DNA of 64,000 nucleotides, from positions 1 through 64,000 of the IMG/VR virus record IMGVR_UViG_3300028591_000083. The stretch is one strand, 5' to 3'. Source of the DNA: a virus (Duplodnaviria; Caudoviricetes). The notes beneath the pieces were generated by a model that worked only from the letters and a program-made list of their open reading frames with translations, made no database searches and had not been told where the DNA came from. Made by a program: the position numbers and the translations under genes. Below, piece after piece: positions 1-64,000 of this stretch (positions within the stretch are counted from its first letter, which is position 1; each line of letters opens with the position of its first letter).

Positions 1-92
1 CCTGTGATATGAATTGTTCCATTATACGTTTCCTTCAAACATTGTTGAAGGTATCTTATTACTAGGTTTTTATCTTCAAAATTTGCTTTCAT
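1..92 (-). CDS. 5' part of gene downstream of tape measure (runs off window)
   Basis: ATG at 92 preceded by GGAGGT SD; frame MKANFEDKNLVIRYLQQCLKETY... is open to the window edge. Confidence 0.6.
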   Translation of the reverse strand, partial: MKANFEDKNLVIRYLQQCLKETYNGTIHIT

Positions 93-110
93 AACAAGAT
101 ACCTCCAATC

Positions 111-3100
111 TTATCTATATGATGTACTTGTTTGAGTTACATCAGAATTCATATTTAGAAATGCATTTGAAATTCCAACTCCTAGAGGATTTGTATATCT
201 TCCTCTATTCATAGATGTTAGAACATCAAGTATTTTATTTAGAACATCTACAAGAGAATTTGTTTGAGAACTGATTTCATCTTTCACTCCGGAACTTCCA
301 GAAGAAGGATTAGAACTATAAGTATTATAAGTATTAGTTACAGCTTCTACTAGATCAGGAACTATTGTATTATATACTTCTGCTTCTCTTTTTGTTAATA
401 CTCGTTCTCCTGTGTGTAGGATTGCTTCGTACCCGTCACTAGGAACTCTTGTTATACCGGATGCAAACTTTCCTTTATACAGTGCAGGATCATATGGGAA
501 TCTTCCTCCTGTTTTTGGAAGATTTGGAACGCCGTCTTTTAGATTTGTGCTTGAAAGAACTTCAATAGGAAGATTTTTGGCAGTGTCAGTAGTATATGCT
601 TTACGGAATTCATCAGATATATACATATTGTAAATATCCATAGGCTCTTCTGACTTTGAAAGATCCTTCGCATATCCCCAATATCTGTGGAATTTATCGT
701 TTGCACTGTTGTATTTATCAACCCATGAAGCGTGCTCAGACAATAATGCCTCAACATTACTTACCTGTTCGTTGGTTGCATCAGAGCCGAGTAAAGATTT
801 GATAATATCACTTCGTGATCTTCCGTCACCGTATGCTTCTTCCAGTTTAACTTGTTCTGCAACTTTGTCTAGGAAACCTATATTTCCTTCTGCTTCAAAA
901 GAAGATAATGCGTGTGCATAATTTGCAGAAACACCTGATTCATCAAGTGTTGAATCTCCTAAATAAAGTTCTCCACCCTTTGTTGTGAGTTTTCCAAGAG
1001 TTGTAAGGGCAGACACATTTCCAGAACGCCAACTTGCAGCTCTTCCTTGAACTTCGGAAGCTGCTTTTTCATACTCAGCGTGTTTCTGTTTTTCATAAAG
1101 TTGCCGTTTATACATCTTTCTAAGATCATCAGTTGATTTATCAGAAATAGATGAATAATCATATCCAAAGTCTTGAACAAGTGACATTGCTAAATTTGTT
1201 TTATCTAGTTTATCTGATGCTTTGATAAGTTCTTCTATTGCTTGAATTTGTTTGTCTGAGGCATCGACTTGTTTTTCATAAGAATCTGCTAAATTCTTAT
1301 TTTCATCACCAAGTTTATTCAATGCTTTTTCATACATTGTTTCTGTAATAGAATCTCCTGCGTGTGCTCCTATTTCTTTTCCTATCTTCAAAGCACCGCC
1401 CCAAAGCTCTCCCATGATATATCCTGCTATCGGACCTCCAACAGCACCACCAATCATTTCACCAGAAGATTTCCAAGCATTTTCATCAAGAATTGTCTGT
1501 TGTATTGTTTCTCCTACATCAACAGCACCTTGTTCATCGTATACAACATTGTCTCCGACTGTTTTAAACAGATTAAAAGCACCATATCCTGCCATTCCTA
1601 CTCTACCAACAGTTCCGGCAGTAGTACCTCTTGCACCTGTCAAGAAATCAAAACCAACATTTCCAGTTGATTTACCGTAAGACCAACTAGAAACTCCACC
1701 TCCGGCAGCAGGTGTTCCTGCTGTTCCACCGCCAGTTGGAAGTTGTGTTCCAGTAGTAGGAGATCCACCTCTACCTGAAAACAAAGATTTACTTCCTTGT
1801 GCTACTAGAGTTCCTAAAAGACCTATCATGCTTTTAACGCCTGATTTAACAGCTTCAACTTCTTTTAGAACAAGTTTATCTCCCTCGTATATCTTTTCAG
1901 CCTGTACTGCTTGTTCATACATTGCGTTTTCACGTTCTGTATTTGTTTTTTCTGTTTCAGATACATATTTTTGTAATCCTTTATAAATGTTCTCGGTGTT
2001 GTCTGTCAGTTGTTCTGTACTCATTTTCTTTACGTCAATCTTGAAATTGCTGCTTTGTAGTCTTCTGAGTGTATCTGCATCAGTTCCAAGACCTAACGCA
2101 CTACTAATAGCAGAAAGTTGTGTTATATCAGCATTACCCATATATGTATTTAATGAATCTAAGAACATTTCTGCTATCTGCTCATTTGAATAACCTGCAA
2201 GTGTTTGAGCACTTAAATCTCTATTATGTAAAACAGCTTGCCATACAGGTAGATTTTGAATATCTTGTGTTCTTATCTCAGTAACTATTTGTTGCATGAA
2301 GCTAGGATCAATGCCAATAGTTTGCAATCCACCAGCAATACCAACAGCTTCCTGCATATTACTTGCAATAACATCAAGACTTTGTTGATTTGTTATTCCG
2401 TTCTTTAGTTCATTATTTATAAGAGTGTCAATTCCACCGTTTACAAATGCAATATCCTGACCTAGTTCATCTCTTTGATACTGAACAGCAGCTTCAATTT
2501 GGTCAATAACATTTAGTATATCGTTAAGTTCATCACCTGACTGAACTCTTGTCATGATATTAGAAAGCATTTCTTCATTAAGAAGATTGATAGAACTTCC
2601 GGCAGCTTTTAACTTTGCTTGTTCTAGTGCTATCTCTGTCATCATTTTTTCATTTGTGATTCCTGCTGCTGACAAAGAAACTAATGCTTCATTAACTTCA
2701 ACATTAGAAATTGCGCCAGTGAGTCCTTCTGCTTCAATTCTTTCATGAATTGTATCTTGGATACTTTCAAATGCTCCGGCATCTAATTTACTTCTAGCAG
2801 AAATACTATTTCGTGTGGTTTCAATAGATTGATAAACTCGGCTAAATCCTTCTATAAATGAATCAAGGTATTTATCTTGTAGATGGTCTAATTGACCTGT
2901 AAGCATATTCATTCCAGTGCTAATAAGAGTACCTTTAACACCTGATGTAAAATTTCTTACAGCATTTGTTAGTGGAGTTAGATTTTCAAGATACTTCTTT
3001 TGTTTTTCTGCAACTCCGAGTTGTTTTTGAAGTAGAACTTTTTCGTTGTCATCCGCCGATTCCATCTTCTCTAGTATAGCATTTATTGATTCTTCAACGG

Positions 3101-3860
3101 ACTTCTTTGTTTCACTTACTTCTTTTGCAAAGTCTTCAGCATAGCTTAATTTTTCTTGCTCTTTCGATAATTTTTGAAGATATGTGCTTTGAAAATGTGT
3201 TCCACTTCCAACCGTAGATAATTTTTTAATATTGTCTGAGAGTTGTTTTTGATGTGATTCATAATTATCAATAGTTGATTTTAATTTTGCTAATTCTTCT
3301 CCAAGATCATCAACTGCTTCTTGTGTTGCATCCGTTATATTTGTATTGTTAGTTATGTTGATCCCAAGCTGATTTAATAGATCTGTGAGTTTATTTAGAC
3401 TTCCAGCTTCATTGTTTTGATAAGCGTTATACCTTTCTTGTAATAACTCTAATTTATTTGTATAGTCTGCTATCTTCCCTAAAGCACTATCAGCGGCGGC
3501 TCTTGTATTTTCTTTCTTACCTTGCTTATTACTATATGTTAGATATCCTAACACTTTCTCTGAGGATACTTGAGATTCTTTTGCATTCTTTATTAAAGTT
3601 TCCAATGCCTTTTCAACATTCTTATTTTCTTTTCTTCTCTGACGTTCCTCTTGTAATTCTCTTTCTGTATTACCATTAAGTTTTTCTAGTAACTTTGATT
3701 GACCACCTAATGATTTAGATATTTGTGCAAGCTGTGTCTCAATAGAACCCATTGTGGTGTTTAATTTCATAACAAATTCATTCAATTTGTTGGCATCTTG
3801 AGTATAACCATTACTCATTGGATTACCTTGATTATTCTCTAAAGCCATATTGTTCACCAC
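111..3860 (-). CDS. tail tape measure protein
   Basis: 1249 aa, helical/coiled-coil, Gly-rich middle, C-terminal FASGITRVPSDGYEAILHTGERVLT motif typical of TMPs; follows tube and chaperone genes. Confidence 0.75.
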   Translation of the reverse strand: MVNNMALENNQGNPMSNGYTQDANKLNEFVMKLNTTMGSIETQLAQISKSLGGQSKLLEKLNGNTERELQEERQRRKENKNVEKALETLIKNAKESQVSSEKVLGYLTYSNKQGKKENTRAAADSALGKIADYTNKLELLQERYNAYQNNEAGSLNKLTDLLNQLGINITNNTNITDATQEAVDDLGEELAKLKSTIDNYESHQKQLSDNIKKLSTVGSGTHFQSTYLQKLSKEQEKLSYAEDFAKEVSETKKSVEESINAILEKMESADDNEKVLLQKQLGVAEKQKKYLENLTPLTNAVRNFTSGVKGTLISTGMNMLTGQLDHLQDKYLDSFIEGFSRVYQSIETTRNSISARSKLDAGAFESIQDTIHERIEAEGLTGAISNVEVNEALVSLSAAGITNEKMMTEIALEQAKLKAAGSSINLLNEEMLSNIMTRVQSGDELNDILNVIDQIEAAVQYQRDELGQDIAFVNGGIDTLINNELKNGITNQQSLDVIASNMQEAVGIAGGLQTIGIDPSFMQQIVTEIRTQDIQNLPVWQAVLHNRDLSAQTLAGYSNEQIAEMFLDSLNTYMGNADITQLSAISSALGLGTDADTLRRLQSSNFKIDVKKMSTEQLTDNTENIYKGLQKYVSETEKTNTERENAMYEQAVQAEKIYEGDKLVLKEVEAVKSGVKSMIGLLGTLVAQGSKSLFSGRGGSPTTGTQLPTGGGTAGTPAAGGGVSSWSYGKSTGNVGFDFLTGARGTTAGTVGRVGMAGYGAFNLFKTVGDNVVYDEQGAVDVGETIQQTILDENAWKSSGEMIGGAVGGPIAGYIMGELWGGALKIGKEIGAHAGDSITETMYEKALNKLGDENKNLADSYEKQVDASDKQIQAIEELIKASDKLDKTNLAMSLVQDFGYDYSSISDKSTDDLRKMYKRQLYEKQKHAEYEKAASEVQGRAASWRSGNVSALTTLGKLTTKGGELYLGDSTLDESGVSANYAHALSSFEAEGNIGFLDKVAEQVKLEEAYGDGRSRSDIIKSLLGSDATNEQVSNVEALLSEHASWVDKYNSANDKFHRYWGYAKDLSKSEEPMDIYNMYISDEFRKAYTTDTAKNLPIEVLSSTNLKDGVPNLPKTGGRFPYDPALYKGKFASGITRVPSDGYEAILHTGERVLTKREAEVYNTIVPDLVEAVTNTYNTYSSNPSSGSSGVKDEISSQTNSLVDVLNKILDVLTSMNRGRYTNPLGVGISNAFLNMNSDVTQTSTSYR

Positions 3861-3866
3861 CTAAAA

Positions 3867-4112
3867 TTATTTTTTACCAAACATTTGTCTTTGTCTGGCT
3901 TGTTCTCTTGCTTCTTCAATAGCTTTCTTCTTTGCATCGTCAGCTCTTTGAAGTTCATGTAAATATACTTTTCTATCATTTATTGGCATCTTATCTAATT
4001 CTGAAACTGTAATTGATCCTTTGGACAACCAAGCAATAACTAGCTTTTCTCTTAATATTTCTTCATATTTCCAAGAAAGCATTTGTTCATAAGTCATTCC
4101 TTCTTTAGTCAT
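3867..4112 (-). CDS. tail/baseplate hub assembly chaperone (T4 gp51-like or second TAC ORF)
   Basis: 81 aa, ELDKMPINDRKVYL motif, between hub/chaperone gene and TMP. Confidence 0.55.
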   Translation of the reverse strand: MTKEGMTYEQMLSWKYEEILREKLVIAWLSKGSITVSELDKMPINDRKVYLHELQRADDAKKKAIEEAREQARQRQMFGKK

Positions 4113-4881
4113 CCAAGCAGGGTCGAAAAAACTCTCTGTCTGGTTTTAGAATCCAATAGGCACTTCCATCACATCCCATTTGATTCTCACAATCAGTAAA
4201 GTTTACTCGTACTACACCGAAAGAATACTTTTCAACTTTATCGTGATATACAACAGAATCTCCGGCAACCATAGTTTTTGTATAGTCTTCGGCGGTAACA
4301 AAATCAAGTTCCTTACCGTTGACAGTAAGAATTCTTCTTTCCATTTCAAGTCTATATGTTGGATCACTTTTCATCATTGGATTCTTTGCTTGCATTACTT
4401 TCTTCTTCTTTTCAATATCAATGATATCTTTTACACGCAAAAATCTACAACCCAATGTATCTCCGCTAATTGGTAGTGGATCAAGTTCATAAGGTTCACT
4501 GAAATCTTCCGGAACAAGATTATATACCAGTTCAGAAAGATCAACCTTCTTAATAAATTGTAATCCGCACTTCGGACAAGTGCAAATAGTTTTATACATC
4601 TTACCATAAGACATAATTCTTAATTTCACGCAACACGCAAAGAAGTCAAAATCAGTAAAAGATGAACTATCAATAATATAAGAACCGTCTTGTTTTTTAT
4701 TATTGACAATACATTCATTTACGATTTGTGACATTGTTTGGAAAAATGATTCTCCACTTAGACGCATACTTTCTTCTTCTGTTGTCATTGCTCTAAGAGT
4801 AATGTTTCCATCAAATGAATCACCATAAATGTGAGATGCTGCACTAGGTAGAACAAGTGCTTCTGTGATTAGATTAGCCAT
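4105..4881 (-). CDS. T4 gp26-like baseplate hub / tail assembly chaperone
   Basis: LPS...ITLRAMTTEEE...KLRIMSYG...CPKCG pattern; directly after tail tube. Confidence 0.65.
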   Translation of the reverse strand: MANLITEALVLPSAASHIYGDSFDGNITLRAMTTEEESMRLSGESFFQTMSQIVNECIVNNKKQDGSYIIDSSSFTDFDFFACCVKLRIMSYGKMYKTICTCPKCGLQFIKKVDLSELVYNLVPEDFSEPYELDPLPISGDTLGCRFLRVKDIIDIEKKKKVMQAKNPMMKSDPTYRLEMERRILTVNGKELDFVTAEDYTKTMVAGDSVVYHDKVEKYSFGVVRVNFTDCENQMGCDGSAYWILKPDREFFRPCLDD

Positions 4882-4970
4882 AGAATTTTCCCTCCAAAAA
4901 TCTATAATCCACGTAACGTCTTAAAAAGACCGTATTTATAATGTGTTCAAACTATTAAAATTTATAAAAA

Positions 4971-5000
4971 AGTGCCATGTAAATAGTATACATGGCACTC
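4971..5000 (-). terminator. intrinsic terminator after tail tube
   Basis: AGTGCCATGT...ACATGGCACT inverted repeat followed by a T run on the minus strand. Confidence 0.65.
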
Positions 5001-5012
5001 TATATCTAATTA

Positions 5013-5582
5013 TTACTGATCCAGTGGAATAGCAACATCAACGTACAATGTAAATGTAATTTCTCTAATTGCATTGTTGTCGTTATCAAATCCACCGGGG
5101 TTAATTGTGCCGGGGAAACATCCCTGTAGCTGTGTTCTACGTACAATTTCTCCGTCTGGACTCCACTCATTCAAATATCCGTCACGCTTATAAACAGATG
5201 CTCTACCGACTTTTTCAGTTTTTGGATCATAAACAAGTCTGCTCCATGCCATAAGGATTCTTTCAGTCTGTAAACCAATAAAGTCATTAACAACGATTTC
5301 AACATCAGAATAACTAGGCTTACCAGCAAAGTTAATAGAGTTGTTACCGTAAGAAACTTTCAAAGCATCAATGTTAGTGCTAGGATATGAAACACTCTTT
5401 ACAGAAAGAGTTAGCAAATCACTTGCATTATTTGGAAGTGCGATACCTTGATCAATGGTGTATAGCTGTCCTAGACCGGGGAATACTACCTCAAAGTTAT
5501 TTGTTCTTTGAGGCTCATACTCATCCTGACCAATCATATGATAAGCACCGAGCTTCAAAGGTCCGTTAAACTGTACTGCCAT
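5013..5582 (-). CDS. tail tube protein (T4 gp19-like)
   Basis: YEPQRTNNFEV, FAGKPSY, YKRDG, LQGCFP motifs; follows sheath. Confidence 0.85.
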   Translation of the reverse strand: MAVQFNGPLKLGAYHMIGQDEYEPQRTNNFEVVFPGLGQLYTIDQGIALPNNASDLLTLSVKSVSYPSTNIDALKVSYGNNSINFAGKPSYSDVEIVVNDFIGLQTERILMAWSRLVYDPKTEKVGRASVYKRDGYLNEWSPDGEIVRRTQLQGCFPGTINPGGFDNDNNAIREITFTLYVDVAIPLDQ

Positions 5583-5602
5583 AGTAATTCACTCTCCTTT
5601 TC

Positions 5603-8119
5603 TTAGTCTTCTGGGAATAGTGCTCCGGCTTCTGTGATGATGAAGTCAATATCAAAGAACTCTGCGGTACGTGTAGGAGCAATCCATACCTTACCGGGAC
5701 ATCTGAGATGATTGATATCATCAGTAGTTACCGTAGATTCATCCATCTTGATCTTGTAATCATACACACCTTCGTTGCGCTTCATATAACGTAAGAATTC
5801 ATCCATCTGAGCGTAGAACTTCAACCACAGCGTAGAAGTATTCGGCTCAAACGCCATGTTCAAGCAAGTGTCAAAAATCTTTTTCTTAACAACATTTGCA
5901 ATCAGTCTTACATTAAGGCTTTCGAGTGCAGAATGTGTATAAAGATCAATAGCTTGAAGTGTAGTGTACTGACCGTAGATAACATATCCATACTGCTTTA
6001 GCTTCATAATTGGATTTACTCTGGAAGTGTTATCATTCTGCCAATCATTAAGAATAACAGAACCGATCTCATAATCAGGTCTTACAACTACTCTTGCAGT
6101 AGCTCTCTTAACACCGGCAGGTGGGAACCATTTCTGAGATTCTACGTTATCAATTAGATTTGAAAGGAAAGTATACAGGAAGATGTAAGAAGGAGCCATG
6201 AGAATATTCTTTCCTGCAATCGTTGGACTCTGTACCCAACACCACGGATGATGAATAGTACCATAAGAGGTATTAAGAATTCTTGAATACTCAACGATTA
6301 GCTTCTTATCATAATCATGTGGTACATCAAACAATGCAACACAATCCTGTCTTGTGTTTACAAGTTCTCTCATTGCATTATGAATTGGAGTTACCTTTGT
6401 GTAGTAAGCAGAATCAGAGTTGTATGCTCCGGATGTGGTAGGAACAGTAACATTGACAGTTTTTGGAGATGCAAAATACTTATAACCAACAGTTGCGGTT
6501 CTTGCACTCTCAGAAGCAGTGATACCAGTAACTTCACCTGTTGCATAATTAACAGTTCCGAACACAGTCTCTCCATTCTTTAGTTTTCCGCCGTCTTTTG
6601 CTGCATCCCCATATACAGTACCACCAACAGTAACAGATACAGTACCTTCACTTAGATTCTTATTTGGAATAGTAAATGTAACTGCATTTGCGGCGATTTC
6701 ATCACTCTCACCAGTAACCTTTGTTGCTGTATCAATGAGTTCTGCTTCTGTATAAACAAAACCACCAGATGTGATAAAGTCAAAGTCATAAATGTATGGA
6801 TCAGTGAAGTTCTGATATACATTTGCAATAGACTGATAGATGTTAGCAACGATTGCTGTATCTCCGTCATAAAGCTCTGACAAATACTGGTTTACATCAA
6901 GGATTGTCCAAGTGGAAGTTCCTTCATAGTAACCTTTGAATCCTGCTTGTAGTTTTGCAAGTGTCTGAGCACTATACGGGAAATCATAACCACCAGTAAG
7001 TCTTGCATCTGTATTAAATACAGAAGTTCCATTCTTGATATACTTTACAGGAATTGTTGGGAAACCAGAATATACTACAACGCCAGATTGTGCAGCAGCA
7101 TTGATATTGCTCCAAACAAGCTGTAGAGTCGTTCTAGCATCTGGTGCAGCAATGATTCTAATAAAATCAAAGTTTACATCCTCAAAGTAGTAAGGATCAT
7201 CAGGATTAGTAGAAACGCGCTTCGTTTCAAGAGTCGTTACATTGGTAACAACAGATTTATCTACTGTTTCGCCGGAAACAGGATCATAGTCATAAATCTT
7301 CTTAATATCTGCCTTGTAAACAGAAATATTTGCATACTGATAAGACTGAGATACATTTGCAGTATTGATCTGAGAAATACCAATAAGAAGATTATTACCA
7401 AAAGAACCCTTGTACTTTGCTGTAATACCGGCAATCTGAGGACAGAATGTATATCTTACAATATCATCATCTGTGAAATAATTATAAGAAACAGTATATT
7501 CATCAAATGAATCAAGACTTGCAGTAACAGTTACAACACCGGTTTTATATGCAATCGTTCCTAGTGTTTCTGTAGTGCTTGGATTCTGTGGATCTGTATA
7601 AATAAGATTTCCTGTATCCGCAGTAGAAGCAGTATCAACATATTCTTTACCGGCAATAGTAATACTAACAGTACCCTGAACAACATTCTTATTTAGGTTC
7701 TGAACAGTGCTTCCTGCTTCTGTAATTGTTTCATTCACAGGAGTTGCAAGCATCAAAGATGCAGGACAAACAGTATTTACAGATGGAGTATTTCTGTCAT
7801 CATTTGTACGTGCAAGTGTGAAACCTGCTTCATTACCATTGTTATTAACTCTAACAACAGATACAGCAGAACCCTTCTGAATTAACTGTGCTGCATAGGT
7901 TCTTGAATAATCATTCTCGATTGGATTAAACTCTGCTTCGGTATAACCGAACATTCTGTTGAAATCAGTAATGTCAGTGAAAGTACCTACAGAAGTGTCT
8001 TCGCCGTCAAAGCTAGGACCGAAAGATGCAATGATAGGAACAAGGATTTTTACCTTATCATCAGATACAACTCGTGTCACTACACTTTGATCAATTTCAT
8101 TTACTTGAATCTGAGGCAT
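5603..8119 (-). CDS. tail sheath protein (gp18-like) with two inserted beta-rich modules
   Basis: N-terminal MPQIQVNEIDQS; C-terminal WFPPAGVKRA, LNVRL, FEPN, IAPTRTAEFFDIDF sheath motifs. Confidence 0.92.
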   Translation of the reverse strand: MPQIQVNEIDQSVVTRVVSDDKVKILVPIIASFGPSFDGEDTSVGTFTDITDFNRMFGYTEAEFNPIENDYSRTYAAQLIQKGSAVSVVRVNNNGNEAGFTLARTNDDRNTPSVNTVCPASLMLATPVNETITEAGSTVQNLNKNVVQGTVSITIAGKEYVDTASTADTGNLIYTDPQNPSTTETLGTIAYKTGVVTVTASLDSFDEYTVSYNYFTDDDIVRYTFCPQIAGITAKYKGSFGNNLLIGISQINTANVSQSYQYANISVYKADIKKIYDYDPVSGETVDKSVVTNVTTLETKRVSTNPDDPYYFEDVNFDFIRIIAAPDARTTLQLVWSNINAAAQSGVVVYSGFPTIPVKYIKNGTSVFNTDARLTGGYDFPYSAQTLAKLQAGFKGYYEGTSTWTILDVNQYLSELYDGDTAIVANIYQSIANVYQNFTDPYIYDFDFITSGGFVYTEAELIDTATKVTGESDEIAANAVTFTIPNKNLSEGTVSVTVGGTVYGDAAKDGGKLKNGETVFGTVNYATGEVTGITASESARTATVGYKYFASPKTVNVTVPTTSGAYNSDSAYYTKVTPIHNAMRELVNTRQDCVALFDVPHDYDKKLIVEYSRILNTSYGTIHHPWCWVQSPTIAGKNILMAPSYIFLYTFLSNLIDNVESQKWFPPAGVKRATARVVVRPDYEIGSVILNDWQNDNTSRVNPIMKLKQYGYVIYGQYTTLQAIDLYTHSALESLNVRLIANVVKKKIFDTCLNMAFEPNTSTLWLKFYAQMDEFLRYMKRNEGVYDYKIKMDESTVTTDDINHLRCPGKVWIAPTRTAEFFDIDFIITEAGALFPED

Positions 8120-8157
8120 ATGATTTTTCCCCTTTCAAATAGTATTTTGCATTAGAA

Positions 8158-8577
8158 TTAAGAATCGAACTTCTTATTCTTCTTACCATATGTTTTCTTT
8201 GGCTGTTCCTTCTTCTCAATAACTTCATCAGAAGCAACATCCGTTTTATCTTCAAGAACTACATCTTCTGCTTTTGGAGCTTCAATGTCTTTCTTTTCAA
8301 TAACTTCGGTAAACTTAGGTTCTTCAACCTTTACAGGCTTTACTTCCTCTTTTTTGATCTCTACCTTCTTTTCTACCTTTACAACAGGCTCTGCAACAGT
8401 AACAGGTTTGTCATCAGATACTAGCTTGTAACTTACTTTGCCCTGATTGAATAGCTTTGAAAGAAATACGAAATCAGTAACATACATCAGCTTGATACTA
8501 CCGTATGCAGGAATACTAAGACCTTGAAAAATAATAGTTCTATTTGTTAGGTTTTGAATACTATACATTGTAATCAA
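8158..8577 (-). CDS. hypothetical protein, Lys/Glu-rich C-terminus
   Basis: ORF with SD, packed in the structural operon. Confidence 0.6.
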   Translation of the reverse strand: MITMYSIQNLTNRTIIFQGLSIPAYGSIKLMYVTDFVFLSKLFNQGKVSYKLVSDDKPVTVAEPVVKVEKKVEIKKEEVKPVKVEEPKFTEVIEKKDIEAPKAEDVVLEDKTDVASDEVIEKKEQPKKTYGKKNKKFDS

Positions 8578-8585
8578 TCCTCCTT

Positions 8586-9170
8586 TTATTTTCGTTTCAT
8601 CGGATGAACAGAAGCAATAATTTCTCCTTGTTTCTGTTTCTTGCTTCTAAACAAATAAGCATCGTCTACATAAAATGTTAAAGTATTTCTAAATAAAACA
8701 CCTTTATTTATGTGTTCAACCGTATCTGAATTATCTACTATATCATCATTTAGAAACATATTGAAATTGTGATCTATATCAAGACCGTATTCAAAATGCG
8801 CCTCCAATGTTGGATGTTGCGCAAAGAAGAACACAAGTTCTCTAATTATTTCATCACAAGTTTCTTGATCTACTGTAAACACATCTAACTGATATTCAAT
8901 TCTTATTGGTATGATTTGTGCATAGATATTGTTGTTTTCTCCGTCACGGCGAACAAATGATCCAATTCTTTTTGCATTAAAATTCACATCAGAATTTCTA
9001 ATAGAATATCCTAAACGTGTGGTAGATATCATTGGAAACTTTATATCGTCTTTCTGTAACTGTCCAGAAAAACGTATTGCATTTTCAACTGGGAGGATAG
9101 AAATTGTTTCATCGTTAAATATAGCTCTGAAATTATCAATAATTGCATCATCATAACTTTTGACACTCAT
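8586..9170 (-). CDS. tail terminator / sheath stabiliser (gp15-like)
   Basis: KFPMISTTR...IPIRIEYQLDVFT pattern; upstream of sheath. Confidence 0.6.
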   Translation of the reverse strand: MSVKSYDDAIIDNFRAIFNDETISILPVENAIRFSGQLQKDDIKFPMISTTRLGYSIRNSDVNFNAKRIGSFVRRDGENNNIYAQIIPIRIEYQLDVFTVDQETCDEIIRELVFFFAQHPTLEAHFEYGLDIDHNFNMFLNDDIVDNSDTVEHINKGVLFRNTLTFYVDDAYLFRSKKQKQGEIIASVHPMKRK

Positions 9171-9607
9171 GCTTTTCTATCCTCCCCCAAGATATAGTCA
9201 TAAAATAACATCACGCTATGCCCTATCCAGTGCATTGGCGGTATAATATCATTTCCATACTCTATCAATTTAATCACCTTATATAGTGATAAATTAGTAC
9301 CGTAGCATTTTATTGATTTCGGTATATAGTAATAGCAACATGAATCTCCTGTATCATATCTACATCTAAGACTATTTATAAATTGATGTGCTATGCTCAT
9401 TGCGAATTTACCATTACTGAATTTAGGAACTGTTATTCCGTGTTCTCTAAAAATGCGTTCTACATTTTCCCATTTAGACTTAAACATCTGCTCTGTAAGT
9501 ATTCCTTGAAATCTGTATAATCCTAAAGAACAAACATCTGTATATAGTTGAACTGTATTCAGTCCGGATTCTGATAAATTTTTCGGATATCGTATTTGCA
9601 TATTCAA
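9167..9607 (-). CDS. hypothetical protein
   Basis: ORF overlapping both neighbours by 4 nt. Confidence 0.6.
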   Translation of the reverse strand: MNMQIRYPKNLSESGLNTVQLYTDVCSLGLYRFQGILTEQMFKSKWENVERIFREHGITVPKFSNGKFAMSIAHQFINSLRCRYDTGDSCCYYYIPKSIKCYGTNLSLYKVIKLIEYGNDIIPPMHWIGHSVMLFYDYILGEDRKA

Positions 9608-10083
9608 TCCTCCAAATTCATAAATACATTATTTTTATCTTTGTACTTCTTTAACTTTTCCGTCTGTTTCTTTTTAAATACAGGAACTAATTTACAGACC
9701 CAACTATCTGGGAATTCTAAATTTTCTTGTATGTCAGTTATTTTGAATACTTTTTTCGGTGCCAATGGTAGTGGTGGAGTTATACTTATTCTACACCCTG
9801 CGCAAAGATTTTTAGCGTCAAATGGTAATGTTGCTATGTAAGGTTTATCGTCTGGTAATTCGGAAACCCATCCATACTTTCTTAAAGTCTGAACTTTAGG
9901 ATTTTCGTCAAAGATAATGTCCATACCAATTTCTTCTGAAAATCCTTTTGGATCTTCTTCGGCATATATTGTAAATGTCATATCTATTGGATACTGATAT
10001 ATAACGTGTATGCCTCTTAGTTTAGCCATTTCTTTGAAATATCCTCTAAACATTGTAGAATCTTTTTGAGTTAAATACCCCAT
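9604..10083 (-). CDS. putative neck/head-closure protein (gp14-like)
   Basis: FKEMAKLRGIHVIYQYP pattern; lies between gp13-like and gp15-like genes. Confidence 0.45.
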   Translation of the reverse strand: MGYLTQKDSTMFRGYFKEMAKLRGIHVIYQYPIDMTFTIYAEEDPKGFSEEIGMDIIFDENPKVQTLRKYGWVSELPDDKPYIATLPFDAKNLCAGCRISITPPLPLAPKKVFKITDIQENLEFPDSWVCKLVPVFKKKQTEKLKKYKDKNNVFMNLED

Positions 10084-10085
10084 GA

Positions 10086-10673
10086 TTATTCACCCCAAAT
10101 CAATTCTTCTGCGATTTTTGGATTGGCTTGAATATAATTCAGCCATGCTTTAGCAGCAGCAGGAACCCATCTTTTACCATACAAAACTGAAAGAATATGC
10201 TTACATACATATCCTCTGTTGTTATTTACATTTCGTACCTTTGGAGCTACATCTTGTTTAGGTCCGTATTTTCCGTCTACATCTGGTCTGGATAGCCAAT
10301 AGTCAAATCTATATTTGAAATCGTCACAAGTGCAAGCTACCTGTAAATCTTCTGAATCTAACGCTTTAGATAAGCACTTAGTAAGAAGATTCAGTGTAAG
10401 TCGCTTCCACCTATTGTTACCAGACCAACTACGAACCTCATTATACAGGTTTTGAAATGCACCCTCGAATGAAATTGTAACAATGTAATCTCCAACTCTG
10501 GAACGCCAAACAAATGAATCATTAGTAAACAGTTCTTCAAAATCAACATTGTTAAAGTCTTTAGCTCTATAAAACTTCTTCTTCATAAAGCGTTCCGGAG
10601 ATTCCCTTTGAGAGCGTCTTATAATCTCCCATCTAGTTATTTCATTCAAGGGCGTTTTATCATGGTTTCTCAT
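10086..10673 (-). CDS. SWIM-type zinc-finger protein
   Basis: CTCDDFKYRF...CKH motif. Confidence 0.6.
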   Translation of the reverse strand: MRNHDKTPLNEITRWEIIRRSQRESPERFMKKKFYRAKDFNNVDFEELFTNDSFVWRSRVGDYIVTISFEGAFQNLYNEVRSWSGNNRWKRLTLNLLTKCLSKALDSEDLQVACTCDDFKYRFDYWLSRPDVDGKYGPKQDVAPKVRNVNNNRGYVCKHILSVLYGKRWVPAAAKAWLNYIQANPKIAEELIWGE

Positions 10674-10704
10674 AAATAAAACGCCCCTTTCTGAAATCTA
10701 TGAA

Positions 10705-11892
10705 TTACTTTCTGTTTCTGCGAACAGATTCACTAAGAACCTTACCAGTAACAGAGTACATATCTCTTGACTCATTCTTCATGAAATTCTTAGTCTTATA
10801 GGAATACTTTAGTGAAACAGGAGTGATAGAACCCTTCATAGTAACACACTCAATAATGAATGTAGGTCTTGCATTTGCGACAGACTCAGTGAACGGACCG
10901 TACTCCTTGAAGTTTAGGGTCATTCGCTTACCCATTTTGAAGTTCTCGCAAACAAACTTGACTGGACGTTTGCTACCCTTTGTGGTAGTAACAACACCTT
11001 CAAGAGTAAGGCGATTACCACGAACGGTACCTTTAGAAACCTTTACAAACTTGACATTTGCATAGTTCTCTTTTGCGAATGTGGTAAGCATTCTGTTAAG
11101 AGTAACTTCATCAAAAGAAGCATCGGACTCATTAACGGACTTCTTAACAGCACCCTTTGCGAATCTCTTTGGTACAACAGCACCAGACTTCTTCATCTCA
11201 GACATACGCTTTCCTGCCTGAACTCTTGGCTTGCGAACAGACTCAGCTCTACGCTTCATAGTACGCATTCTGGAACGCTTTACAGATTCCTCAAAGTCCT
11301 CGTCTTCATCTTCCTCGGTAAACTCTTCTTCCTCGAAATCTTCACCGTCATCAACGACTTCTTCTTCCTCGTCAGTAACTTCGACATCATCAATGTCCTC
11401 TTTGTCTTCGTCAGAGAGCTCATCAGTTGCGGTAATAACACCGACAACAATCTGATCACCTTCCTCGCCGCAAACTGGGCAAGTTTCATCAACAACATCC
11501 ATGTCCTCAGAAAGCTCTTCATCAGTTACATAGTTTGCACCGCAAATAGCGCACTTGCAAACATGAGCACCAATAAGCTCTTCTGCTGCATCCTCTGCTT
11601 CCTCAACATCCTCTGGAACTTCGTCCATCTCAGGATCAATAACAAGCACTACATCATCATCAGGAGTGTAGTCAGCAGTAACATCACTGTCTTCTGCATT
11701 GTCATCTTCGAGAAGGGACTTGAATCTATCAAGAGATTCAAACTTTAGCTTACTAGCAGGAATAGCAAATGGCTTAATCTTCTTTGCTGCTTTAGAAGTC
11801 TTCTGAACAGACTCCTTGACAGTTTTCTTTTCGGAACTATCAGAATTCTTTAGCTCCATATTTGTGAGTTCAAAAACATTCAAAGTTGCCAT
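10705..11892 (-). CDS. acidic prohead core/scaffold-like protein with zinc ribbon
   Basis: Very acidic centre, CxxC...CxxC, about 8 xxES motifs (TVKES, KFES, FEES, RAES, VNES, FTES, KNES, LSES); start MATL after AAGGA SD. Confidence 0.5.
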   Translation of the reverse strand: MATLNVFELTNMELKNSDSSEKKTVKESVQKTSKAAKKIKPFAIPASKLKFESLDRFKSLLEDDNAEDSDVTADYTPDDDVVLVIDPEMDEVPEDVEEAEDAAEELIGAHVCKCAICGANYVTDEELSEDMDVVDETCPVCGEEGDQIVVGVITATDELSDEDKEDIDDVEVTDEEEEVVDDGEDFEEEEFTEEDEDEDFEESVKRSRMRTMKRRAESVRKPRVQAGKRMSEMKKSGAVVPKRFAKGAVKKSVNESDASFDEVTLNRMLTTFAKENYANVKFVKVSKGTVRGNRLTLEGVVTTTKGSKRPVKFVCENFKMGKRMTLNFKEYGPFTESVANARPTFIIECVTMKGSITPVSLKYSYKTKNFMKNESRDMYSVTGKVLSESVRRNRK

Positions 11893-11929
11893 AATACAAT
11901 AACATCCTTTCAATAAATATTTTTTGAAG

Positions 11930-12622
11930 TTAGTCTATTGGAAGTACATAGTCAACATTCGTATTTAAGAATGTTTGAATTTCTTGTATTTCCTCTTTTG
12001 CTTCGGACAGTAAAGTTTCACCATCCAAATTATATTGTGCAGAGTTCAAAGTATATTTACTTCTAACTCTACCTAATACCAGTTTAGCATAAGCAGTTGC
12101 TAGCTTTAGAATTTTATCAATCCAGAATACCTCTGTAATTTCTTCTACATCCTTATAGTCTGGGATATATTGGATTGTAATAGCATTAACATACGGAGGA
12201 TTCATTGTAACACTCAGTTGCTTTGTGTGTGCATCCCATACAAAATCAAGATCGGTTGAAATGGTATTTAGTTGTTGAAGTAACAGCATTCTATTACCGT
12301 ATGCTTCTGCGTTTGTAACAGCATTATATACTTGATTCAAACCAAAAACATCTAATGTATTCATTGATAAACTATTATATGTATCTGGTCGCATAACATT
12401 TATAACGGCGTATACTCGTTTATCACTCAAATCTATTGTTGTTCCAATACCATGTAGAGATCCACCATAAGGAACTGTCATATATGCAGGTGTTGTGATA
12501 TATTGTTTGATTTCTCTAAACGCCTTATTCACACATCTAGGAATATCTTTTTCAATCTCAACCTCTACAACAGATCCACCAAGCAATAGCATGATTTCAT
12601 CTACATATTCTGCCATCGTCAT
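11930..12622 (-). CDS. neck protein (gp13-like head-tail adaptor)
   Basis: LLLGGSVVEVE...AYAKLVLGRVRSKY...LDGETLLSEAKEE motifs. Confidence 0.75.
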   Translation of the reverse strand: MTMAEYVDEIMLLLGGSVVEVEIEKDIPRCVNKAFREIKQYITTPAYMTVPYGGSLHGIGTTIDLSDKRVYAVINVMRPDTYNSLSMNTLDVFGLNQVYNAVTNAEAYGNRMLLLQQLNTISTDLDFVWDAHTKQLSVTMNPPYVNAITIQYIPDYKDVEEITEVFWIDKILKLATAYAKLVLGRVRSKYTLNSAQYNLDGETLLSEAKEEIQEIQTFLNTNVDYVLPID

Positions 12623-13077
12623 AGCTTACCACTCTCCAAGATAGTCTTTACAAGTGTTTTGACAGAATTGTTTTTCTTATATTTGATACCAAAGTTTTCA
12701 CAAATATTGAACAAATCTTCTTTTGCTAGTTTAGACAATTCTTCTTCTGAGTATCCTGTGTTAATGCTAGTTGTTTTCTCGTCATTAACTGTATCATCGT
12801 TTGTGATACTATTCGCGGAAGAAGAAACCCCGTCTACATTTTCTACAACAGTTTCATCATCACTAATTTCAAGAGAATCAATTTCCCTATCGTTAGTAAT
12901 AACAGCAAGACCACACCTATCAAGAACTCTTTTATCAATATTCATCCAATAATCAACTTCGTATTCATTGTCAGTATCTAGTACAATAAATCCATTAGCT
13001 TTTATATTGATTGTAATACCGTTAGTTCTGCATATTGTATGGTCATTATTTTTGAGGTTTTTAATTGCAAAACGCAT
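12619..13077 (-). CDS. hypothetical protein with C-terminal HeH/Rho-N-like motif
   Basis: Start MRFAIK after GGAGGG SD; C-terminal EELSKLAKEDLFNICENFGIKYKK. Confidence 0.55.
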   Translation of the reverse strand: MRFAIKNLKNNDHTICRTNGITINIKANGFIVLDTDNEYEVDYWMNIDKRVLDRCGLAVITNDREIDSLEISDDETVVENVDGVSSSANSITNDDTVNDEKTTSINTGYSEEELSKLAKEDLFNICENFGIKYKKNNSVKTLVKTILESGKL

Positions 13078-13207
13078 AAACACATTTCCCTCCAATTCCC
13101 CCAAAATAATAATTTTAAGTGTACCATGTCTAGGCGTAGGCTGGAGGAACACCTAAACCTAGACATGGTTTTTATAAATACAGACTAATGTCTGTATTCA
13201 TTAAGAA

Positions 13208-13765
13208 TTAAGAAACAGTGACAACGCAAGTTGCAAGTGCAGTAACATTGTCAACAGTAATAGTACCAGTAATCACAGCAGTACCAGCAGCAACACCAGT
13301 AACAGTACCACTTGAAACAGTAGCAACAGTCTCATCAGAGGAAGACCATGTAACAGTTTGACCTGCCGGAGTGGTGGTTGCCGTGATAGAACCAGTACCA
13401 GTTCCAGTAATTGCAAGAGTTTTCTTATCAAAAGTAACAGCGATTGTCTCAACAGGATCATTTGTAATGACAATCTTTGCACCATCAAGGTTTAGACCCT
13501 TGTAATAAAGTGCTTCGTCACCATTATCAGTGGTAATAGTAAGAATAGAAGAAGCTGCTAGCTTGAAGAACTGGAACTTATCATAAAGCTCAAAAGTAAT
13601 AGAACCGTCACCAACAGTAGCCATATCAGCAATATACTCTTCATAAGGAGTCTGTGGAGTAGTGATACCAGTTGGAGAAATAGTAGTTAGATCAAGAGTA
13701 TCAGTAAGTACCTTTGGATTGGTATTCTGATTAGTAATCTTAATGGTATACTCAGTAAGTGCCAT
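13208..13765 (-). CDS. Ig-like (Big_2) domain virion protein, possible head decoration
   Basis: VTWSSSDETVATVSSGTVTGVAAGTAVIT Big_2 motif; directly after MCP. Confidence 0.8.
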   Translation of the reverse strand: MALTEYTIKITNQNTNPKVLTDTLDLTTISPTGITTPQTPYEEYIADMATVGDGSITFELYDKFQFFKLAASSILTITTDNGDEALYYKGLNLDGAKIVITNDPVETIAVTFDKKTLAITGTGTGSITATTTPAGQTVTWSSSDETVATVSSGTVTGVAAGTAVITGTITVDNVTALATCVVTVS

Positions 13766-13809
13766 AATAGATTCATCCTTTCAATTAAAATATTTTTGAT
13801 TTTTCATAT

Positions 13810-13846
13810 GCAACTGCACAACCTATATTTCAAAGTTGTGCAGTTG
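13810..13846 (-). terminator. hairpin after MCP stop
   Basis: CAACTGCACAAC...GTTGTGCAGTTG perfect inverted repeat. Confidence 0.5.
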
Positions 13847-13879
13847 TTATTTGAGTTAAAAACCTAATGTGGTTAAGAA

Positions 13880-14005
13880 TTAGTCAGTGATTCTACCACG
13901 GATATACATCTTACCATTGAGCATCTTCATGCCGTAAGATGTTGCGTAACCCTGCTGACCACGGAAGTCTGCTGGCATGAGTAGATCTGTGGACATGATA
14001 GGCAT
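13880..14005 (-). CDS. major capsid protein, terminal exon (copy B, downstream of intron 3)
   Basis: Encodes MPIMSTDLLMPADFRGQQGYATSYGMKMLNGKMYIRGRITD*, continuing the YAPY motif of gp23-type MCPs; missing from the ORF track. Confidence 0.85.
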   Translation of the reverse strand: MPIMSTDLLMPADFRGQQGYATSYGMKMLNGKMYIRGRITD

Positions 14006-15445
14006 TGCTTTATTACGCTTAAAAACATCCTTTGAGGTTTATGTTGTAAGGATTGTCAAGTTCAAGTTCGGTTATATATCTAAAATCATATCCCTGCTCT
14101 ATGCTATATCTTTGTTTTATCTGATTCCTGATATCTTGTATTCTGAAATATGGTTTCACTTCAAACACAATATTTGTATTTGGTATTACAAAATCAGGAT
14201 AATAAACATGAAATTTTCCTTTGTAAAAGTATTGTATCTCTAAGGATTCATATTCAAATTCAAGTCCAAACTCATTAAGTATTTTGGCAAATATTAATTC
14301 CAACGATGATCTAAAACGATATTCTTTTCCGTTTATCGTTTCTACTTTCACATGGTTTCTATTATACGATTTTTTCATAACGATCTCAGTCAGTCCATTT
14401 TCATGTTGTTTTTTACATTTATCTGACTGCATTTTTCTATAATCATCGTCTTGCCACTTTTTCTTAGTTGTTTCTGACAATCTATCGTACACGCCAGTTT
14501 CCCTTAACTTATCAGATACCCGCTTTCCGATATCTGGATATCGTTCTTTTCGTGTACGTGCTGCCCTCATACGACTTTCTTTGTACTTTTCAGGATTTTC
14601 TTTCATGTTCTGTGCAAGATGTTCATTACTTATTGTAACTGCACGTTTACATCTCTCACTAATCTCAGGAATAAATAATTGTTGATATGGATATAATTTT
14701 TCAAATTCTGATCTTGACATATGATGTTTCCATGTTAGGTGTTGTGTTAATTGTTTCATATTTGATTTTCCACATATAGGACAAGTAAGAAGTTCGTTAT
14801 CTGTTGGAAGTATTAATTCTTTTTCTTCCGGAAACATATTGAAATAATCATCAACTGATCCTATATTGTGCTTCTTCAAATGAAATGCCAAACCACGTTT
14901 AGATGTAACTGTTTGATTGCAAATAACACATTGTATCATATAAACCTCTCAGTCATTTTTAAGATGCTTACCCTTTCAGGAACATACATAAAGTATGTTG
15001 TTGAATTTCGTATCAACTAAGGCTAGACTATATCATAAACTTCAATAATAAATTAATGAAGCCCAAAGGAACTTCGGAATCATTTGATTCCTACTCCGAG
15101 CCACCGGATAGTCGTTGCACCTTCATCCTACATAATTAGGACGCTTGGCTCAGTGGTTATCCAATCTTAAACCTTGTTACCATACATGAGTAATTACTTC
15201 ATCCGCAAAAACATTACTGTATTTGTTTGGTAGTTTAAGCTCTAAGGATGTTCCCTGAATTCCCCTTTGTAACTACAATCATATATCACTATATGAAGGT
15301 ACATACCTATTGTTTGTTTTTAGTCTGTGATTCTGCCTCTAATATACATTTTTCCGTTAAGCATCTTAGTACCATAGCTGGTAGCGTAACCTTGCTGACC
15401 ACGGAAATCTGCTGGCACAAGTAGATCTGTTGAACAAACAGGAAT
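14006..15445 (-). ncRNA. group I intron 3 of MCP gene, with duplicated exon in P1 loop and endonuclease ORF near 3' end
   Basis: Core on minus strand: GAAUUCAGGGAA (P4), CUGAGCCAAG, AAGGUGCAACGACUAUC and GAUAUAGUCU (P7); IGS at 15299-15318 pairs with both exons. Alternative boundaries 14003-15442. Confidence 0.8.
14019..14939 (-). CDS. intron-encoded putative homing endonuclease: two C2H2-like zinc fingers plus PD-(D/E)xK (TnsA-N-like) nuclease
   Basis: CVIC...HLKKH, CPICG...HLTWKH, FRSSLE...YYPDF...FEVKP. Confidence 0.75.
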   Translation of the reverse strand: MIQCVICNQTVTSKRGLAFHLKKHNIGSVDDYFNMFPEEKELILPTDNELLTCPICGKSNMKQLTQHLTWKHHMSRSEFEKLYPYQQLFIPEISERCKRAVTISNEHLAQNMKENPEKYKESRMRAARTRKERYPDIGKRVSDKLRETGVYDRLSETTKKKWQDDDYRKMQSDKCKKQHENGLTEIVMKKSYNRNHVKVETINGKEYRFRSSLELIFAKILNEFGLEFEYESLEIQYFYKGKFHVYYPDFVIPNTNIVFEVKPYFRIQDIRNQIKQRYSIEQGYDFRYITELELDNPYNINLKGCF

Positions 15446-15462
15446 ATACGGCGCGTAAACAA
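15320..15462 (-). CDS. MCP exon 3 (micro-exon 15446-15462) read through into intron-borne duplicate terminal exon (copy A)
   Basis: (F)VYAPYIPVCSTDLLVPADFRGQQGYATSYGTKMLNGKMYIRGRITD*; exons of 840+376+143 nt give an in-frame 452-aa MCP. Confidence 0.85.
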
Positions 15463-15866
15463 CATTTGTGTTTATACATACTGTATTGTATGTATATTTC
15501 CCATATCACTATGGGGATCAGACTATATCATGAATTTAATAACTCTGTTACCAAGTTATTAAAAACCCTCGCACTTCCATTTAATAGACTTACATAAGAC
15601 TAATATCATCTTATTGCTAACCTATACAGGCTGTACTCTACTTGCTTCGTGTTGTTAAACAACCTTATTTTCAAACCACCTGATAAAAATCATTTATGCA
15701 TTTCTGCAAATGTGGTTGTCTAGCTTTCGATAGTCGTTGAACCTTTCTTAAAATTAAGTTTTCTTATTTTTAAGACTTGGCTGCTGATTGACTCACTTAT
15801 GAGCTTTCCAGCAGTTCACGAGGTTTAGGCTGGACTTGTATTACGCAGCAACGGCATAATCCGTTA
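15463..15866 (-). ncRNA. group I intron 2 of MCP gene (404 nt, no ORF)
   Basis: P1 GCUGGAU/GUCCAGC with U.G at the 5' splice site; GUGAACUGCUGGAAA, AAUCAGCAGCCAAG, AAGGUUCAACGACUAUC, GAUAUAGUCU; ends in G; splicing restores EAGFVYAPY. Confidence 0.9.
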
Positions 15867-16242
15867 ATCCAGCTTCAAGGAAACTCGTACCCTTGTAACC
15901 CATAACAAAAGTATCCTCTGCCATGGAAGGAGCAACGTAAACCTTGTAACGACCACCGAGTGTACCAATGAAGTGAGGACCAACAGCATCGGAAGAACCA
16001 GTAGCGTCAAAGTTTCTCATACACTCAATAACTGCGGAAACATTAGTACCACAAACAATGAAGTTTGGCTGTACTCTCTGAGTTGCCTGCTGAACAATCT
16101 TAGCACCAGCAGTAAGGCGAATCCAGAAGGAATCATAGTGATCCATTGCATTTACGCCGTGTGGTGCGGTTCTGCTCCATGTAATCTCAGGACCTGCTGC
16201 TGCACCTTGATAGAGCTTGCTAATAACTTCCTGATCAATCTC
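15867..16242 (-). CDS. major capsid protein exon 2
   Basis: EIDQEVISKL...NFIVCG...IGTLGGRYKVYV...MGYKGTSFLEAG gp23-type motifs. Confidence 0.9.
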
Positions 16243-17258
16243 CATTATGTTACGAATTATCCGTATCCGATAATTCTCTATACATTATGTATTTTGTATA
16301 GTTCGGACTATATCACATTCTCAATTACTCTATTACCAAATATTTGAGAACCCATGCACTTCGGATTTACTAAATCCTACTCTACTTGCTTCGTGCTTTT
16401 CAGCCTTATTTTCAAATCGCCTACATCTTATTATGTATTTATGTATTTCTACAAATGCGATTTTCTAGCTTTCGATAGTCTCTGAACCTTATAATTATAA
16501 GTTGTAGTTATTTATTTTTTGAACAAATGCCTCTGTGAAATCCAATAGACTCATAGTACTCAAGTTCTGCCTGTGAAATTGTTTTATTTATCTCACCATT
16601 TGTAACTCTTATGTGTCCTTTATTTCTGCCTTTGTTCTTTTCACTTATTTTTCTAAGTGTTTCTTCTGTATGTTGTTTTCCATACATAGGATTATTTTCA
16701 CCAGATGAAAGTTCGCTTCTTCTTTTTAACTGTGCTTCATTCATTTTCCAATGATTTCCATAATTTGAGTTTTTATTACCAGATCTATTTTTGCTCATTT
16801 GTTTCTTTGTTTTATCTGAGTGTTTGTGTCCTTTGAATAACGGTCCGCCAGCTCCGGCTTCGCCGCCTTTACAAATATTATAGAAATCAGGATCATTTTG
16901 AGCATTATAGTAAGCGATATATTTTATTTCCATCTCGTTTAATTCTTCTTTTGATTCACATTCACATAACATAATTACTGAGAAATTTTCTTTTCCATAG
17001 AGTTCAATAGCCTGTTTAAGAATTTTACCAGAACCTAAATACTTCTCATGAAGAAATACGTTTGATTTCTTCTGTCCGATATATCTTTTTCCATTCTCAT
17101 TATTTATAGTCATGTAAATATAACCATACATTTAATAACTACCTCTTTATAATTATCTTGGCTTCTGATTGGCATATAAGCGATCAGAACTCATATGCTT
17201 TTCCAGAAATTCACATGGTTTTTCATAATCTGTCACCAGATTAAGCCACAAGTTGTTT
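16243..17258 (-). ncRNA. group I intron 1 of MCP gene (1016 nt) with GIY-YIG ORF in P6
   Basis: P1 CCAU/GUGG with U.G; GUGAAUUUCUGGAAA, AAUCAGAAGCCAAG, AAGGUUCAGAGACUAUC, GAUAUAGUCC; terminal G; splicing restores GEIAH-EIDQEV. Confidence 0.9.
16508..17131 (-). CDS. GIY-YIG homing endonuclease with NUMOD3-type repeats
   Basis: YGYIYMTIN...KRYIGQ...YLGSG; KHSDKTKKQMS and GENNPMYGKQHTEETLRKIS repeats. Confidence 0.9.
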   Translation of the reverse strand: MYGYIYMTINNENGKRYIGQKKSNVFLHEKYLGSGKILKQAIELYGKENFSVIMLCECESKEELNEMEIKYIAYYNAQNDPDFYNICKGGEAGAGGPLFKGHKHSDKTKKQMSKNRSGNKNSNYGNHWKMNEAQLKRRSELSSGENNPMYGKQHTEETLRKISEKNKGRNKGHIRVTNGEINKTISQAELEYYESIGFHRGICSKNK

Positions 17259-18098
17259 ATGGGCAATTTCGCCAGCAGCCTGAGTCTTCATAACATCAAG
17301 AATCTCAGTACCATACTGCTGCTTAAGGTCATATGCTGCATCAAAGCCCCAGTAAGCTGCTAGCTTTCTGGACTTAGCAAAAATACCAACCTGACCGAGA
17401 GACATATTCATCTCTGGAACCTGAAGATCCGGAACCTGCTCATTGTTGTACTCATATGTAGCAGTTGTACCGTCAGTAGCGGTTGCACAAGCAAATGCAC
17501 CACTTGCATAATTAATAGTACCAACAGTAGTACCGGTAGCAGGATTTACAAGATTACCAGTACCGTCATCAACATAACGAGTACCGTCTGCAAGAACAAC
17601 AGCAACGGTCTTAGGAAGAATTGGAACAAACTCAAAGTTTACACCGTCAGTAACAGGCTCATCATCAACAATACGAGAAGTGTAGTAAGTATCAGACTGA
17701 CCAGTGTAAAGGGAGTTGTTAAACATCTGACCAGCAGTAACCTTACCCTTATTAGTACCATAAGTAAATCTGAGGAAGGAAATCATACCAGCCTTGGAAT
17801 CTAGTGGCTGAGTAGAAACAATATCAGGAGTGATAATGTTTGGAACAACAGCAGTAAGTAGATCCATAAAATAGGTCTTGGAAGGAATGTTAGAGGAGTT
17901 AGTTGCCTCATTAAGCATTCTTGCTTCGGTGTTTGCAAGAGTCTGTGCAAGTGTAATCTTCTTTTCAAGAGTTAGTGGGGACTTGCCAGCTTTCTTCTGA
18001 ACACTCTCTGCGATACGGATGTTTCTGCTATACTTCTTAAGGTTAGCATCAGCTTTTAGCTTGCTCTCCATTAGAGCTTCGTTAATTGTAGTTGCCAT
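17259..18098 (-). CDS. major capsid protein exon 1 (T4 gp23-like)
   Basis: DIVSTQPLDSKAGMISFL, AKSRKLAAYW...AYDLKQQYG motifs; highly expressed codon bias. Confidence 0.92.
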
Positions 18099-18162
18099 AA
18101 TTTATACAATCCTTTCATAATAAAATTTTCAAGTTACAATTTTTTTGGATATTGCTTTTATA

Positions 18163-19863
18163 TCAAATAGACTGACTTGCTTGCAACAGGAACGCACCAA
18201 GTCTAGCGTCTTCTTTTTCTTCGTCTGTCATGGAGCTTTTAATACCTTCCATTAAGACGTTTTCTGAATTAGCTATACTCTTTGAGGAAATCGGGAAACC
18301 GCTATATCTATCAAGTCTATCACAAGCACTTTCCACAATAGATTCAATTCCTTCTGGTGTTGTGTTAAGAGTAATTGATTCCTTAATATGTTTAGCATTT
18401 AGTCCATTCATATTGGATAGCTTTTCAACATACTTATTTTGGAAACTCTTAACCTGTTTACTTAGTCCAGAATTCATTGATTTCTGAGTTTCAAGTTCCT
18501 GCTTTAGAGATTTTACAGATTCCGTCAATTCTTTAATGGTGTTTGTTTTATCGTCTAATCTACATTGTGCCTCACTGAGTAAAGCTGAATAATCGGAAAC
18601 TTCTTTATCCAGATTTGTTATTTCATTGGAATGTTCTGTTTGAGTATTATCAAACTTCTGTTCCAAATAACGTACTCTGTCTTCTGCTTTTGACAATTTT
18701 TCAGTTAAATTAGAAATCTCTGTTTCCATGTTTCTTGCTGAAATCATAGACTCATTAGCAATTTGTTTCTGCTCTCTTACAATACCAAGCTGTTCTTTAT
18801 ACATAGAATCTAGTCTTTGGTTTTTCTTTTCTAGGTTGCGAATCATATCGTTTGCTTCTGTCAATCTTTGTGACTTAGAACGGATACGATTTTCATGCAA
18901 CTCTTCTTTAGCAGTTTGCTGTCTCTTTGATTCAGCCACATTTCTTCTAGCTCTTACCAACTGCTGTTTAAGACTTTCAATCATCTCTTTGTCGTTTTGA
19001 ATAGTTTCGACATAACGTGATTCTCTGTGCTTATAAGCAGATACAGTGGAACGTAAACCCTTGATGCAACTATAAAGCTGCTTGTTATCCCTAATAGTTT
19101 TAGCCGATTCTTTAAGGGTTTCAGTAGTCTTAGACTCATCCTTTGCAACAATAGTCTTGTCTGCGCTTTGTAGAGATTTGCATTTATCTTCAATAGATTC
19201 AATAAGTGAATCCATCTCAGAATCTTTAAGATTGGATGTTCTGATAACAGAACGAATGATATTAAGGTCTGAAATTGTTTCAGCATCCTTAATCTGATTT
19301 GTTACAGATTCCTTAAAGCTAATATCCTTTACTCGCTTTACAGATTCCATAACTTTTTGTCTTGCCTTTTCAACTGCCGGAGTGGAAACAACATCAAAAC
19401 AAGCAAACTCATAAGAATCTTCATCAACTCTTTCTCCGTCTGCCGATTCAATAATGTCACCTTGACCTCTACTTGATACACCAAGTACACTGCCATAATT
19501 AAGAATGCTTTTCAGTATTCTTCCTTCAGGAGTGTCCAGAATATCAAATCCACCATAAATCAAACCTTCGTCCTCATTGATAGTGTAGTCTGTCATAACA
19601 ATACACGCTTTAGACATAAGAGGTTCAAATCTATCTTCCGGATGATCTAGCTCACCAAACAATGTTTTATTATCCAATGCTTCCTTAAACAAGGAATCAT
19701 TAAATACTTTCTTCCATAATTCCAGTGGATATAATCTTCCGTTTCGTGTTGGATTCTTAAAGTCTGCACAAACTCCTTCAAGTCTTCCAAGGCAACCCTT
19801 TTTTGGGGCTTTACTTTCATTCAGCTTCAAAGAATTCATTCGCGTTTCAATTAAAACTCTCAT
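18163..19863 (-). CDS. prohead protease (gp21-like) fused to long coiled-coil scaffold
   Basis: NGRLYP, FGELDHP, LDTPEG, GVSSRGQG, FDVVSTPA motifs followed by a long coiled coil. Confidence 0.9.
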   Translation of the reverse strand: MRVLIETRMNSLKLNESKAPKKGCLGRLEGVCADFKNPTRNGRLYPLELWKKVFNDSLFKEALDNKTLFGELDHPEDRFEPLMSKACIVMTDYTINEDEGLIYGGFDILDTPEGRILKSILNYGSVLGVSSRGQGDIIESADGERVDEDSYEFACFDVVSTPAVEKARQKVMESVKRVKDISFKESVTNQIKDAETISDLNIIRSVIRTSNLKDSEMDSLIESIEDKCKSLQSADKTIVAKDESKTTETLKESAKTIRDNKQLYSCIKGLRSTVSAYKHRESRYVETIQNDKEMIESLKQQLVRARRNVAESKRQQTAKEELHENRIRSKSQRLTEANDMIRNLEKKNQRLDSMYKEQLGIVREQKQIANESMISARNMETEISNLTEKLSKAEDRVRYLEQKFDNTQTEHSNEITNLDKEVSDYSALLSEAQCRLDDKTNTIKELTESVKSLKQELETQKSMNSGLSKQVKSFQNKYVEKLSNMNGLNAKHIKESITLNTTPEGIESIVESACDRLDRYSGFPISSKSIANSENVLMEGIKSSMTDEEKEDARLGAFLLQASQSI

Positions 19864-19899
19864 CGTGTATCACCCCTTTCTTTGAAATAATCATGTGTA

Positions 19900-20220
19900 C
19901 GTTATGAAAATTATTAAAATTATTCAAAAATTTATATACTATTTTAATAAATTTTCTTTATTGTTCATTATGATGTTTAGTCATAATTACTACAATTTGC
20001 TGTAACGCACAGCAACTATCCCATTTTATTGGGACTACTTTTTTGTTAAAATTTACTAAATTATGACTCAATATAATATCGCTCTTGTTACATTTTTCAG
20101 CATCTTGTGCCGTAACAAATAAATTTTGCTTTATATTACATTGATTTTTAGTAAATTCATACAAATACTTTAATTTTGTTTTATGTGTTCAATGCTTTTT
20201 CAAACCACATATGTATAAAA
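19900..20220 (-). mobile_element. non-autonomous IS607 remnant retaining right end/omegaRNA
   Basis: 19900-20043 closely matches the right end of the IS607 at 50291-50423 (AAGTAGTCCCAATAAAATGGGATAG...GAACAATAAAGAAAATTTATTAAAAT...CATAACG); left boundary approximate. Confidence 0.75.
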
Positions 20221-20223
20221 GAA

Positions 20224-20670
20224 TCAGTCAAGGATTAGTTTGACATCTTCTTTGTTAGCTTGAACAGAATTTACAAGTAAAGTATAATCGCCAGTAGAAA
20301 AGTATTCATACAAACCTCTTGATAAATTTTCAAGTCCCATATTTTTTATAAAAGCATTTTGACCATCCATGTCATCTACAAAGCAATGTTCCAATGTGAT
20401 CGCGCTTTGAGTAATGATACTGGTTGCAATCTTGATATAGTTATTTATGGGCTTTCCATCACACGTTAAGATTTCTTTTATAATCTTATGTGCCTTATTA
20501 TTAAGAGTTAGATAAAACTGCACTACCGGGTCTTTTCTTTCTCTTAATACTGATACAACACTTTTTGGAACTTTATTAGCAACTGCCAATTTAATGTCCT
20601 CTGTTATATCAATACCTTGTTTTTCTAGTTCATTCAGTATACATAAACATTCATGTCTACTTGTAAGCAT
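20224..20670 (-). CDS. hypothetical protein
   Basis: 148-aa ORF with GGAGG SD between portal and protease. Confidence 0.7.
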   Translation of the reverse strand: MLTSRHECLCILNELEKQGIDITEDIKLAVANKVPKSVVSVLRERKDPVVQFYLTLNNKAHKIIKEILTCDGKPINNYIKIATSIITQSAITLEHCFVDDMDGQNAFIKNMGLENLSRGLYEYFSTGDYTLLVNSVQANKEDVKLILD

Positions 20671-20688
20671 TTTCTGTGCTCCTCCAAA

Positions 20689-22449
20689 TTATGCTTCAGG
20701 TGTTATGGTTGGTTCTGATTCAGTTTCAGGTTCTTCAAATGATGTTTCATTTTCCATTGACAGGTCAGGTCCGAAATCACGGCTTGGCATTCCACCACCG
20801 CTATGACTCGGCATATCAATATCCAAATCCATATCCATGTCGTCACCTTGTTCTTCACCAGTTCCAATTCCAAAAGTCTTTACAATATCAGCAATCTCTG
20901 ACAAACTAAGATAATCGGAAAGTAACCATTCGAGTACCTTTTTGATACCCTTTTCCTCTACTTTACCCTCTAACATACTGAGGATAGAATTTGCCTGATC
21001 CAAACGTGTCTGAATTTGCTCATCACGTTCTGTATCCTCTATTGTAGCCGGAGACACCATTTTTATTGTAAATTTGTTAATATAATCTAAATCTCTGTCA
21101 TCAAAATATAGATTTAATAGTGTAGTAATTCCGTTACAAATCGCAGTTTGTACTCTCATTACTGTATGGGCATATCTTGAACTTAATTTTGTTAAAGAAG
21201 TTCCATTTCCTAATCCTTCCGGTGAATCATAGTTCAAGTATTGTTTTGGAATTTTCAAAGCAGATAGTTTCTTATTATTGAAATAATCAATATCTGCAAT
21301 ATCTTTTACATTTACATCTCCACCAAGAGTTGTTGGTGTGATTGTTCCTTTTCCTTCTTTTGTTGGAACATAGATTACATTTTCCATAGGACCAGGTGAA
21401 TTGTAAGATGCTACAACTCCATTTTGTTTGTTTAATGCGATCTTCTGTTCAATTAAACTCTTTACTCGATGTAATAGTGATTCGGCTTCCGGCTTCGGCA
21501 TATTACCTACTTCTATTTGAAGAATTCTGATAAGTGCTGACTTAGCAAGTCTATTCATCATCATACTATCTTCTAATAGAGATACTGTTTGGGATGCAGG
21601 GTATGCATCTGCTAAAATTGACTTTCCTGTTTTTACTTTATATACTGCTGTTGCTCCTGTTTTTGAGTTTGTGACAGGGATTAGTTCTGGGTTTCTGTCA
21701 ATATTTCCAGCAAGACAAATATGAATAAAGCTAGTAGCGTCATAGATATCAATATCGTTTAGTGGAGTTGAATTCTGGAATAAAGCCGAGAATAGTCCTG
21801 AAGATGTAGGATCTTCTTCTTGTGAACCCATAACTCTGACAAATCCAACCGTCTTTCCTTTATCTTGTAGATCATAAATATTTGAAGGGTCATCTACATA
21901 CTCTACATATTCTTCTAGTTTTCTTGATGTGTCTCTTGGTTTTACACGGAGAACGGCATTTCCATGTTCTCTGCTATTATACATTTCTTCATAGTCAGAC
22001 TTGTCTCCGTGTCTATACAATCTAAGGTAAACATCACCATAGGTACACAAAGCATAAACAAGTGTCCATGCCATATCGTTAAGATGTAGATTCTTAATAA
22101 GTCTATCACAGGCTTTTTTGATGTTTGTATCATTTGATTCTGCCCAGATAATTTCTCCGGTTCTATAATTATACTGTGTTGCATCATCTGCATACATTTC
22201 AACAGCGGCAGCAATAGTGGCATCGGCAAGTAGATTTTCAAATTGTTGATATCTTTCCTTTCTTACAGTAGAAAGAGATCTGAATTTAGAAATTTCATTA
22301 GCATCAATTAGTGCTCCTGAACCACCGTCTAAAATCTGTTTAGTTGTAATATCCTTTTCTTTAGATACTACCGGAAGACCATCTTTATTATCAACATTAG
22401 GTCTTGCTTTTATTCTAAGAGCATCTTCAAAGAATTTTCTAATACCCAT
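20689..22449 (-). CDS. portal protein (gp20-like)
   Basis: LLEDSMMMNRL, IEVGNMPKPEAE, TLGGD...DIADIDYFNNK...ALKIPK motifs. Confidence 0.93.
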   Translation of the reverse strand: MGIRKFFEDALRIKARPNVDNKDGLPVVSKEKDITTKQILDGGSGALIDANEISKFRSLSTVRKERYQQFENLLADATIAAAVEMYADDATQYNYRTGEIIWAESNDTNIKKACDRLIKNLHLNDMAWTLVYALCTYGDVYLRLYRHGDKSDYEEMYNSREHGNAVLRVKPRDTSRKLEEYVEYVDDPSNIYDLQDKGKTVGFVRVMGSQEEDPTSSGLFSALFQNSTPLNDIDIYDATSFIHICLAGNIDRNPELIPVTNSKTGATAVYKVKTGKSILADAYPASQTVSLLEDSMMMNRLAKSALIRILQIEVGNMPKPEAESLLHRVKSLIEQKIALNKQNGVVASYNSPGPMENVIYVPTKEGKGTITPTTLGGDVNVKDIADIDYFNNKKLSALKIPKQYLNYDSPEGLGNGTSLTKLSSRYAHTVMRVQTAICNGITTLLNLYFDDRDLDYINKFTIKMVSPATIEDTERDEQIQTRLDQANSILSMLEGKVEEKGIKKVLEWLLSDYLSLSEIADIVKTFGIGTGEEQGDDMDMDLDIDMPSHSGGGMPSRDFGPDLSMENETSFEEPETESEPTITPEA

Positions 22450-22462
22450 AAAATACTCTCCT

Positions 22463-24910
22463 TTACCACATTAGTATATTATCATTTCCAAAGTTATTAA
22501 GAAGATTATTCAATGCATCATTTGCTAACTGTGAATTCTTAGCTCTTTGTTGTTGTGCTGTCTGTGTCGCCGCCAAAGAACTTGCAAAGTTCTGCATAAA
22601 TTCTTCTTGTGGGTTTACCTCTGCATTTATATTTGCCATTGTAGATAGTAACTGACCACTATCAACAAGACTGTCTTTATGTTTTGTTGCGTTTAGAACT
22701 GCGCCTGCTAAAGAGTCTGACATATCTTTTGAATTGTGTACGACAACACTATTTCCTATTGGGAAATTATGAATATTCTCAATCTCTATGTCATATACTG
22801 GAATAGTATTGTCTAACTTAATTATTCTCTTACTCTTAATATACAATTCATTATTGTCAATACACTTTAATCTTTGTTTATCACTAATATTCTGTGCTTC
22901 AACAAACTCACCGGAATAAAGCATAAACTTATGTTCTGGAGTACATCTAACTATATATTCGTCATTAAAAGTAACTTCTAGCAAAGTGTCAACATACTTT
23001 GTCACAAATACTTTCTTTATTCTATTCAAAGATACTTTATCGTTCTCAATAGTTTGAACATAATAATTTGATACACCGGAACAATTAAATAAACTCCTTA
23101 TTGTTTTTCTGAACAATTTATTATGTATGACATCATATAATAGTATCTCTGTATCCTCTGTAAAACATCCTTCCGCTGGATGATCTAGCTTTCCTGTTTG
23201 AACATCTCTTTGAAGTTCAATCAACTCTTTTTCCAATAGTTCTATTTGAATAAGTCCTATTCTTTCATCATTCATTGCAGAACGTAAAGTAAGATATCCT
23301 TCCGGTGATTTATCCATAGAAAGAATGGTTGCATCATATCCTTGTTGAACCAAGAGTTGTTTTGTATCAGCAGATTGGAAACCGTCAAGACTTACTCCTA
23401 CTATATTAAATCCTTGTGATCTTAGATAGTATATGAATCTTCTTGTTTTCTCAAAAGATATCTCAGAACCTTGTGGAGCTTTAATATCTACTGAGAATAT
23501 ATGTTTATATGTCATTTCAGATATAATGGTTTCATTTGCTCCGTCATATATTTGTGTTTCTTTTACACCGGAAGAACCAACATCTGAAATACCTGTTTTA
23601 TCTCCTGTCAAAGAAGCGTCAATATGAATAAACTGTGGCATTGAACGAACAGCCAATGGAACTTTATCTATTTGAAAGAAATCTGCTATTTGAAGATCAT
23701 CTTTTGTTCCAATAGTAAGTACATCATTTACAAATGGATTCTTATAATCTTTTATATAGCATTTAGAAAACATATCATAATTGAAGAATGTGGTTGCACC
23801 AATAACAGATATTCCGGCAAGATTCATAAGAGCTGTATTTACATCAAGAACAAAACTTTGTTTCAACTCAACCGGAACCATAAGAATTCTATATCCTTGT
23901 TTCTTATATGCATCTTCTTGTTCTTCTGTTAAATCATCATTAAGAATCATTGACTTTAGGGATTTATTACCAACAGCAACAGGGAACTTTTTGCCGCTAA
24001 ATGTATTATTAGGTTTTATTACCCATTGTGGTTCATCAATTACTAATAAATGTTGATCCTGCTTCTCAGATCGCATCTTTTTAATGTATGCTTCAATAAA
24101 ATCTTGGTCTGACTTCTTTGATGAAACCATAAACAATCTAGCATACTGTCTACCGTTTTTAATAAAACGTGAATTCATACGTTCTTTGATAGCATTGTAC
24201 GTTACCATTATTCCATTTTTTACATCCAATGCGCTCGAACCTTTAATTCCACCTCTAGTAAAATCACACTCATCCATCATCGCGCAGTAGCATTGTTGAC
24301 CTAAAGCGTGTTCCGATTTAGAACCGTATTTGATGGTTATATTTTTTGGAGGACTGTATAATATATTTATTCTTCCAGATGTAGCTCCTCTATCAAGAAA
24401 CCACGGACTAGCTAATAACATCTTATGAAGTGTTTTATATCCAACACCCTCTGCTAGTGTTAGTGTGATGTTCAAGAAGAATATTGCTATCTCTTCTCCC
24501 TCAATCATATTAAAATATTTTTGAGGATTTTTAAGACACATAAGTTCATATAACTTATAGGCTAAACATACATCGGCAGTTTTTGTTTTTCCAACACCAA
24601 TAGCCCCTGTGAAGATTATCTCTTCATAAGCAAGGGCTGGATCAAATATTTTTCTATATGTCTTTCGCCAGTATGGATAAATAAGTTCTCCATTTCCAGT
24701 GGATTTACCAAGATAGTTTGGATTACGAATAAATTCATCTATTGGAACTGGTATTTCTTCATAATCTTCATGCCAAATATCGTATAGTGTTTTAGATGTT
24801 CCTGTTTCTTGATATTCCCGCAGAATAGTAAGAATAAGCTCTTTATTCTCTTTTGTCATATTAGAGAGTTCTTCTTTGCTGATATGTGTGATATCGTCTA
24901 ATGTGAACAT
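22463..24910 (-). CDS. terL: terminase large subunit containing a mini-intein
   Basis: Walker A GAIGVGKT, Walker B AMMDE, nuclease HIDAS, LDGFQS, DHP...SKDMSDSLAG. Confidence 0.92.
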   Translation of the reverse strand: MFTLDDITHISKEELSNMTKENKELILTILREYQETGTSKTLYDIWHEDYEEIPVPIDEFIRNPNYLGKSTGNGELIYPYWRKTYRKIFDPALAYEEIIFTGAIGVGKTKTADVCLAYKLYELMCLKNPQKYFNMIEGEEIAIFFLNITLTLAEGVGYKTLHKMLLASPWFLDRGATSGRINILYSPPKNITIKYGSKSEHALGQQCYCAMMDECDFTRGGIKGSSALDVKNGIMVTYNAIKERMNSRFIKNGRQYARLFMVSSKKSDQDFIEAYIKKMRSEKQDQHLLVIDEPQWVIKPNNTFSGKKFPVAVGNKSLKSMILNDDLTEEQEDAYKKQGYRILMVPVELKQSFVLDVNTALMNLAGISVIGATTFFNYDMFSKCYIKDYKNPFVNDVLTIGTKDDLQIADFFQIDKVPLAVRSMPQFIHIDASLTGDKTGISDVGSSGVKETQIYDGANETIISEMTYKHIFSVDIKAPQGSEISFEKTRRFIYYLRSQGFNIVGVSLDGFQSADTKQLLVQQGYDATILSMDKSPEGYLTLRSAMNDERIGLIQIELLEKELIELQRDVQTGKLDHPAEGCFTEDTEILLYDVIHNKLFRKTIRSLFNCSGVSNYYVQTIENDKVSLNRIKKVFVTKYVDTLLEVTFNDEYIVRCTPEHKFMLYSGEFVEAQNISDKQRLKCIDNNELYIKSKRIIKLDNTIPVYDIEIENIHNFPIGNSVVVHNSKDMSDSLAGAVLNATKHKDSLVDSGQLLSTMANINAEVNPQEEFMQNFASSLAATQTAQQQRAKNSQLANDALNNLLNNFGNDNILMW
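22733..23167 (-). mobile_element. mini-intein (145 aa, no endonuclease) in TerL nuclease domain
   Basis: Starts CFTEDT, has RCTPEHKF block B and VYDIEI...HNF, ends VVHN followed by Ser. Confidence 0.92.
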
Positions 24911-25055
24911 AGATAAAGTCCTCCTACGTTATCAATTTCACTTATTGATAGTGTTGAAGGACTTATAAAATTTATAACTTTTTTAGTTGTAAATGTTTTA
25001 CTTTTCTGATTTAGTTAGTTTCTTTAAGCCTTTGTCAATTATATATATTAGAAAC

Positions 25056-25089
25056 AAAAAACGCCAGACATTTTTCAGTCTGACGTTTT
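25056..25089 (-). terminator. intrinsic terminator
   Basis: AAAACGCCAGAC...GTCTGACGTTTT hairpin with T tract. Confidence 0.6.
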
Positions 25090-25150
25090 AGTAAACTCCT
25101 TCTACTCATGGAAGGTTAGATAAATTATTAAATAAAGTGCATTAGTATTT

Positions 25151-25414
25151 TTAAACTGTAACCTCAATCCAAAGAGACTTACTTCCTGATGCACTCAGAT
25201 ACTCTACTTCTACATCCATTAGTTCAGGTGTGTTTTTAAGAACATCTTTAAAATATTCTCCATCCGCAATCATATCTTCGGATGTTTTATCATAAATTCT
25301 AACTTTTTCATTTATTGCTGTCAGTTGAGCTAATAGACCCAGTGTAAGTCCTGAGTTTCTTATTGATTGAGCAACATAAGTTCTTATTGGAGATTCTTTT
25401 AGCTTCTTAACCAT
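25151..25414 (-). CDS. leader-tagged hypothetical protein (MVKKLKES)
   Basis: ORF with SD and shared leader. Confidence 0.7.
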   Translation of the reverse strand: MVKKLKESPIRTYVAQSIRNSGLTLGLLAQLTAINEKVRIYDKTSEDMIADGEYFKDVLKNTPELMDVEVEYLSASGSKSLWIEVTV

Positions 25415-25429
25415 TTACATTCACGCTCC

Positions 25430-26092
25430 TTAAACAAGCTGCATAAGAGTAGAATTTCTAGCACAAATAGCCATTAGTTCTCCTGTATCTCTCATTTTAA
25501 GTAAAGCACCATTCATTCCATATACTCCTGAAGAAACACCAATTACATCATATCCGCGATCATAGAGATCATTTGCTTCTTCAAAAGAATAAGTTGTGAT
25601 ATCTTCTGCTTTTCCGCTGCGAACAAGATCTCTTAGTTCTTTCTGAGTATACTTACGTCTACTAGATTCGGTCATTCTTTTTTGTCTGCGAGAACGCTGT
25701 CTTGGAATAACACATTCTTTCTTATGAGCATCCGCTTCTTCTCTCTCTTCCTCAATCTTATCAACAACTGGCTTTAGAGCGTCAATATAACTAAGACCTA
25801 CTCTCTTGAACCATTGCTTTACCATTTCAGAAGTAACACGAACTTTAACATCATATCCATCAACAGTGTCCTGAAATAGATCAATAAGAGCTTCATATGC
25901 AATAGAAGTTGCTTTTCTGCGCTTATTAAAGATTTCATCATAAAGTCTCTTTGTATTAAAGAGCCACATATCTACTGCATCAGAAATATAAACTAGCTCT
26001 GCTTTTCCGTCACTATCTTTGAAAGAATCATCAAGTGCCTGATATACCTGACGGCTATATCCCTTATCTACTTCTTTGATTAGCTTAATCAT
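25430..26092 (-). CDS. leader-tagged two-module hypothetical protein (MIKLIKE)
   Basis: Start after AAAGGTTG SD; internal KRMTES precedes second module. Confidence 0.7.
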   Translation of the reverse strand: MIKLIKEVDKGYSRQVYQALDDSFKDSDGKAELVYISDAVDMWLFNTKRLYDEIFNKRRKATSIAYEALIDLFQDTVDGYDVKVRVTSEMVKQWFKRVGLSYIDALKPVVDKIEEEREEADAHKKECVIPRQRSRRQKRMTESSRRKYTQKELRDLVRSGKAEDITTYSFEEANDLYDRGYDVIGVSSGVYGMNGALLKMRDTGELMAICARNSTLMQLV

Positions 26093-26121
26093 TTTGAAAT
26101 CAACCTTTCTTTGTATAAAAA

Positions 26122-26481
26122 TCAATAACCTAGTTCATCAAGTGCTGCACTGATAGCCTGACCGAGGAAATAACATCTAAGAGTTACATCTGCCCACTCA
26201 GGATCGGTGAGCGCTTTCTTATAAGAATCAGCTTCTCCGCCAAATTCCTCAATAGCTTCAACAAGATCATCTTCATTTCCGCGAACAGCATCTCTTGCCT
26301 CTTCTGCATTGAAGAAGAAAGAACCAGAACCGTTACCTGTAACAGAATCTTCTGCCCAAAGATCATCGTTCATAGACTGTTCAAGATCGTCTCTATCATC
26401 CGTATCCCAATCAAAATCATCTTTCCAATCTTCAAAGTTCTCGACAATAATGTCCTTCATTTCATCAACATAATTATACAT
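26122..26481 (-). CDS. small highly acidic protein (VTGNGSGS motif), DNA-mimic candidate
   Basis: 119 aa, strongly Asp/Glu-rich. Confidence 0.6.
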   Translation of the reverse strand: MYNYVDEMKDIIVENFEDWKDDFDWDTDDRDDLEQSMNDDLWAEDSVTGNGSGSFFFNAEEARDAVRGNEDDLVEAIEEFGGEADSYKKALTDPEWADVTLRCYFLGQAISAALDELGY

Positions 26482-26511
26482 AATAAAACATTCCTTTCTT
26501 AAAATAGTTTT

Positions 26512-27105
26512 TTATCTTCTTGAATTGAGCCTGTGAATAAATCTGCTTTTCATTGTTCTGTTCTCTTGCAGAGAATATTCAAGTTCACTCTCATTCAATA
26601 TTGATTCAGAAATTTTCAAAATAGATTCTTTGAAATAATCAAAATCAAACTTAAATTTGAAATCTCCGTGACGCGAGAAAAAGTCATCCGCATCTGATTC
26701 ATTGGAAATCTTATTATTGACTTCAACTTTACGATAATGTTCTGGATTATCTGCGTTTGTTTCAAAATAAATAAGTGTTGCAGGACTTGTATTGATTCCA
26801 TAGAAATACGATTCTTGTTCAAACCATTCTGCTAGATATTTGGCATCCTCCTTCGTGATATTGAACAACATAAAACTATGTTCAATATTTCCATATTTTC
26901 CTTCAATCGGAACATATTGGATTCCAAGTTCCTTTAACTTCTGCTTTAATTCTCTTGTATTCTTATTATTTTCCGATGCTGAATTTTTCATTCCCATTGG
27001 ATTTTCAGCGGAAAGAACAGCAAATGTTCTGATCTTACCGGAACTATCTCCAAACAGAGCTTGCTTTACTTTTGAATTTGGATTTTCTTGAATATAAAGT
27101 TTCAT
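26512..27105 (-). CDS. leader-tagged DUF3293-like protein (MKLYIQE)
   Basis: FAVLSAENPMG...EGKYGNIEHSF...FEQES pattern. Confidence 0.55.
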   Translation of the reverse strand: MKLYIQENPNSKVKQALFGDSSGKIRTFAVLSAENPMGMKNSASENNKNTRELKQKLKELGIQYVPIEGKYGNIEHSFMLFNITKEDAKYLAEWFEQESYFYGINTSPATLIYFETNADNPEHYRKVEVNNKISNESDADDFFSRHGDFKFKFDFDYFKESILKISESILNESELEYSLQENRTMKSRFIHRLNSRR

Positions 27106-27282
27106 ACATTCACCACCTATTTATCCAATGTGCGCTTCTTCAACGCACACCTTTATTGTTTACTATTTATTATTTTATTTTTACATTCTGTTATTTTTTT
27201 TATGTTTTATAAAATGGGGTTGGTTCTTTTTGTCGGATCATAGGATTCTCAACGCAAGAACCAACTCCCATATATTCAAGAA

Positions 27283-28119
27283 TTAGTGAAGAATTACCCT
27301 ATAATGTTCTCTTTGAATATTATATCCTCCTGCAATAATTGTTTCAAGTCTCGTAGATCCTCTGTCTCCGATAATAACGCCATTGATTGCCGGTCCGTTT
27401 ACTGTGAGATATTTGTAATCCTGAATAGTTCCTACTTTTTTCGTAACTCTACGAATAAGATCAAGCACATAAAAGTCAGAATCTTTATTTGCACGTTTTT
27501 CAAGTGTTTCATCAGAAACATCAAGCCAGTATTCATAATCAACAGCAACCGCACCATATTCATATGCGAGGCTTCTCATTTCCTTTTGCTTCGCGGAACC
27601 GAATAAACCAGACAATCTTATTGAAACTTCACTTGCGATATCACGATATTTAGTATATCTGTTAAGAAGCATCTCATAAATACCGTCTTTAAGTTCTTTC
27701 ATAATCGGCGGAAGATCATCTACAGACTTCTGTTTTGCGATTTCCATTTGAAGTTGTGTTTCATATTTAGTTTTCTTATCTTCAAGTTCAAAGATTTTAT
27801 TCCAACAAGAAAGCTGATCACGAATAACAGAAACTAAATCATAGTATTCTTTCCAGTGCTCATGTGCTACTTCACTGGAAATACCAAAATCAATATCTGC
27901 ATATTCATCATAAAATCTGTGACCCATTGAATTCGGCTTCTTGTTATATTTACTATATGAGGAATATTTATCATAGTCAGCTACTTTCATACCAATAGCT
28001 TTTTCAAGAGCTTCTTTCTTCTTTTGCTCTCTTGCTTCCAGTGTTTTGATTCTTTCTTCGCGCTTTTCGATATCAACGTTAATCTTATCCAGTTGATCTT
28101 GAATTTTCTGAATATCCAT
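27283..28119 (-). CDS. hypothetical early protein
   Basis: Start MDIQK after AAAGGAG SD and own sigma70 promoter; C-terminal ETIIAGGYNIQREHYRVIL. Confidence 0.75.
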   Translation of the reverse strand: MDIQKIQDQLDKINVDIEKREERIKTLEAREQKKKEALEKAIGMKVADYDKYSSYSKYNKKPNSMGHRFYDEYADIDFGISSEVAHEHWKEYYDLVSVIRDQLSCWNKIFELEDKKTKYETQLQMEIAKQKSVDDLPPIMKELKDGIYEMLLNRYTKYRDIASEVSIRLSGLFGSAKQKEMRSLAYEYGAVAVDYEYWLDVSDETLEKRANKDSDFYVLDLIRRVTKKVGTIQDYKYLTVNGPAINGVIIGDRGSTRLETIIAGGYNIQREHYRVILH

Positions 28120-28160
28120 TTTTACTCTCCTTTCACACAATCCATTTACCTTACAAATAT

Positions 28161-28189
28161 AGTATAACACATTTTAGAGTAAATGTCAA
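28161..28189 (-). promoter_or_regulatory. sigma70/sigmaA-type promoter
   Basis: TTGACA-17 nt-TATACT with extended -10 TG. Confidence 0.8.
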
Positions 28190-28232
28190 GTGTTTTCTGA
28201 AAAATTTTTTATTTAACTATATAATCTCGAAT

Positions 28233-28264
28233 AATGGAGTAGGCTTTTTTAGAACCTACTCCAT
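28233..28264 (-). terminator. hairpin separating tagged-gene operon from promoter island
   Basis: ATGGAGTAGG...CCTACTCCAT inverted repeat. Confidence 0.55.
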
Positions 28265-28274
28265 ATTTGGTTAC

Positions 28275-29057
28275 TTATTTAGTTCTTCTGTTTCTTTTTG
28301 ATCTCTTATAATTCTCTCTTGCAAGTTGTCTATTATCTCCGCCAAGAGTGTTAATAATGAAGTCATAAAGAACATTTACAGCTCTCATGAAAGCAATTCC
28401 ACGCTTTTTATGAACTGTATCCGGAATACCGTCATACTTAGGTGTGATATCTACATTCTTTCCGTCTGTTGTGATATCAAAAGAAGTTTCAGGATCATCT
28501 TCACGGTAAACAGTTACTTTTGGATTCATTGAACCGCCGATTGCCTTAAAAGCGCTTCCTAGCTTATTCATAAGTTGATTCTTGATTGTCATAAGAGATG
28601 CTGCTACTCCTTCGTCAACTCTATTTGTGCGAACACTCTCTGTAATCGGAGCTTCCTGAATATCAACAGAATAATCCGTGATTTCTACATTGTCATAATC
28701 CTCAATAGTAGAACCGACATAAGAATAATTCACATAACCTTTTACCGTAACAGTAACATCATATTCACTATTTTTATCCGGATTACTTAGTTTGAATTCC
28801 TTTTCTGCGTATCTAAGAATATCTCTTTCAACATCATCGAAAGCACTGTCTTTTAGATAATCATAATGAACATCTGACGGAAGATCACCGTTCTCAATAT
28901 CTACAACATCAAAATCAATAAGTTCACTGTTCCAGAATCTAACTTGCGGAGAAGTGAAATAAGAGAAATTGTATGTGAATTCGCATACAAAATCAAAACC
29001 ACTTTCTTGTGTTTTGTATATCGTCTGTTTTGGATATTCTTCAATATATAGTTTCAT
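28275..29057 (-). CDS. leader-tagged hypothetical protein (MKLYIEE)
   Basis: Shared leader; internal PITES. Confidence 0.75.
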   Translation of the reverse strand: MKLYIEEYPKQTIYKTQESGFDFVCEFTYNFSYFTSPQVRFWNSELIDFDVVDIENGDLPSDVHYDYLKDSAFDDVERDILRYAEKEFKLSNPDKNSEYDVTVTVKGYVNYSYVGSTIEDYDNVEITDYSVDIQEAPITESVRTNRVDEGVAASLMTIKNQLMNKLGSAFKAIGGSMNPKVTVYREDDPETSFDITTDGKNVDITPKYDGIPDTVHKKRGIAFMRAVNVLYDFIINTLGGDNRQLARENYKRSKRNRRTK

Positions 29058-29074
29058 CTAACACATCTCCTATC

Positions 29075-30196
29075 TTAAATATCATGAATTCTCTCATATT
29101 TTGAGTTGTTCCATGATGTCAATAACATATCATATGCTTCTTGTTTTGTTCCATAAAATTCGTCATATGGATATTCATATTTACATACAGCCCAATATCT
29201 TTCGTCCCAATAACATTCTTCTGGAGTTTTACAAGGAATTAGTTTAACCTTTCTTATGTCGTATTTTGTAAGATATGTATCACTATCTTCATTTCTATTA
29301 AATACATCACTTTCAACATCATATTTCCAATAGGATTTATATGTATCTTCTTTCAATGATTCATTCTTACCGTATTTCTTAGTAAGTTTATCAATCATAT
29401 CTCCTGCCCACTTAGAAAGTTTCTTATCATCATTCTTATTCCAGACTTGTAGATTATTCAACGCTTTTGTAATTTTAGAAAGACCGTTCTTCTTTACAAG
29501 TTTTTCAAAATGAGACATTGGGAGATCATCTACATTTTTACCTTCTGGAACTTCGAGAATACCTTCATGTTTTACCTCGATTTTAGTATCTTGTTCTTTA
29601 AGGCTTCTTCCAGTTCTTTTTGATCTCTTGCTCTCATAAATATTATTATCTCTCATGATTTCGCCAATTCTCTTATCTGAAATAGTAAGTTTCTTTCTAT
29701 ATGCCCATAAAAGAATTAACTTGAAGAAAACTGGGTCTGTTGTGATTTCAATTTCACCTAAATCACCGTCAACTGGAAACCACTCACAATTTTCAACATC
29801 ATCCGTTTTAGTAGCAAAAGAAATAATAGCATCTGCATTTTCTTCCGGAACATCTGGAATAATAAACGTATCTACATCTGTAGATATTGTTGCTACTGGA
29901 CTTTCATTAATAGATTCTCTTCTAAGTCCTAATGCTCTGCCAACTGTTTTTTGTAGTTTGTTGTTATCAGGATCTATTGGTTCAAACCCTCTACCTTGAT
30001 CATATGTAATCTCAAAAGGTTCTCCAATCTCTTTCATTGTCTTTCCGTCAACTTCAACAGCAGCCCAAACACCTTTATTATTCTTAATACCTCTATAGAT
30101 GTTATAGTATTTTCTTCCTTCCGATCTCATTTCTAAGTATCTATACTCTTCATCTTCAAGACAAGGTGTATTAATCTCCTCAATATATAGTTTCAT
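29075..30196 (-). CDS. leader-tagged multi-module protein (MKLYIEE)
   Basis: Shared leader; internal SINES, NIYES, SLKEQ, KNES/LKED boundaries. Confidence 0.75.
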   Translation of the reverse strand: MKLYIEEINTPCLEDEEYRYLEMRSEGRKYYNIYRGIKNNKGVWAAVEVDGKTMKEIGEPFEITYDQGRGFEPIDPDNNKLQKTVGRALGLRRESINESPVATISTDVDTFIIPDVPEENADAIISFATKTDDVENCEWFPVDGDLGEIEITTDPVFFKLILLWAYRKKLTISDKRIGEIMRDNNIYESKRSKRTGRSLKEQDTKIEVKHEGILEVPEGKNVDDLPMSHFEKLVKKNGLSKITKALNNLQVWNKNDDKKLSKWAGDMIDKLTKKYGKNESLKEDTYKSYWKYDVESDVFNRNEDSDTYLTKYDIRKVKLIPCKTPEECYWDERYWAVCKYEYPYDEFYGTKQEAYDMLLTSWNNSKYERIHDI

Positions 30197-30212
30197 AAAT
30201 AAACCAACTCCT

Positions 30213-30635
30213 TTACTTTCTACAATTATGACAAGTATAATGATCTATTCCTGCACGTTCTCCAAGCATCATCCAATTTATATGTGGAATTGACGGTAAA
30301 TCCAGATTATAATAATCAATAATAATTTGTTTACATTCAGGATTATTTATACACTTATCTAAGAAAACAATGCATGAATAATCTTCAAACTTATCATTTA
30401 AGTCATAGTTAGGATCAATCATAATTCTGCCGCGAGGAAAGTAATCCCAAGCAACTTCTTTACCACCAACCAAATAATCTTTACTGAATTTACTCCATGT
30501 ATTTTGATGAGTTTTGCCGTTCAAAGAATAGTCATAATTATATTTTGGAACCTCAGATGTAATTCCAATAACTTCATTATTTATAATCCAAAAATATCCT
30601 TCATATGGATATACAGGACTTTCTTTTAGTATCAT
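30213..30635 (-). CDS. leader-tagged hypothetical protein (MILKES)
   Basis: GYFW...H..TW...YFPRGRI...HYTC pattern. Confidence 0.7.
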   Translation of the reverse strand: MILKESPVYPYEGYFWIINNEVIGITSEVPKYNYDYSLNGKTHQNTWSKFSKDYLVGGKEVAWDYFPRGRIMIDPNYDLNDKFEDYSCIVFLDKCINNPECKQIIIDYYNLDLPSIPHINWMMLGERAGIDHYTCHNCRK

Positions 30636-30673
30636 AAAATCACCGATTACTTTTTTGTTATTTTAACTAAATA

Positions 30674-30714
30674 TTGCCGGAACATAAAGAAAGCTATTCA
30701 ATATGTTCCGGCAA
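30674..30714 (-). terminator. intrinsic terminator-like hairpin
   Basis: TTGCCGGAACATA...TATGTTCCGGCAA. Confidence 0.6.
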
Positions 30715-30725
30715 TCTTATAATTA

Positions 30726-31343
30726 TCAACCTGCTACAGCAGCAGCTCTTTCAATCCAACTTGTTACATCATCATATAGATCATCAATATAAGTTGCAGA
30801 AGCATCATCATAATCGCCGTCAAAATCATACGTTGCTGTCCAAGCATTGTAATCATTTCTATTAGAATGTTCAAGAATAATAGTTGTTACTTCTTCATTC
30901 CCATATACAGAACTTAGAATAATCTCAAATGTATCTGCTCCTTCTCCTGCAAACTTAGTTCCTTTAATACTAAATAGAATATTGTTATCGTCAACAAATT
31001 CTTCTAGCTTTCCGAGAAATTCTTGAAAGTCATAATATGCAGCAGAACTAGCCTGAGATTCTTTTACCTGCTTCTTAGACTTCTTTTTCTTTCTTCCGCA
31101 ACCTTCATCAAATTCTTCCTCATCTTCAGATTCTTTCTGAGATTCTTCCCACTCATGGAACTCATACATTCTGAAAAGATAAGCAAGACACTTTGCAAGT
31201 TCTTCATTACCAAGGCAACGAACAATCGCTTCATTAGCTTCTTCTGCGCCAATAGCATCACAGAACATTTCATATGCTTCTTGTGCTTTCCAATCATCTA
31301 CTACCCAACCGTAGCTTTCTGCTTCTTTAATTAGTTTAATCAT
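30726..31343 (-). CDS. leader-tagged acidic two-module protein (MIKLIKE)
   Basis: Shared leader; linker EFDEGCGRKKKKSKKQVKES. Confidence 0.75.
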   Translation of the reverse strand: MIKLIKEAESYGWVVDDWKAQEAYEMFCDAIGAEEANEAIVRCLGNEELAKCLAYLFRMYEFHEWEESQKESEDEEEFDEGCGRKKKKSKKQVKESQASSAAYYDFQEFLGKLEEFVDDNNILFSIKGTKFAGEGADTFEIILSSVYGNEEVTTIILEHSNRNDYNAWTATYDFDGDYDDASATYIDDLYDDVTSWIERAAAVAG

Positions 31344-31426
31344 AATAAATCATTTCCTTTCTTAAAATTAATTCAATAATACATTTCCAAGTATGAATAC
31401 TCATAAAATAGTCTCATGCAAAAAAA

Positions 31427-32653
31427 TCAATTCTTAACTATTCCATACTGATCAAATAGATGCTTCTGTGGTGCATCATCGTATCCGAAATATTTAATCT
31501 CTGCTTCAAGTCTAGCACGTATTGCATCTTGTAAGTTCTTTCTAAATCCAAGTGGTATTCTCTTTTTATCAACGGTAATACGACTGCACCACGTAGAACT
31601 TCCTTTGTGCCAAGTTACACCTGTTACTCCGCTAGCGTTCAGTCCTTTTACAGATCGCACCTTTGAATACCGTGCTACGCCATCACCCGGACAATACTTG
31701 CACCACTTAGCATCGTTTCCTTGCCTAAGATACTTCATAACTGTATGCTTGTTAATCTTCATTTCATCAGCAATATCTTGAACATTCATACCAGTATTCC
31801 AATATTCACAAGCAATTTTTGCAAGATTTGATATAGCAAATTCTGAGCATTTTTCAAAATCAACTTTAGAAAAATCAAAATATTCAGCTAGCTTAGAATT
31901 TAGAATAGATTGTTTTATGAATTCACAACTGGATTCATGACAATCAAGAACAATATATGTACTATCATAAAATCCATGAGAATAAGCAAACTCTTTCTTC
32001 TTAGTATCATTTTCCGGTTCGTTACGAGACTTCCACTTAACTTCATAATGCTGAATACCATTCACTTCTATAATAGTATTAATATCCTTTACATAAAAAT
32101 CGTATCTGAAATTTGATCCATCAATAATGTATTGCTGTTCAAAATTAAGTCCAAGCTGCTCAAGAACAGAGAACATGAATTTTTCAGGATACGAAAAACA
32201 ATCTCCACATGAACAAGGAACTCCAAACTCTGCAATCTTAAACACTTTTCGTCTATACTGTTTTCCGCAATCTGGGCATTTACAGTCAATAGTAATCCAA
32301 GAATGATCGGTATATTGTAACGCATCAACATCATTTACAATATATTTTACAAGTTCCGGCGCAGTAGCTTTAATAGAATTTATATCCGGAGCAACTGCGC
32401 CATTTTTAGAACAAATAAAACAACCATTTCCTACATCAATACCGTGTTCTGCAATAGAATATGAATCAAAATGCTTTCCATTTCGATAGTATTCACCACA
32501 AGAATACCCACATTTCAAACACTTATAAGTATATGCATTTGTATAAATTTCTTTCGACTTACCACGTTTTATTGCATTTATTTTCTTTTTAGTTATCCCT
32601 GTTATTTCTAATCCATTTACAACTTGACCCAATTCGTACTTGTAATTAGACAT
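31427..32653 (-). CDS. free-standing putative homing endonuclease: zinc ribbons, Vsr/DUF559-like nuclease, AP2-like domain
   Basis: Multiple CxxC; SYPE...RYDFY...IIEVNGIQHY...ND; NASGVTGVTW...W...I...LG...A..AR AP2-like end. Confidence 0.7.
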   Translation of the reverse strand: MSNYKYELGQVVNGLEITGITKKKINAIKRGKSKEIYTNAYTYKCLKCGYSCGEYYRNGKHFDSYSIAEHGIDVGNGCFICSKNGAVAPDINSIKATAPELVKYIVNDVDALQYTDHSWITIDCKCPDCGKQYRRKVFKIAEFGVPCSCGDCFSYPEKFMFSVLEQLGLNFEQQYIIDGSNFRYDFYVKDINTIIEVNGIQHYEVKWKSRNEPENDTKKKEFAYSHGFYDSTYIVLDCHESSCEFIKQSILNSKLAEYFDFSKVDFEKCSEFAISNLAKIACEYWNTGMNVQDIADEMKINKHTVMKYLRQGNDAKWCKYCPGDGVARYSKVRSVKGLNASGVTGVTWHKGSSTWCSRITVDKKRIPLGFRKNLQDAIRARLEAEIKYFGYDDAPQKHLFDQYGIVKN

Positions 32654-32668
32654 TAAATACCTCCGATA

Positions 32669-33484
32669 TTAAAGTCCGAGTTCAGCAAGAGTTTTGTTTC
32701 CGCCTTGTCTTTCAGGTGACTCTCCGTGTGTAATTTGTTCGATTTCAAAATCATCGAGGATTCGATGAACTCTAATCGCACCAGAGATGACCCAAGGAAC
32801 AGTGTCAGGATTAGGGTTTGTTCTATACTTGTAATACCCATTTACAGGAAGTTTTGGAAGTCCAGCAAGTGAATGTTGATACTTGTCAGAGCGATATGTT
32901 GATCCATCTGGGCGTGTTCTCATATACCCTTGTTCATCTGATTCAGCTTGATAATCAATATCCATAACATAATCACATTCTGCCCACACAAAGTCATAAG
33001 GAAAATATGGTGCATTATCATCTACAACTTGAACGCATTTACCAAGTTCATCAACATAGTATATATTACCTACATTAGATGCCTTTGCACAACTATTTAT
33101 AAATGTCTGCATTGTTCTTACAGACTTTACAGCTTCGTTTGGATCATCGTCTACAATTTTCCAACTGAAAGAACGATCAAACTGTTTTGCTATAGGATAT
33201 TCAGCACAATGCCAACCGGGACGATAGCTTAGGCTTCCTGAACCAGTTGACTTAACTTGTGGTCTACCTGTTTTCGATAATCCTGCAAATTCTCCTTCTT
33301 CTGCATCAAGCCAAACGCCTACAGGGGTATCAGCACCACCAGCGTTTGCAACCATCGGAGGATACAGCTTTCCATTCTTTACTCTAAATACTTTATATGC
33401 TTTACCCTTTACTGAATTTGAGTAATCTTTATCTGAAATCTTTTCATTCATCGGATTATTAGATTCTCTAATATATAGTTTCAT
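32669..33484 (-). CDS. leader-tagged protein (MKLYIRES) with YRPGWH motif
   Basis: Shared leader; KAYKVF...LYPPMV...LSYRPGWH. Confidence 0.75.
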   Translation of the reverse strand: MKLYIRESNNPMNEKISDKDYSNSVKGKAYKVFRVKNGKLYPPMVANAGGADTPVGVWLDAEEGEFAGLSKTGRPQVKSTGSGSLSYRPGWHCAEYPIAKQFDRSFSWKIVDDDPNEAVKSVRTMQTFINSCAKASNVGNIYYVDELGKCVQVVDDNAPYFPYDFVWAECDYVMDIDYQAESDEQGYMRTRPDGSTYRSDKYQHSLAGLPKLPVNGYYKYRTNPNPDTVPWVISGAIRVHRILDDFEIEQITHGESPERQGGNKTLAELGL

Positions 33485-33506
33485 CTATTAAAACCTTCTT
33501 TCTATA

Positions 33507-33719
33507 TCAATCACCAGAACCGTCTGGAACAAAAACATCATCTAAAAACTGATCAATAGGCATTTTGCTTTTTGATTCTCCTGCTTTAGATAGAAGATTT
33601 AGTTCTCCTGGATTCTCTTTGTCGTGCTGTTCGCCGTATTTATTATACCAAACAACATTAACACCACAATTTTCACAAATAACATACGCTGTTTCTTTAC
33701 CACAATTTTTACAAATCAT
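33507..33719 (-). CDS. small zinc-ribbon protein
   Basis: CKNCG...CENCG. Confidence 0.6.
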   Translation of the reverse strand: MICKNCGKETAYVICENCGVNVVWYNKYGEQHDKENPGELNLLSKAGESKSKMPIDQFLDDVFVPDGSGD

Positions 33720-33739
33720 GCCAAATCACATTCCTTATT

Positions 33740-34021
33740 TTAATCTTCCATTGACTTCTGCCATCTATCATTTCGCTCAGTAATGAAATAATAAAGTTCT
33801 TGTGCTACTTGTTTGATATCTCTCACTGAGTTTGCTTTCCTTGATTCTTTCCAACCTGAAATTTCTACAATCACATCCCAAAGTCTGTTCTGTGGCTTGC
33901 TGTAGTATGAACTGCAATAAGCATATCCAATTTCTTCATTTCCGATATAAATTGTGTATTGGTCAGGTTGTTCTTTTTGTAAACGAATAGACGACTGTGG
34001 ATTTTCAATAATTAGTTTCAT
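33740..34021 (-). CDS. leader-tagged hypothetical protein (MKLIIE)
   Basis: Shared leader, SD. Confidence 0.7.
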   Translation of the reverse strand: MKLIIENPQSSIRLQKEQPDQYTIYIGNEEIGYAYCSSYYSKPQNRLWDVIVEISGWKESRKANSVRDIKQVAQELYYFITERNDRWQKSMED

Positions 34022-34033
34022 TTATTATTCACC

Positions 34034-34573
34034 TCAATAGTAGAAATGAATTACAACACTTCCAACTGGTTTTGCTGTTGCAAGTTCTTGAATGTAGAAA
34101 TTGAAATCATAATCTTTTATAAAGCGGCGCAAATCTCTTTCCAGTGAATCTGCGTTTGCTTTGAAACCGGCAAATGCCTCAACAGCTATTGTTTCATCTC
34201 TTGTTTTACTCGGCTCATCAATAATAGTAAAACCATTATTTTTTGCAATCTTCTTAATCATGTCTTTGTTTGCTTCATAAAACTTTCTGATATCATCGTA
34301 GTAATCTTCATTTAGGCTTTTGCACTTTGTAGTTTTCTTGCTCTCATACAGCTCACCGAAATATTCCTGAATCCCTACAAGAGCACGATGAATTTCAAAA
34401 AATGCACGTACATCTTCATCATAAGGTCTTACACCATCAGCAATAGAAGTTGATAAAGATTCATATGCTCTTTCTGTTGCTTCTTTTGTATCAATCAACA
34501 TATTCTTAATATCTCTATAAGTTGCTTCGATTTCTGATTTATCAATATAGTCTTCTTTAATAATAAGTTTCAT
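34034..34573 (-). CDS. leader-tagged two-module protein (MKLIIKE)
   Basis: Shared leader; internal ELYESKKTTKCKSLNED. Confidence 0.7.
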   Translation of the reverse strand: MKLIIKEDYIDKSEIEATYRDIKNMLIDTKEATERAYESLSTSIADGVRPYDEDVRAFFEIHRALVGIQEYFGELYESKKTTKCKSLNEDYYDDIRKFYEANKDMIKKIAKNNGFTIIDEPSKTRDETIAVEAFAGFKANADSLERDLRRFIKDYDFNFYIQELATAKPVGSVVIHFYY

Positions 34574-34584
34574 TTTTACATTCC

Positions 34585-35511
34585 TCATTTCTGGATAGAA
34601 CTCTTCTTCAACTTATGGAAAATACCATTGAATCTTTCATCGAATACTTCAATGTACTGAGAATCTTCACCGTCAGATAAAAGAAGTAGTTTTCTAGCAT
34701 CCCAATAACCGCTTCCTTGTTCATCTCTATCATAAACAATGTCTACAACTTCATATGGGATATAACCTTTGTTTCCACCATTCGGCAGATGACCGAACTG
34801 AAAATCTCTAATTACGAAATCACCTTTTTTAAGACTGTCAGTATCACAATTATAATCTTCAATATGATCTTCTACCTGACAGAACATCTTGTATGGTTGA
34901 CCTAGCTTTAGATGATCTAGGTGTTCATATACACACTTTACTTTATTGTGTCTTGTATTTCTCAACATCATACTTTCTTTTACAGAACGTCTTTTTGCTT
35001 CTTGTAGAATTCTTCCTAAGAAATAATCCATTTTTGATTTTAATGTTCTAAGCCATTCATCCATTGTTGACTGAATATCTGAGGATACATCTGGATATAG
35101 TTCTGTGATTGCTACGACTACATTATTTAGAACTGATATTGTAGCATCTACACCGTCCATAAGATTGAATCCAACACAATCCGGAACTTCAATATCCCAC
35201 TGTGTCAGAACGTCTTTTGCACTGTTTAGATTATGAATGAAGTGTCCATCCTCACAGCAAATCTCTAAGCAAGTATCACTATAATCATTTAGGAGTTTAT
35301 AAAGTTCATCTGTTGCAAGATGAAGTCTTGTAAACTCTTTTCCACAAGCGTTAATATGAATAGTATGAATATCATTAGATGCTAGCATGAATACAAAACC
35401 AAGAGCTTCTAAATCTTCATATGTACTTGAAGTATCACCTGTGTTTTGTTGTGGTTCTACCTCAAAATCAGGAGTGAATACAACTTCGGTATCTTCAAAA
35501 ATTAGTTTCAC
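34585..35511 (-). CDS. leader-tagged Dps/ferritin-like domain protein (GTG start, VKLIFE)
   Basis: IHTIHINACGKEFTRLHLATDELY...DTCLE matches Dps HxNxxGxxFxxLHxxxxELY...DxxxE; second module after SVKES. Confidence 0.6.
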   Translation of the reverse strand: MKLIFEDTEVVFTPDFEVEPQQNTGDTSSTYEDLEALGFVFMLASNDIHTIHINACGKEFTRLHLATDELYKLLNDYSDTCLEICCEDGHFIHNLNSAKDVLTQWDIEVPDCVGFNLMDGVDATISVLNNVVVAITELYPDVSSDIQSTMDEWLRTLKSKMDYFLGRILQEAKRRSVKESMMLRNTRHNKVKCVYEHLDHLKLGQPYKMFCQVEDHIEDYNCDTDSLKKGDFVIRDFQFGHLPNGGNKGYIPYEVVDIVYDRDEQGSGYWDARKLLLLSDGEDSQYIEVFDERFNGIFHKLKKSSIQK

Positions 35512-35525
35512 ACGCTTTCTCCCCT

Positions 35526-35885
35526 TTACATTAGTTTTGACTTTATTTCTTTTATAATAAGAACACAAGTTTGAAGTTCCACTGAGATATTATCTACTGT
35601 GGTTGTGTTCTTTGTGCAATCATATCTTGCCGGATTTTTAAGAAGTACAGTTTGAATACTCATAATTCCTCTTGGAGTAAATCTTACTCGAACTTCTACA
35701 TTATCTGAAATTGAAAATGACCCAGAACCGTTTGATGCTGTAAAATCATATCCTAGCTTTTCTCCGATTTCAAATAACTGATCTTCAATTACTACATCTT
35801 CTACATCATCAACGATTTCATCTTCAATATCTTCATCTTCGTGGATAGGAACATTTCTATATCTGTTCTTATACTTAAATCGCAC
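35526..35885 (-). CDS. hypothetical protein
   Basis: ORF in operon; basic N-terminus ending PIHE followed by acidic stretch. Confidence 0.6.
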   Translation of the reverse strand: MRFKYKNRYRNVPIHEDEDIEDEIVDDVEDVVIEDQLFEIGEKLGYDFTASNGSGSFSISDNVEVRVRFTPRGIMSIQTVLLKNPARYDCTKNTTTVDNISVELQTCVLIIKEIKSKLM

Positions 35886-35907
35886 CGCAAATCCCCACCT
35901 TGCTATT

Positions 35908-36153
35908 TTAATTGTAGTTTAGCTTATCAAATAAGGATTCAGTAATATCAGCATTTGGTGTTAATCCATGATGTTCTTGAAATAACATTAGAGCCTTGAT
36001 GAACTTTTTATCACGCTTAAACGGTACACTTTCTCCTTCTGACAAATATTCAAACTTTACAAGTTTATCCTGAATCCATTTGATTCTAGCTTTCATAGGC
36101 ATATTAGAAAATTGAGTGAATTTCATCTGACCAAATATCCTCCGATTTTTCAT
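35908..36153 (-). CDS. small protein with peptidoglycan-binding-like motif
   Basis: IKWIQDKL...ALMLFQEHHGLTPNADI resembles PG_binding_1. Confidence 0.45.
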   Translation of the reverse strand: MKNRRIFGQMKFTQFSNMPMKARIKWIQDKLVKFEYLSEGESVPFKRDKKFIKALMLFQEHHGLTPNADITESLFDKLNYN

Positions 36154-36538
36154 CTTTGCAATAGTTATCTACCACATATAATAACTTCTTTATGATTAAC
36201 TGTAAATCTTCTATCTCCTTTGTTACGTATTCAAGAGCTTCTTCTGAGACAAATCCTTGACATCCTTTAAGAAATGCCTTACAATTTTGAACGAATACAG
36301 CATTATCATCTTTTAGTTCCGAGGCTTCAAGATAAATATCATTCAGTAATCCGTCAATCATTTTGAAGAATGAGTTATTAACTTGCTGTAAATCTGTATA
36401 TACCATATAATAAACTAGCTGTCTTGATAACTCTCGTCTTATTGAAATAAGAACATCATCGGCAGTTCTTTTATAATCAAGAACCATGTCTTTGTTTATT
36501 TGGAATGCCGGTTCTTCTTCGTGATGCAGCCAAATCAT
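36104..36538 (-). CDS. hypothetical helical protein
   Basis: ORF overlapping upstream stop. Confidence 0.6.
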   Translation of the reverse strand: MIWLHHEEEPAFQINKDMVLDYKRTADDVLISIRRELSRQLVYYMVYTDLQQVNNSFFKMIDGLLNDIYLEASELKDDNAVFVQNCKAFLKGCQGFVSEEALEYVTKEIEDLQLIIKKLLYVVDNYCKDEKSEDIWSDEIHSIF

Positions 36539-37248
36539 TTATATCCCCTCACAATGAGTTCTGATTTAATATCTTTCACCGCCGTATAAATATCTTTTAG
36601 TTCCTTATTTTTACGGAGTAGAGATTCTGCAATAGTAAGATTGTTTAGTACATTTTGAATATAACCTTTACTTACTTTCTGGCGATTCAAGGATTCATCA
36701 ATATCTTCGTCTTCTACCTCAAACAAATCTTCTTTCATCTCGTCAATGTCAATAGCACAGTCATATAGACCACTTGTAATGCTAATGATATCATTAATTG
36801 TTTCTGGATTATCATCTGTAACCATGTTTGTTAGGTCTTGTGCTCTCTCAGCAATATCCATAACATCATCATATAGTGCTGTAAGTCCATCCTCTAGGTT
36901 AGACGGATTATCCCCTACTTCATCTTCCTCATCTGCGGAAACTGTATCATATTCTTCATCTTCTTCAATTAGCTTTTCCTTATCATATACTTTAGAAAGC
37001 ATTTGAAGTGTACTAATAGATTCGTTAATTCTATTTACAATATCATTGCTATTAGAAATAGACACAGACAAAGCATCAATTTCTTTTCCGGTGTTGTCTG
37101 TAATCTTCATAATATATTTATTCGGCTTTACAATACCTTCAAGAGTAAGCATATCTTTTCTTACCTTGAACTTTGGATTCTTTGCGTCTTTAGATACTTT
37201 TGCATCTACTCCTGCGCCTTTGAAAATCTGTGAAATAAACTTGTTCAT
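36535..37248 (-). CDS. acidic hypothetical protein with internal LIEE / IDES motifs
   Basis: Start MNKFIS after AAAGGAG SD. Confidence 0.65.
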   Translation of the reverse strand: MNKFISQIFKGAGVDAKVSKDAKNPKFKVRKDMLTLEGIVKPNKYIMKITDNTGKEIDALSVSISNSNDIVNRINESISTLQMLSKVYDKEKLIEEDEEYDTVSADEEDEVGDNPSNLEDGLTALYDDVMDIAERAQDLTNMVTDDNPETINDIISITSGLYDCAIDIDEMKEDLFEVEDEDIDESLNRQKVSKGYIQNVLNNLTIAESLLRKNKELKDIYTAVKDIKSELIVRGYK

Positions 37249-37270
37249 ATCTGTATTCTCTCCTTTTGAA

Positions 37271-37543
37271 TTATTCTTCATCCTTGAAGCCGTCAATGAG
37301 ATATGCACCCATTTGAACAAGGTATTCATCTCTTGCTTTTTTCAAAGATTCTGGTTCTTGTTTTGCCTTATAGGATTTATTATATCCATCAATATTTAAT
37401 TCCAAATCGCTTTCAAGGTCTTTTTCAAAATCTTCCTCAATTCTATCTTTTAAGAAATCCATAATCTCTTTAAGAAAATCATCATTAAGATCTTTACCGT
37501 TTATCCGTCTATCGGCTTCTTTAATATAAAGTTTCCGTACCAT
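37271..37543 (-). CDS. leader-tagged hypothetical protein (MVRKLYIKE)
   Basis: Shared leader. Confidence 0.7.
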   Translation of the reverse strand: MVRKLYIKEADRRINGKDLNDDFLKEIMDFLKDRIEEDFEKDLESDLELNIDGYNKSYKAKQEPESLKKARDEYLVQMGAYLIDGFKDEE

Positions 37544-37555
37544 AGGTATCACCTC

Positions 37556-37858
37556 TTACATCTTTCTCAGCTTATTCATCCAGTACCAAATAAAATATGT
37601 CATTGTGTTTAATGAGTATTTCTTATCTTCCATTCTTTGTAACTCTCTGTTAAACTTCATGTCGGTACGATAATTTGAAGATAACTGAATTGAATAATCA
37701 CGATTAAAGGAAATAGAAATATAATATCTTCCACAATAGAACTTTGCATATCTTCTTGTGTACTGAGCGTTATACAAGGCATATTTTATGGTTTGCTGTT
37801 TTAGTTCTTTATCTTTGTCAACATGAATAATCTGTTCGTATTCATATAACAGTTTCAT
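37556..37858 (-). CDS. leader-tagged hypothetical protein (MKLLYE)
   Basis: Leader variant, SD. Confidence 0.65.
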   Translation of the reverse strand: MKLLYEYEQIIHVDKDKELKQQTIKYALYNAQYTRRYAKFYCGRYYISISFNRDYSIQLSSNYRTDMKFNRELQRMEDKKYSLNTMTYFIWYWMNKLRKM

Positions 37859-37874
37859 AGGCTTATCACCTTAT

Positions 37875-38258
37875 TTACTTAAATATATTCGGGAATGCTT
37901 GTGTTAGCAGGAATACTAATCCTCCTGAAACAATAGCCCATATAACCTTTTCCTTTAATGCGTTGGCTTTCTTAGCTGTTTCAATCAATGGAGCTTGTTC
38001 AACATCTGATAGTTTCTTTCCAAATTCTTCCTTCCACTGTTTATCAGCTTTCTGGGCACTCTTTACCTCAGACACATCCTCCTTGATATACTGCATATCC
38101 TGTGCCATAACTTTTACTGATGTTGCAATATCATGAATATCATCTACTTTACTCTGCATTTCCTTCTGGTTTGCTTCAAGAGTAGTGATACGAACATCAT
38201 GCTCTGCGACTTTTGTGCTTAGTGCTTCATTTGTCATATAAGATGCATCCCTTTCCAT
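37875..38258 (-). CDS. XhlA/holin-like protein
   Basis: Coiled coil (HDVRITTLE) plus single C-terminal TM helix. Confidence 0.6.
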   Translation of the reverse strand: MERDASYMTNEALSTKVAEHDVRITTLEANQKEMQSKVDDIHDIATSVKVMAQDMQYIKEDVSEVKSAQKADKQWKEEFGKKLSDVEQAPLIETAKKANALKEKVIWAIVSGGLVFLLTQAFPNIFK

Positions 38259-38267
38259 GTTTAATTA

Positions 38268-38660
38268 TTAGATATTTTTCTTCGACTGTAGAATGTAGTT
38301 TTCAATAGAGTTAGAAACAAATGCACTAACATCACCAAAGTTATTGATGATCTTTTGTTTATCTTCTTCTGTAAGTAGTGCTTCGATTGCTGCGAATGTA
38401 TTATTAAATGCTTTGTCTTTTGCTTCGTCATCAAAATCTCCGGTTTTCTTATAATCTGATACAAACTTTTGATTCGTTGCTTCAACACAAACTTGAACAA
38501 CATAATCAAATTTCTCAATGAAATCTTTAAGTGCCTTATTCTTTGTGGACTGTTTAATCTGGTCACACTTTGTATGAATGATGTTACCGATAGAAACAGT
38601 TAGTCCGGCAAATAGAATTACAAGAAATCCGGAAAGTGCGGTTGTTAAAATATCCTTCAT
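38268..38660 (-). CDS. putative phage holin (LL-H-like)
   Basis: N-terminal TM helix, CVEATNQKFVSDYKK motif. Confidence 0.6.
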   Translation of the reverse strand: MKDILTTALSGFLVILFAGLTVSIGNIIHTKCDQIKQSTKNKALKDFIEKFDYVVQVCVEATNQKFVSDYKKTGDFDDEAKDKAFNNTFAAIEALLTEEDKQKIINNFGDVSAFVSNSIENYILQSKKNI

Positions 38661-38662
38661 AG

Positions 38663-39055
38663 TTATTCTCCTTTCACTAAAAGGTTCAAAAGATTTTCGT
38701 TGATAGATTCAACATAAATTGTTTTCTGGAAAGAGAAATCAAAATCCTTACAATGAACTCTTATAGTAAGAATATTCATTCCTGCCATTGTGAAGTCTTT
38801 TTCAGCTAGTCTTACAAGTATTTGTCCTCTATGCGGATTCAGAACTTCTAACTCCCCTGTGAATAACACAGATTCCATTTCTGTATTTGTCACCGCTGCT
38901 GCAAGTTCTACTTCATCTCCGAAATCAACAAACTTACATTTATCAAATACTTGAAAAACAATTTCAGGCATATTATTTGTAAGACCGTGTTGAACTGAAA
39001 TAGTTGGTTTTCCACAAACTATCGGATACTTCACATCAACTGGAACGTAGATCAT
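38663..39055 (-). CDS. BppU N-terminal-like domain protein
   Basis: EVLNPHRGQILVRLAEKDFTMAG pattern. Confidence 0.4.
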   Translation of the reverse strand: MIYVPVDVKYPIVCGKPTISVQHGLTNNMPEIVFQVFDKCKFVDFGDEVELAAAVTNTEMESVLFTGELEVLNPHRGQILVRLAEKDFTMAGMNILTIRVHCKDFDFSFQKTIYVESINENLLNLLVKGE

Positions 39056-39179
39056 ATGGAATCACCCTCTCTCCAAAACTTATAAAAAGAAATCACAGTA
39101 TGAAATACCGTCATATATGTTGTTTTAATTTTTACATATATTTGATACCTATACTGTGTTTTTCCTTTATATTTAGTTT

Positions 39180-39416
39180 TTACTCAAAAGCAGACATATC
39201 ATCTGTATCTGCAATCCACTTTCTCTTATTTCCAATTCGTTCAAACATCTGTACGAATTTGCATTCAGGTATGATATCCTTGAAAAACTTTACTGCTTCA
39301 TCGTAGATATCAAATTTACATCGTTTAATTGGGGCTGATTTCATATCCTTATCACGCCAACCCATGACATAGAAATAGTGATTATCCTTCTCTTTTTCTC
39401 TTATATGTAATCTCAT
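39180..39416 (-). CDS. leader-tagged small protein (MRLHIRE)
   Basis: Shared leader. Confidence 0.65.
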   Translation of the reverse strand: MRLHIREKEKDNHYFYVMGWRDKDMKSAPIKRCKFDIYDEAVKFFKDIIPECKFVQMFERIGNKRKWIADTDDMSAFE

Positions 39417-39417
39417 C

Positions 39418-40113
39418 TCACTCTACTCCTCTTAATTTAGTATTTGGTATTATTTGTTTTGCGGCTTCTTGAAGTGTTTTCATTTCTTCATCTGTGAATT
39501 CCTTACAACTAGGATCTATTACACAGTCACTCTGTAGATATTTCTGTAAATAGTAATGTTTACACTTATCTATCCACATAGCAATTCTTGTTATATCGTC
39601 TGCGGTATGAAGTGTTTTTGAACACGTTGTTCTGAATTCATAATCCGCATACTCTTGATTTATTAGAAATTCTACTGACTTATTTACTTTACCAACAATG
39701 ATCTTATCAATTCCACAAGTCTGAGAATATTTTTCCAATGAGTTCTTTATGTCCATTGCTATGTAATCTACATATCCTGACTTACAAAGTTCCTCTAATC
39801 TTTCCGGCATTGTTCCGTTTGTATCTATTTTTACAAGATATCCTAGTTCTTTGATTCTTTTTGCGAATTGAATAATATCAAGATTCAATAGTGGCTCTCC
39901 ACCTGAAATACAAACAGCGTCTAATCTTCCTACTCTTGATTCTAGGAATTTATAAATATCTTCTTCTGGAATAATATTTGTTGCCGATTCAACTACTAAT
40001 GATTTATTATGACAAAACGGACATCTTAGATTACATCCATGTGTGAATATTGTGCAAGCTACTTTTTCTGGATAGTCTAATAAGGATAGTTTTTGTAGTC
40101 CTGATATTATCAT
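39418..40113 (-). CDS. nrdG: anaerobic ribonucleotide reductase activating protein (radical SAM)
   Basis: MIISGLQKLSLLDYP, CNLRCPFC, SGGEP, KIDTNG, YEFRTT. Confidence 0.85.
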   Translation of the reverse strand: MIISGLQKLSLLDYPEKVACTIFTHGCNLRCPFCHNKSLVVESATNIIPEEDIYKFLESRVGRLDAVCISGGEPLLNLDIIQFAKRIKELGYLVKIDTNGTMPERLEELCKSGYVDYIAMDIKNSLEKYSQTCGIDKIIVGKVNKSVEFLINQEYADYEFRTTCSKTLHTADDITRIAMWIDKCKHYYLQKYLQSDCVIDPSCKEFTDEEMKTLQEAAKQIIPNTKLRGVE

Positions 40114-40119
40114 TTAGTA

Positions 40120-41850
40120 TCACTCACTATCTTTGTTGTTCTTTCTTCGTTTCTTTGTCTTGAAAACATCTCGCCAATCTTCCGGCTCTTTCGGATCACC
40201 GAAATAGTAAATACCATTCTTCATTCCGTCTTCATTCATGTAGGATGTTTTTGACGGTATACAAGCAGTATCTTCACTAATATATAGCTTCAATGACTCT
40301 GTTTTTGATTTTGAAGTTGGTTTACATTGAATATCATTTTCTTCACAATAGTCTTTTACATATTCATTATTTGTATATATAGTTAAATTATTGCAATCTG
40401 TAAAGGCATCCTCGTATATACCAGAAACACTGTTCGGAATTGTGGCAGATTTTAGATTTACACAACTATTAAAAGCATTGCCTTTAATTTGTTCAACGCC
40501 ATCTAACAATTTAAGGTTTTTTAGTTTTTCGCATCCTGTAAATGCATTGAAACCAATTACAGCTACACTTCCCGGTATAGTAATTGATTCTAAATTAGTA
40601 CAAAATTCAAAAGCAGAATGGCTGATTTTTTCAACACTGTTTGGAAGTGTAATCGCTTTAAGATTTTTGCAATTTGAAAAAACACTATTATCAATAGATT
40701 TTATACCACTAGATAATATTACAGAAGATAATTTTATACAGTATGAAAACCCGAAACTGCCTATATGAACTACATTATCAGGTATTTCGATTGATTGTAA
40801 ATTTATGCATCCGCTAAATGCTCGATCTCCAATCTCGGTAACACTGCTTGGAATTTTGATATATTTTAGACTTTCACATCCTGCAAACGCACTATATCCT
40901 ATTGTCTGCAAACTGTCAGGAAGTGTTACTGACTCTAGTTTTTTACAGTTGTAAAATGCCCCTTCTCTTATATGTTTTACACTGTTTGTTATTTTAACTG
41001 ATACTAAATTAGCACAATCTGCGAATGCATTATATCCAACAACACTCATGCCGTTACTTACTATAAGATTTTTTATCAACTGCTTTTGTGAATCACCTAA
41101 ATGTCCACCACTATATACAAAGGTGTCATCTGTAAGCTCCATCCCAAGCATCTTGCATATAAAGTGTCTTAATTGTTCACTTCCAACAATAATATCGTTA
41201 ATATCAAATGGATAATCGTTATCATCAAGAAAATCCCCCGTAGAACTTGAATATTGCCATCTATCACCAGTTGCCTTGTCTTTGATAATATATAATTTTC
41301 CACCGTCTTTTGTGTATTTATCATACCACTCTCTATTCTCATGGGCAGTACACCACTCTGTACCTTTTCCTAATTTCATACTAGCTTCATGGGTATTTGG
41401 AACATATACAATGTATTGATTATCTTCAAAAACAACATCATAATCATCCTCTGCTTCAGTGGAAATTCTTCCTGCTTTAACATTCTTCTTAAACCGTAAT
41501 TTCTGCCTATCTGAAAGCATTGAATCATCGTCAACAACCTGTGCTAAGATATCAGATAAATCATCTAAAGTCTTATAAGCATTAAGGTCTTTATTTTGAA
41601 TTCTATTTCTATATACTGTGAATTGATCCAATATCTTTGTCACGTCATCAAAGTCTCTATCTGAAATCTGTTTCTTATTATATAGATTCAGTATCCACTT
41701 TCCATATTTTCCAAGACTGTCTTTACCTCTATATGTTGGGTCAAGTGATATAAGTTCCATAAATGTATCATCATCTATATTTGGATAATACTTTTTTACA
41801 GCTTCTATATCTTCTATTAAATAGTTGCTTTCTGATATTCTTAATTTCAT
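40120..41850 (-). CDS. leader-tagged protein (MKLRISES) with BspA-type leucine-rich repeats
   Basis: About 10 repeats of LxSIxIPxSVxxIGxxAFxxC; N-terminal domain with GTEWCTA. Confidence 0.8.
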   Translation of the reverse strand: MKLRISESNYLIEDIEAVKKYYPNIDDDTFMELISLDPTYRGKDSLGKYGKWILNLYNKKQISDRDFDDVTKILDQFTVYRNRIQNKDLNAYKTLDDLSDILAQVVDDDSMLSDRQKLRFKKNVKAGRISTEAEDDYDVVFEDNQYIVYVPNTHEASMKLGKGTEWCTAHENREWYDKYTKDGGKLYIIKDKATGDRWQYSSSTGDFLDDNDYPFDINDIIVGSEQLRHFICKMLGMELTDDTFVYSGGHLGDSQKQLIKNLIVSNGMSVVGYNAFADCANLVSVKITNSVKHIREGAFYNCKKLESVTLPDSLQTIGYSAFAGCESLKYIKIPSSVTEIGDRAFSGCINLQSIEIPDNVVHIGSFGFSYCIKLSSVILSSGIKSIDNSVFSNCKNLKAITLPNSVEKISHSAFEFCTNLESITIPGSVAVIGFNAFTGCEKLKNLKLLDGVEQIKGNAFNSCVNLKSATIPNSVSGIYEDAFTDCNNLTIYTNNEYVKDYCEENDIQCKPTSKSKTESLKLYISEDTACIPSKTSYMNEDGMKNGIYYFGDPKEPEDWRDVFKTKKRRKNNKDSE

Positions 41851-41905
41851 TGTTATCATCCCTGTTCTTTCGTTTGCAATATTTTAATAAACGGTTACAA
41901 TCCCT

Positions 41906-43219
41906 TCAATCAACCGTTGTACTGTTTATCTGAATCAATCCTTTATCCCAATCATAAATAAAAGAATAACTGCGCTTTGTTGACATACAGTATCCACATT
42001 CTTTAGACCATGTATCAGCACTTGTTACACTTGGCAACCATCTGAATACAATACCGCCCTTTTCCTCAACCTTTTCAGAATGAATGTGTGCTAGATGAAA
42101 TTCTCTATACTTAGTCCTTGCCCATTCTTCCGGACATTCGTTAGACATGAGGAACGGAAGTTGATCTTTCTTTTCATAATATCCATGAGCAAATCCAATC
42201 AGGTTAGCTCCAAATTCAACATACTGTCTAGGTGAAGAATTTACCTTAACCGATACCCAATTATCGTTTCTAAACCATGCCGCAAGATAATTGATTGCAT
42301 AGAAATCAGTTTGGCGGCTATGATTTGATGCAATATAGAATGTAGTAACAGAAGCATACTGTTTTAGTCTTTCAATAGTTTCAACAAGCATTTCAATACC
42401 AATAAGATATAGTTCTTGCCACTTCTTATCTGTGTCTTGCGGAGTTCCACCGGTAGTTGCTTTTGAAATACCGTCAGAATTAAAGAAATCATTACTCCAT
42501 ACAAATACAATAGAATTTAGATTCTTTACGATTTTAGAAATTCTTTCACACTCGGCATCAATAACTTTGAAATATCTTTCTTTTGTGATTTCTGTACTTA
42601 CTGGTTCTCCTGTTTCATTGTCATAACAGAATCTACCTAAATGCAGATCACAAATATTGATTTCATACATAAGTATTTGTCTATCGTTTTTCTCATACTT
42701 AGAAACTGGTTCTAATGTGAACGAACGGGAAAATGTATCAAAGTGTTTTTTGATATCTTCTAAACTAATAGATTCTTTAATTGGTTTTGCTGTGATTTTG
42801 CTTTGATACAGATTCAGAATGTCTCCGCCCTTTTTCTGAGATTGCCAGAGATTATTTTTATATGAAAGAATTTCCCACTTTTCAGGACTCATACCATGAG
42901 CTTTCAGAATATTGTATGGACTGAGTTCTTCATCTTTTGCTAGCTGAATCACTCGCTCAAATGTTACTGTTCCGTCTTTACGATATTCAACAGAAGTTGT
43001 TTTTGGAGTAAACTCATCTTCCTGTTCTTCGACTACAGGTTGCTTTTCAACTCTTTGAGGAACTACTTTTATAGATGATCCATTATTGAAACGCCGAACC
43101 CTAGAACGAATACACTCATATGACAACTCAGGAAACTGATGTTGAAGAATACTATAGATCTGAGGTCTTGAATATCCCTCTGACATTAGATTAGATACTG
43201 CTTCATTAAATGTTGACAT
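41906..43219 (-). CDS. calcineurin-like metallophosphoesterase with N-terminal HTH-like region
   Basis: DLHLG, NDFFN, SNH, AHG, HLAHIH motifs. Confidence 0.8.
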   Translation of the reverse strand: MSTFNEAVSNLMSEGYSRPQIYSILQHQFPELSYECIRSRVRRFNNGSSIKVVPQRVEKQPVVEEQEDEFTPKTTSVEYRKDGTVTFERVIQLAKDEELSPYNILKAHGMSPEKWEILSYKNNLWQSQKKGGDILNLYQSKITAKPIKESISLEDIKKHFDTFSRSFTLEPVSKYEKNDRQILMYEINICDLHLGRFCYDNETGEPVSTEITKERYFKVIDAECERISKIVKNLNSIVFVWSNDFFNSDGISKATTGGTPQDTDKKWQELYLIGIEMLVETIERLKQYASVTTFYIASNHSRQTDFYAINYLAAWFRNDNWVSVKVNSSPRQYVEFGANLIGFAHGYYEKKDQLPFLMSNECPEEWARTKYREFHLAHIHSEKVEEKGGIVFRWLPSVTSADTWSKECGYCMSTKRSYSFIYDWDKGLIQINSTTVD

Positions 43220-43427
43220 CTCACATTCCTCCAAAAATATAAGGTTGATATCTATAGTGTTCTAAATATCGTATATTTTCCATATCTTCGGCATTACATT
43301 CTCTAAAAACAAAAGGAGAACAGACAAATGATAGCGGTCATCTGTCCATTCTCCTTTTTATATAATCAGTTTTTGTGTATCACTGATTATTTGTACCTTA
43401 ATGTAAAGCCGCTACTTTACTATTCTT

Positions 43428-43456
43428 AGTATAGCATATTTTGCTAATTTTGTCAA
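43428..43456 (-). promoter_or_regulatory. sigma70-type promoter
   Basis: TTGACA-17 nt-TATACT. Confidence 0.75.
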
Positions 43457-43840
43457 CTGTTTAGATCAACAAAAAGTTTCAACAAAAATCAATCGTTTTC
43501 ATTTTGTTAAATGATTTGTCAGGCGCGTTTATTTTTTAGTAAGGGAGTCATCAATCTTAAAGTCATATGTATCAGTATCTTTACTATTCTTTTTCTTATT
43601 AAAGTAATTATAACTATTAGTATATTACATTGTTTTAATACTTATTGTTTTAATACTTATTTATTGATTATTTTATGGTTTTAGTATTAAAGATGTAATA
43701 TATTATTATGTTACAATTTGCACTCTTGAAAACGTCTCCATAGAGTTAAAAATGTAACTCTTGTTATTCACATTTTGATAATAACAGAATCACATCATAT
43801 ACAAACAAAAGTTCATATATGATGTGATTTTTGTTTATGT

Positions 43841-44575
43841 TTACTTGAACAAACTTTTGCGATTCATGCGATTTACTTCATCGGCAAAGATCCTTGCCTC
43901 ATTTCTAATACGTTCTCTTTCATTATATGTTGGCATTGTTTCTGCATAAGTAAGTTTTCTGTTCTTAAGCTGTTCGTTTTCAGTACGCAATCTGCTCATT
44001 TCTCGTTCCAGAGAATCAAGTCTGTTTCGATCCATTTCTGCCTGTCTTTCTTTCTGCTCTCTAACTCTTGCTGCAAGAGCTTCCATTTCTTCTTCATAAA
44101 CAGCTCTATGGAATTCAGGTGTATTAACACCATACATTCTTTCTAAGTGTTTCAGATGTGCTTCTTTACATTCCTTCTCTCTCTGTTTTTCTTTTTCATA
44201 GTTTTCATGCCACTTAATGTACTCAGATGTCATTTCGTAATTTTTCGTCCACGGAGCAAAGAATGTGGTAATTACTCTCTGTCCTCTCATCCACGCAAGA
44301 ATCAATCTAACAAATTCAGCGAAAGGATAGCAGAATCCGATAAAAGAAATCAGTGCGATAAAGAATCTTGCAGGAGGTGCTTGGATAAACAGTACAAAAT
44401 TCTTTGCTTCATTGATTTTAATATAGTCGGTTATGAATCCCATAAATGTTTTGTCAAATATCGCTGCCCATGTAATATATCCTAGCAACATCATAAGAAT
44501 AACTGAAATCGTACATAGTTTCAAAAATTCCCAATTTCTAGCTTTCGGATCAAGATTAACTTTCATAACACACAC
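43841..44575 (-). CDS. membrane protein, two TM helices plus coiled coil
   Basis: Hydrophobic N-half, charged C-half. Confidence 0.65.
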   Translation of the reverse strand: MCVMKVNLDPKARNWEFLKLCTISVILMMLLGYITWAAIFDKTFMGFITDYIKINEAKNFVLFIQAPPARFFIALISFIGFCYPFAEFVRLILAWMRGQRVITTFFAPWTKNYEMTSEYIKWHENYEKEKQREKECKEAHLKHLERMYGVNTPEFHRAVYEEEMEALAARVREQKERQAEMDRNRLDSLEREMSRLRTENEQLKNRKLTYAETMPTYNERERIRNEARIFADEVNRMNRKSLFK

Positions 44576-44585
44576 CTACTTTCTT

Positions 44586-44801
44586 TTAGTTATCATTCCA
44601 TCTTCCGCCAGTACGATAGTCTCCATACTTATAAATCATAAATCCTAGAAACATACTAAGGATAAACTGATAGTCCATCGGCGGTTCTTCTCCGTCATGC
44701 GCCATAAGGAATATTGAGATCATAGTCAACAGTCCGCCAAAGTACACACAGAACTTTCCAAAGTAAAATCCCATCTTATCGGCTTTATTCTTGAATTCCA
44801 T
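44586..44801 (-). CDS. small membrane protein
   Basis: Two TM segments, AAGGAG SD. Confidence 0.65.
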   Translation of the reverse strand: MEFKNKADKMGFYFGKFCVYFGGLLTMISIFLMAHDGEEPPMDYQFILSMFLGFMIYKYGDYRTGGRWNDN

Positions 44802-44851
44802 TTTAATACATCTCCTTATTTTCTTTTGTTCTACTTGTTTATTTATCTTTT

Positions 44852-45499
44852 TCAGGCTTCAATATATCTTGCGTTAGCAGTGTTTTTTCCGTCAGTATAT
44901 CCTTTATCATAAACTTCTTTATTGTTATTATAATTCATTTTCTTGTTCATCGTTCTCATATTCATTCCGGATTTCATATCTTCATAAGATTTCTTCACTT
45001 CTTCCGGAATAACGATCATTAATGCAGTACATTGTTTTTCGAGAACCGATTTGATTCCATGAAGGAATCCAATCAAATATGTATTTTTAAGTCCTGTTGT
45101 ATTTCTGCCATTGTTTCTGGCGTTCATATATTCTCTCGCTGCGAAACGATTTCCAATATTATACAAGAAATTAAACACATCTCTTGCAATAGTCGCATTA
45201 TGAGTAAACCCATAAAAACAAACTGTTCTGTTATTATTAGTCCAGAATACTTTACAGCAAAAATTGTTTGCAATAATACCGGAAAGAGAATATTTCCATT
45301 TATGTCCTGCATCGGTGTCAGCTTTAATAGATTCAATTTCTTCTTTTTCTTCCTCGATGTCAGTAAGAACGATGTCATATTTTGCCATGAGTTCCTGCGC
45401 TTTTAGTGCGGCTATCATTGCTTCATTCTCAGTTGCACCTTTATCGGATGCTGTTTTCAGCAGTTTGCTGATGATCTCAATAGCTTTTTCCTTTTTCAT
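44852..45499 (-). CDS. DUF2786-family protein
   Basis: IEIISKLL..A....ATENEA..A..KAQELMAKYDI; start MKKEK after GGAGGT. Confidence 0.75.
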   Translation of the reverse strand: MKKEKAIEIISKLLKTASDKGATENEAMIAALKAQELMAKYDIVLTDIEEEKEEIESIKADTDAGHKWKYSLSGIIANNFCCKVFWTNNNRTVCFYGFTHNATIARDVFNFLYNIGNRFAAREYMNARNNGRNTTGLKNTYLIGFLHGIKSVLEKQCTALMIVIPEEVKKSYEDMKSGMNMRTMNKKMNYNNNKEVYDKGYTDGKNTANARYIEA

Positions 45500-45549
45500 T
45501 TTAAGTACCTCCGTTTTTGTTGTTTGGTGTTTGTCTCTCTTACAAATAT

Positions 45550-45578
45550 AGTATAACACATTTTAATCTATTTGTCAA
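45550..45578 (-). promoter_or_regulatory. sigma70-type promoter (same family as 28161)
   Basis: TTGACA-17 nt-TATACT; shares AAAATGTGTTATACTATATTTGTAAG with the 28161 promoter. Confidence 0.8.
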
Positions 45579-45620
45579 TGGTTTTTTGAAAATTTTTTTA
45601 TTTTAACATTTAGAAAATAC

Positions 45621-45649
45621 TTGACTTTTTTACCAAAGTATGTTATACT
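45621..45649 (+). promoter_or_regulatory. divergent sigma70-type promoter
   Basis: TTGACT-17 nt-TATACT upstream of the plus-strand operon. Confidence 0.7.
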
Positions 45650-45670
45650 TATACTGTGAGGTGATGTAAT

Positions 45671-45994
45671 GTGAATTCGGAACTAAATCTATGCGGCAGA
45701 AAGGACGATTCTAAATCCGCTATCGTTGCACTAAATACTTTTGTAAAATCGTTTTGTTTGGACTGCACTAGGTCTAAATCCTATGGTAAATACATTTTCA
45801 GATGTCAGGATTGTGGATTTCGTTCTGGGAGCATTTGTACTGTGAAAAACTTTGCACACTCACTTGATGAAGATTTCTACGATAAAATCAACTTTGGATG
45901 TTTAGTTTCTCCGGAAACTGATGCTGAGTTGGTTGCCGGAAACTGTTTCTATAGCACAATCTGTGCAAATTTCAGTAAGGAGAAAACGGAATGA
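45671..45994 (+). CDS. Cys-rich hypothetical protein
   Basis: GAGGTG SD; CLDC, CQDC motifs. Confidence 0.65.
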   Translation: MNSELNLCGRKDDSKSAIVALNTFVKSFCLDCTRSKSYGKYIFRCQDCGFRSGSICTVKNFAHSLDEDFYDKINFGCLVSPETDAELVAGNCFYSTICANFSKEKTE

Positions 45995-46308
45995 TTGATG
46001 TAAAAACACTTGAAGACTTTAGACTATTTATTCTTTCTCTTGGTTTCTTCATGGATATTTCTAATCCAGTAGGTCTTACTTATGTTCTATTAAAAGAAAG
46101 AGGAAACCTTGTTTTTGAATATCGTGCCGAAGAAAGTAAGATTGTTTGCAGAATGCCTGATTTCCAATATAATGCTATGTATCCTCATGCCGGAAGAAAC
46201 AGAACATATACTCTAACTATTTCTGACTATTCTTGTGCGTCAAAAGATGTATTGGAATTTATAGATAAAATGACCAGACTGTATGAGAACAAGGGAGAGG
46301 TACTATGA
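45991..46308 (+). CDS. hypothetical protein
   Basis: ATGA-coupled ORF. Confidence 0.65.
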   Translation: MIDVKTLEDFRLFILSLGFFMDISNPVGLTYVLLKERGNLVFEYRAEESKIVCRMPDFQYNAMYPHAGRNRTYTLTISDYSCASKDVLEFIDKMTRLYENKGEVL

Positions 46309-46688
46309 GGATCAAATATTGTGAGTCAGACACAACAAATGTTAGCATTGCTAATGTTGATAAAGCAACTGTGATGAGAGTTAAGGATGAAGACGGCAAT
46401 CCGATGTATGTTTGTTCTTGTGCGATTGCCGGAGGATTTGATCTTGTTCATATCGAAACTCTTACTTATGACAAGGCTCTTGATCTTCTTAATACTCTTT
46501 ATGAAACAGGAAATCTTGATGTTTCTTCCGATGCTGATTGCACTGTGGTTACAACAATGGGTCCATTTCAAATGGGTCTTACTGCAATGTTTAATCCTTT
46601 TGCATTGTCAGATGATGATGACGATGATGAAGATATTGATGAAGAATTAGACGATGAAGCAGGAATTGACTTTTCCTCATTCTATTGA
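46305..46688 (+). CDS. hypothetical protein with acidic C-terminal tail
   Basis: ATGA-coupled ORF ending DDDDDDEDIDEELDDEAGIDFSSFY. Confidence 0.7.
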   Translation: MRIKYCESDTTNVSIANVDKATVMRVKDEDGNPMYVCSCAIAGGFDLVHIETLTYDKALDLLNTLYETGNLDVSSDADCTVVTTMGPFQMGLTAMFNPFALSDDDDDDEDIDEELDDEAGIDFSSFY

Positions 46689-46736
46689 CATTACCTTTGG
46701 CGTTTGTGCCATGTCCATAATCATTCCTCTTTGACG

Positions 46737-46780
46737 GAACAATCCCTCTCTAGCAGTTAAACGCCGGAGAGGGATTGTTC
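46737..46780. terminator. hairpin between convergent genes
   Basis: GAACAATCCCTCTC...GAGAGGGATTGTTC. Confidence 0.6.
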
Positions 46781-46807
46781 TATGTCATACTATATGAGGT
46801 GAAGCTA

Positions 46808-48268
46808 TCAAATAGAATTTTGCTTTGCATAAGCATCTTTAAGAGCTTGTTTTGTAGCAGCTCCGCATGAACCGTCTACATCAAGTCCATTCTTAAATTG
46901 GAATGCAAGTAAAGCCCCAAGAGTAATGATTTCAAATATTCCTGTAATATCGTCATCATAATACCCTAATTCAGAAAGATACCATTGCATCCACATAACT
47001 CCTTCTTTATCAGTTGATCCTTCTTTTACTGATTTTGTTGGTTCAGTATATGGACAATCAGGAGTAGGTGTTGGTGTAGGAGTTGGCGGAACTGGTTTTG
47101 GATATAGTTTTGGATTTTTCACGAAACCTAGGAATGTATATTTTCCAGAACCTCCCCAATGTCCGTCAGCATTAGTTCTCTTTGTTGTCCAGAAAGGTCT
47201 ACTTGCTTTATATCCTGATTCTGCGGTTACAATAGAACCATCATCAAACATCTGTTCAACAGTTGCAACATGACCAGCTCCGTCAGAGCTATCACCAGTT
47301 TTACCTTTTGCGAAACAAAGAATTGCTCCGTAGCTAGGTTCTTGTGAAACTTCAAGACCTTCTTTAATAGCTTGTGCATATACGTCTTCACCATTTGGAG
47401 GATAGTTGAGATATACAAATTTTCCGGCACCGAGGATCTCATTAAATCTATCAACTGCTAATCCAACGCAATTACTTAATGTGTTCAATCCTTCCTGAGT
47501 AGGTTTTCCAATAATACAGGTAGAATATCCGCCATTTCCGATTGTATTGTAATATGGATTTCCTTTTTCTGGAATTTGAAGCATTGGTGTAAATCCTTCT
47601 GGATATGGAATTAGCTTTGGTTCTGGTTTCGGCGGAGTAGGAGTTGGAGATGGTTTTGGATATCCATTTAATCCTTTAGCTTTAATTTTAGTAGGATAAT
47701 CTACATAACAATAGTCATGATCTACTTTATCATGAAAACCATTCATATTCTGTGCGCCAGTTTGCCAAAGACCATAAGCACCAGTATATGTTGGTTTTGA
47801 CGCCCATTGAGCTAACCAAATAGCATATCTTGTTTTAATATCATCTTCAACAATACAAGTTAGCCAACTAAGGTTTGTATATAGTCCTACCCAATATCCG
47901 GCACTTTCTACTTTTTGTAAGAATGCGCGGATCATAGCAGAAGCTAAAGATTTTCCAAGATTATAATGTTCATTATATTCAATATCTAAGAATACAGGAT
48001 AATCAAACTGTTTTCCTTTTAGTCTTTTTAGAAATTCATCTGCTTCTTTTTCTGCTGCTTCAACTGTAAGAGAAGACTTGTCTAAAAACCAATAAGCACC
48101 TACATTCATCCCTTTTGCTTTTGCATTCTTATAATGAGATTCATACATATTGTCAGTATAATTTCTCTGTCCGGCTTTAATAATGCAGAAGTCACAATCT
48201 ACTTTAGTCCAATCTACTTTTGGTTGACAGTAAGAAATGTCAACGCCCTCTTTCTTATAATCACTCAT
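46808..48268 (-). CDS. endolysin: GH25 muramidase + CHAP-like domain + peptidoglycan-binding domain
   Basis: GVDISYCQ...FLDIE...WLAQW; NCVG...GHVATVE; FQFKNGLDVDGSCG; PT-rich linkers. Confidence 0.88.
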   Translation of the reverse strand: MSDYKKEGVDISYCQPKVDWTKVDCDFCIIKAGQRNYTDNMYESHYKNAKAKGMNVGAYWFLDKSSLTVEAAEKEADEFLKRLKGKQFDYPVFLDIEYNEHYNLGKSLASAMIRAFLQKVESAGYWVGLYTNLSWLTCIVEDDIKTRYAIWLAQWASKPTYTGAYGLWQTGAQNMNGFHDKVDHDYCYVDYPTKIKAKGLNGYPKPSPTPTPPKPEPKLIPYPEGFTPMLQIPEKGNPYYNTIGNGGYSTCIIGKPTQEGLNTLSNCVGLAVDRFNEILGAGKFVYLNYPPNGEDVYAQAIKEGLEVSQEPSYGAILCFAKGKTGDSSDGAGHVATVEQMFDDGSIVTAESGYKASRPFWTTKRTNADGHWGGSGKYTFLGFVKNPKLYPKPVPPTPTPTPTPDCPYTEPTKSVKEGSTDKEGVMWMQWYLSELGYYDDDITGIFEIITLGALLAFQFKNGLDVDGSCGAATKQALKDAYAKQNSI

Positions 48269-48543
48269 AAAAAATTCACCCTTTCTGAAAATCATCAAGG
48301 CATACCATAATGAACAAAAGCTGTTCATTATATAGTGTTATGTGTAAATGCGTTATTTATTTTTTGTAATCAGTTATTCCTATATTTTGTAAAAACATAA
48401 ATATTTTACATATTTCGAGAATTTCTATAACTTGAAAATGTATTAAAAATATTAAATGCTGTATTATAAAAATAACATAAATATATACAATAATGGATGT
48501 AAAGCAATTTACAAATATTTTTGAAAGGTTGTGTTATTTTACT

Positions 48544-49137
48544 ATGAGATGCAAAGATGTTTTAAAATTATTGAGAATTACAAGACAAACACTTACAAAG
48601 TATGTAAAGAATGGAAACATAAAGGTAACTACGTTACCAAATGGACAATATGACTACGATGAAAAGAGTGTATATGATTTTCTAAATAAAGATGTGCCTA
48701 GAAAAACATATATATACGCAAGAGTGTCAACACAAAAACAAAAACACGATTTAGAAAATCAAATAAATTTACTAAAACAGTATTGTTTCTCTAAAGGATA
48801 TAGGGTTGATGGAATTTTTTCAGACGTTGCAAGCGGAATAAGTTTTGAAAGAAGATCTGATATGTTTACATTATTGGATGATATTGTTGATAATAAGGTT
48901 GAAAGGGTTGTAATATCATATAAAGATAGACTTTCAAGAGTTGGATTTGATCTTTTTTATTATTTATTTAAGAAACATAATTGTGAGATTGAAGTTATGA
49001 GTGAGGTCGGTTCACAAAAACTAGACAGCGAGGAAATATTTGAGGAGATTATCAGCTTGCTTCATTGCTACTCAATGAAACTTTATAGTAATCGAAGAGT
49101 TCAAAAAATCAAGGAAGTGTTGTCAGATGAAGAATGA
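48544..49137 (+). CDS. tnpA: IS607 serine recombinase TnpA
   Basis: N-terminal HTH, YARVSTQKQ, DVASG, YKDRLSRVGF. Confidence 0.93.
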   Translation: MRCKDVLKLLRITRQTLTKYVKNGNIKVTTLPNGQYDYDEKSVYDFLNKDVPRKTYIYARVSTQKQKHDLENQINLLKQYCFSKGYRVDGIFSDVASGISFERRSDMFTLLDDIVDNKVERVVISYKDRLSRVGFDLFYYLFKKHNCEIEVMSEVGSQKLDSEEIFEEIISLLHCYSMKLYSNRRVQKIKEVLSDEE

Positions 49138-50356
49138 AAGTGTTCTAAGTAGGGTTGAAAAGCATATTATAAAGAAGTCTGATAAATATTTCAACACACT
49201 CTTTGATTTCTGCAAAATGTCTAAGAATTTATATAATCACGCTAATTATCTAATTAGAAATGAATTTGTATCTAACGGAAAATGGTTGAGGTATAATGAT
49301 TTGGACAAGATATTAAAAAATGATTTAGAGTTTCCTGATTACAAGAATATGCCTACAGCACAATCAGCACAGCAAACACTTAGATTATTAGATAAGAACT
49401 GGAAATCGTTCTTTGCTGAGATAAAAGATTATAGTAAAAATAAGCAAAAATATTTAGGAAAACCGAAGATGCCAAAGTATAAGAAATCCACATATATTCT
49501 GATTGTAACAAATCAAGACTGTAAATTAAATAATAATACTATATTATTTCCGAGATGCTTTAACTCATTCAGTATTAAAACAAAGATAGTTGACAATGTT
49601 AATTTTGTGTCATTGCAACAAGTTAGACTTTTGCCGCATAAAGATAGGATTGTTGCTGAGATTGTATACAATATAAGAATGCCGAGAAAACTAGATGATA
49701 ACAATAGATATATCGGTATAGACATTGGAGTGAACAATCTTGCAACTGTTTCAAATAACTTTGGGGCAGAATCGTTCATCATAAATGGTAAGCCACTAAA
49801 ATCAATAAATCAAAAGTTTAACAAACTTACAAGCCATTATAAAGCAGTGTGCAAAAGAATGAATAATCAGTATTCATCAAACAGAATAAAAAGATTATTT
49901 AACAAAAGAAATGAAAAGATAGATGACTATATGCATAAGGCGAGTAGAAAGATAATTGATTTCTGTGAAGATAATGATATACACACAATTATCATAGGAA
50001 AAAATAAAGAGTGGAAACAGAAATGCGGTATGTCAAAGAAAAATAATCAAAATTTTGTTCAAATACCCTTCGCAAGATTCATTGATATGATTCAGTACAA
50101 AGCAGAAAATATTGGTATAGCAGTCATATTGACCGAAGAAAGCTATACGAGCGGTACAAGTTTCATTGATAATGAAGATCCAGTAAAAGAGTATTATAAC
50201 AAATCAAGAAGACTTCACAGAGGATTATTTAGATCAAATGACGGAATTCTTATAAATGCAGATTTGAATGGCGCTTATCAGATTATTAAGAAAGTAGTCC
50301 CAATAAAATGGGATAGAGGGTGCGCGTTACATCCATTTGTAGTAAATATAGTATAA
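49127..50356 (+). CDS. tnpB: TnpB RNA-guided nuclease
   Basis: RuvC motifs GIDIGVNN, EESYTS, INADLNGA. Confidence 0.92.
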   Translation: MKNESVLSRVEKHIIKKSDKYFNTLFDFCKMSKNLYNHANYLIRNEFVSNGKWLRYNDLDKILKNDLEFPDYKNMPTAQSAQQTLRLLDKNWKSFFAEIKDYSKNKQKYLGKPKMPKYKKSTYILIVTNQDCKLNNNTILFPRCFNSFSIKTKIVDNVNFVSLQQVRLLPHKDRIVAEIVYNIRMPRKLDDNNRYIGIDIGVNNLATVSNNFGAESFIINGKPLKSINQKFNKLTSHYKAVCKRMNNQYSSNRIKRLFNKRNEKIDDYMHKASRKIIDFCEDNDIHTIIIGKNKEWKQKCGMSKKNNQNFVQIPFARFIDMIQYKAENIGIAVILTEESYTSGTSFIDNEDPVKEYYNKSRRLHRGLFRSNDGILINADLNGAYQIIKKVVPIKWDRGCALHPFVVNIV

Positions 50357-50423
50357 AATTATATTGAACAATAAAGAAAATTTATTAAAATAATATATAA
50401 ATTTTTTAATGATTTCCATAACG
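50291..50423 (+). ncRNA. putative TnpB omegaRNA scaffold (overlaps tnpB 3' end)
   Basis: Hairpins UCCCA/UGGGA and GGGUG/CAUCC, conserved with compensatory changes in the 19900 copy; 5' boundary uncertain. Confidence 0.6.
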
Positions 50424-50452
50424 TTGACATTCTTGTGATTTTGTGTTATAAT
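50424..50452 (+). promoter_or_regulatory. consensus sigma70 promoter abutting IS607 right end
   Basis: TTGACA-17 nt-TATAAT. Confidence 0.8.
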
Positions 50453-50502
50453 AATATCGAAGAATTATATTCTGCATTACAAATGAGGAGGATTAAAAAA
50501 TC

Positions 50503-50778
50503 ATGAGTAAACCAAAAGAAAACCACATTGTATTTAAGGACAAAAAAGGATATCTTTGCGCGGTAAGAAAAGACTTCTGTGATGAATATGAAGCAGAAAA
50601 AATTGCTAAAGAAAGACTTGTAAATGAATCAGTAATTCCATGTTTTGAATATGGATATATGTATCATGGATTCGGAAAAGATGTAGGATCTGATGAATAT
50701 GAAAATACTTGGTGGTTAGTAGGTGAACCTACTAATAATTCAATTCCTGTTTATGTTTTCCGCGAAAACCTAGATTAA
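50503..50778 (+). CDS. hypothetical protein
   Basis: GAGGAGG SD and own promoter. Confidence 0.75.
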   Translation: MSKPKENHIVFKDKKGYLCAVRKDFCDEYEAEKIAKERLVNESVIPCFEYGYMYHGFGKDVGSDEYENTWWLVGEPTNNSIPVYVFRENLD

Positions 50779-50854
50779 ACTTTTTGATTTCTTCATCTAT
50801 GAAAACAGAATATATGAAAATATCACTGAGTTTAGTGTTAGGATAAGCACTGTT

Positions 50855-51074
50855 TAAAAGACAGTTATTGAGTCATATAACCCAGAAAGACGCTTTGTCG
50901 TGAGATATTAGTAGTCCTAGAATTCCTGTGTGGTTTAAGATTATATGACAATAGTCTGTGGAAACAAATTCCGTGAGGTTCTGAATATTTTTATTCATGT
51001 AAAATTGGCTTGTGAGTTAGCCCGATAACTACCAAACCAGCAAGTTGGTGGAAAGCTAACAAAACTGTCTTTTA
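50855..51074 (+). ncRNA. candidate structured non-coding RNA (unassigned)
   Basis: 12-bp closing stem TAAAAGACAGTT/AACTGTCTTTTA, internal GTCATATAA/TTATATGAC stem, several GNRA-like loops, downstream terminator. Confidence 0.45.
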
Positions 51075-51099
51075 TATACTATCTAATTTCGGGAGAGAG

Positions 51100-51159
51100 G
51101 CAGAATGCCGTACCTAAGATCTTTAATTGATCTTTTGGTATGGCATTTCTGTTTTTTTT
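51100..51159 (+). terminator. intrinsic terminator
   Basis: CAGAATGCCGTACC...GGTATGGCATTTCTG followed by a T run. Confidence 0.6.
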
Positions 51160-51274
51160 GGAGAAACAAGTGCAACGTCATAACACTACTCTTGCAAAAG
51201 CAAAAGATGCTTTTTGATATCATTGATATAACAGGCGGCAATATAGAAATATCATTCTATATAAGGAAAACCTT

Positions 51275-53410
51275 TTATCTTTCTAAATCAGAAGGAGTAT
51301 CTTCTTCTACTTCAGGTTCTTTTGTTTTTAGTTCTTCTGTCTCAGTTTTTGTCAGTTCTAGTTCCTTATTTTCTTCAGGCTCTGCGTCCTCTGTCGGCTG
51401 CATTTGCATCGTCAGTGCGCGGTTGTCGCCGGTTTCAAGCGCGACTATTCTGTCATATATCTCCTGCCAGCTAGGACGATAAGGCTGATAAGCCTGCGAT
51501 ATTTTCCATGCTTGTTGGGTGCAAATCATTATATCAGTTAGTTTTTCACCTGCGCCATTGAAATAAAACGCACAGTATTTCGCATCATCAGCGATATTAA
51601 ACGTTTTTATCTGACGTGTGCCCTGCTCCACTACATTAAAAATAACATTTCTAATATTGTTACCTGAGTGCGGGAGTGCGCGGTAAAAGCTCAATGAAAA
51701 CTCCTGCTGAACGTCGCATATCATTGATATAACATACGTGCCTGCGGGTATGTTTACCGAAAAATCATCGGTAAACGACGCGGGAACGGTTGACGTTTCT
51801 GCGCTTTTTGGACACAAATTTTTCGCACCGCCATCAACCTGCTCTACAAGCGCCGCTCTATCCTCATCTGTCAGCACAGTTAACTCGCGGTTTGTTTTGG
51901 CGTAGGGTTGGAAGGTTTGGTCGGTGATGGAGGCGGGGCGGATCATTGGTTTGAAGACCATGTTATTAAATGTTACATTGCCACTAATGATAATTCGATA
52001 AGCAGCATAATGGGGCTCTGATAATTCAAAATTTACCCCATTTCCGACATCAACCGCTCCTGTAATTTGTGATAGAACTGCGCGGTATGTTGCGGTAGAT
52101 CCTCCAGCAGGGCAGCCAGTTAGCGCATATGATCCAGCGGGTAATATTGTTGTAGCTTCTGCGGATCCATCATAAAATTCAAATATTGCTGCGCTGTCTC
52201 CGCTGCTATGGGTTCCGTTAAGATTCATTGTTCCGGCATTCAGATCCCATGTGCAGGTCACACCATATCGTGTGATGGAACCACCTGCATGGGTCATCGG
52301 TAACATATTCTTCGCCCCAGCATTCGCAACTACTCCAATCTCTGTTTCCTGCCGCTGTTGATCTGTATATATTCCAGCACTTGTTACAGGATTTGTACTA
52401 CTTTGAGTAGGAGTTGAATCAAAAGTTAAAGTATCTTGTTTTCCGGCAAGAGCTGTATTTACTACTTTATTTTGAACTGGATTTGTTGAAGAAGAAGACA
52501 TTGCTGCATCAACAATAGTTTTATTTGCTCCTGATTGAATTCCATCTAGTTTTGTTTTATCAGAAGAAGTAAGTCCAGATTGAATTGTCGCCCATTGCGC
52601 AGAAGTAAAACTAGAATTATTTAAAGCATATTCAAAAGACCATGTATGAGTAGACCCATTATATTTATATCTATTATATAATGTATTTCCTGAACTGTCT
52701 GTACTTGTTACAAAAGCGTAATCATTATTTGTTATAATTCCTGAATATGCTTCTAGTTCCTCGACACTATCAAAAGTTCCAATAAAATATGCAGTATTTG
52801 TGGCAACAGAACTATTTACATATTCATATATTCCATCTGATGTTACAGCTTTTGTACTACTAGATGTAGGAGTTGAGTCCATTGTTTCTGCGGTTGCTGA
52901 AATTTTACCATCTGTTTCTGAAATTGCAGAAATATATTTTCCGGCTCCACCAACAGATTCAACATCAAGAGTTCCTAAAGCAGCAGCAACAGCTTTTCCA
53001 TCTACAGGAGAAGTACCAGAAGAATCATATGTACTACTAACATCATCTTGAGTTAAAGCAGTAACAGAATTACTTCCAATAGTCACTGTATTATTTTCTA
53101 CTTTTGCATCGGTAATTCCATATCCACTAATTGTTGTTGGTTTGCTTTTTAGTGAACTAAATGTTCCGTCAAAATCTGCAATTCCCATATCAGTTTTCAA
53201 AGTTGATGTAGTGACAATATCAGTTGTAACTGGATCATGTGCTCCTTGTGTTGTTTTTGTGAATTTTTTATTTGTTGTGTCGTAAGATACATTTGTTAGT
53301 GATCCTGCTTTATTTGTTTTCTTATCAAGTTCTGTTTTTACTTTTGTTGATAATTCAGATAAGGCATCAGCCCCTACAAATTTCTTTTCATCAAAATCCA
53401 TATTATACAC
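51275..53410 (-). CDS. tail fibre / receptor-binding-like protein
   Basis: KPTTISGYGITDA and repeated DSTPTxSSTNPV motifs; two GAKN..P...QPY modules. Confidence 0.65.
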   Translation of the reverse strand: MYNMDFDEKKFVGADALSELSTKVKTELDKKTNKAGSLTNVSYDTTNKKFTKTTQGAHDPVTTDIVTTSTLKTDMGIADFDGTFSSLKSKPTTISGYGITDAKVENNTVTIGSNSVTALTQDDVSSTYDSSGTSPVDGKAVAAALGTLDVESVGGAGKYISAISETDGKISATAETMDSTPTSSSTKAVTSDGIYEYVNSSVATNTAYFIGTFDSVEELEAYSGIITNNDYAFVTSTDSSGNTLYNRYKYNGSTHTWSFEYALNNSSFTSAQWATIQSGLTSSDKTKLDGIQSGANKTIVDAAMSSSSTNPVQNKVVNTALAGKQDTLTFDSTPTQSSTNPVTSAGIYTDQQRQETEIGVVANAGAKNMLPMTHAGGSITRYGVTCTWDLNAGTMNLNGTHSSGDSAAIFEFYDGSAEATTILPAGSYALTGCPAGGSTATYRAVLSQITGAVDVGNGVNFELSEPHYAAYRIIISGNVTFNNMVFKPMIRPASITDQTFQPYAKTNRELTVLTDEDRAALVEQVDGGAKNLCPKSAETSTVPASFTDDFSVNIPAGTYVISMICDVQQEFSLSFYRALPHSGNNIRNVIFNVVEQGTRQIKTFNIADDAKYCAFYFNGAGEKLTDIMICTQQAWKISQAYQPYRPSWQEIYDRIVALETGDNRALTMQMQPTEDAEPEENKELELTKTETEELKTKEPEVEEDTPSDLER

Positions 53411-53418
53411 CTACCTTT

Positions 53419-54198
53419 TTAAGTTGCAGCATTCCAAATATCGTCAACTTCCTGTGCTGTCATTAGTTTAATACTATCATCAAGATCATCAATAGTTCCT
53501 GTAATAACCTTGTTTTGTACTGGATTAGTAGAAGATTCACTCATTGAGGCATCAACTGTAATATTTACAAGTGATGCTAATTTTTGTTTTTCGGCGGTTG
53601 TGAAGTTTTCCTGTGATAATCCTTTACCATTTTCTTTAGTAACTTTAGTGTTCATCATACTATCAATTTGTGCTTTTGTGTACGTGTCTCCACCGCCGCC
53701 ACCTCCGCCACCGGAGCCGCCGCCAGAAGAAATATTATCATTATCAAATTCAATCTTAATATCAAATGTATCTGTTGGTGTAGTCCATAGATCAGCATTA
53801 TCATTTGTCATAATACCTCTACTATCTGTTGTGATTGAAAATACAATTCCATTTTCTTGTGTTTCATTATGTGCAGAAATTGCATAATTATCAAACAGTG
53901 GAGTAAGACTGAAATTAAAGTCACCCGGAATATTATATAACGATTTTGCATATGGTTCTGTTGGATGAACTTTTACCCATTCATTTACTGTTTCAAGATT
54001 AATTCCAAAAGAAGTAAATACCTGAGTTCCCATATAAATTTTTACATTGATAGAAGGTAATTCAGAAATCATTTGTTCTGTCCATTCTCCGCCAAGAGTA
54101 ACACAAAGAGTTCCGCAATTATAAGGCGCAGAAGTAGTAACAGTAACAGGATATTCTGTTGATCTATCAATTCCATCAATAAGAGTTGTTTTAGACAT
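53419..54198 (-). CDS. fibre-associated protein with shared N-terminal domain
   Basis: Poly-Gly linker; KVTKENGKGLSQENFTTAEKQKL fibre motif. Confidence 0.6.
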   Translation of the reverse strand: MSKTTLIDGIDRSTEYPVTVTTSAPYNCGTLCVTLGGEWTEQMISELPSINVKIYMGTQVFTSFGINLETVNEWVKVHPTEPYAKSLYNIPGDFNFSLTPLFDNYAISAHNETQENGIVFSITTDSRGIMTNDNADLWTTPTDTFDIKIEFDNDNISSGGGSGGGGGGGGDTYTKAQIDSMMNTKVTKENGKGLSQENFTTAEKQKLASLVNITVDASMSESSTNPVQNKVITGTIDDLDDSIKLMTAQEVDDIWNAAT

Positions 54199-54241
54199 AT
54201 TTATTAGTCACTCCTTTTTATATTTTTACATATATTTATCA

Positions 54242-56092
54242 TTAACCTGTCCATACTATTTGAGTTGATGTTGGAGCACTTGTTGATGCTCCCCACGGAC
54301 TTCCTGTTATACTTCCTTCTGTTTTGTTTATTGTTATTGTTGCTAGTGATTGACAACCGCTAAACACACTACTTCCAATACTTGTTACAGAGCTTGGAAT
54401 TGAAATTGAAGAAAGTGAAGAACAACTTTGAAACGTATAGGTTCCAATATTCGTAACAGAACTTGGAATTATGAGTGAAGAAAGTGAAGAACAGAATTGG
54501 AATGTCTCTTTGTTAATACTCGTAATAGTGTTTGGAATTGTAATTGAAGAAAGTGAAGAACAATTACGGAACACACCATTTCCAATAAGTGTTACAGTTC
54601 TTGGAATTACGACTGAAGAAAGTGAAAAACAACTTTGAAACGTATAGGTTGCAATATATGTAGCAGAACTTGGAATCGTGATTGAAGAAAGTGATATACA
54701 ATTACTAAACGCACTATCTCCAATACTCGTAATAGTGTTTGGAATTGTAATTGAAGAAAGTGAAGAACAATAATAGAACACCCTGTTAGCAATAGTTGTT
54801 ACAGAATTTCCGATCTCAATTTTTTTTATACTGTTTAAGTAGCCAATATCTGGAGAACTGTATGAGTTATTATTATTTGTTAGGAGTGAAGATATTGATG
54901 AAGAAGATGATTGTAATACAAATCCACCAGTAATAACAGTAATAGCAATAACATAACTTCCAGTATTTGAATATATATGTTGTTCATTTTTATAGTCCAC
55001 ACTTGTAGATGTGAATGTACTATGAGCGCTCCCATCTCCCCAATCTATATCTAATTCAGAATTAGCATTTAGATATAATTTAAGCCATGGAGACAGTCTT
55101 CCTTCTGTTAGTTCAATATAAATTCTTGTTTTACCGTCAGAAGTAATATACATTTGTCCAATATCCAACTTACCATAACTTGATACATATGTTTTAGCAT
55201 CTGATAATGACCAGTTCCATCCTTGTCCTGTTAATCCTTCATGTGTTGGATTTTCAGGTAAATTATCTAATGCTGCAAACTCTTGTGCTGTATACGATCT
55301 TACAATAGTTCCATCATAATCATAGAAGTTTACATCTTTTCTTGTAGCAGAACCACCTCCGCCACTAGGAACATTAACAGTAACAGAATTATACAAAGTA
55401 GTATCAACAGTTCCGTTTTCAGTAACTTCTGATGGCATTGCAGTTTGTGCTACAAGTGCTCCACTATCTACAACTTTACCTTCATCTTCGGCAGTATAGG
55501 TATTAGGAACATTTACATCAACTTTACTATATCCATCAGCAGAATCATCAGAAGCATTATATTCTCCATTAGCAGTAATAGTTTTTTCAATAAGAGTTGC
55601 CGATCCGCCACCGCCACCGGGAACAATACTTGTATCATCAAAAATAAGTTCAATATCAAAAGTATTAGTGATAGTTGTCCAAATATCAGGTTCATCATTT
55701 GTAACAATACCATTCACTGTTTTAATACTAGATACAACACCATTTTCTTGTGTATTATTATGCGCGGTAAGAGCTTCATTGTCAAATATAGGAGTTATTT
55801 TTAGATAGAATGATTGTGGAATATCATATAGCTGAAATGTTGCATTTTGAGCGATTCCATCTTCTGTAAAAATAGAAGATGTATCAATATCAAGATTAAA
55901 ATCTTTGCACCATTCATTATCAAGAGTGAACATTTTAATATTGATAGTTGGTAGTTCGGCAACCATTTGTTTTGTCCATGTTCCGCCGAGAGTAAGCATA
56001 ATCGTTCCACAATTAGACGGCGCAGAAATCAAAATAGATTCAGGATATGTATTAGATCTATCAATACTAGAAATAATCGTTGTTTGTGCCAT
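54242..56092 (-). CDS. virion-associated BspA-type leucine-rich repeat protein
   Basis: About 7 x 23-aa CSSLSSITIPxxVTxIG repeats (69-bp DNA period), IDWGDG motif, GSPWGA end. Confidence 0.8.
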   Translation of the reverse strand: MAQTTIISSIDRSNTYPESILISAPSNCGTIMLTLGGTWTKQMVAELPTINIKMFTLDNEWCKDFNLDIDTSSIFTEDGIAQNATFQLYDIPQSFYLKITPIFDNEALTAHNNTQENGVVSSIKTVNGIVTNDEPDIWTTITNTFDIELIFDDTSIVPGGGGGSATLIEKTITANGEYNASDDSADGYSKVDVNVPNTYTAEDEGKVVDSGALVAQTAMPSEVTENGTVDTTLYNSVTVNVPSGGGGSATRKDVNFYDYDGTIVRSYTAQEFAALDNLPENPTHEGLTGQGWNWSLSDAKTYVSSYGKLDIGQMYITSDGKTRIYIELTEGRLSPWLKLYLNANSELDIDWGDGSAHSTFTSTSVDYKNEQHIYSNTGSYVIAITVITGGFVLQSSSSSISSLLTNNNNSYSSPDIGYLNSIKKIEIGNSVTTIANRVFYYCSSLSSITIPNTITSIGDSAFSNCISLSSITIPSSATYIATYTFQSCFSLSSVVIPRTVTLIGNGVFRNCSSLSSITIPNTITSINKETFQFCSSLSSLIIPSSVTNIGTYTFQSCSSLSSISIPSSVTSIGSSVFSGCQSLATITINKTEGSITGSPWGASTSAPTSTQIVWTG

Positions 56093-56113
56093 ATGAAGTA
56101 TTCTCCTTTCTTT

Positions 56114-56551
56114 TTAATTTACAGTGATCTTAATTTGAAATGTTTGTGTTTCTTCTGTCCAATATTCTCCGGATTCTATATTATCATCTATCAATCTATT
56201 ATGTCTATTCAAAGCGTCTAAATCAAATATAGGAGTAACCGCCAAACAGCAAGTTTCCGGAATATCTGATAATGCAGTCGCAGAATGAATAGAATCATCT
56301 AAAGATAGAGTAGGAGTATATGTATCAAAGAAAAATGTTTGAGTTCTTTCTTTTACAATTTCTCCATCAATATCTACATAGATATCAAATCTTAGTGCCG
56401 GAAGTTCATAAAACATTTGAGCTGTCCAATTTTCAGTAGTTATACTTATATAGCAATTTCTTCCTGTGTGTGGAAGCTCTATGATTTTTGGATATGTTTC
56501 ACCACGACATATTTCGCCAAGAACAAAAACACTCACATTTATTTCCTCCAA
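56114..56551 (-). CDS. stand-alone paralogue of the N-terminal domain of 53419/54242 proteins
   Basis: WTAQMFYELP...DIP...TPIFD..AL..HN...WT motifs. Confidence 0.6.
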   Translation of the reverse strand: MEEINVSVFVLGEICRGETYPKIIELPHTGRNCYISITTENWTAQMFYELPALRFDIYVDIDGEIVKERTQTFFFDTYTPTLSLDDSIHSATALSDIPETCCLAVTPIFDLDALNRHNRLIDDNIESGEYWTEETQTFQIKITVN

Positions 56552-56654
56552 ACTGAATATATTACATAAATAGAGTTATAAAAAACAAAGATAGTATGCC
56601 GAAAAACATACTATCTTTTATACTTGAATTTGAAATTGTTAAAATAGGTACTTG

Positions 56655-56948
56655 TCAGGTCTTATATTTTACCAACTGTAATTCTACGTTCATCATAAAC
56701 TCCCTGTATTTAATGATATCATTGAATGTTTCTCGCGGGATACGGACAATACCAAAAGCATCTTCAACATCAATAGTAACTTTCTTACCGGATTTCCTAA
56801 GATAAATATCAATATGTCTTGTTTCTTTTTCAATTCTAATACAGAAACAATCCGGAGTATCAATATGTACTTTATATTTTAATGATCTAAAGTTTGTGAG
56901 TATATAGTTTTTACATTCTTCAAAGGATATTTTTTTGCCGAAAAACAT
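56655..56948 (-). CDS. hypothetical protein
   Basis: ORF with GGAG SD. Confidence 0.6.
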   Translation of the reverse strand: MFFGKKISFEECKNYILTNFRSLKYKVHIDTPDCFCIRIEKETRHIDIYLRKSGKKVTIDVEDAFGIVRIPRETFNDIIKYREFMMNVELQLVKYKT

Positions 56949-56966
56949 GATCTATCATCTCCATTT

Positions 56967-58250
56967 TTAGCGAACAACAGAAACCATTTGTGAGCTATTC
57001 AAGAAATCAGAAATTTCATCCTCAGAGAATCCCCATTCAGATGCTTCTTTATAAAACTCATCAACACAATCGCCCCCGTAAGCCTTGAAGCAATTTTTGA
57101 AAATCTGCTTCAAAGGCAAAGGGAGTGCATTCATATAAAATAGTTTAGCATATAAGTCTTTGAAAACTCCGGTGCTATTAAATGGATACAGAGTAAACAT
57201 AGTTCCTGTTTTTAGTCTTGTTTCATTTTCATAGAATCCGGAATCTTCATAATCGTGGTAACTCATGTTATTTGGAACAAAAATCATTCCAACAAGATTT
57301 CCATGATCGAATTGATAATCTGAATAAACCTCGGCATCAGTGTATCCATCATTAAACTTTCCTTCTTCTCTCATTCTGGCGATATCATCATCTAAATAAC
57401 GGGCAACACCATATAGATATTTTGTATTAGTGTCAAACATATCAATGCTCATATCTTTATGAGTTTGCGCCAAAGCATCTGCGATACACCAGACATCGTA
57501 TTTCTTATCGTACAAAATTCTATATGGTTTTGGTTTATTTACAATCCAGTTAGCTATATCTTGCGCTCTATCTGTGCAATATGTTGATGGAGCAATTTCT
57601 TCTAGTGTTTCATTTATAAACAACTTCTTTCTGGTAAATGCCTCTTTCTTATCCTTACGACCTCTTATGTATTCTAATTCCTGAGTTTCAAGATATTGTA
57701 TATATTTATAGTAATCCTTAATCTTACATCTCATTTCATCTGCGGCATCAAGAAATGTTCTATCATAATACAATACAGTGTCTTTTGGTTTCTTTTTAGG
57801 ATCTTCGTTCCATTTCTTCTTTAGATTTTTTGTTGGATTGTGATCTGAAAATCTGAATTTAACGTGTTCATATTTATCTTTATTCTGATTATAGTATTGC
57901 TGTAGTTCCCTTTGTTTCGGTTTTGGAAAATTCACATATATGTATTCAGATAAACCAAGATCTTGCGATTTATCCGGCATTATTGAATCAACATAGTTTG
58001 TTTTTTCCAAACTATCAATAAAATCAGATACAAAGCTATGAACATCATCTTTTACATCTTTAATTGGATATTCTTTTACATATTGCTTTGCCTTAGACAT
58101 ATCAAATTCTTTATCTGGGTAAGCATCTTTCCAATAATCTTTCGCATACTTTATCCTATCTCTTTTAGATATAAGTTCTAATAAACACTCAACAAACTGT
58201 CTTCCGCTATATTTTAGTAGTGGGGTTTCATTAAGTAATTTCAATTTCAT
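56967..58250 (-). CDS. leader-tagged two-module protein (MKLKLLNE ... KKLFINE)
   Basis: Leader at the start and a second leader-like motif internally. Confidence 0.7.
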   Translation of the reverse strand: MKLKLLNETPLLKYSGRQFVECLLELISKRDRIKYAKDYWKDAYPDKEFDMSKAKQYVKEYPIKDVKDDVHSFVSDFIDSLEKTNYVDSIMPDKSQDLGLSEYIYVNFPKPKQRELQQYYNQNKDKYEHVKFRFSDHNPTKNLKKKWNEDPKKKPKDTVLYYDRTFLDAADEMRCKIKDYYKYIQYLETQELEYIRGRKDKKEAFTRKKLFINETLEEIAPSTYCTDRAQDIANWIVNKPKPYRILYDKKYDVWCIADALAQTHKDMSIDMFDTNTKYLYGVARYLDDDIARMREEGKFNDGYTDAEVYSDYQFDHGNLVGMIFVPNNMSYHDYEDSGFYENETRLKTGTMFTLYPFNSTGVFKDLYAKLFYMNALPLPLKQIFKNCFKAYGGDCVDEFYKEASEWGFSEDEISDFLNSSQMVSVVR

Positions 58251-58306
58251 ATGTAAAAACACGTTCCTTATATAAAGTATTGTTATAAAATTTTAATAAA
58301 ATTTGA

Positions 58307-59542
58307 TTAAATTGTGCAAAATGTTGAAATAAATCCTGATCTCATTTGCACAAATTGTAACTTTTTTAGTGATATTTGTTTTTCAAACGTCTTATCAAAT
58401 AAATCCTTTATTTGAAAACATCCCCTTACTCTTAATGAATTTATGTAATATAATTTATTTTCAAATTTTACTAAATCATACCGTCTAAATCCAAAAACTT
58501 CGTAACTACATTTATTTCTTTTCTTTGTATTTCCTTTTAGAATTTTGTCTTTGAATATTTTTCTATTATGTCTGCGAATTTTCTTAAAATAATAAACAGT
58601 TCCGCAAGATTTTGCTCTAGGATTTCCTGAAATACATCTTGCATCAATATAATGATCCTTGTGTAGATTGTTTGTTATTCTACAATTTTTTGTAATGTAT
58701 CCAAATGTCATTGTTACATTTTCATAAATTTCTTTTAACTTTTCATAAAATGTCCAACGCATTATTCCCATAAATGCCGCATCCTTAAATGACATACCTC
58801 TTTTTATGTCTAATTTTATTTTTCCGCTATGATAATTTTTATGACAAGTTTCACAAAGAGTTATCAAATTACTAGGTGCATTTCCTCCTGTTTTTCGGCT
58901 TTCAATGTGATGAACATTTAAAATATTGTCTTTTGACTTTCCTTTACAGTGTTGGCACATATGGTTGTCTCGAAAAAGAACGTATTCACGAACATTCCAA
59001 AAATTAAGTTGATCTCCTTGTTGATATTCAACACCGGAAATTGCAGGATTTTTTATTTTTTGAATATCGAAACTAGCTGTCTCTGCTATAATTATTGAAA
59101 TAGGTAGAATTTTATGAATCATTTTAACAACTTCAAGATGTGTTTCAATCTTCTGTCTTATTGATGGTGCTAACCATCCCTTTTTCTTAGATTTAATTCT
59201 ATTTTTGAATCTTGGTTTCCTGTATCGTGTTTTCCTGTTTCTTCTTGATCGTCTCGCTTCTCTTCTTGTCGATAAATTTTCAACAATATCATTTCTTAAT
59301 TCAACATTTGCTTCAAACAACACATCTTCATTTGTTGTTGCAGAAATACCAATATGTTTACTTCCTGCATCAACTCCTAATGAGATATCTTGTTTATATC
59401 CTGTACTACCGTAAAGTAGTTGAATTGTGAATGGTACCTTCTTTACAACTTTAGCTTTTTTGTTCTTCAAAAGTTTACGTGCTTTTTGCGGTGAACATGG
59501 CATAAGAGGTTTTCCATATTTATTTAAAACATAGACTAACAT
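58307..59542 (-). CDS. iscB: IscB RNA-guided endonuclease
   Basis: KPLMP, LGVDAGSK, RRSRRNRKTRYRKPRF, HNH CQHC...HHI...NLITLCETCH, HYIDA. Confidence 0.95.
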   Translation of the reverse strand: MLVYVLNKYGKPLMPCSPQKARKLLKNKKAKVVKKVPFTIQLLYGSTGYKQDISLGVDAGSKHIGISATTNEDVLFEANVELRNDIVENLSTRREARRSRRNRKTRYRKPRFKNRIKSKKKGWLAPSIRQKIETHLEVVKMIHKILPISIIIAETASFDIQKIKNPAISGVEYQQGDQLNFWNVREYVLFRDNHMCQHCKGKSKDNILNVHHIESRKTGGNAPSNLITLCETCHKNYHSGKIKLDIKRGMSFKDAAFMGIMRWTFYEKLKEIYENVTMTFGYITKNCRITNNLHKDHYIDARCISGNPRAKSCGTVYYFKKIRRHNRKIFKDKILKGNTKKRNKCSYEVFGFRRYDLVKFENKLYYINSLRVRGCFQIKDLFDKTFEKQISLKKLQFVQMRSGFISTFCTI

Positions 59543-59830
59543 TAAGTCTATCTCCTCTCAGAGTAATTTCTCCCACGACAATGTTGCAAATGGTTTTGTT
59601 GTTAGCAGCACTATCCCTGCAATTCAGAATTGTTTAACCACTAACCTTAGAGCGTAAGGCTGGAAGTACACCAAACGGTAACTATTTAACAAAAATAATT
59701 TTGTCATTCAAATGCAACGTAGTTTATGTTAAACATAAACTTAGTCTGATTATCAACTGCAAGAATTGCAGAACACAATATTTAATAAAATGTTTTAATT
59801 GTAATTATTATTTATTGTGTTATTGCTGAT
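59543..59830 (-). ncRNA. IscB omegaRNA (HEARO-like)
   Basis: AUCAGC...GUUGAU first stem, AGACUAAG, CUACGUU, AUAGUUACC, CUCUAAGG, UUAAACA, ACAUUGUCG upstream of iscB. Confidence 0.8.
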
Positions 59831-59842
59831 AATCACCTTATT

Positions 59843-60223
59843 TCAATCATAGCAACCTGTTTCAATTTCATCGGCAACACTTACATTAAATCTTTTAAGC
59901 ATATCAATATCGTGTTGTGTGTCATCTTCAATGGTATATGTTCCAATCTCTGTATCAATATAGGAGTTTTTGACATACTTGTCATTGTCTTTAATTAAAC
60001 GATGTTTAGAGATATACCTTATCTTGTCGAAATCAATATCTGGAAATAACTCAGATCCGAGATTTATATAGAAATATTTACTATCAGCAATTACCATATA
60101 TCTCATTCCGAAATCAAAATCTACTTCATTACACAGACAAATGTCATAAACACCATCACGATTCATAAGAGAACTAATTGTTTCAAGTTCTTTTTTAAGA
60201 GAGTTCATAATGTGTTCAATCAT
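59843..60223 (-). CDS. hypothetical protein
   Basis: GGAGG SD; ends EIETGCYD. Confidence 0.7.
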   Translation of the reverse strand: MIEHIMNSLKKELETISSLMNRDGVYDICLCNEVDFDFGMRYMVIADSKYFYINLGSELFPDIDFDKIRYISKHRLIKDNDKYVKNSYIDTEIGTYTIEDDTQHDIDMLKRFNVSVADEIETGCYD

Positions 60224-60237
60224 TTCTTTTCCTCCGT

Positions 60238-60528
60238 TTAGTCATAGCAACCTGTTTCAATTTCTTTATCTGCACAGATATTGAACTTCTCAAATAGTTC
60301 TGTTATGAATTACAACATTCCAACATGAATGCCTCTGTCCATAATCATAGTATTGGCGGTAAGAGTGAAGTACATTTTATTCTTCAAAATAACTCCATAC
60401 ATAACTCCATCAATATCGCATTTATCAACGAAATATCTATTTTCTTCAATCTCACGCTTTACAGCTTTAAGTTCTTCTTTCAGCGAAAGCATAACTTTTT
60501 CTAACATTTTGTGTTCCTCCATTTTCAC
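60238..60528 (-). pseudogene. shortened, frameshifted paralogue of 59843-60223
   Basis: Similar N-terminus (SLKEEL) and out-of-frame tail ending EIETGCYD*; 23-nt identical repeat at 59847-59869 and 60242-60264. Confidence 0.55.
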
Positions 60529-60533
60529 AAAAA

Positions 60534-61073
60534 TCAGATATTAGAAACAGCAACATGAATTTCTCTAATTGCACTCTGAGCAAGATCAGTAATATATTCA
60601 GTAAGAGCATCTACATCAATATACTTATTGAATCTAGTTGTATCCCAGTCCTTATAGTTCCCGTGATTGTCAAGAACAGAAACGTCATCAAGAACTGTCT
60701 CAACAGTCTCGCCATCAACATTGATTTTGAAACTTAGATCAGCGGAATAATATTTGAAATCAGGTCTAAGACTATCATAATCAGCTTTAATGAATCTATC
60801 AAGATCAATATACTCACTGTCAGTATCAAATGTAATAGTATACTTCAAAGAGGCACCCCATGCAGTTCCAGTTGCGAAATATTCAAATGTATCTCTATCA
60901 ATATCACAGTAATCACCATGAGTTGCAAGTTCAGAATCATTAAGAACTTCATTAGCAACTCTACAAAGTTCATCTACCGTAGATTCATCAATAGCATCTC
61001 CATTTGAATCATAACCGAAACCGTAATCTTCATCACTTTCAAAATCTTCATCTTCAAGAATAAATAGTTTCAT
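60534..61073 (-). CDS. leader-tagged acidic protein (MKLFILE)
   Basis: Shared leader after AAAGGTTG SD. Confidence 0.75.
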   Translation of the reverse strand: MKLFILEDEDFESDEDYGFGYDSNGDAIDESTVDELCRVANEVLNDSELATHGDYCDIDRDTFEYFATGTAWGASLKYTITFDTDSEYIDLDRFIKADYDSLRPDFKYYSADLSFKINVDGETVETVLDDVSVLDNHGNYKDWDTTRFNKYIDVDALTEYITDLAQSAIREIHVAVSNI

Positions 61074-61177
61074 ATAAATCAACCTTTCTTTTATATACAA
61101 ATTATAGTTATCTAACGGACAATGCCGTTATTCTTATTGTTGTATTTTCTTAAATAAAATGTTTATTTACTGTTGAT

Positions 61178-61402
61178 TTATTTACATTTCTTATTTCGTT
61201 GTTTTCTTTTGATCTTAATTGGCGGAATGTTTACTGATTTATTAGTTGTCAAGAACTTCATCAAATTCATATATTCTTCATAAGTTCCGTCAAAGTTTTC
61301 AAGTCCTTCTGCTCTCAGCAAATAAGAAGCTGCAATGTTATTTGTTCTTGAAGCAAATTCAAGAATTCCTGCAATCGTTGTCTTTTTTGAAATTGTACGC
61401 AT
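61178..61402 (-). CDS. hypothetical protein
   Basis: GAGGA SD. Confidence 0.6.
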   Translation of the reverse strand: MRTISKKTTIAGILEFASRTNNIAASYLLRAEGLENFDGTYEEYMNLMKFLTTNKSVNIPPIKIKRKQRNKKCK

Positions 61403-61414
61403 TTATATATCCTC

Positions 61415-61645
61415 TCAATAATTCATTGTTTCATCGTCTTCTTCATAAACAGAAACAACATCTTCCATGTGAAAATCTTTGATTGTTTTCTTTGCTGTTT
61501 GTTTCATTGTATAATTTACATACTGTTCAACAGCTTGTTTCACGCCGCAATCTGCACAGATCTCAGTTTTATTATCTGTTCTTGAAATTGCCGGAAATCC
61601 TGTAATCACTCGCTTACAAATTGGACAAGTAAATGTTTTTGGCAT
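61415..61645 (-). CDS. small zinc-finger protein
   Basis: CPICK...PAISRTDNKTEICADCG. Confidence 0.7.
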   Translation of the reverse strand: MPKTFTCPICKRVITGFPAISRTDNKTEICADCGVKQAVEQYVNYTMKQTAKKTIKDFHMEDVVSVYEEDDETMNY

Positions 61646-61698
61646 AATTCATAGTCTCCATTCTTTTAATTAGTGCATAGTGGTTTCGCACTAAATAT

Positions 61699-61727
61699 AG
61701 TATAACATATTATTGATAAAATGTCAA
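61699..61727 (-). promoter_or_regulatory. sigma70-type promoter
   Basis: TTGACA-17 nt-TATACT followed by ATATTT, as in the 28161 and 45550 promoters. Confidence 0.75.
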
Positions 61728-61782
61728 TAGCAAAATAGGAAAAATCCCCACAAATAAATGTGAGGATTTTTGTGCATATTGT

Positions 61783-62496
61783 TTAATTTTCCCAGATAGT
61801 TTCTGTAACGCCAAGATCATCAACAGGAACTCCATTGAAATCATACATAACATTATATGTTTCAACAGAAATTTGACTATCGGAATAATCTTCACTGGAA
61901 GATAGTTCTTCGGCAATTCTAATTGCTTCTGATTCATCTTCAACAGTATCGTATGTATCTTCATCAACAATGATATCATATTGAGTGTATGTATTTTCGC
62001 CTTGAACTGCCTTATCAATGTAGTTAATTACTTCTTTATCTGTAATTTTAAGTTCTACTTCATCACCAGAGTTATCGTTGATTTCACCAATAGTTCCGTC
62101 ATATGTAGAATGCATCCAACCTCCGCCAAAGTTGAATTTCATTTCATCAAAATTCTCATACAGATAATCAGAAATATACGAACATAGAGTTGCTTTATCC
62201 ATATCTCTTAGTTCAACATCATCTGCTGTTGAATACCAGTTTACATATACTTTCAGAATATCGGCTGAAACATTTTCAATATCGCCAGTTCCATAGTAAT
62301 AAGAATCAGCTTTCAGCGTATCAATAGTACAGTAACCATTTACTTCAACAATCCAACCTTTAGTCCATTCATCAATTTCCTGAAAATCAAGAACACGGGC
62401 ATTCTTAATTCCGATGTTTGAAAGACCATTTACTTCAATCGTATATCCTGCGCCAGCACCTTCATTTAGTGCAGATTCCTTAATAAATAGTTTCAT
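61783..62496 (-). CDS. leader-tagged acidic protein (MKLFIKESALNE)
   Basis: Shared leader. Confidence 0.75.
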   Translation of the reverse strand: MKLFIKESALNEGAGAGYTIEVNGLSNIGIKNARVLDFQEIDEWTKGWIVEVNGYCTIDTLKADSYYYGTGDIENVSADILKVYVNWYSTADDVELRDMDKATLCSYISDYLYENFDEMKFNFGGGWMHSTYDGTIGEINDNSGDEVELKITDKEVINYIDKAVQGENTYTQYDIIVDEDTYDTVEDESEAIRIAEELSSSEDYSDSQISVETYNVMYDFNGVPVDDLGVTETIWEN

Positions 62497-62512
62497 TGTA
62501 AGTCACATCCTA

Positions 62513-63478
62513 TCAAGCATATCTATCCACAAAGAAATCAGTTAGCTTACCATTTGTCTTACGGCGAGGATTCTTCGGATCACTGTCCAAATCAAAATAC
62601 AACTTAACACTAACAGAACCACTATTGTCCTTATCAGTAGTATATTCTTCCCATGTTTCATCTCTCTTGCTAGGTCCTGCCATTACAAACATATCAAATC
62701 CAAGATCGCGGAGATATTGCTGTGCTTTTGCTACAGGCTTACCTACATACTTTTCAAGAGCATATTCAAGAGAACCTAAATCTTCATCACGAGAACCAAA
62801 TTTAATCATATCGGATTCTTTAATTCTGCGCTTACTCTCAGTCATATCACTATAGAGCTTTGCAATCTGAGCCTTAGAACCTGCTTCAAAACCATTCTGT
62901 AAGAGAAATTCTTTAACGTGTCTAAGAGTAGTGGCAGATGAATCCCACTGTGGAAGAAGTTTTACTTTCTTTCCTTTTTCAAGCTCAATAACAGGAGTAT
63001 TATAAGAATATAGAATCTGAGTTCCATCAGAATCGGTAACTACTTTTGCTTTTCCGCCAAAAGATTTTCTGGAATCAAACTGAGTAGAAAGATCAGAAAC
63101 TTTACCATTTACCATTCTTCCTGCTTCACACACAGACTTAGATTCAGTGAAGATTTCAACGTCCTTAACACCGTCAACATAAAGATCATTATCATCATAT
63201 TCATAGTCATTTGCTTCCGCAATAACAACTTCAAAGAATGTTCCAACAATCTCACGCAAATCTGTCTCGCTGTAATCAAGAAGCGGATCTCCAAATGAAT
63301 TGCAATACTCAATAATACTATCAGTAAGACCATTATCATGTTGACAGATAGAGATAAACTTATCCTTTACATCCCACAGATCATACTTATCTCCTTCAAA
63401 AATTAGCTTGCCTTTGTAATAGAATTTGATTGGCTTTGATTCGCCGTAAGATTCTCTAATTCTAAGTTTCTTTACCAT
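62513..63478 (-). CDS. leader-tagged three-module protein (MVKKLRIRES)
   Basis: Modules separated by IFTESKSVCEA and MTESKRRIKES; middle module LYSYNTPV...SATTLRHV. Confidence 0.75.
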   Translation of the reverse strand: MVKKLRIRESYGESKPIKFYYKGKLIFEGDKYDLWDVKDKFISICQHDNGLTDSIIEYCNSFGDPLLDYSETDLREIVGTFFEVVIAEANDYEYDDNDLYVDGVKDVEIFTESKSVCEAGRMVNGKVSDLSTQFDSRKSFGGKAKVVTDSDGTQILYSYNTPVIELEKGKKVKLLPQWDSSATTLRHVKEFLLQNGFEAGSKAQIAKLYSDMTESKRRIKESDMIKFGSRDEDLGSLEYALEKYVGKPVAKAQQYLRDLGFDMFVMAGPSKRDETWEEYTTDKDNSGSVSVKLYFDLDSDPKNPRRKTNGKLTDFFVDRYA

Positions 63479-63611
63479 AATATATCTTTCCTTTCATAAA
63501 TTTATCATAATTACATAATTATCCATAAGCTGCGTTCAAGCAGCCTATGGATATTGTTTTATAATTGATTATTTATGTTTTATTTATCGTTTTTTTTTTG
63601 AATATCTTTAA

Positions 63612-63848
63612 CTACAGCAGAACAATTACAAGTTCTCCGTCTTGATTTACTTTTACTTCAACTTCTGCTGATAGATTACCCTCGGTATATTCTTGAATCC
63701 ATAACTTATCTGGTTTATATCCCATAGAAATCCAATTCTTAATTACAGTAAGACATTCTTCCGGCGACATAAGAGAATCATAAGTTGTAAGAGTATGCAG
63801 TGGATCTGTTTTTCCATCATATGTTGCCATTGGATAGTATGTTCTCAA
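63612..63848 (-). CDS. hypothetical protein
   Basis: TTG start overlapping upstream stop, GGAGG SD. Confidence 0.6.
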   Translation of the reverse strand: MRTYYPMATYDGKTDPLHTLTTYDSLMSPEECLTVIKNWISMGYKPDKLWIQEYTEGNLSAEVEVKVNQDGELVIVLL

Positions 63849-64000
63849 AACAATCCATCCTCCTTTACTTGTTCATAAAATTCACCAAGAATCTTTGATT
63901 TCTTATTTTCGTCAAATTCTTCTGAATGAATAATCTTACTTGCGATCTCATAGAATTCATCCATTTTAAGTTTTTTAATTGTTCTGATTGTATGTCCAAG
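63845..64000 (-). CDS. 3' end of hypothetical gene entering from window edge
   Basis: Open frame LGHTIRTIKKLKMDEFY...DGLF* ending TGA at 63845. Confidence 0.55.
   Translation of the reverse strand, partial: LGHTIRTIKKLKMDEFYEIASKIIHSEEFDENKKSKILGEFYEQVKEDGLF

Follow-up and report, generated by a model that had tools for sequence, protein, structure and literature searches.

A spliced group I intron in a rumen phage capsid gene holds a reworded copy of the downstream exon in its P1 loop, a likely translational fail-safe

Group I introns in essential genes are thought to be tolerated only on account of splicing well. To our knowledge, none of the known phage group I introns carries a copy of its downstream exon, and their read-through products are truncated. 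Some mitochondrial group I intron ORFs are fused in frame to the upstream exon, such that ribosomes read from the exon into the intron; the product in those cases is the precursor of an endonuclease or maturase, rather than a stand-in for the end of the host protein as proposed here. Mobile endonuclease ORFs that bring a foreign C-terminus with them have been described in fungal mitochondria, in atp6 of Allomyces macrogynus and in atp6, atp9, cox2 and nad3 of Glomus (PMC3630166). Like the element reported in this study, these cassettes are endonuclease-bearing mobile elements near the 3′ end of an essential gene, and they supply an in-frame, nucleotide-divergent but protein-similar C-terminal copy with its own stop codon, the native end lying about 1 kb downstream. 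They contain no ribozyme, however, whereas here a group I ribozyme excises the inserted copy and restores the native end; moreover, the displaced native ends of the fungal genes, which are unexpressed in the case of atp6 and cox2, are free to decay, whereas both copies are conserved at the present locus. Phage group I introns (T4 td, nrdB and nrdD, Twort orf142, the SPO1-type introns and those in the capsid genes of Cluster J mycobacteriophages, PMC3706429) share with it an IA-type core matched by Rfam RF00028, a U.G pair where the intron is cut at its 5′ end, a homing endonuclease gene within the intron (a predicted one here), the occurrence of several introns per structural gene and an in-frame stop a short way into the intron. 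The hexacoral mitochondrial ND5-717 intron (PMC6545197) is similar in ending with A in place of the near-universal G and in housing a large coding cargo in a peripheral ribozyme loop, but its cargo consists of unrelated whole genes in P8 rather than a copy of its own exon in P1, and it resides in an organelle gene with strictly vertical inheritance. As far as we found, what is known comprises mobile group I introns and the fungal cassettes of endonuclease plus C-terminus, and the layout described below appears to be undescribed for group I introns, no account of a downstream-exon copy in such an intron having been found in the full-text literature covered, which was largely without subscription journals.

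The window analysed is a 64,000-nt stretch of a rumen jumbo phage (IMG/VR record IMGVR_UViG_3300028591_000083, positions 1 to 64,000), which carries on its minus strand a Gp23-type capsid gene with three group I introns. The third intron is inserted 41 codons before the end of the capsid gene. The parts of the gene, in the direction of transcription, are as follows.

17259..18098, minus strand: MCP exon 1, 280 codons of the Gp23 family (Pfam PF07068), its 3′ end set by the RNA joint 17259/16242
16243..17258, minus strand: intron 1, group I, with a partial Rfam match and Pfam matches; its last base (16243) is G
16508-17131, minus strand: GIY-YIG/NUMOD3 homing endonuclease gene in intron 1 (Pfam)
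15867..16242, minus strand: MCP exon 2 (Pfam PF07068), with RNA joints at both ends
15463..15866, minus strand: intron 2, group I, without an ORF (Rfam RF00028, 69.9 bits); its last base (15463) is G
15446..15462, minus strand: micro-exon of 17 nt, UUGUUUACGCGCCGUAU, as read in RNA contigs between the flanks of the 15866/14005 joint
14006..15445, minus strand: intron 3, 1440 nt, made up of copy A, guide, ribozyme core and endonuclease gene (RNA joint UAU/AUG, Rfam core, homologous introns in ten other loci)
15320..15445, minus strand: copy A, 41 codons plus TAA, in the frame of the micro-exon and inside the P1 loop
15433..15442, minus strand: 5′ strand of the P1 extension, CCU plus GUUUGUU, codons 2-5 of copy A, pairing with 15306-15308 and 15312-15318
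15299..15318, minus strand: internal guide region, with AACAAAC (closing stem), AGG, UAU and GUAC, as read from the sequence
15005..15312, minus strand: group I catalytic core P2-P9 (Rfam, 51.7 bits, E 3.9e-11)
14019..14939, minus strand: intron 3 endonuclease gene, 306 aa (Pfam; PHROG 22215/15427)
14006, minus strand: last base of intron 3, A and not the usual G (sequence and RNA junction)
13880..14005, minus strand: copy B, which is the real last exon (41 codons and TAA); RNA contigs join it to the micro-exon, and it clusters with intron-less alleles

A recount agreed with the initial annotation that the last 41 codons and the stop of the capsid gene are present twice, 1440 nt apart. Copies A and B differ at 29 of 126 nucleotides; the changes fall in 22 codons, of which 17 are synonymous and 5 non-synonymous, and there is neither an internal stop nor an indel. 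In alignment with T4 gp23, the duplicated tail corresponds to a conserved part of that protein. Copy-specific peptides are predicted from the sequence, namely STDLLVPADFR and ATSYGTK for copy A and STDLLMPADFR and ATSYGMK for copy B. At the insertion point, the intron-less site reads CCGTAT followed by ATGCCTAT, and the copy-A junction reads CCGTAT followed by ATTCCTGT. The concern that the duplication might be an assembly chimera of two strains was dispelled by mismatch-free overlapping DNA contigs (run X1) tiling the whole region, as well as by the same architecture in ten other independent assemblies.

Sheep-rumen metatranscriptome contigs cross the joint between 15446 and 14005, ligated exactly at the 5′ and 3′ splice sites that had been predicted. 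Exon 2, the micro-exon and copy B are joined in this order in contigs from runs X2 (depth 5.3, no mismatches) and X19 (depth 3.4), with the last junction at UAU/AUG; the path runs from 15866 through 16 letters to 14005, and one U may be assigned either to exon 2 or to the micro-exon. Intron 2 is absent from RNA contigs of X2, X19 and X20, of which the X20 contig ends two bases into the AU that is ambiguous between copies A and B, and intron 1 is removed as well, as evidenced by an RNA contig that carries the joint 17259/16242 and skips 1016 nt. None of these joints occurs in the DNA run X1 at approximately 14x depth. Ligation of the micro-exon to copy B in RNA means that copy A is spliced out: intron 3 is spliced in vivo at UAU/AUG, discarding copy A and joining the native exon B. 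The RNA evidence consists of assembled contigs, from which neither the ratio of unspliced to spliced message nor an mRNA that has lost intron 2 but kept intron 3 is derivable.

The group I fold proposed for intron 3 was borne out by a full-length match of the core at 15312-15005, directly after the copy A stop, to Rfam RF00028 (51.7 bits; gathering score 50). In an alignment across 12 homologues (A3), 67 of 96 core pairs show compensatory changes on both sides, and the P7 strands GACUA/UAGUC are present. The pairings previously read from the guide, GUAU/GUAC with its U.G, CCU/AGG and GUUUGUU/AACAAAC, were found again, and together they constitute the closing helix of the minimum-free-energy fold of 15296-15462. 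The last four bases of the micro-exon, GUAU, form the exon side of P1 and pair with GUAC of the guide; G15302 faces U15446, and the RNA junction lies exactly 3′ of this U. The xUAU/GUAx pairing with its U.G is kept in 11 of 11 loci, including a compensatory CUAU/GUAG in L009 (L numbers denote related phage loci), and AUAGGUAU in the guide region could pair with the start of copy B as P10. The earlier proposal that copy A is looped out of P1 is supported by covariation of the closing helix between genomes. Across the 11 loci this stem reads GUUUGUU/AACAAAC, GUUUGC/GCAAAC, CUGUAUUAA/UUAGUACAG, CUAUAUUA/UAAUAUAG, GAUUGC/GCAAUC and others, and closing duplexes built from strands of one genome average -15.2 kcal/mol against -10.5 kcal/mol for cross-genome combinations, a result equalled in 0 of 20000 permutations. 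It is the closing helix alone that is informative, as the micro-exon, copy A and guide taken together show no unusual fold stability (z -0.88). In every locus, 0-20 nt separate the stop of copy A from the guide.

The window and L001 share the terminal A, both introns ending in GCA before AUG, whereas nine other relatives have G before AUG. Three cut registers agree with the RNA product; they put A, A or U in the last position, and none yields the usual terminal G. Two ways of restoring it, a junction between AUU and CCU that places the G of AUG last or the use of the G at 14008, were rejected, since the product would differ from the RNA observed. No compensating change of the P7 guanosine-binding pair was seen in the two terminal-A introns, the P7 of which is identical to that of the G-ending relatives. 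ND5-717 offers a natural precedent for a terminal A (PMC6545197).

The ORF within intron 3 combines C2H2 zinc fingers with a PD-(D/E)XK domain (Phage_endo_I / TnsA-N-like). Finding its relatives in IMG/VR needed an alignment-based scan, as a single-sequence scan of that database returned no matches. Conserved orthologues occupy the same position in L001, L002, L009, L013, L070 and L082, and the gene is lost or decayed in L015, L057, L058 and L060, where copy A is still retained, which ties the copy to the ribozyme.

Ten other independent phage contigs display the same layout. The 11 loci span 50-77% capsid identity, and both copies are intact in every one, copy A being 41 codons plus stop, in frame, in 12 of 12 sequenced copies; the decay of copy B among homologues that had been considered as a sign of simple replacement is thus not seen. 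Intron-less alleles, which the initial annotation had suggested looking for, exist among the relatives (L003, L010 and L014). The 3′ exons of L002, which has the element, and L003, which does not, are 100% identical (L002_B = L003), and L009_B is 99% identical to the intron-less L010. Judged from this near-identity, copy B is the native exon, and presence/absence polymorphism at one site between close relatives is the mark of a mobile intron. By these sequence comparisons, intron 3 is a working, mobile group I intron with a predicted endonuclease. Many close relatives have an intron-less capsid gene with a single C-terminus. A homologous intron without the exon copy was also found, in the distant relative L016 at the same YxPY/MPI site: it shares with the introns of this family the guide motif GGCAUGUAC, a GUGA loop on P2, a G before the 3′ splice site and an endonuclease from one family, but its P1 loop is 18 nt long and read-through yields eight unrelated codons, then a stop. 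A DNA search of 50,697 cultured-phage records gave short matches to the intron or endonuclease alone and no close relative. Separately, L016 and L129 have introns at a second site, roughly 20 codons before the capsid gene ends, where no U is available at the expected 5′ junction to define the splice sites.

Selection on the protein had initially been concluded from the A-versus-B differences within the single genome. That comparison alone does not establish selection on both copies, since A and B may have diverged before the duplication took place, but the conclusion itself stands on cross-genome evidence: with dS near 1, the A copies compared pairwise have a median dN/dS of 0.14 and the B copies one of 0.12, and the variable sites are distributed over the three codon positions as 16/10/34 in A and 13/10/31 in B. 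As measured by these substitution patterns, both copies are under equally strong purifying selection across the eleven genomes. The permanent replacement of the native C-terminus that characterises the fungal cassettes is not observed here, given that copy B is joined in RNA and has a dN/dS of 0.12. Over codons 5-41, copy A and the B of its own genome are on average 2.5 residues apart, against 7.1 for the B copies of other genomes (0 of 50000 permutations); past the first four codons the differences from its own B number 0-4 residues, with zero in L009. Codons for the same residue differ in 49% of cases between A and its own B and in 37% among B copies, and copy A carries host-clade-specific residues in codons different from those of B. 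The first residue of copy A is I, Q or F and never Met, whereas copy B always begins with MPI.

The history of copy A is less uniform. In the closest clade A matches its own B only weakly, the history of A is discordant with that of B in clade 1, L013_A groups with the intron-less L014, and monophyly of the A copies is rejected (tree-based AU test, p 0.008, on 111 nt with saturated synonymous sites). Since the A copies are not one clade, part of what looks like purifying selection could stem from recurrent re-copying, or from gene conversion, with functional capsid genes as the source. The A-copy tree would be compatible alike with repeated origin, gene conversion and convergent host tracking.

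We consider it likely that copy A serves as a translational fail-safe, which would let a ribosome that is past the 5′ splice site of still unspliced RNA complete a full-length capsid protein. The P1 hairpin loop of intron 3 has grown to accommodate the entire downstream exon as an in-frame copy with synonymous rewording, the stop of which lies just before the guide. In a phage, ribosomes would follow the polymerase, and one that crosses the 5′ splice site early would read copy A to its stop and release a complete capsid protein there; lacking copy A, the released protein would miss a conserved 41-residue part of the Gp23 fold and could disturb capsid assembly. Once the ribosome has gone, the start of copy A would pair with the bases after its stop, allowing P1 to form and splicing to proceed, after which later ribosomes would read copy B. 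Copy A is accordingly predicted to be translated, and full-length capsid protein is probably made with or without removal of the intron. Such an arrangement would remove the cost of slow or incomplete splicing, so that a selfish intron and its endonuclease could persist in an essential and very highly expressed gene. The synonymous rewording may also prevent recombination between A and B, which would delete the intron. The first Met codon is missing from every A copy, which probably abolishes the endonuclease target and agrees with the P1 pairing. The gain would be limited to intron 3, introns 1 and 2 being without such insurance.

Several other readings were weighed against the fail-safe. Copy A might be a scar of arrival without any role, left by an endonuclease cassette with a foreign C-terminus or by aberrant break repair, with one of the copies heading to decay. 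Cassettes of this kind, with the native end displaced downstream, exist in Allomyces and Glomus mitochondria (PMC3630166), the element has been gained or lost between the near-identical phages L002/L003 and L009/L010, and the unlike histories of A and B in clade 1 would fit carriage with a mobile element. A mere scar is nevertheless unlikely, considering that both copies are intact in 11 of 11 loci over such a range of capsid identity (50-77%), that dN/dS is 0.14 and 0.12 at dS near 1, that the host-clade-specific residues of A lie in different codons, that copy B is used in spliced RNA and that copy A outlasts loss of the endonuclease. The initial annotation had offered two alternatives, a harmless intron and a pair of isoforms, of which the former, as a fail-safe, fits better. 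A regulated switch would produce two functionally different capsid proteins, A-ended and B-ended, in a ratio set by the competition between ribosomes and P1 folding; both products are predicted, a terminating ribosome would cover the guide given the 0-20 nt distance of the A stop in all loci, and the first residue of A (I, Q or F, never Met) always departs from the MPI of B. The two ends, however, differ by only 0-4 residues beyond codon four and by none in L009, the divergence of the first four codons is explained without a protein-level role by P1 pairing and the likely endonuclease target, and many close relatives build capsids from intron-less genes with one C-terminus, which together make a switch quite improbable. 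It is also unlikely that the phage employs a ribosome-gated two-output device, with a fixed A:B ratio set by the leading ribosome against P1 folding and a design that has arisen repeatedly (the second site, L016 and L129); if true, it would be a splicing-based counterpart of the frameshift-made capsid variants in other phages.

In phage T4, splicing of the td intron in vivo is reported to benefit when ribosomes translate as far as an in-frame stop close to its 5′ end. Copy A could likewise be kept for a reason of RNA or DNA, as an open frame leading ribosomes to a well-placed stop that aids folding or as a homology arm for recombination, and the conserved short distance of its stop from the guide is in keeping with this. 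An open frame or nucleotide similarity would suffice for these purposes, yet the amino acids are conserved while third positions are free (16/10/34), the nucleotide divergence of A from B is maximal and L016 copes with an eight-codon read-through, leaving such a role highly doubtful. It is extremely unlikely that intron 3 goes unspliced, with the protein always ending in A and the seemingly spliced contigs coming from a co-occurring intron-less strain with identical exons, through DNA carry-over or its transcripts. The RNA data are metatranscriptome contigs, DNA can occur in such libraries, and the last intron base is A instead of G; but the joined contig matches the window without mismatch over 306 + 125 nt and for a further 1.5 kb, and no sampled intron-less relative is that close. 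Moreover, all three introns are removed at canonical positions, the joints are absent from the DNA run, the ribozyme core covaries, and copy B has been under strong purifying selection between the window and L001, which both have the terminal A.

On the fail-safe reading, intron 3 appears to be self-insured against its own failure, having the interrupted exon, reworded, in the path of any ribosome that overruns the splice site. The element links two classes of selfish elements that have been treated separately, self-splicing introns and gene-end-replacing endonuclease cassettes. It also represents a natural example of a very large, putatively translated P1-loop insert and a system for studying the competition between translation and ribozyme folding on one RNA, and it suggests a design for RNA engineering in which a gene would stay functional both spliced and unspliced. 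For annotation, gene callers will terminate the capsid gene with copy A, overlooking the intron as well as the real last exon. Finally, codon adaptation is higher in copy B than in copy A in 8 of 11 loci, a weak hint that the two copies are used unequally.

The virus record that holds the window is 207 kb long, and its relatives, obtained from scans of IMG/VR and metagenome contigs, are uncultured phages of roughly 200 kb from the rumen of sheep and cattle. The major capsid gene, encoded on the minus strand, is a T4 Gp23-family member (Pfam PF07068); an intron-less homologue matches the solved T4 gp23 structures (E about 1e-20), with the alignment extending into the tail that is duplicated here. 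Rfam search placed three group I introns in the gene, with the following features:

Intron 1, minus strand: group I intron with a GIY-YIG endonuclease gene inside
Intron 2, minus strand: group I intron without an ORF (Rfam 69.9 bits)
15446-15462: micro-exon of 17 nt between introns 2 and 3, present in spliced RNA contigs
15320-15445: copy A, 41 codons plus TAA, at the start of intron 3
15312-15005, minus strand: core of intron 3 (Rfam 51.7 bits), followed by a 306-aa ORF
14019-14939: intron 3 endonuclease (306 aa), with two C2H2-type zinc fingers and a PD-(D/E)XK (T7 endonuclease I / TnsA-N-like) domain
13880-14005: copy B, 41 codons plus TAA, the true last capsid exon

All three introns are removed in RNA, as evidenced in contigs identical to the window from one sheep-rumen metatranscriptome sample (runs X2 and X19), in which 16 letters, the micro-exon, stand between 15866 and 14005 (A of the copy B AUG), while another contig joins 17259 to 16242. 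Intron 3 is cut at exactly the sites predicted in the initial annotation, with copy A inside the intron, and the mature mRNA (...GFVYAPY/MPIM...) encodes 452 residues. No splice joints were seen in the DNA run X1, the probable source of the assembly, whose overlapping contigs tile the region at about 14x depth without mismatches. The RNA library also holds intron-containing pieces, which, being assembled contigs, give no precursor:product ratio. The micro-exon contributes its first bases to P10 of intron 2 and its last four to P1 of intron 3.

In their 3' halves (16300-16460 and 15560-15700, respectively), introns 1 and 2 have long near-identical stretches, such as ...GAAAATAAGG...ACGAAGCAAGTAGAGTA..., indicating that these introns are paralogues. 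This probably explains an odd RNA-contig joint (15622/16435) and an inverted piece (16395/15717), which are likely to be assembly cross-overs or a variant strain. A second contig of X1, which has 8 differences over 15330-15416, continues at 15204, with 125 nt (the end of copy A, guide and P2) skipped or replaced; this points to the presence of a variant element alongside this one in that rumen sample.

The architecture of intron 3 has solid comparative and RNA support. The 17 nt preceding copy A are in frame with it, and copies A and B differ at 29 of 126 nt, affecting 17 codons synonymously and 5 non-synonymously. The sequence directly after the copy A stop is complementary to the exon end (GUAU/GUAC, one U.G pair), to codons 2-5 of copy A (CCU/AGG and GUUUGUU/AACAAAC) and to the start of copy B. 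Exactly this closing helix of copy A is present when 15296-15462 is folded to minimum free energy. The same layout was found in ten further independent loci (L001, L002, L009, L013, L015, L057, L058, L060, L070 and L082), together with a partial further copy in L071. The 5' splice-site pair xUAU/GUAx is present in all loci (CUAU/GUAG in L009), and in every locus a stem of varying sequence joins the beginning of copy A to the bases surrounding its stop (for example GUUUGC/GCAAAC, CUGUAUUAA/UUAGUACAG, CUAUAUUA/UAAUAUAG, GAUUGC/GCAAUC and CCUAUAUUA/UAAUAUAGG). Duplexes of the 5' and 3' parts average -15.2 kcal/mol when both come from one genome and -10.5 when they come from different genomes, an own-genome advantage matched by none of 20000 permutations. 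Taken with the stem in every locus, these energies place copy A as a roughly 105-nt insert in the P1 loop, in agreement with the looping-out originally proposed. In the aligned ribozyme cores of 12 homologues, 67 of the 96 predicted pairs change on both sides.

Many loci have no intron at the intron 3 site, and every one of these alleles reads YAPY-MP(I/V)...; copy B starts with MPI in every case, while the first residue of copy A is I, Q or F and never Met. All A and B copies comprise 41 codons plus stop. B copies group with intron-less alleles in the tree; L002_B is identical to the intron-less L003 and L009_B is 99% identical to the intron-less L010, showing that the element was gained or lost recently. 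Seven loci have the endonuclease gene, three lack it and one has it in decayed form, indicating that copy A goes with the ribozyme and not with the endonuclease. Where the gene is gone or going (L015, L057 and L058, ORF-less; L060:2514-2704, fragments), copy A is intact and the introns are 521-751 nt long. This looks like a homing-endonuclease gain and loss cycle atop a stable ribozyme-plus-copy unit. In a capsid gene that is more distant, the same YxPY/MPI site is occupied by a homologue of intron 3 without copy A (L016:2957-4408), with a P1 loop of 18 nt and an eight-codon read-through; its endonuclease ORF is split over two frames and therefore appears to be decaying.

Both copies are constrained at the protein level. 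Median dN/dS is 0.14 among A copies and 0.12 among B copies, and variable sites by codon position (16/10/34 in A, 13/10/31 in B) display an equal third-position excess. Over codons 5-41, A differs from its own B at 0-4 residues (mean 2.5), compared to a mean of 7.1 for the B copies of other genomes, a fit matched in none of 50000 permutations. The clearest case of such host-tracking is L015, in which both copies carry an unusual ...IAGEIL ending with different codons. Where A and its own B have the same residue, they use different codons in about half of cases, as often as A and any other B do and more often than B copies among themselves (37%). Host-tracking is strong between clades and weak within the closest clade; as A copies are also not monophyletic, with L013_A clustering with an intron-less allele, some re-copying from functional genes is possible. 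In the clade of the window, L001, L002, L058 and L060, A copies have derived codons in common and dN/dS of 0.06-0.20 at dS of 0.4-0.9.

The proposed spare-exon function is well supported by this evolutionary evidence, and we infer that ribosomes on the precursor may use copy A to complete the capsid protein. Translation in bacteria runs closely behind transcription. While a ribosome is within copy A, the closing stem would stay open; at the stop codon, the ribosome would sit over the guide sequence, 0-20 nt away, so that P1 could form only once it has left. Without copy A, a capsid protein missing the conserved 41-residue segment and carrying a few junk codons would be released, as predicted for the L016 homologue (8 codons), and truncated subunits are plausibly harmful to a lattice-forming protein. 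A short copy could insure only introns near the 3' end, from which the lack of a copy in introns 1 and 2 would follow. Amino-acid differences between A and B concentrate in codons 1-4, which would have both to maintain P1 pairing and to avoid recreating the intron-less junction, the presumed endonuclease cut site. Synonymous rewording eliminates the long identical repeats through which A and B could recombine, with deletion of the intron; stretches identical in A and its own B extend to 8-23 nt at most.

Group I introns in phage structural genes are well known, and our full-text literature searches found no report of one in a phage with a copy of its own exon. Nearest among described systems are endonuclease ORFs of fungal mitochondria, which insert with a foreign C-terminus that displaces the native one, in atp6 of Allomyces and in several genes of Glomus (PMC3630166). 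Unlike intron 3, which has a ribozyme and has the native copy B spliced in, these cassettes lack a ribozyme and leave the native end silent. The last base of intron 3 (14006, minus strand) is A (GCA/AUG) in the window and L001, and G in nine homologous introns; the exact junction is still found in the RNA product, and the P7 guanosine-binding strands are unchanged. The hexacoral ND5-717 intron likewise has a terminal A instead of G (PMC6545197). Natural group I introns ending in A yet accurately spliced are rare, ND5-717 being the only precedent found.

The best PHROG family of the intron 3 endonuclease has no assigned function, and no characterised homing-endonuclease family was matched; the 207-kb genome holds a single copy of the gene. 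Members of the same endonuclease family occur in a second intron of two relatives:

L016:4409-5661: about 20 codons upstream of the capsid stop; group I core, Rfam 52.6 bits
L129:2214-3486: about 20 codons upstream of the capsid stop; group I core, Rfam 53.4 bits

Here, the full C-terminus with its stop is followed by the endonuclease ORF, the group I core and the last 21 codons again in recoded form, and the start of the upstream copy has 15-17 bp of complementarity to the region immediately before the core. On sequence grounds, this looks like the spare-exon trick at another position, where the long loop would contain the endonuclease gene as well; the splice sites could not be fixed, as the expected 5' junction has no U. 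In L007:6178-6669 (likewise L080 and L083), the C-terminal match starts only at ...TDIL, with a group I intron immediately upstream (6245-6566, Rfam 53.3 bits), suggesting that about five codons downstream of the intron 3 site there is a further insertion site that lacks an exon copy.

Follow-up and report, generated by a model that had tools for sequence, protein, structure and literature searches.

The capsid targeting sequence on the internal proteins of phage T4 was reportedly described by Mullaney and Black in 1996, and the T4 internal proteins themselves are basic. In T4, the gp21 prohead protease removes this sequence from IPI, IPII and IPIII and also cuts off the propeptides of Alt, gp24 and other proteins (PMC3012670, PMC9026906); its cleavage logo includes LIE-9 (PMC9026906). 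The internal proteins of T-even phages are diverse, with the targeting sequence alone conserved (PMC3012670). In the jumbo phages phiKZ, 201phi2-1 and SPN3US, proteases related to gp21 process head and ejection proteins (PMC9026906, PMC7411985, PMC10052503); many head-internal proteins are cut after Glu, with multiple cuts per protein, and a large protein mass is ejected. Phages and conjugative elements also encode polyvalent proteins (Iyer et al. 2017, PMC5512222); these, like the giant internal virion proteins of podophages, combine several effector modules in one polypeptide that accompanies the DNA and is proteolytically processed.

Here we analyzed a window of 64 kb from the start of a sheep-gut phage genome of 207,349 bp, the hosts of which are probably Firmicutes of the ruminant gut. 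A preliminary description had proposed that about 20 unrelated genes in this region share a short N-terminal leader that loads their products into the phage head. We consider it fairly probable that these leaders are a capsid-targeting and propeptide tag of the T4 type, employed on a larger scale and serving in addition to link the parts of polyproteins.

Leaders and the genes that carry them

An independent gene call was checked against every leader coordinate previously listed, with a leader defined as a short basic-hydrophobic N-terminus ending in [L/I/M]-x-Glu. All 19 leaders, and the protease N-terminus MRVLIE, were found where they had been placed, with a Shine-Dalgarno sequence 7-12 nt upstream of the start codon at every listed leader coordinate. 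The tagged genes, including four just outside the window at 67-70 kb, are as follows (minus sign, minus strand; a slash follows the Glu of the motif).

25151-25414 (-): tagged gene, MVKKLKE/S, 87 aa (gene call)
25430-26092 (-): tagged gene, MIKLIKE/V, 220 aa; internal basic linker RRQKRMTE/SS at 25667-25681
26512-27105 (-): tagged gene, MKLYIQE/N, 197 aa; SAM-lyase-like fold (DUF3293 / S-AdoMet_lyase family)
28275-29057 (-): tagged gene, MKLYIEE/Y, 260 aa; no match in Pfam or PHROG
29075-30196 (-): tagged gene, MKLYIEE/I, 373 aa; internal RSLKE/Q (29594-29608) and ESLKE/D (29348-29362)
30213-30635 (-): tagged gene, MILKE/S, 140 aa
30726-31343 (-): tagged gene, MIKLIKE/A, 205 aa; internal KKKKSKKQVKE/S (31059-31073)
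32669-33484 (-): tagged gene, MKLYIRE/S, 271 aa; matches phrog_30118 (function unknown)
33740-34021 (-): tagged gene, MKLIIE/N, 93 aa
34034-34573 (-): tagged gene, MKLIIKE/D, 179 aa
34585-35511 (-): tagged gene, GTG start, MKLIFE/D, 308 aa; internal AKRRSVKE/S (34975-34989)
37271-37543 (-): tagged gene, MVRKLYIKE/A, 90 aa
37556-37858 (-): tagged gene, MKLLYE/Y, 100 aa
39180-39416 (-): tagged gene, MRLHIRE/K, 78 aa; directly downstream of nrdG
40120-41850 (-): tagged gene, BspA-type LRR protein, MKLRISE/S, 576 aa (Pfam LRR_5, E = 2e-66)
40273-40293 (-): internal leader copy in the LRR protein, TES-LKLYISE/D, aa 520-526
56967-58250 (-): tagged gene, MKLKLLNE/T, 427 aa; internal TRKKLFINE/T (57609-57629)
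60534-61073 (-): tagged gene, MKLFILE/D, 179 aa
61783-62496 (-): tagged gene, MKLFIKE/S and then a flexible stretch, ALNEGAGAG; 237 aa
62513-63478 (-): tagged gene, multi-module, MVKKLRIRE/S, 321 aa; internal TES-KRRIKE/S (62816-62833)
start 67364: tagged gene beyond the window, MVKKLNE
start 68308: tagged gene beyond the window, MIRRLHE
start 68729: tagged gene beyond the window, MVKKYMKE
start 69306: tagged gene beyond the window, MIKLMKE

The figure of about 20 is slightly low genome-wide, the genome holding 23-24 tagged genes with a total of approximately 5,100 codons. The leaders have 5-9 residues, i.e., Met, one or two Lys/Arg and one to three bulky hydrophobics, and every leader ends in [L/I/M]-x-E. 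Over the full genome, 22 of the 67 genes at 25-70.7 kb carry a leader versus 6 of the 247 elsewhere (Fisher p = 1e-11), and a looser leader definition matches just 1.6% of stretches starting at internal Met residues. When the tagged proteins at 25-70.7 kb were compared all against all by BLASTP, no two of them matched, as expected from the claim that the sequences after the Glu are unrelated; these proteins range from 78 to 576 aa and are mostly acidic (median pI 5.1), and most are of low complexity with no recognisable enzyme domain.

Comparison of the DNA upstream of the tagged genes revealed nothing common except the ribosome-binding site, and synonymous codons differ among leaders. Since the pattern is kept while leader length, sequence and codons vary, and the upstream DNA is unconserved, selection on the leader appears to act at the protein level. 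Some DNA-level inheritance or constraint acts on the leaders as well, because CTA is over-used for Leu within them (12 of 26 versus 15% genome-wide; p = 1.6e-4).

Genes of the sigma-70 promoter islands, lysis genes and fibre genes had been described as untagged, and this holds: the first gene after each of four strong promoters has no leader, and neither do the endolysin gene (46808-48268) and an LRR fibre-like gene (54242-56092).

28161-28189 (-): early-type promoter, TTGACA-17-TGnTATACT; first gene behind it, 27283-28119, untagged
39418-40113 (-): untagged radical-SAM gene, NrdG-type activase of anaerobic ribonucleotide reductase (TIGR02495)
43428-43456 (-): early-type promoter; first gene after it untagged
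45550-45578 (-): early-type promoter; first gene after it untagged
61699-61727 (-): early-type promoter; first gene after it untagged

These promoters and nrdG are interspersed among the tagged genes, and a tag-like gene at 96706 (MKLYVSES) lies 45 nt behind an early-type promoter, so that expression of the tagged set may not be late and head-coupled. A candidate late box, TATAAATT, is present upstream of two tagged genes only.

The head protease and its predicted substrates

The gp21-like protease on which the proposal relied is encoded here, as shown by the Peptidase_S77 match, and is listed here with the capsid cut site and the portal gene.

17907-17921 (-): probable capsid protein maturation cut site, RMLNE/ATNSS, after residue 64
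18163-19863 (-): prohead protease, Peptidase_S77 (T4 gp21 type) with a long coiled-coil scaffold-like tail (PF03420, E = 1.5e-11)
20689-22449 (-): portal protein (T4 gp20 type), untagged (Pfam Portal_T4, E = 1e-47)

Homologues of this S77 protease number in the hundreds on contigs of approximately 200 kb. Its cutting rule can apparently be read from its obligatory substrates, namely the capsid propeptide and two parts of the protease itself, the N-terminus and the scaffold-like tail. The protease N-terminus is MRVLIE...LKLNES, and in 25 homologues L4-I5-E6 and L14-x-E16 are invariant and S17 near-invariant. The scaffold-like tail of the 566-aa protein contains 10 [LIVM]xES sites, giving the protease approximately 13 times the density found in other proteins (1.3 per 1000 aa). 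The major capsid protein (17241-18098) matches Pfam Gp23 from residue 77 on, just beyond the predicted cut site, which is kept as R-LAE/ATNSS in G001, the relative that we used for orthologue comparison (protease 64% identical); the position of this site corresponds to Glu65/Ala66 of T4 gp23. Inside the tagged proteins, [LIVM]xES sites are enriched 2.2-fold and no more (p = 0.015), and no enrichment is seen for [LIVM]xE lacking the Ser.

The leader fits the cutting rule of this T4-type head protease, so the tagged proteins are likely to be packaged in the capsid and to lose their leaders in the way T4 internal proteins do. The tag would bring each protein into the assembling prohead, beside the protease-scaffold core; the S77 protease would cut after the leader Glu; and the mature protein would stay in the capsid with the DNA and enter the cell at infection. 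Cleavage, packaging and ejection are what we infer from this correspondence.

Portability of the leader and nature of the cargo

In relatives with proteases 51-65% identical, the set of genes that bear these leaders differs in part, and G001 has them on about 24 genes. For example, only the first 24 aa of 25151-25414 are conserved in G001 (92%), followed by a different 213-aa body, and the counterpart of 29075-30196 is also tagged (MIKLFME) with a different N-terminal half and with blocks aa 197-312 and 248-373 shared at 72-76% identity in rearranged order. Orthologue leaders vary yet keep the pattern, as in MRLHIRE/MKLYIHE (39180-39416; 73% identical), MKLLYE/MVRLLE (37556-37858; MVRLLEYE in G001) and MIKLIKE/MRKRYARLKE (25430-26092). 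The orthologue of 34585-35511 starts MMKLVFED and is 68% identical, and that of 30213-30635 is 92% identical with its leader unchanged.

In-frame copies of the motif, mostly preceded by a basic linker, also join modules where domains meet inside longer proteins; one such copy has TTG instead of ATG and lacks a ribosome-binding site. In the LRR protein, the internal copy opens a 57-aa module that in G001 is a separate tagged 63-aa gene (MKLRINED...), while the module of 60534-61073 begins at residue 99 of a 270-aa G001 ORF, behind ESNRRKN-MKLRIDE/D. In 62513-63478, the internal copy lies just after a domain found alone (approximately 90 aa) in SPO1-like phages, where it is encoded near the genome ends. 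This would be a second use of the motif, and since it joins modules internally, several cargo genes would be small polyproteins split by the protease.

Leaders also occur in more distant relatives. On two contigs (199 and 206 kb; protease 51-53% identical), leaders are found upstream of terminase (MKLCIKES, MKLKIDES, MIKLKNES, MIKLSIKES, MVLKES, MIKKLRINES and MVRKLTINEE). In the cultured Streptococcus phage GXN1 (protease 36% identical), six small genes start with MRL[IV][RK]LxE[DS], which follows the same peptide rule with a different nucleotide sequence, and four of these genes lie within or beside the head and tail genes. In SP-15, LIS04 and HSE3, which have the same protease family, no such leaders were found in 41 kb around the head genes. 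The closest cultured relatives have Streptococcus, Bacillus and Listeria as hosts.

Of the 23 tagged genes, 12 have a G001 orthologue, but colinearity from the N-terminus holds for just 6; an orthologue exists for all 22 head and tail genes. The tagged set thus appears to turn over fast between relatives, as T4 internal-protein loci do. The head-loading proposal is supported in part, by this turnover, by the (L/I/M)-x-E rule, by the gp21-family protease and by the portability of the tag, which is evident from the common leader on different bodies in relatives and from the copies at domain junctions.

The best characterized cargo is 26512-27105 (Pfam DUF3293, E = 4e-13). Its AlphaFold2 model (pLDDT 91.5) shows no secondary structure over residues 1-8, and mean pLDDT is 60 over the first ten, i.e., the leader is predicted to sit outside the fold. 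In Foldseek, the model matched the T3 SAM lyase 8bb1_E best (E = 7e-4, prob 1.00). Among the 150 best database homologues we found 50 DUF3293-type domain starts, with Leu or Ile at P3 in 33, at N-termini and internal junctions alike, so that the domain is preceded by [LI]xE across the family. At least one tagged cargo therefore looks, from its modelled fold, like an early-acting counter-defence enzyme, and this identity, together with the SPO1-like stand-alone domain, fits early action after injection.

Alternative readings and comparison with known systems

The leaders could be protease-cut propeptides on assembly parts and not on injected effectors, the parts being transient core or scaffold or head-internal structural proteins, degraded or kept in the head. 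The motif is densest in the scaffold-like tail of the protease, and acidic, low-complexity proteins with no recognisable enzyme domain would suit such a role. Assembly parts are normally conserved, however, and half of the tagged genes lack a counterpart in G001, where head genes are 60-84% identical; in addition, one tagged protein folds like an enzyme that acts in early anti-restriction and another is an LRR protein, and we consider this reading unlikely. We regard as quite unlikely a nucleic-acid feature, either an AT-rich translation-start enhancer or a gene-shuffling homology patch, with the peptide itself having no role. Here the Glu persists, as does L/I/M two residues ahead of it, despite variation in the other positions, in length and in codons, an MKL-type start is absent from the capsid, sheath and portal genes, which are highly expressed, and neither the in-frame copies at domain junctions nor the different nucleotides of GXN1 would be expected, although the leader DNA is AT-rich (ATG AAA CTA TAT ATT) with its excess of CTA, the tagged region is a gene-exchange zone, and T4-type phages are reported to shuffle genes via conserved short cassettes (PMC2839356).

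Recognition by another enzyme, such as a radical-SAM maturase, is suggested by the position of 39418-40113 between two tagged genes. This gene is an NrdG2 equivalog (NCBIfam TIGR02495, 206.8 bits versus a cut-off of 131) without a SPASM domain, so that it is disfavoured as a tag-modifying enzyme, and no further candidate modifying enzyme was seen; we consider such a tag very improbable. We give just as little credence to the tagged genes being one very divergent paralogue family with the leader as its last recognisable remnant, given the BLASTP result, the spread of lengths, the differing folds identified (SAM-lyase-like and LRR) and the clearly different bodies behind the leader between relatives. 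A common body does exist in 30213, the untagged paralogue 129227 (its sole BLASTP match) and the tag-like 171032 (similar by eye).

The preferred reading, a capsid-targeting and propeptide tag, can be set against three known systems. As in polyvalent proteins and the giant internal virion proteins of podophages, several effector modules may share one polypeptide; for example, a homologue of the SAM-lyase-like module lies inside an ORF of >3,600 aa, annotated as 'structural protein', in cultured Flavobacterium podophages. Unlike polyvalent proteins, the putative polyproteins here are small (2-3 modules) and apparently depend on a recurring linker motif cut by the head protease, with no built-in peptidase domain. 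In phiKZ, 201phi2-1 and SPN3US, cleavage is described after a Glu in a short motif with few other determinants and propeptides occur at either protein end; the reviews report no common short N-terminal tag, whereas here the tag is at the very N-terminus. The likeness to T4 is closest: the protease belongs to the S77 family and has an N-terminal LIE, a short N-terminal leader ending in hydrophobic-x-Glu is common to otherwise unrelated proteins, and cargo is diverse between related phages with the leader alone kept. Unlike in T4, the leader is 5-9 aa and more degenerate (versus 10 aa), its putative targeting role is not separated from cleavage, the motif also occurs at internal junctions, protease and scaffold form one fused protein, the probable hosts are Firmicutes, and the cargo is mostly acidic and without homology to T4 internal proteins. 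There are approximately 23 tagged genes versus a handful in T4, and this large cargo set, quickly exchanged between related phages, would, if our reading is true, represent the T4 internal-protein strategy on a much larger scale.

Genomic setting of the leader array

The genome is 207,349 bp long with 33.6% G+C, its minus strand carries nearly all genes, and the window covers its first 64 kb. The leader array occupies the 45 kb upstream of the head and tail genes.

Features of the window
1-25 kb, minus strand: tail and head genes (Pfam)
5603-8119: sheath
18163-19863: prohead protease, Peptidase_S77 (gp21 family), between the portal and capsid genes (PF03420, E = 1.5e-11)
20689-22449: portal, T4 type (Pfam)
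22463-24910: probable large terminase, intein-bearing (Pfam Intein_splicing)
28161, 43428, 45550, 45649 (+), 50452 (+) and 61699: copies of the promoter type TTGACA-17-TGnTATACT/TATAAT

Each leader is a short N-terminal peptide, and [L/I/M]-x-E ends every one of them within 5-9 residues, in the 19 leaders of the window (25151-63478) and in four further leaders at 67-70 kb, just past the window end. Their shapes form two overlapping types, MKL[YIFRL][IL]xE and M[IV][KR][KRL]L..xE, and a Ser follows the leader Glu in 8 of 23. The preliminary description had proposed that about 20 unrelated genes share this leader as a candidate capsid-targeting cargo system, and an independent gene call using codon statistics and a Shine-Dalgarno score reproduced all the starts it listed. 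The concentration of the motif in this region holds over the full genome, where a single pattern matches 22 of 67 genes at 25-70.7 kb versus 6 of 247 elsewhere (p=1e-11), two of these six being members of a five-member paralogue family; a looser leader definition matches just 1.6% of windows starting at internal Met residues. The claim that the bodies behind the leaders are unrelated was also borne out, as BLASTP linked none of the tagged proteins at 25-70.7 kb to another, and in the DNA 5′ of the tagged genes a ribosome-binding site is the sole common feature. As had been described, the tag is absent from the first gene behind each of four strong promoters (TTGACA-17-TGnTATACT), from the GH25/CHAP endolysin and from the LRR fibre-like gene.

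The promoter type listed above is present in 38 copies genome-wide, all intergenic and between 28 and 195 kb, the two terminal structural blocks (1-25 kb and past ~195 kb) having none, and these copies look like phage early promoters for the host RNA polymerase. Early-type promoters are interspersed with the tagged genes, as is nrdG, a radical-SAM gene (39418-40113). A T4-like TATAAATT box precedes the terminase, the protease and one tail gene and, among the tagged genes, only two, a distribution that does not settle timing, with few sites and an AT-rich motif. The reading of the leader as a tag for a radical-SAM/SPASM maturase was rejected, since the sole radical-SAM gene among the tagged genes is the NrdG2 equivalog.

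Several other features touch on leaders and promoters. The five-member paralogue family (genome 105404, 146223, 153290, 153767 and 172410; ~150 aa, 37-49% identical) starts M.IRL.TEF or MVTLFEF, an N-terminus that resembles the tag but belongs to a conserved domain, and early-type promoters directly precede at least two of its members. A tag-like gene in the early region (96706-97104, 132 aa, start MKLYVSESP) lies 45 nt behind an early-type promoter and looks early. Between the strong early-type promoter at 43456-43428 and the first gene at 41906-43219, ~70 nt behind the promoter, lies a terminator-like hairpin (43358-43311) whose stem is 20 bp long, and this arrangement could represent a regulated leader or a small RNA. 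Upstream of each of several tagged genes at 62.5-70 kb there is an A-run, a hairpin of ~12-17 bp and a T-run (window 63479-63611; genome 66-70.7 kb). In two of these cases the box TATAAATTTATC is present farther upstream, which places the hairpin between a putative promoter and the gene; the order of elements resembles that of the promoter-stem-loop cassettes flanking variable genes of T4-type phages.

Insertions are present in both the head and the tagged regions. The gp23-type capsid gene is split (window 13208-18098) into pieces at 17241-18098, 15841-16245 and others, and the GIY-YIG-like ORF (16508-17131) and another endonuclease-like ORF (14019-14939) located between these pieces suggest intron or homing-endonuclease insertions. 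BLASTP links the intein part of the probable large terminase (22463-24910) to a 1289-aa ORF at genome 74900-78769, so that at least two genes of the phage have related inteins. On the opposite strand, an IS605 OrfB/TnpB-like gene (window 49127-50356 (+); OrfB_IS605 and Cas12f1-like TNB domain) adjoins 48493-49137, and since both have counterparts elsewhere in the IMG/VR relative G001 (~131 kb), the element appears mobile. The tagged region is broken up by an RRXRR and HNH endonuclease gene (58307-59542) that is without an orthologue in G001.

In a sampled-word comparison, the only sequencing run holding the whole probe stretch was a sheep-gut metagenome; about a fifth of the sampled words were found in cattle-gut runs and slightly fewer in a goat-gut run, which is word sharing only. 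A sheep-gut RNA run shares 22% of the sampled words (25151-31343), which again is word sharing and not evidence of expression. Megablast of the head region against GenBank phages gave no match.

The leaders and the predicted cleavage rule of the prohead protease

Comparison of 25 homologues of the protease showed that, at its N-terminus, L4-I5-E6 and L14-x-E16 are invariant and S17 is near-invariant; in T4, LIE-9 of gp21 conforms to the cleavage logo of gp21 itself (PMC9026906). The protease contains 10 [LIVM]xES sites in 566 residues, in the coiled-coil tail behind the catalytic domain, versus 1.3 per 1000 aa in other proteins, a density as expected if this tail is a scaffold that would be chopped up. 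The capsid protein contains RM-LNE↓ATNSS at residue 64 (↓, predicted cut after Glu), a few residues before the Pfam Gp23 match, with R-LAE↓ATNSS in G001, and T4 gp23 is cleaved between Glu65 and Ala66. As judged from sequence, the leaders follow the rule read from the protease N-terminus, the scaffold tail and the capsid propeptide. A complex prediction of the protease domain with residues 1-40 of the tagged protein 32669-33484 scored 0.00 and gave no answer, and the AlphaFold2 model of this protein made without an alignment was unusable (pLDDT 34).

The constraint on the leaders acts mostly on the protein rather than on the DNA. Orthologous leaders of this phage and G001 vary in sequence and length and keep the pattern (MRLHIRE/MKLYIHE, MKLLYE/MVRLLE, MKLIFED/MMKLVFED, MIKLIKE/MRKRYARLKE), and every common Leu, Ile, Lys and Glu codon is present in the leaders. 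CTA is over-used for Leu (12 of 26 versus 15% genome-wide, p=1.6e-4), and therefore a common DNA-level origin is probable for some leaders, as would be expected with new genes being recruited behind an existing leader.

Portability, distribution and content of the tagged genes

An exact-pattern scan of IMG/VR for ATGAAACTNTATATTNNNGAA gave 32 single matches, mostly at chance level, one of which led to G001, a contig of 201,895 bp that was recovered whole and whose protease is 64% identical. Leaders are present in this relative on ~24 genes, in the syntenic region and in two other spots. All 22 of 22 head and tail genes have orthologues in G001, versus 12 of 23 tagged genes, of which just six are colinear from the N-terminus. 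For example, gene 25151 and its counterpart are 92% identical over the first 24 residues and then continue into unrelated bodies (87 and 213 aa). Gene 29075 and its counterpart both have the leader with N-terminal halves that differ, and the blocks they share (aa 197-312 and 248-373, 72-76% identical) are arranged differently.

The motif is also present at internal junctions. A 576-aa LRR protein contains TES-LKLYISE↓D at residue 520, and the part downstream matches, at 74% identity, a 63-aa gene that stands separately in G001 and starts MKLRINED; the internal copy starts with TTG and is without a ribosome-binding site. In the reverse case, the start of 60534 (MKLFILED) corresponds to an internal position in G001, residue 99 of a 270-aa ORF, behind ESNRRKN-MKLRIDE↓D. 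Junctions of the form basic-linker-[LIVM]-x-E-[SDQ] were also identified in 25430, 29075, 30726, 34585, 56967 and 62513. Since internal [LIVM]xES is just 2.2-fold enriched in tagged proteins (p=0.015), the polyprotein idea rests mainly on these junction homologies and not on counts.

With a cut-off of E<=1e-20, a database search identified 644 protease homologues, and contigs of 199-220 kb carry many of these. On two such contigs, whose proteases are 51-53% identical, the 5 kb upstream of the terminase contain the leaders MKLCIKES, MKLKIDES, MIKLKNES, MIKLSIKES, MVLKES, MIKLITEG, MIKKLRINES and MVRKLTINEE. GXN1, a cultured phage of Streptococcus agalactiae whose protease is 36% identical, has MRL[IV][RK]LxE[DS] on six small genes, four of them in or adjoining the head and tail genes. 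No such arrays were found in the 41 kb around the head genes of three phages with the same protease family (Bacillus phages SP-15 and HSE3 and Listeria phage LIS04), and a portal-based IMG/VR search identified only phages that are 34-39% identical, with flanks without leader arrays. In the literature on GXN1, DUF3293 and large capsid-targeting repertoires in jumbo phages, we found no description of such arrays.

The tagged proteins are mostly acidic (median pI 5.1). Pfam, PHROG and NCBIfam scans of those of this phage were almost all blank, and Pfam gave the same outcome for nine tagged G001 proteins and for one from L058; the Pfam and PHROG scans gave no match to T4 internal-protein families among the tagged proteins, and 29075-30196 had no usable match in the ESM Atlas. 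The product of 26512-27105 matches DUF3293, with S-AdoMet_lyase at 23.2 bits, under the Pfam cut-off of 28. Its AlphaFold2 model, based on a 42-sequence alignment, has a pLDDT of 91.5, with leader residues 1-8 lacking secondary structure and the first ten residues averaging 60. Top Foldseek matches were 8bb1_E, 6znb, 6zm9 and 7ock (probability 0.98-1.00, TM by target 0.37-0.66); in the PDB, the T3 SAM lyase came out best together with related lyases of phages, at 11-18% sequence identity. The product is thus predicted, from this model, to have a SAM-lyase fold. Two relatives have a homologue of this gene upstream of their terminase, and the homologue with readable DNA has the leader MIKLKNES. 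Among the 150 best representatives of this family, 50 domain starts were located, and 33 of the 50 have L or I at P3, two residues before the conserved Glu; these 33 are located at N-termini, behind leaders that differ in length, as well as at junctions within multi-domain proteins. The module also forms part of an ORF of >3,600 aa, annotated ‘structural protein’, in cultured Flavobacterium podophages; this is the sole hint that tagged proteins may be present in virions.

The middle domain of 62513-63478 (62816-63115, aa 122-221) has homologues in SPO1-like Bacillus, Staphylococcus, Enterococcus and Lactococcus phages, where it forms a protein of its own of ~90 aa, and in several of these the gene lies within a few kb of a genome end. 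This domain ends exactly at the TES-KRRIKE↓S junction of the tagged multi-module protein.

Interpretation and comparison with T4

By analogy with T4, where the leader alone is sufficient for targeting in truncation and fusion experiments, we consider it fairly probable that the leaders represent a capsid-targeting and propeptide mechanism of the T4 type. The protease would remove the leader by a cut after the Glu, and the tagged proteins would sit inside the mature capsid and be ejected.

A pure translation-start or recombination-patch feature does not account for these observations: it leaves unexplained why the Glu and the P3 residue are fixed, why internal copies are in frame and why GXN1 has a variant tag. 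The CTA bias shows that DNA-level inheritance contributes. The tagged proteins could instead be assembly parts and not injected effectors, although their rapid turnover and the predicted SAM-lyase fold speak against this for at least part of the set.

Returning to the capsid-targeting mechanism, a broader proposal, on which we judge the balance to be about even, is that a clade of ~200-kb ruminant-gut phages uses a minimal tag of 5-9 residues, read by a protease-scaffold fusion, which loads >20 rapidly exchanged proteins, including an enzyme with a SAM-lyase fold and domains that stand alone in other Firmicute phages, and which also serves as a cut-here linker. With use as both tag and linker, cargo genes could fuse and split freely with delivery kept, giving a modular, evolvable ‘pre-made early proteome’.

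Should the tag act as it does in T4, one could read the set of proteins injected by an uncultured phage clade directly from the genome. Injected proteins act before any phage gene expression and are prime candidates for counter-defence factors; the yield here would be about two dozen candidates per genome, the function of nearly all of them being unknown. In that case the T-even examples would also understate the age and generality of the T4 capsid-targeting principle, which would work in phages of Gram-positive hosts and would extend to one in five genes across a 45-kb region. The 5-9-residue tag would be a handle for loading foreign proteins into Firmicutes phages, and Streptococcus phage GXN1, with its tag variant, is a cultured system for the idea.

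[quoted passage not shown] This phage differs from T4 in scale, leader length, probable host group, the protease-scaffold fusion, cargo charge and the use of the motif as an internal linker. As with the T4 targeting sequence, we find at the sequence level a gp21-family protease in the head cluster, a short leader ending (L/I)-x-E, unrelated bodies behind it, and cargo that varies while the leader is kept.
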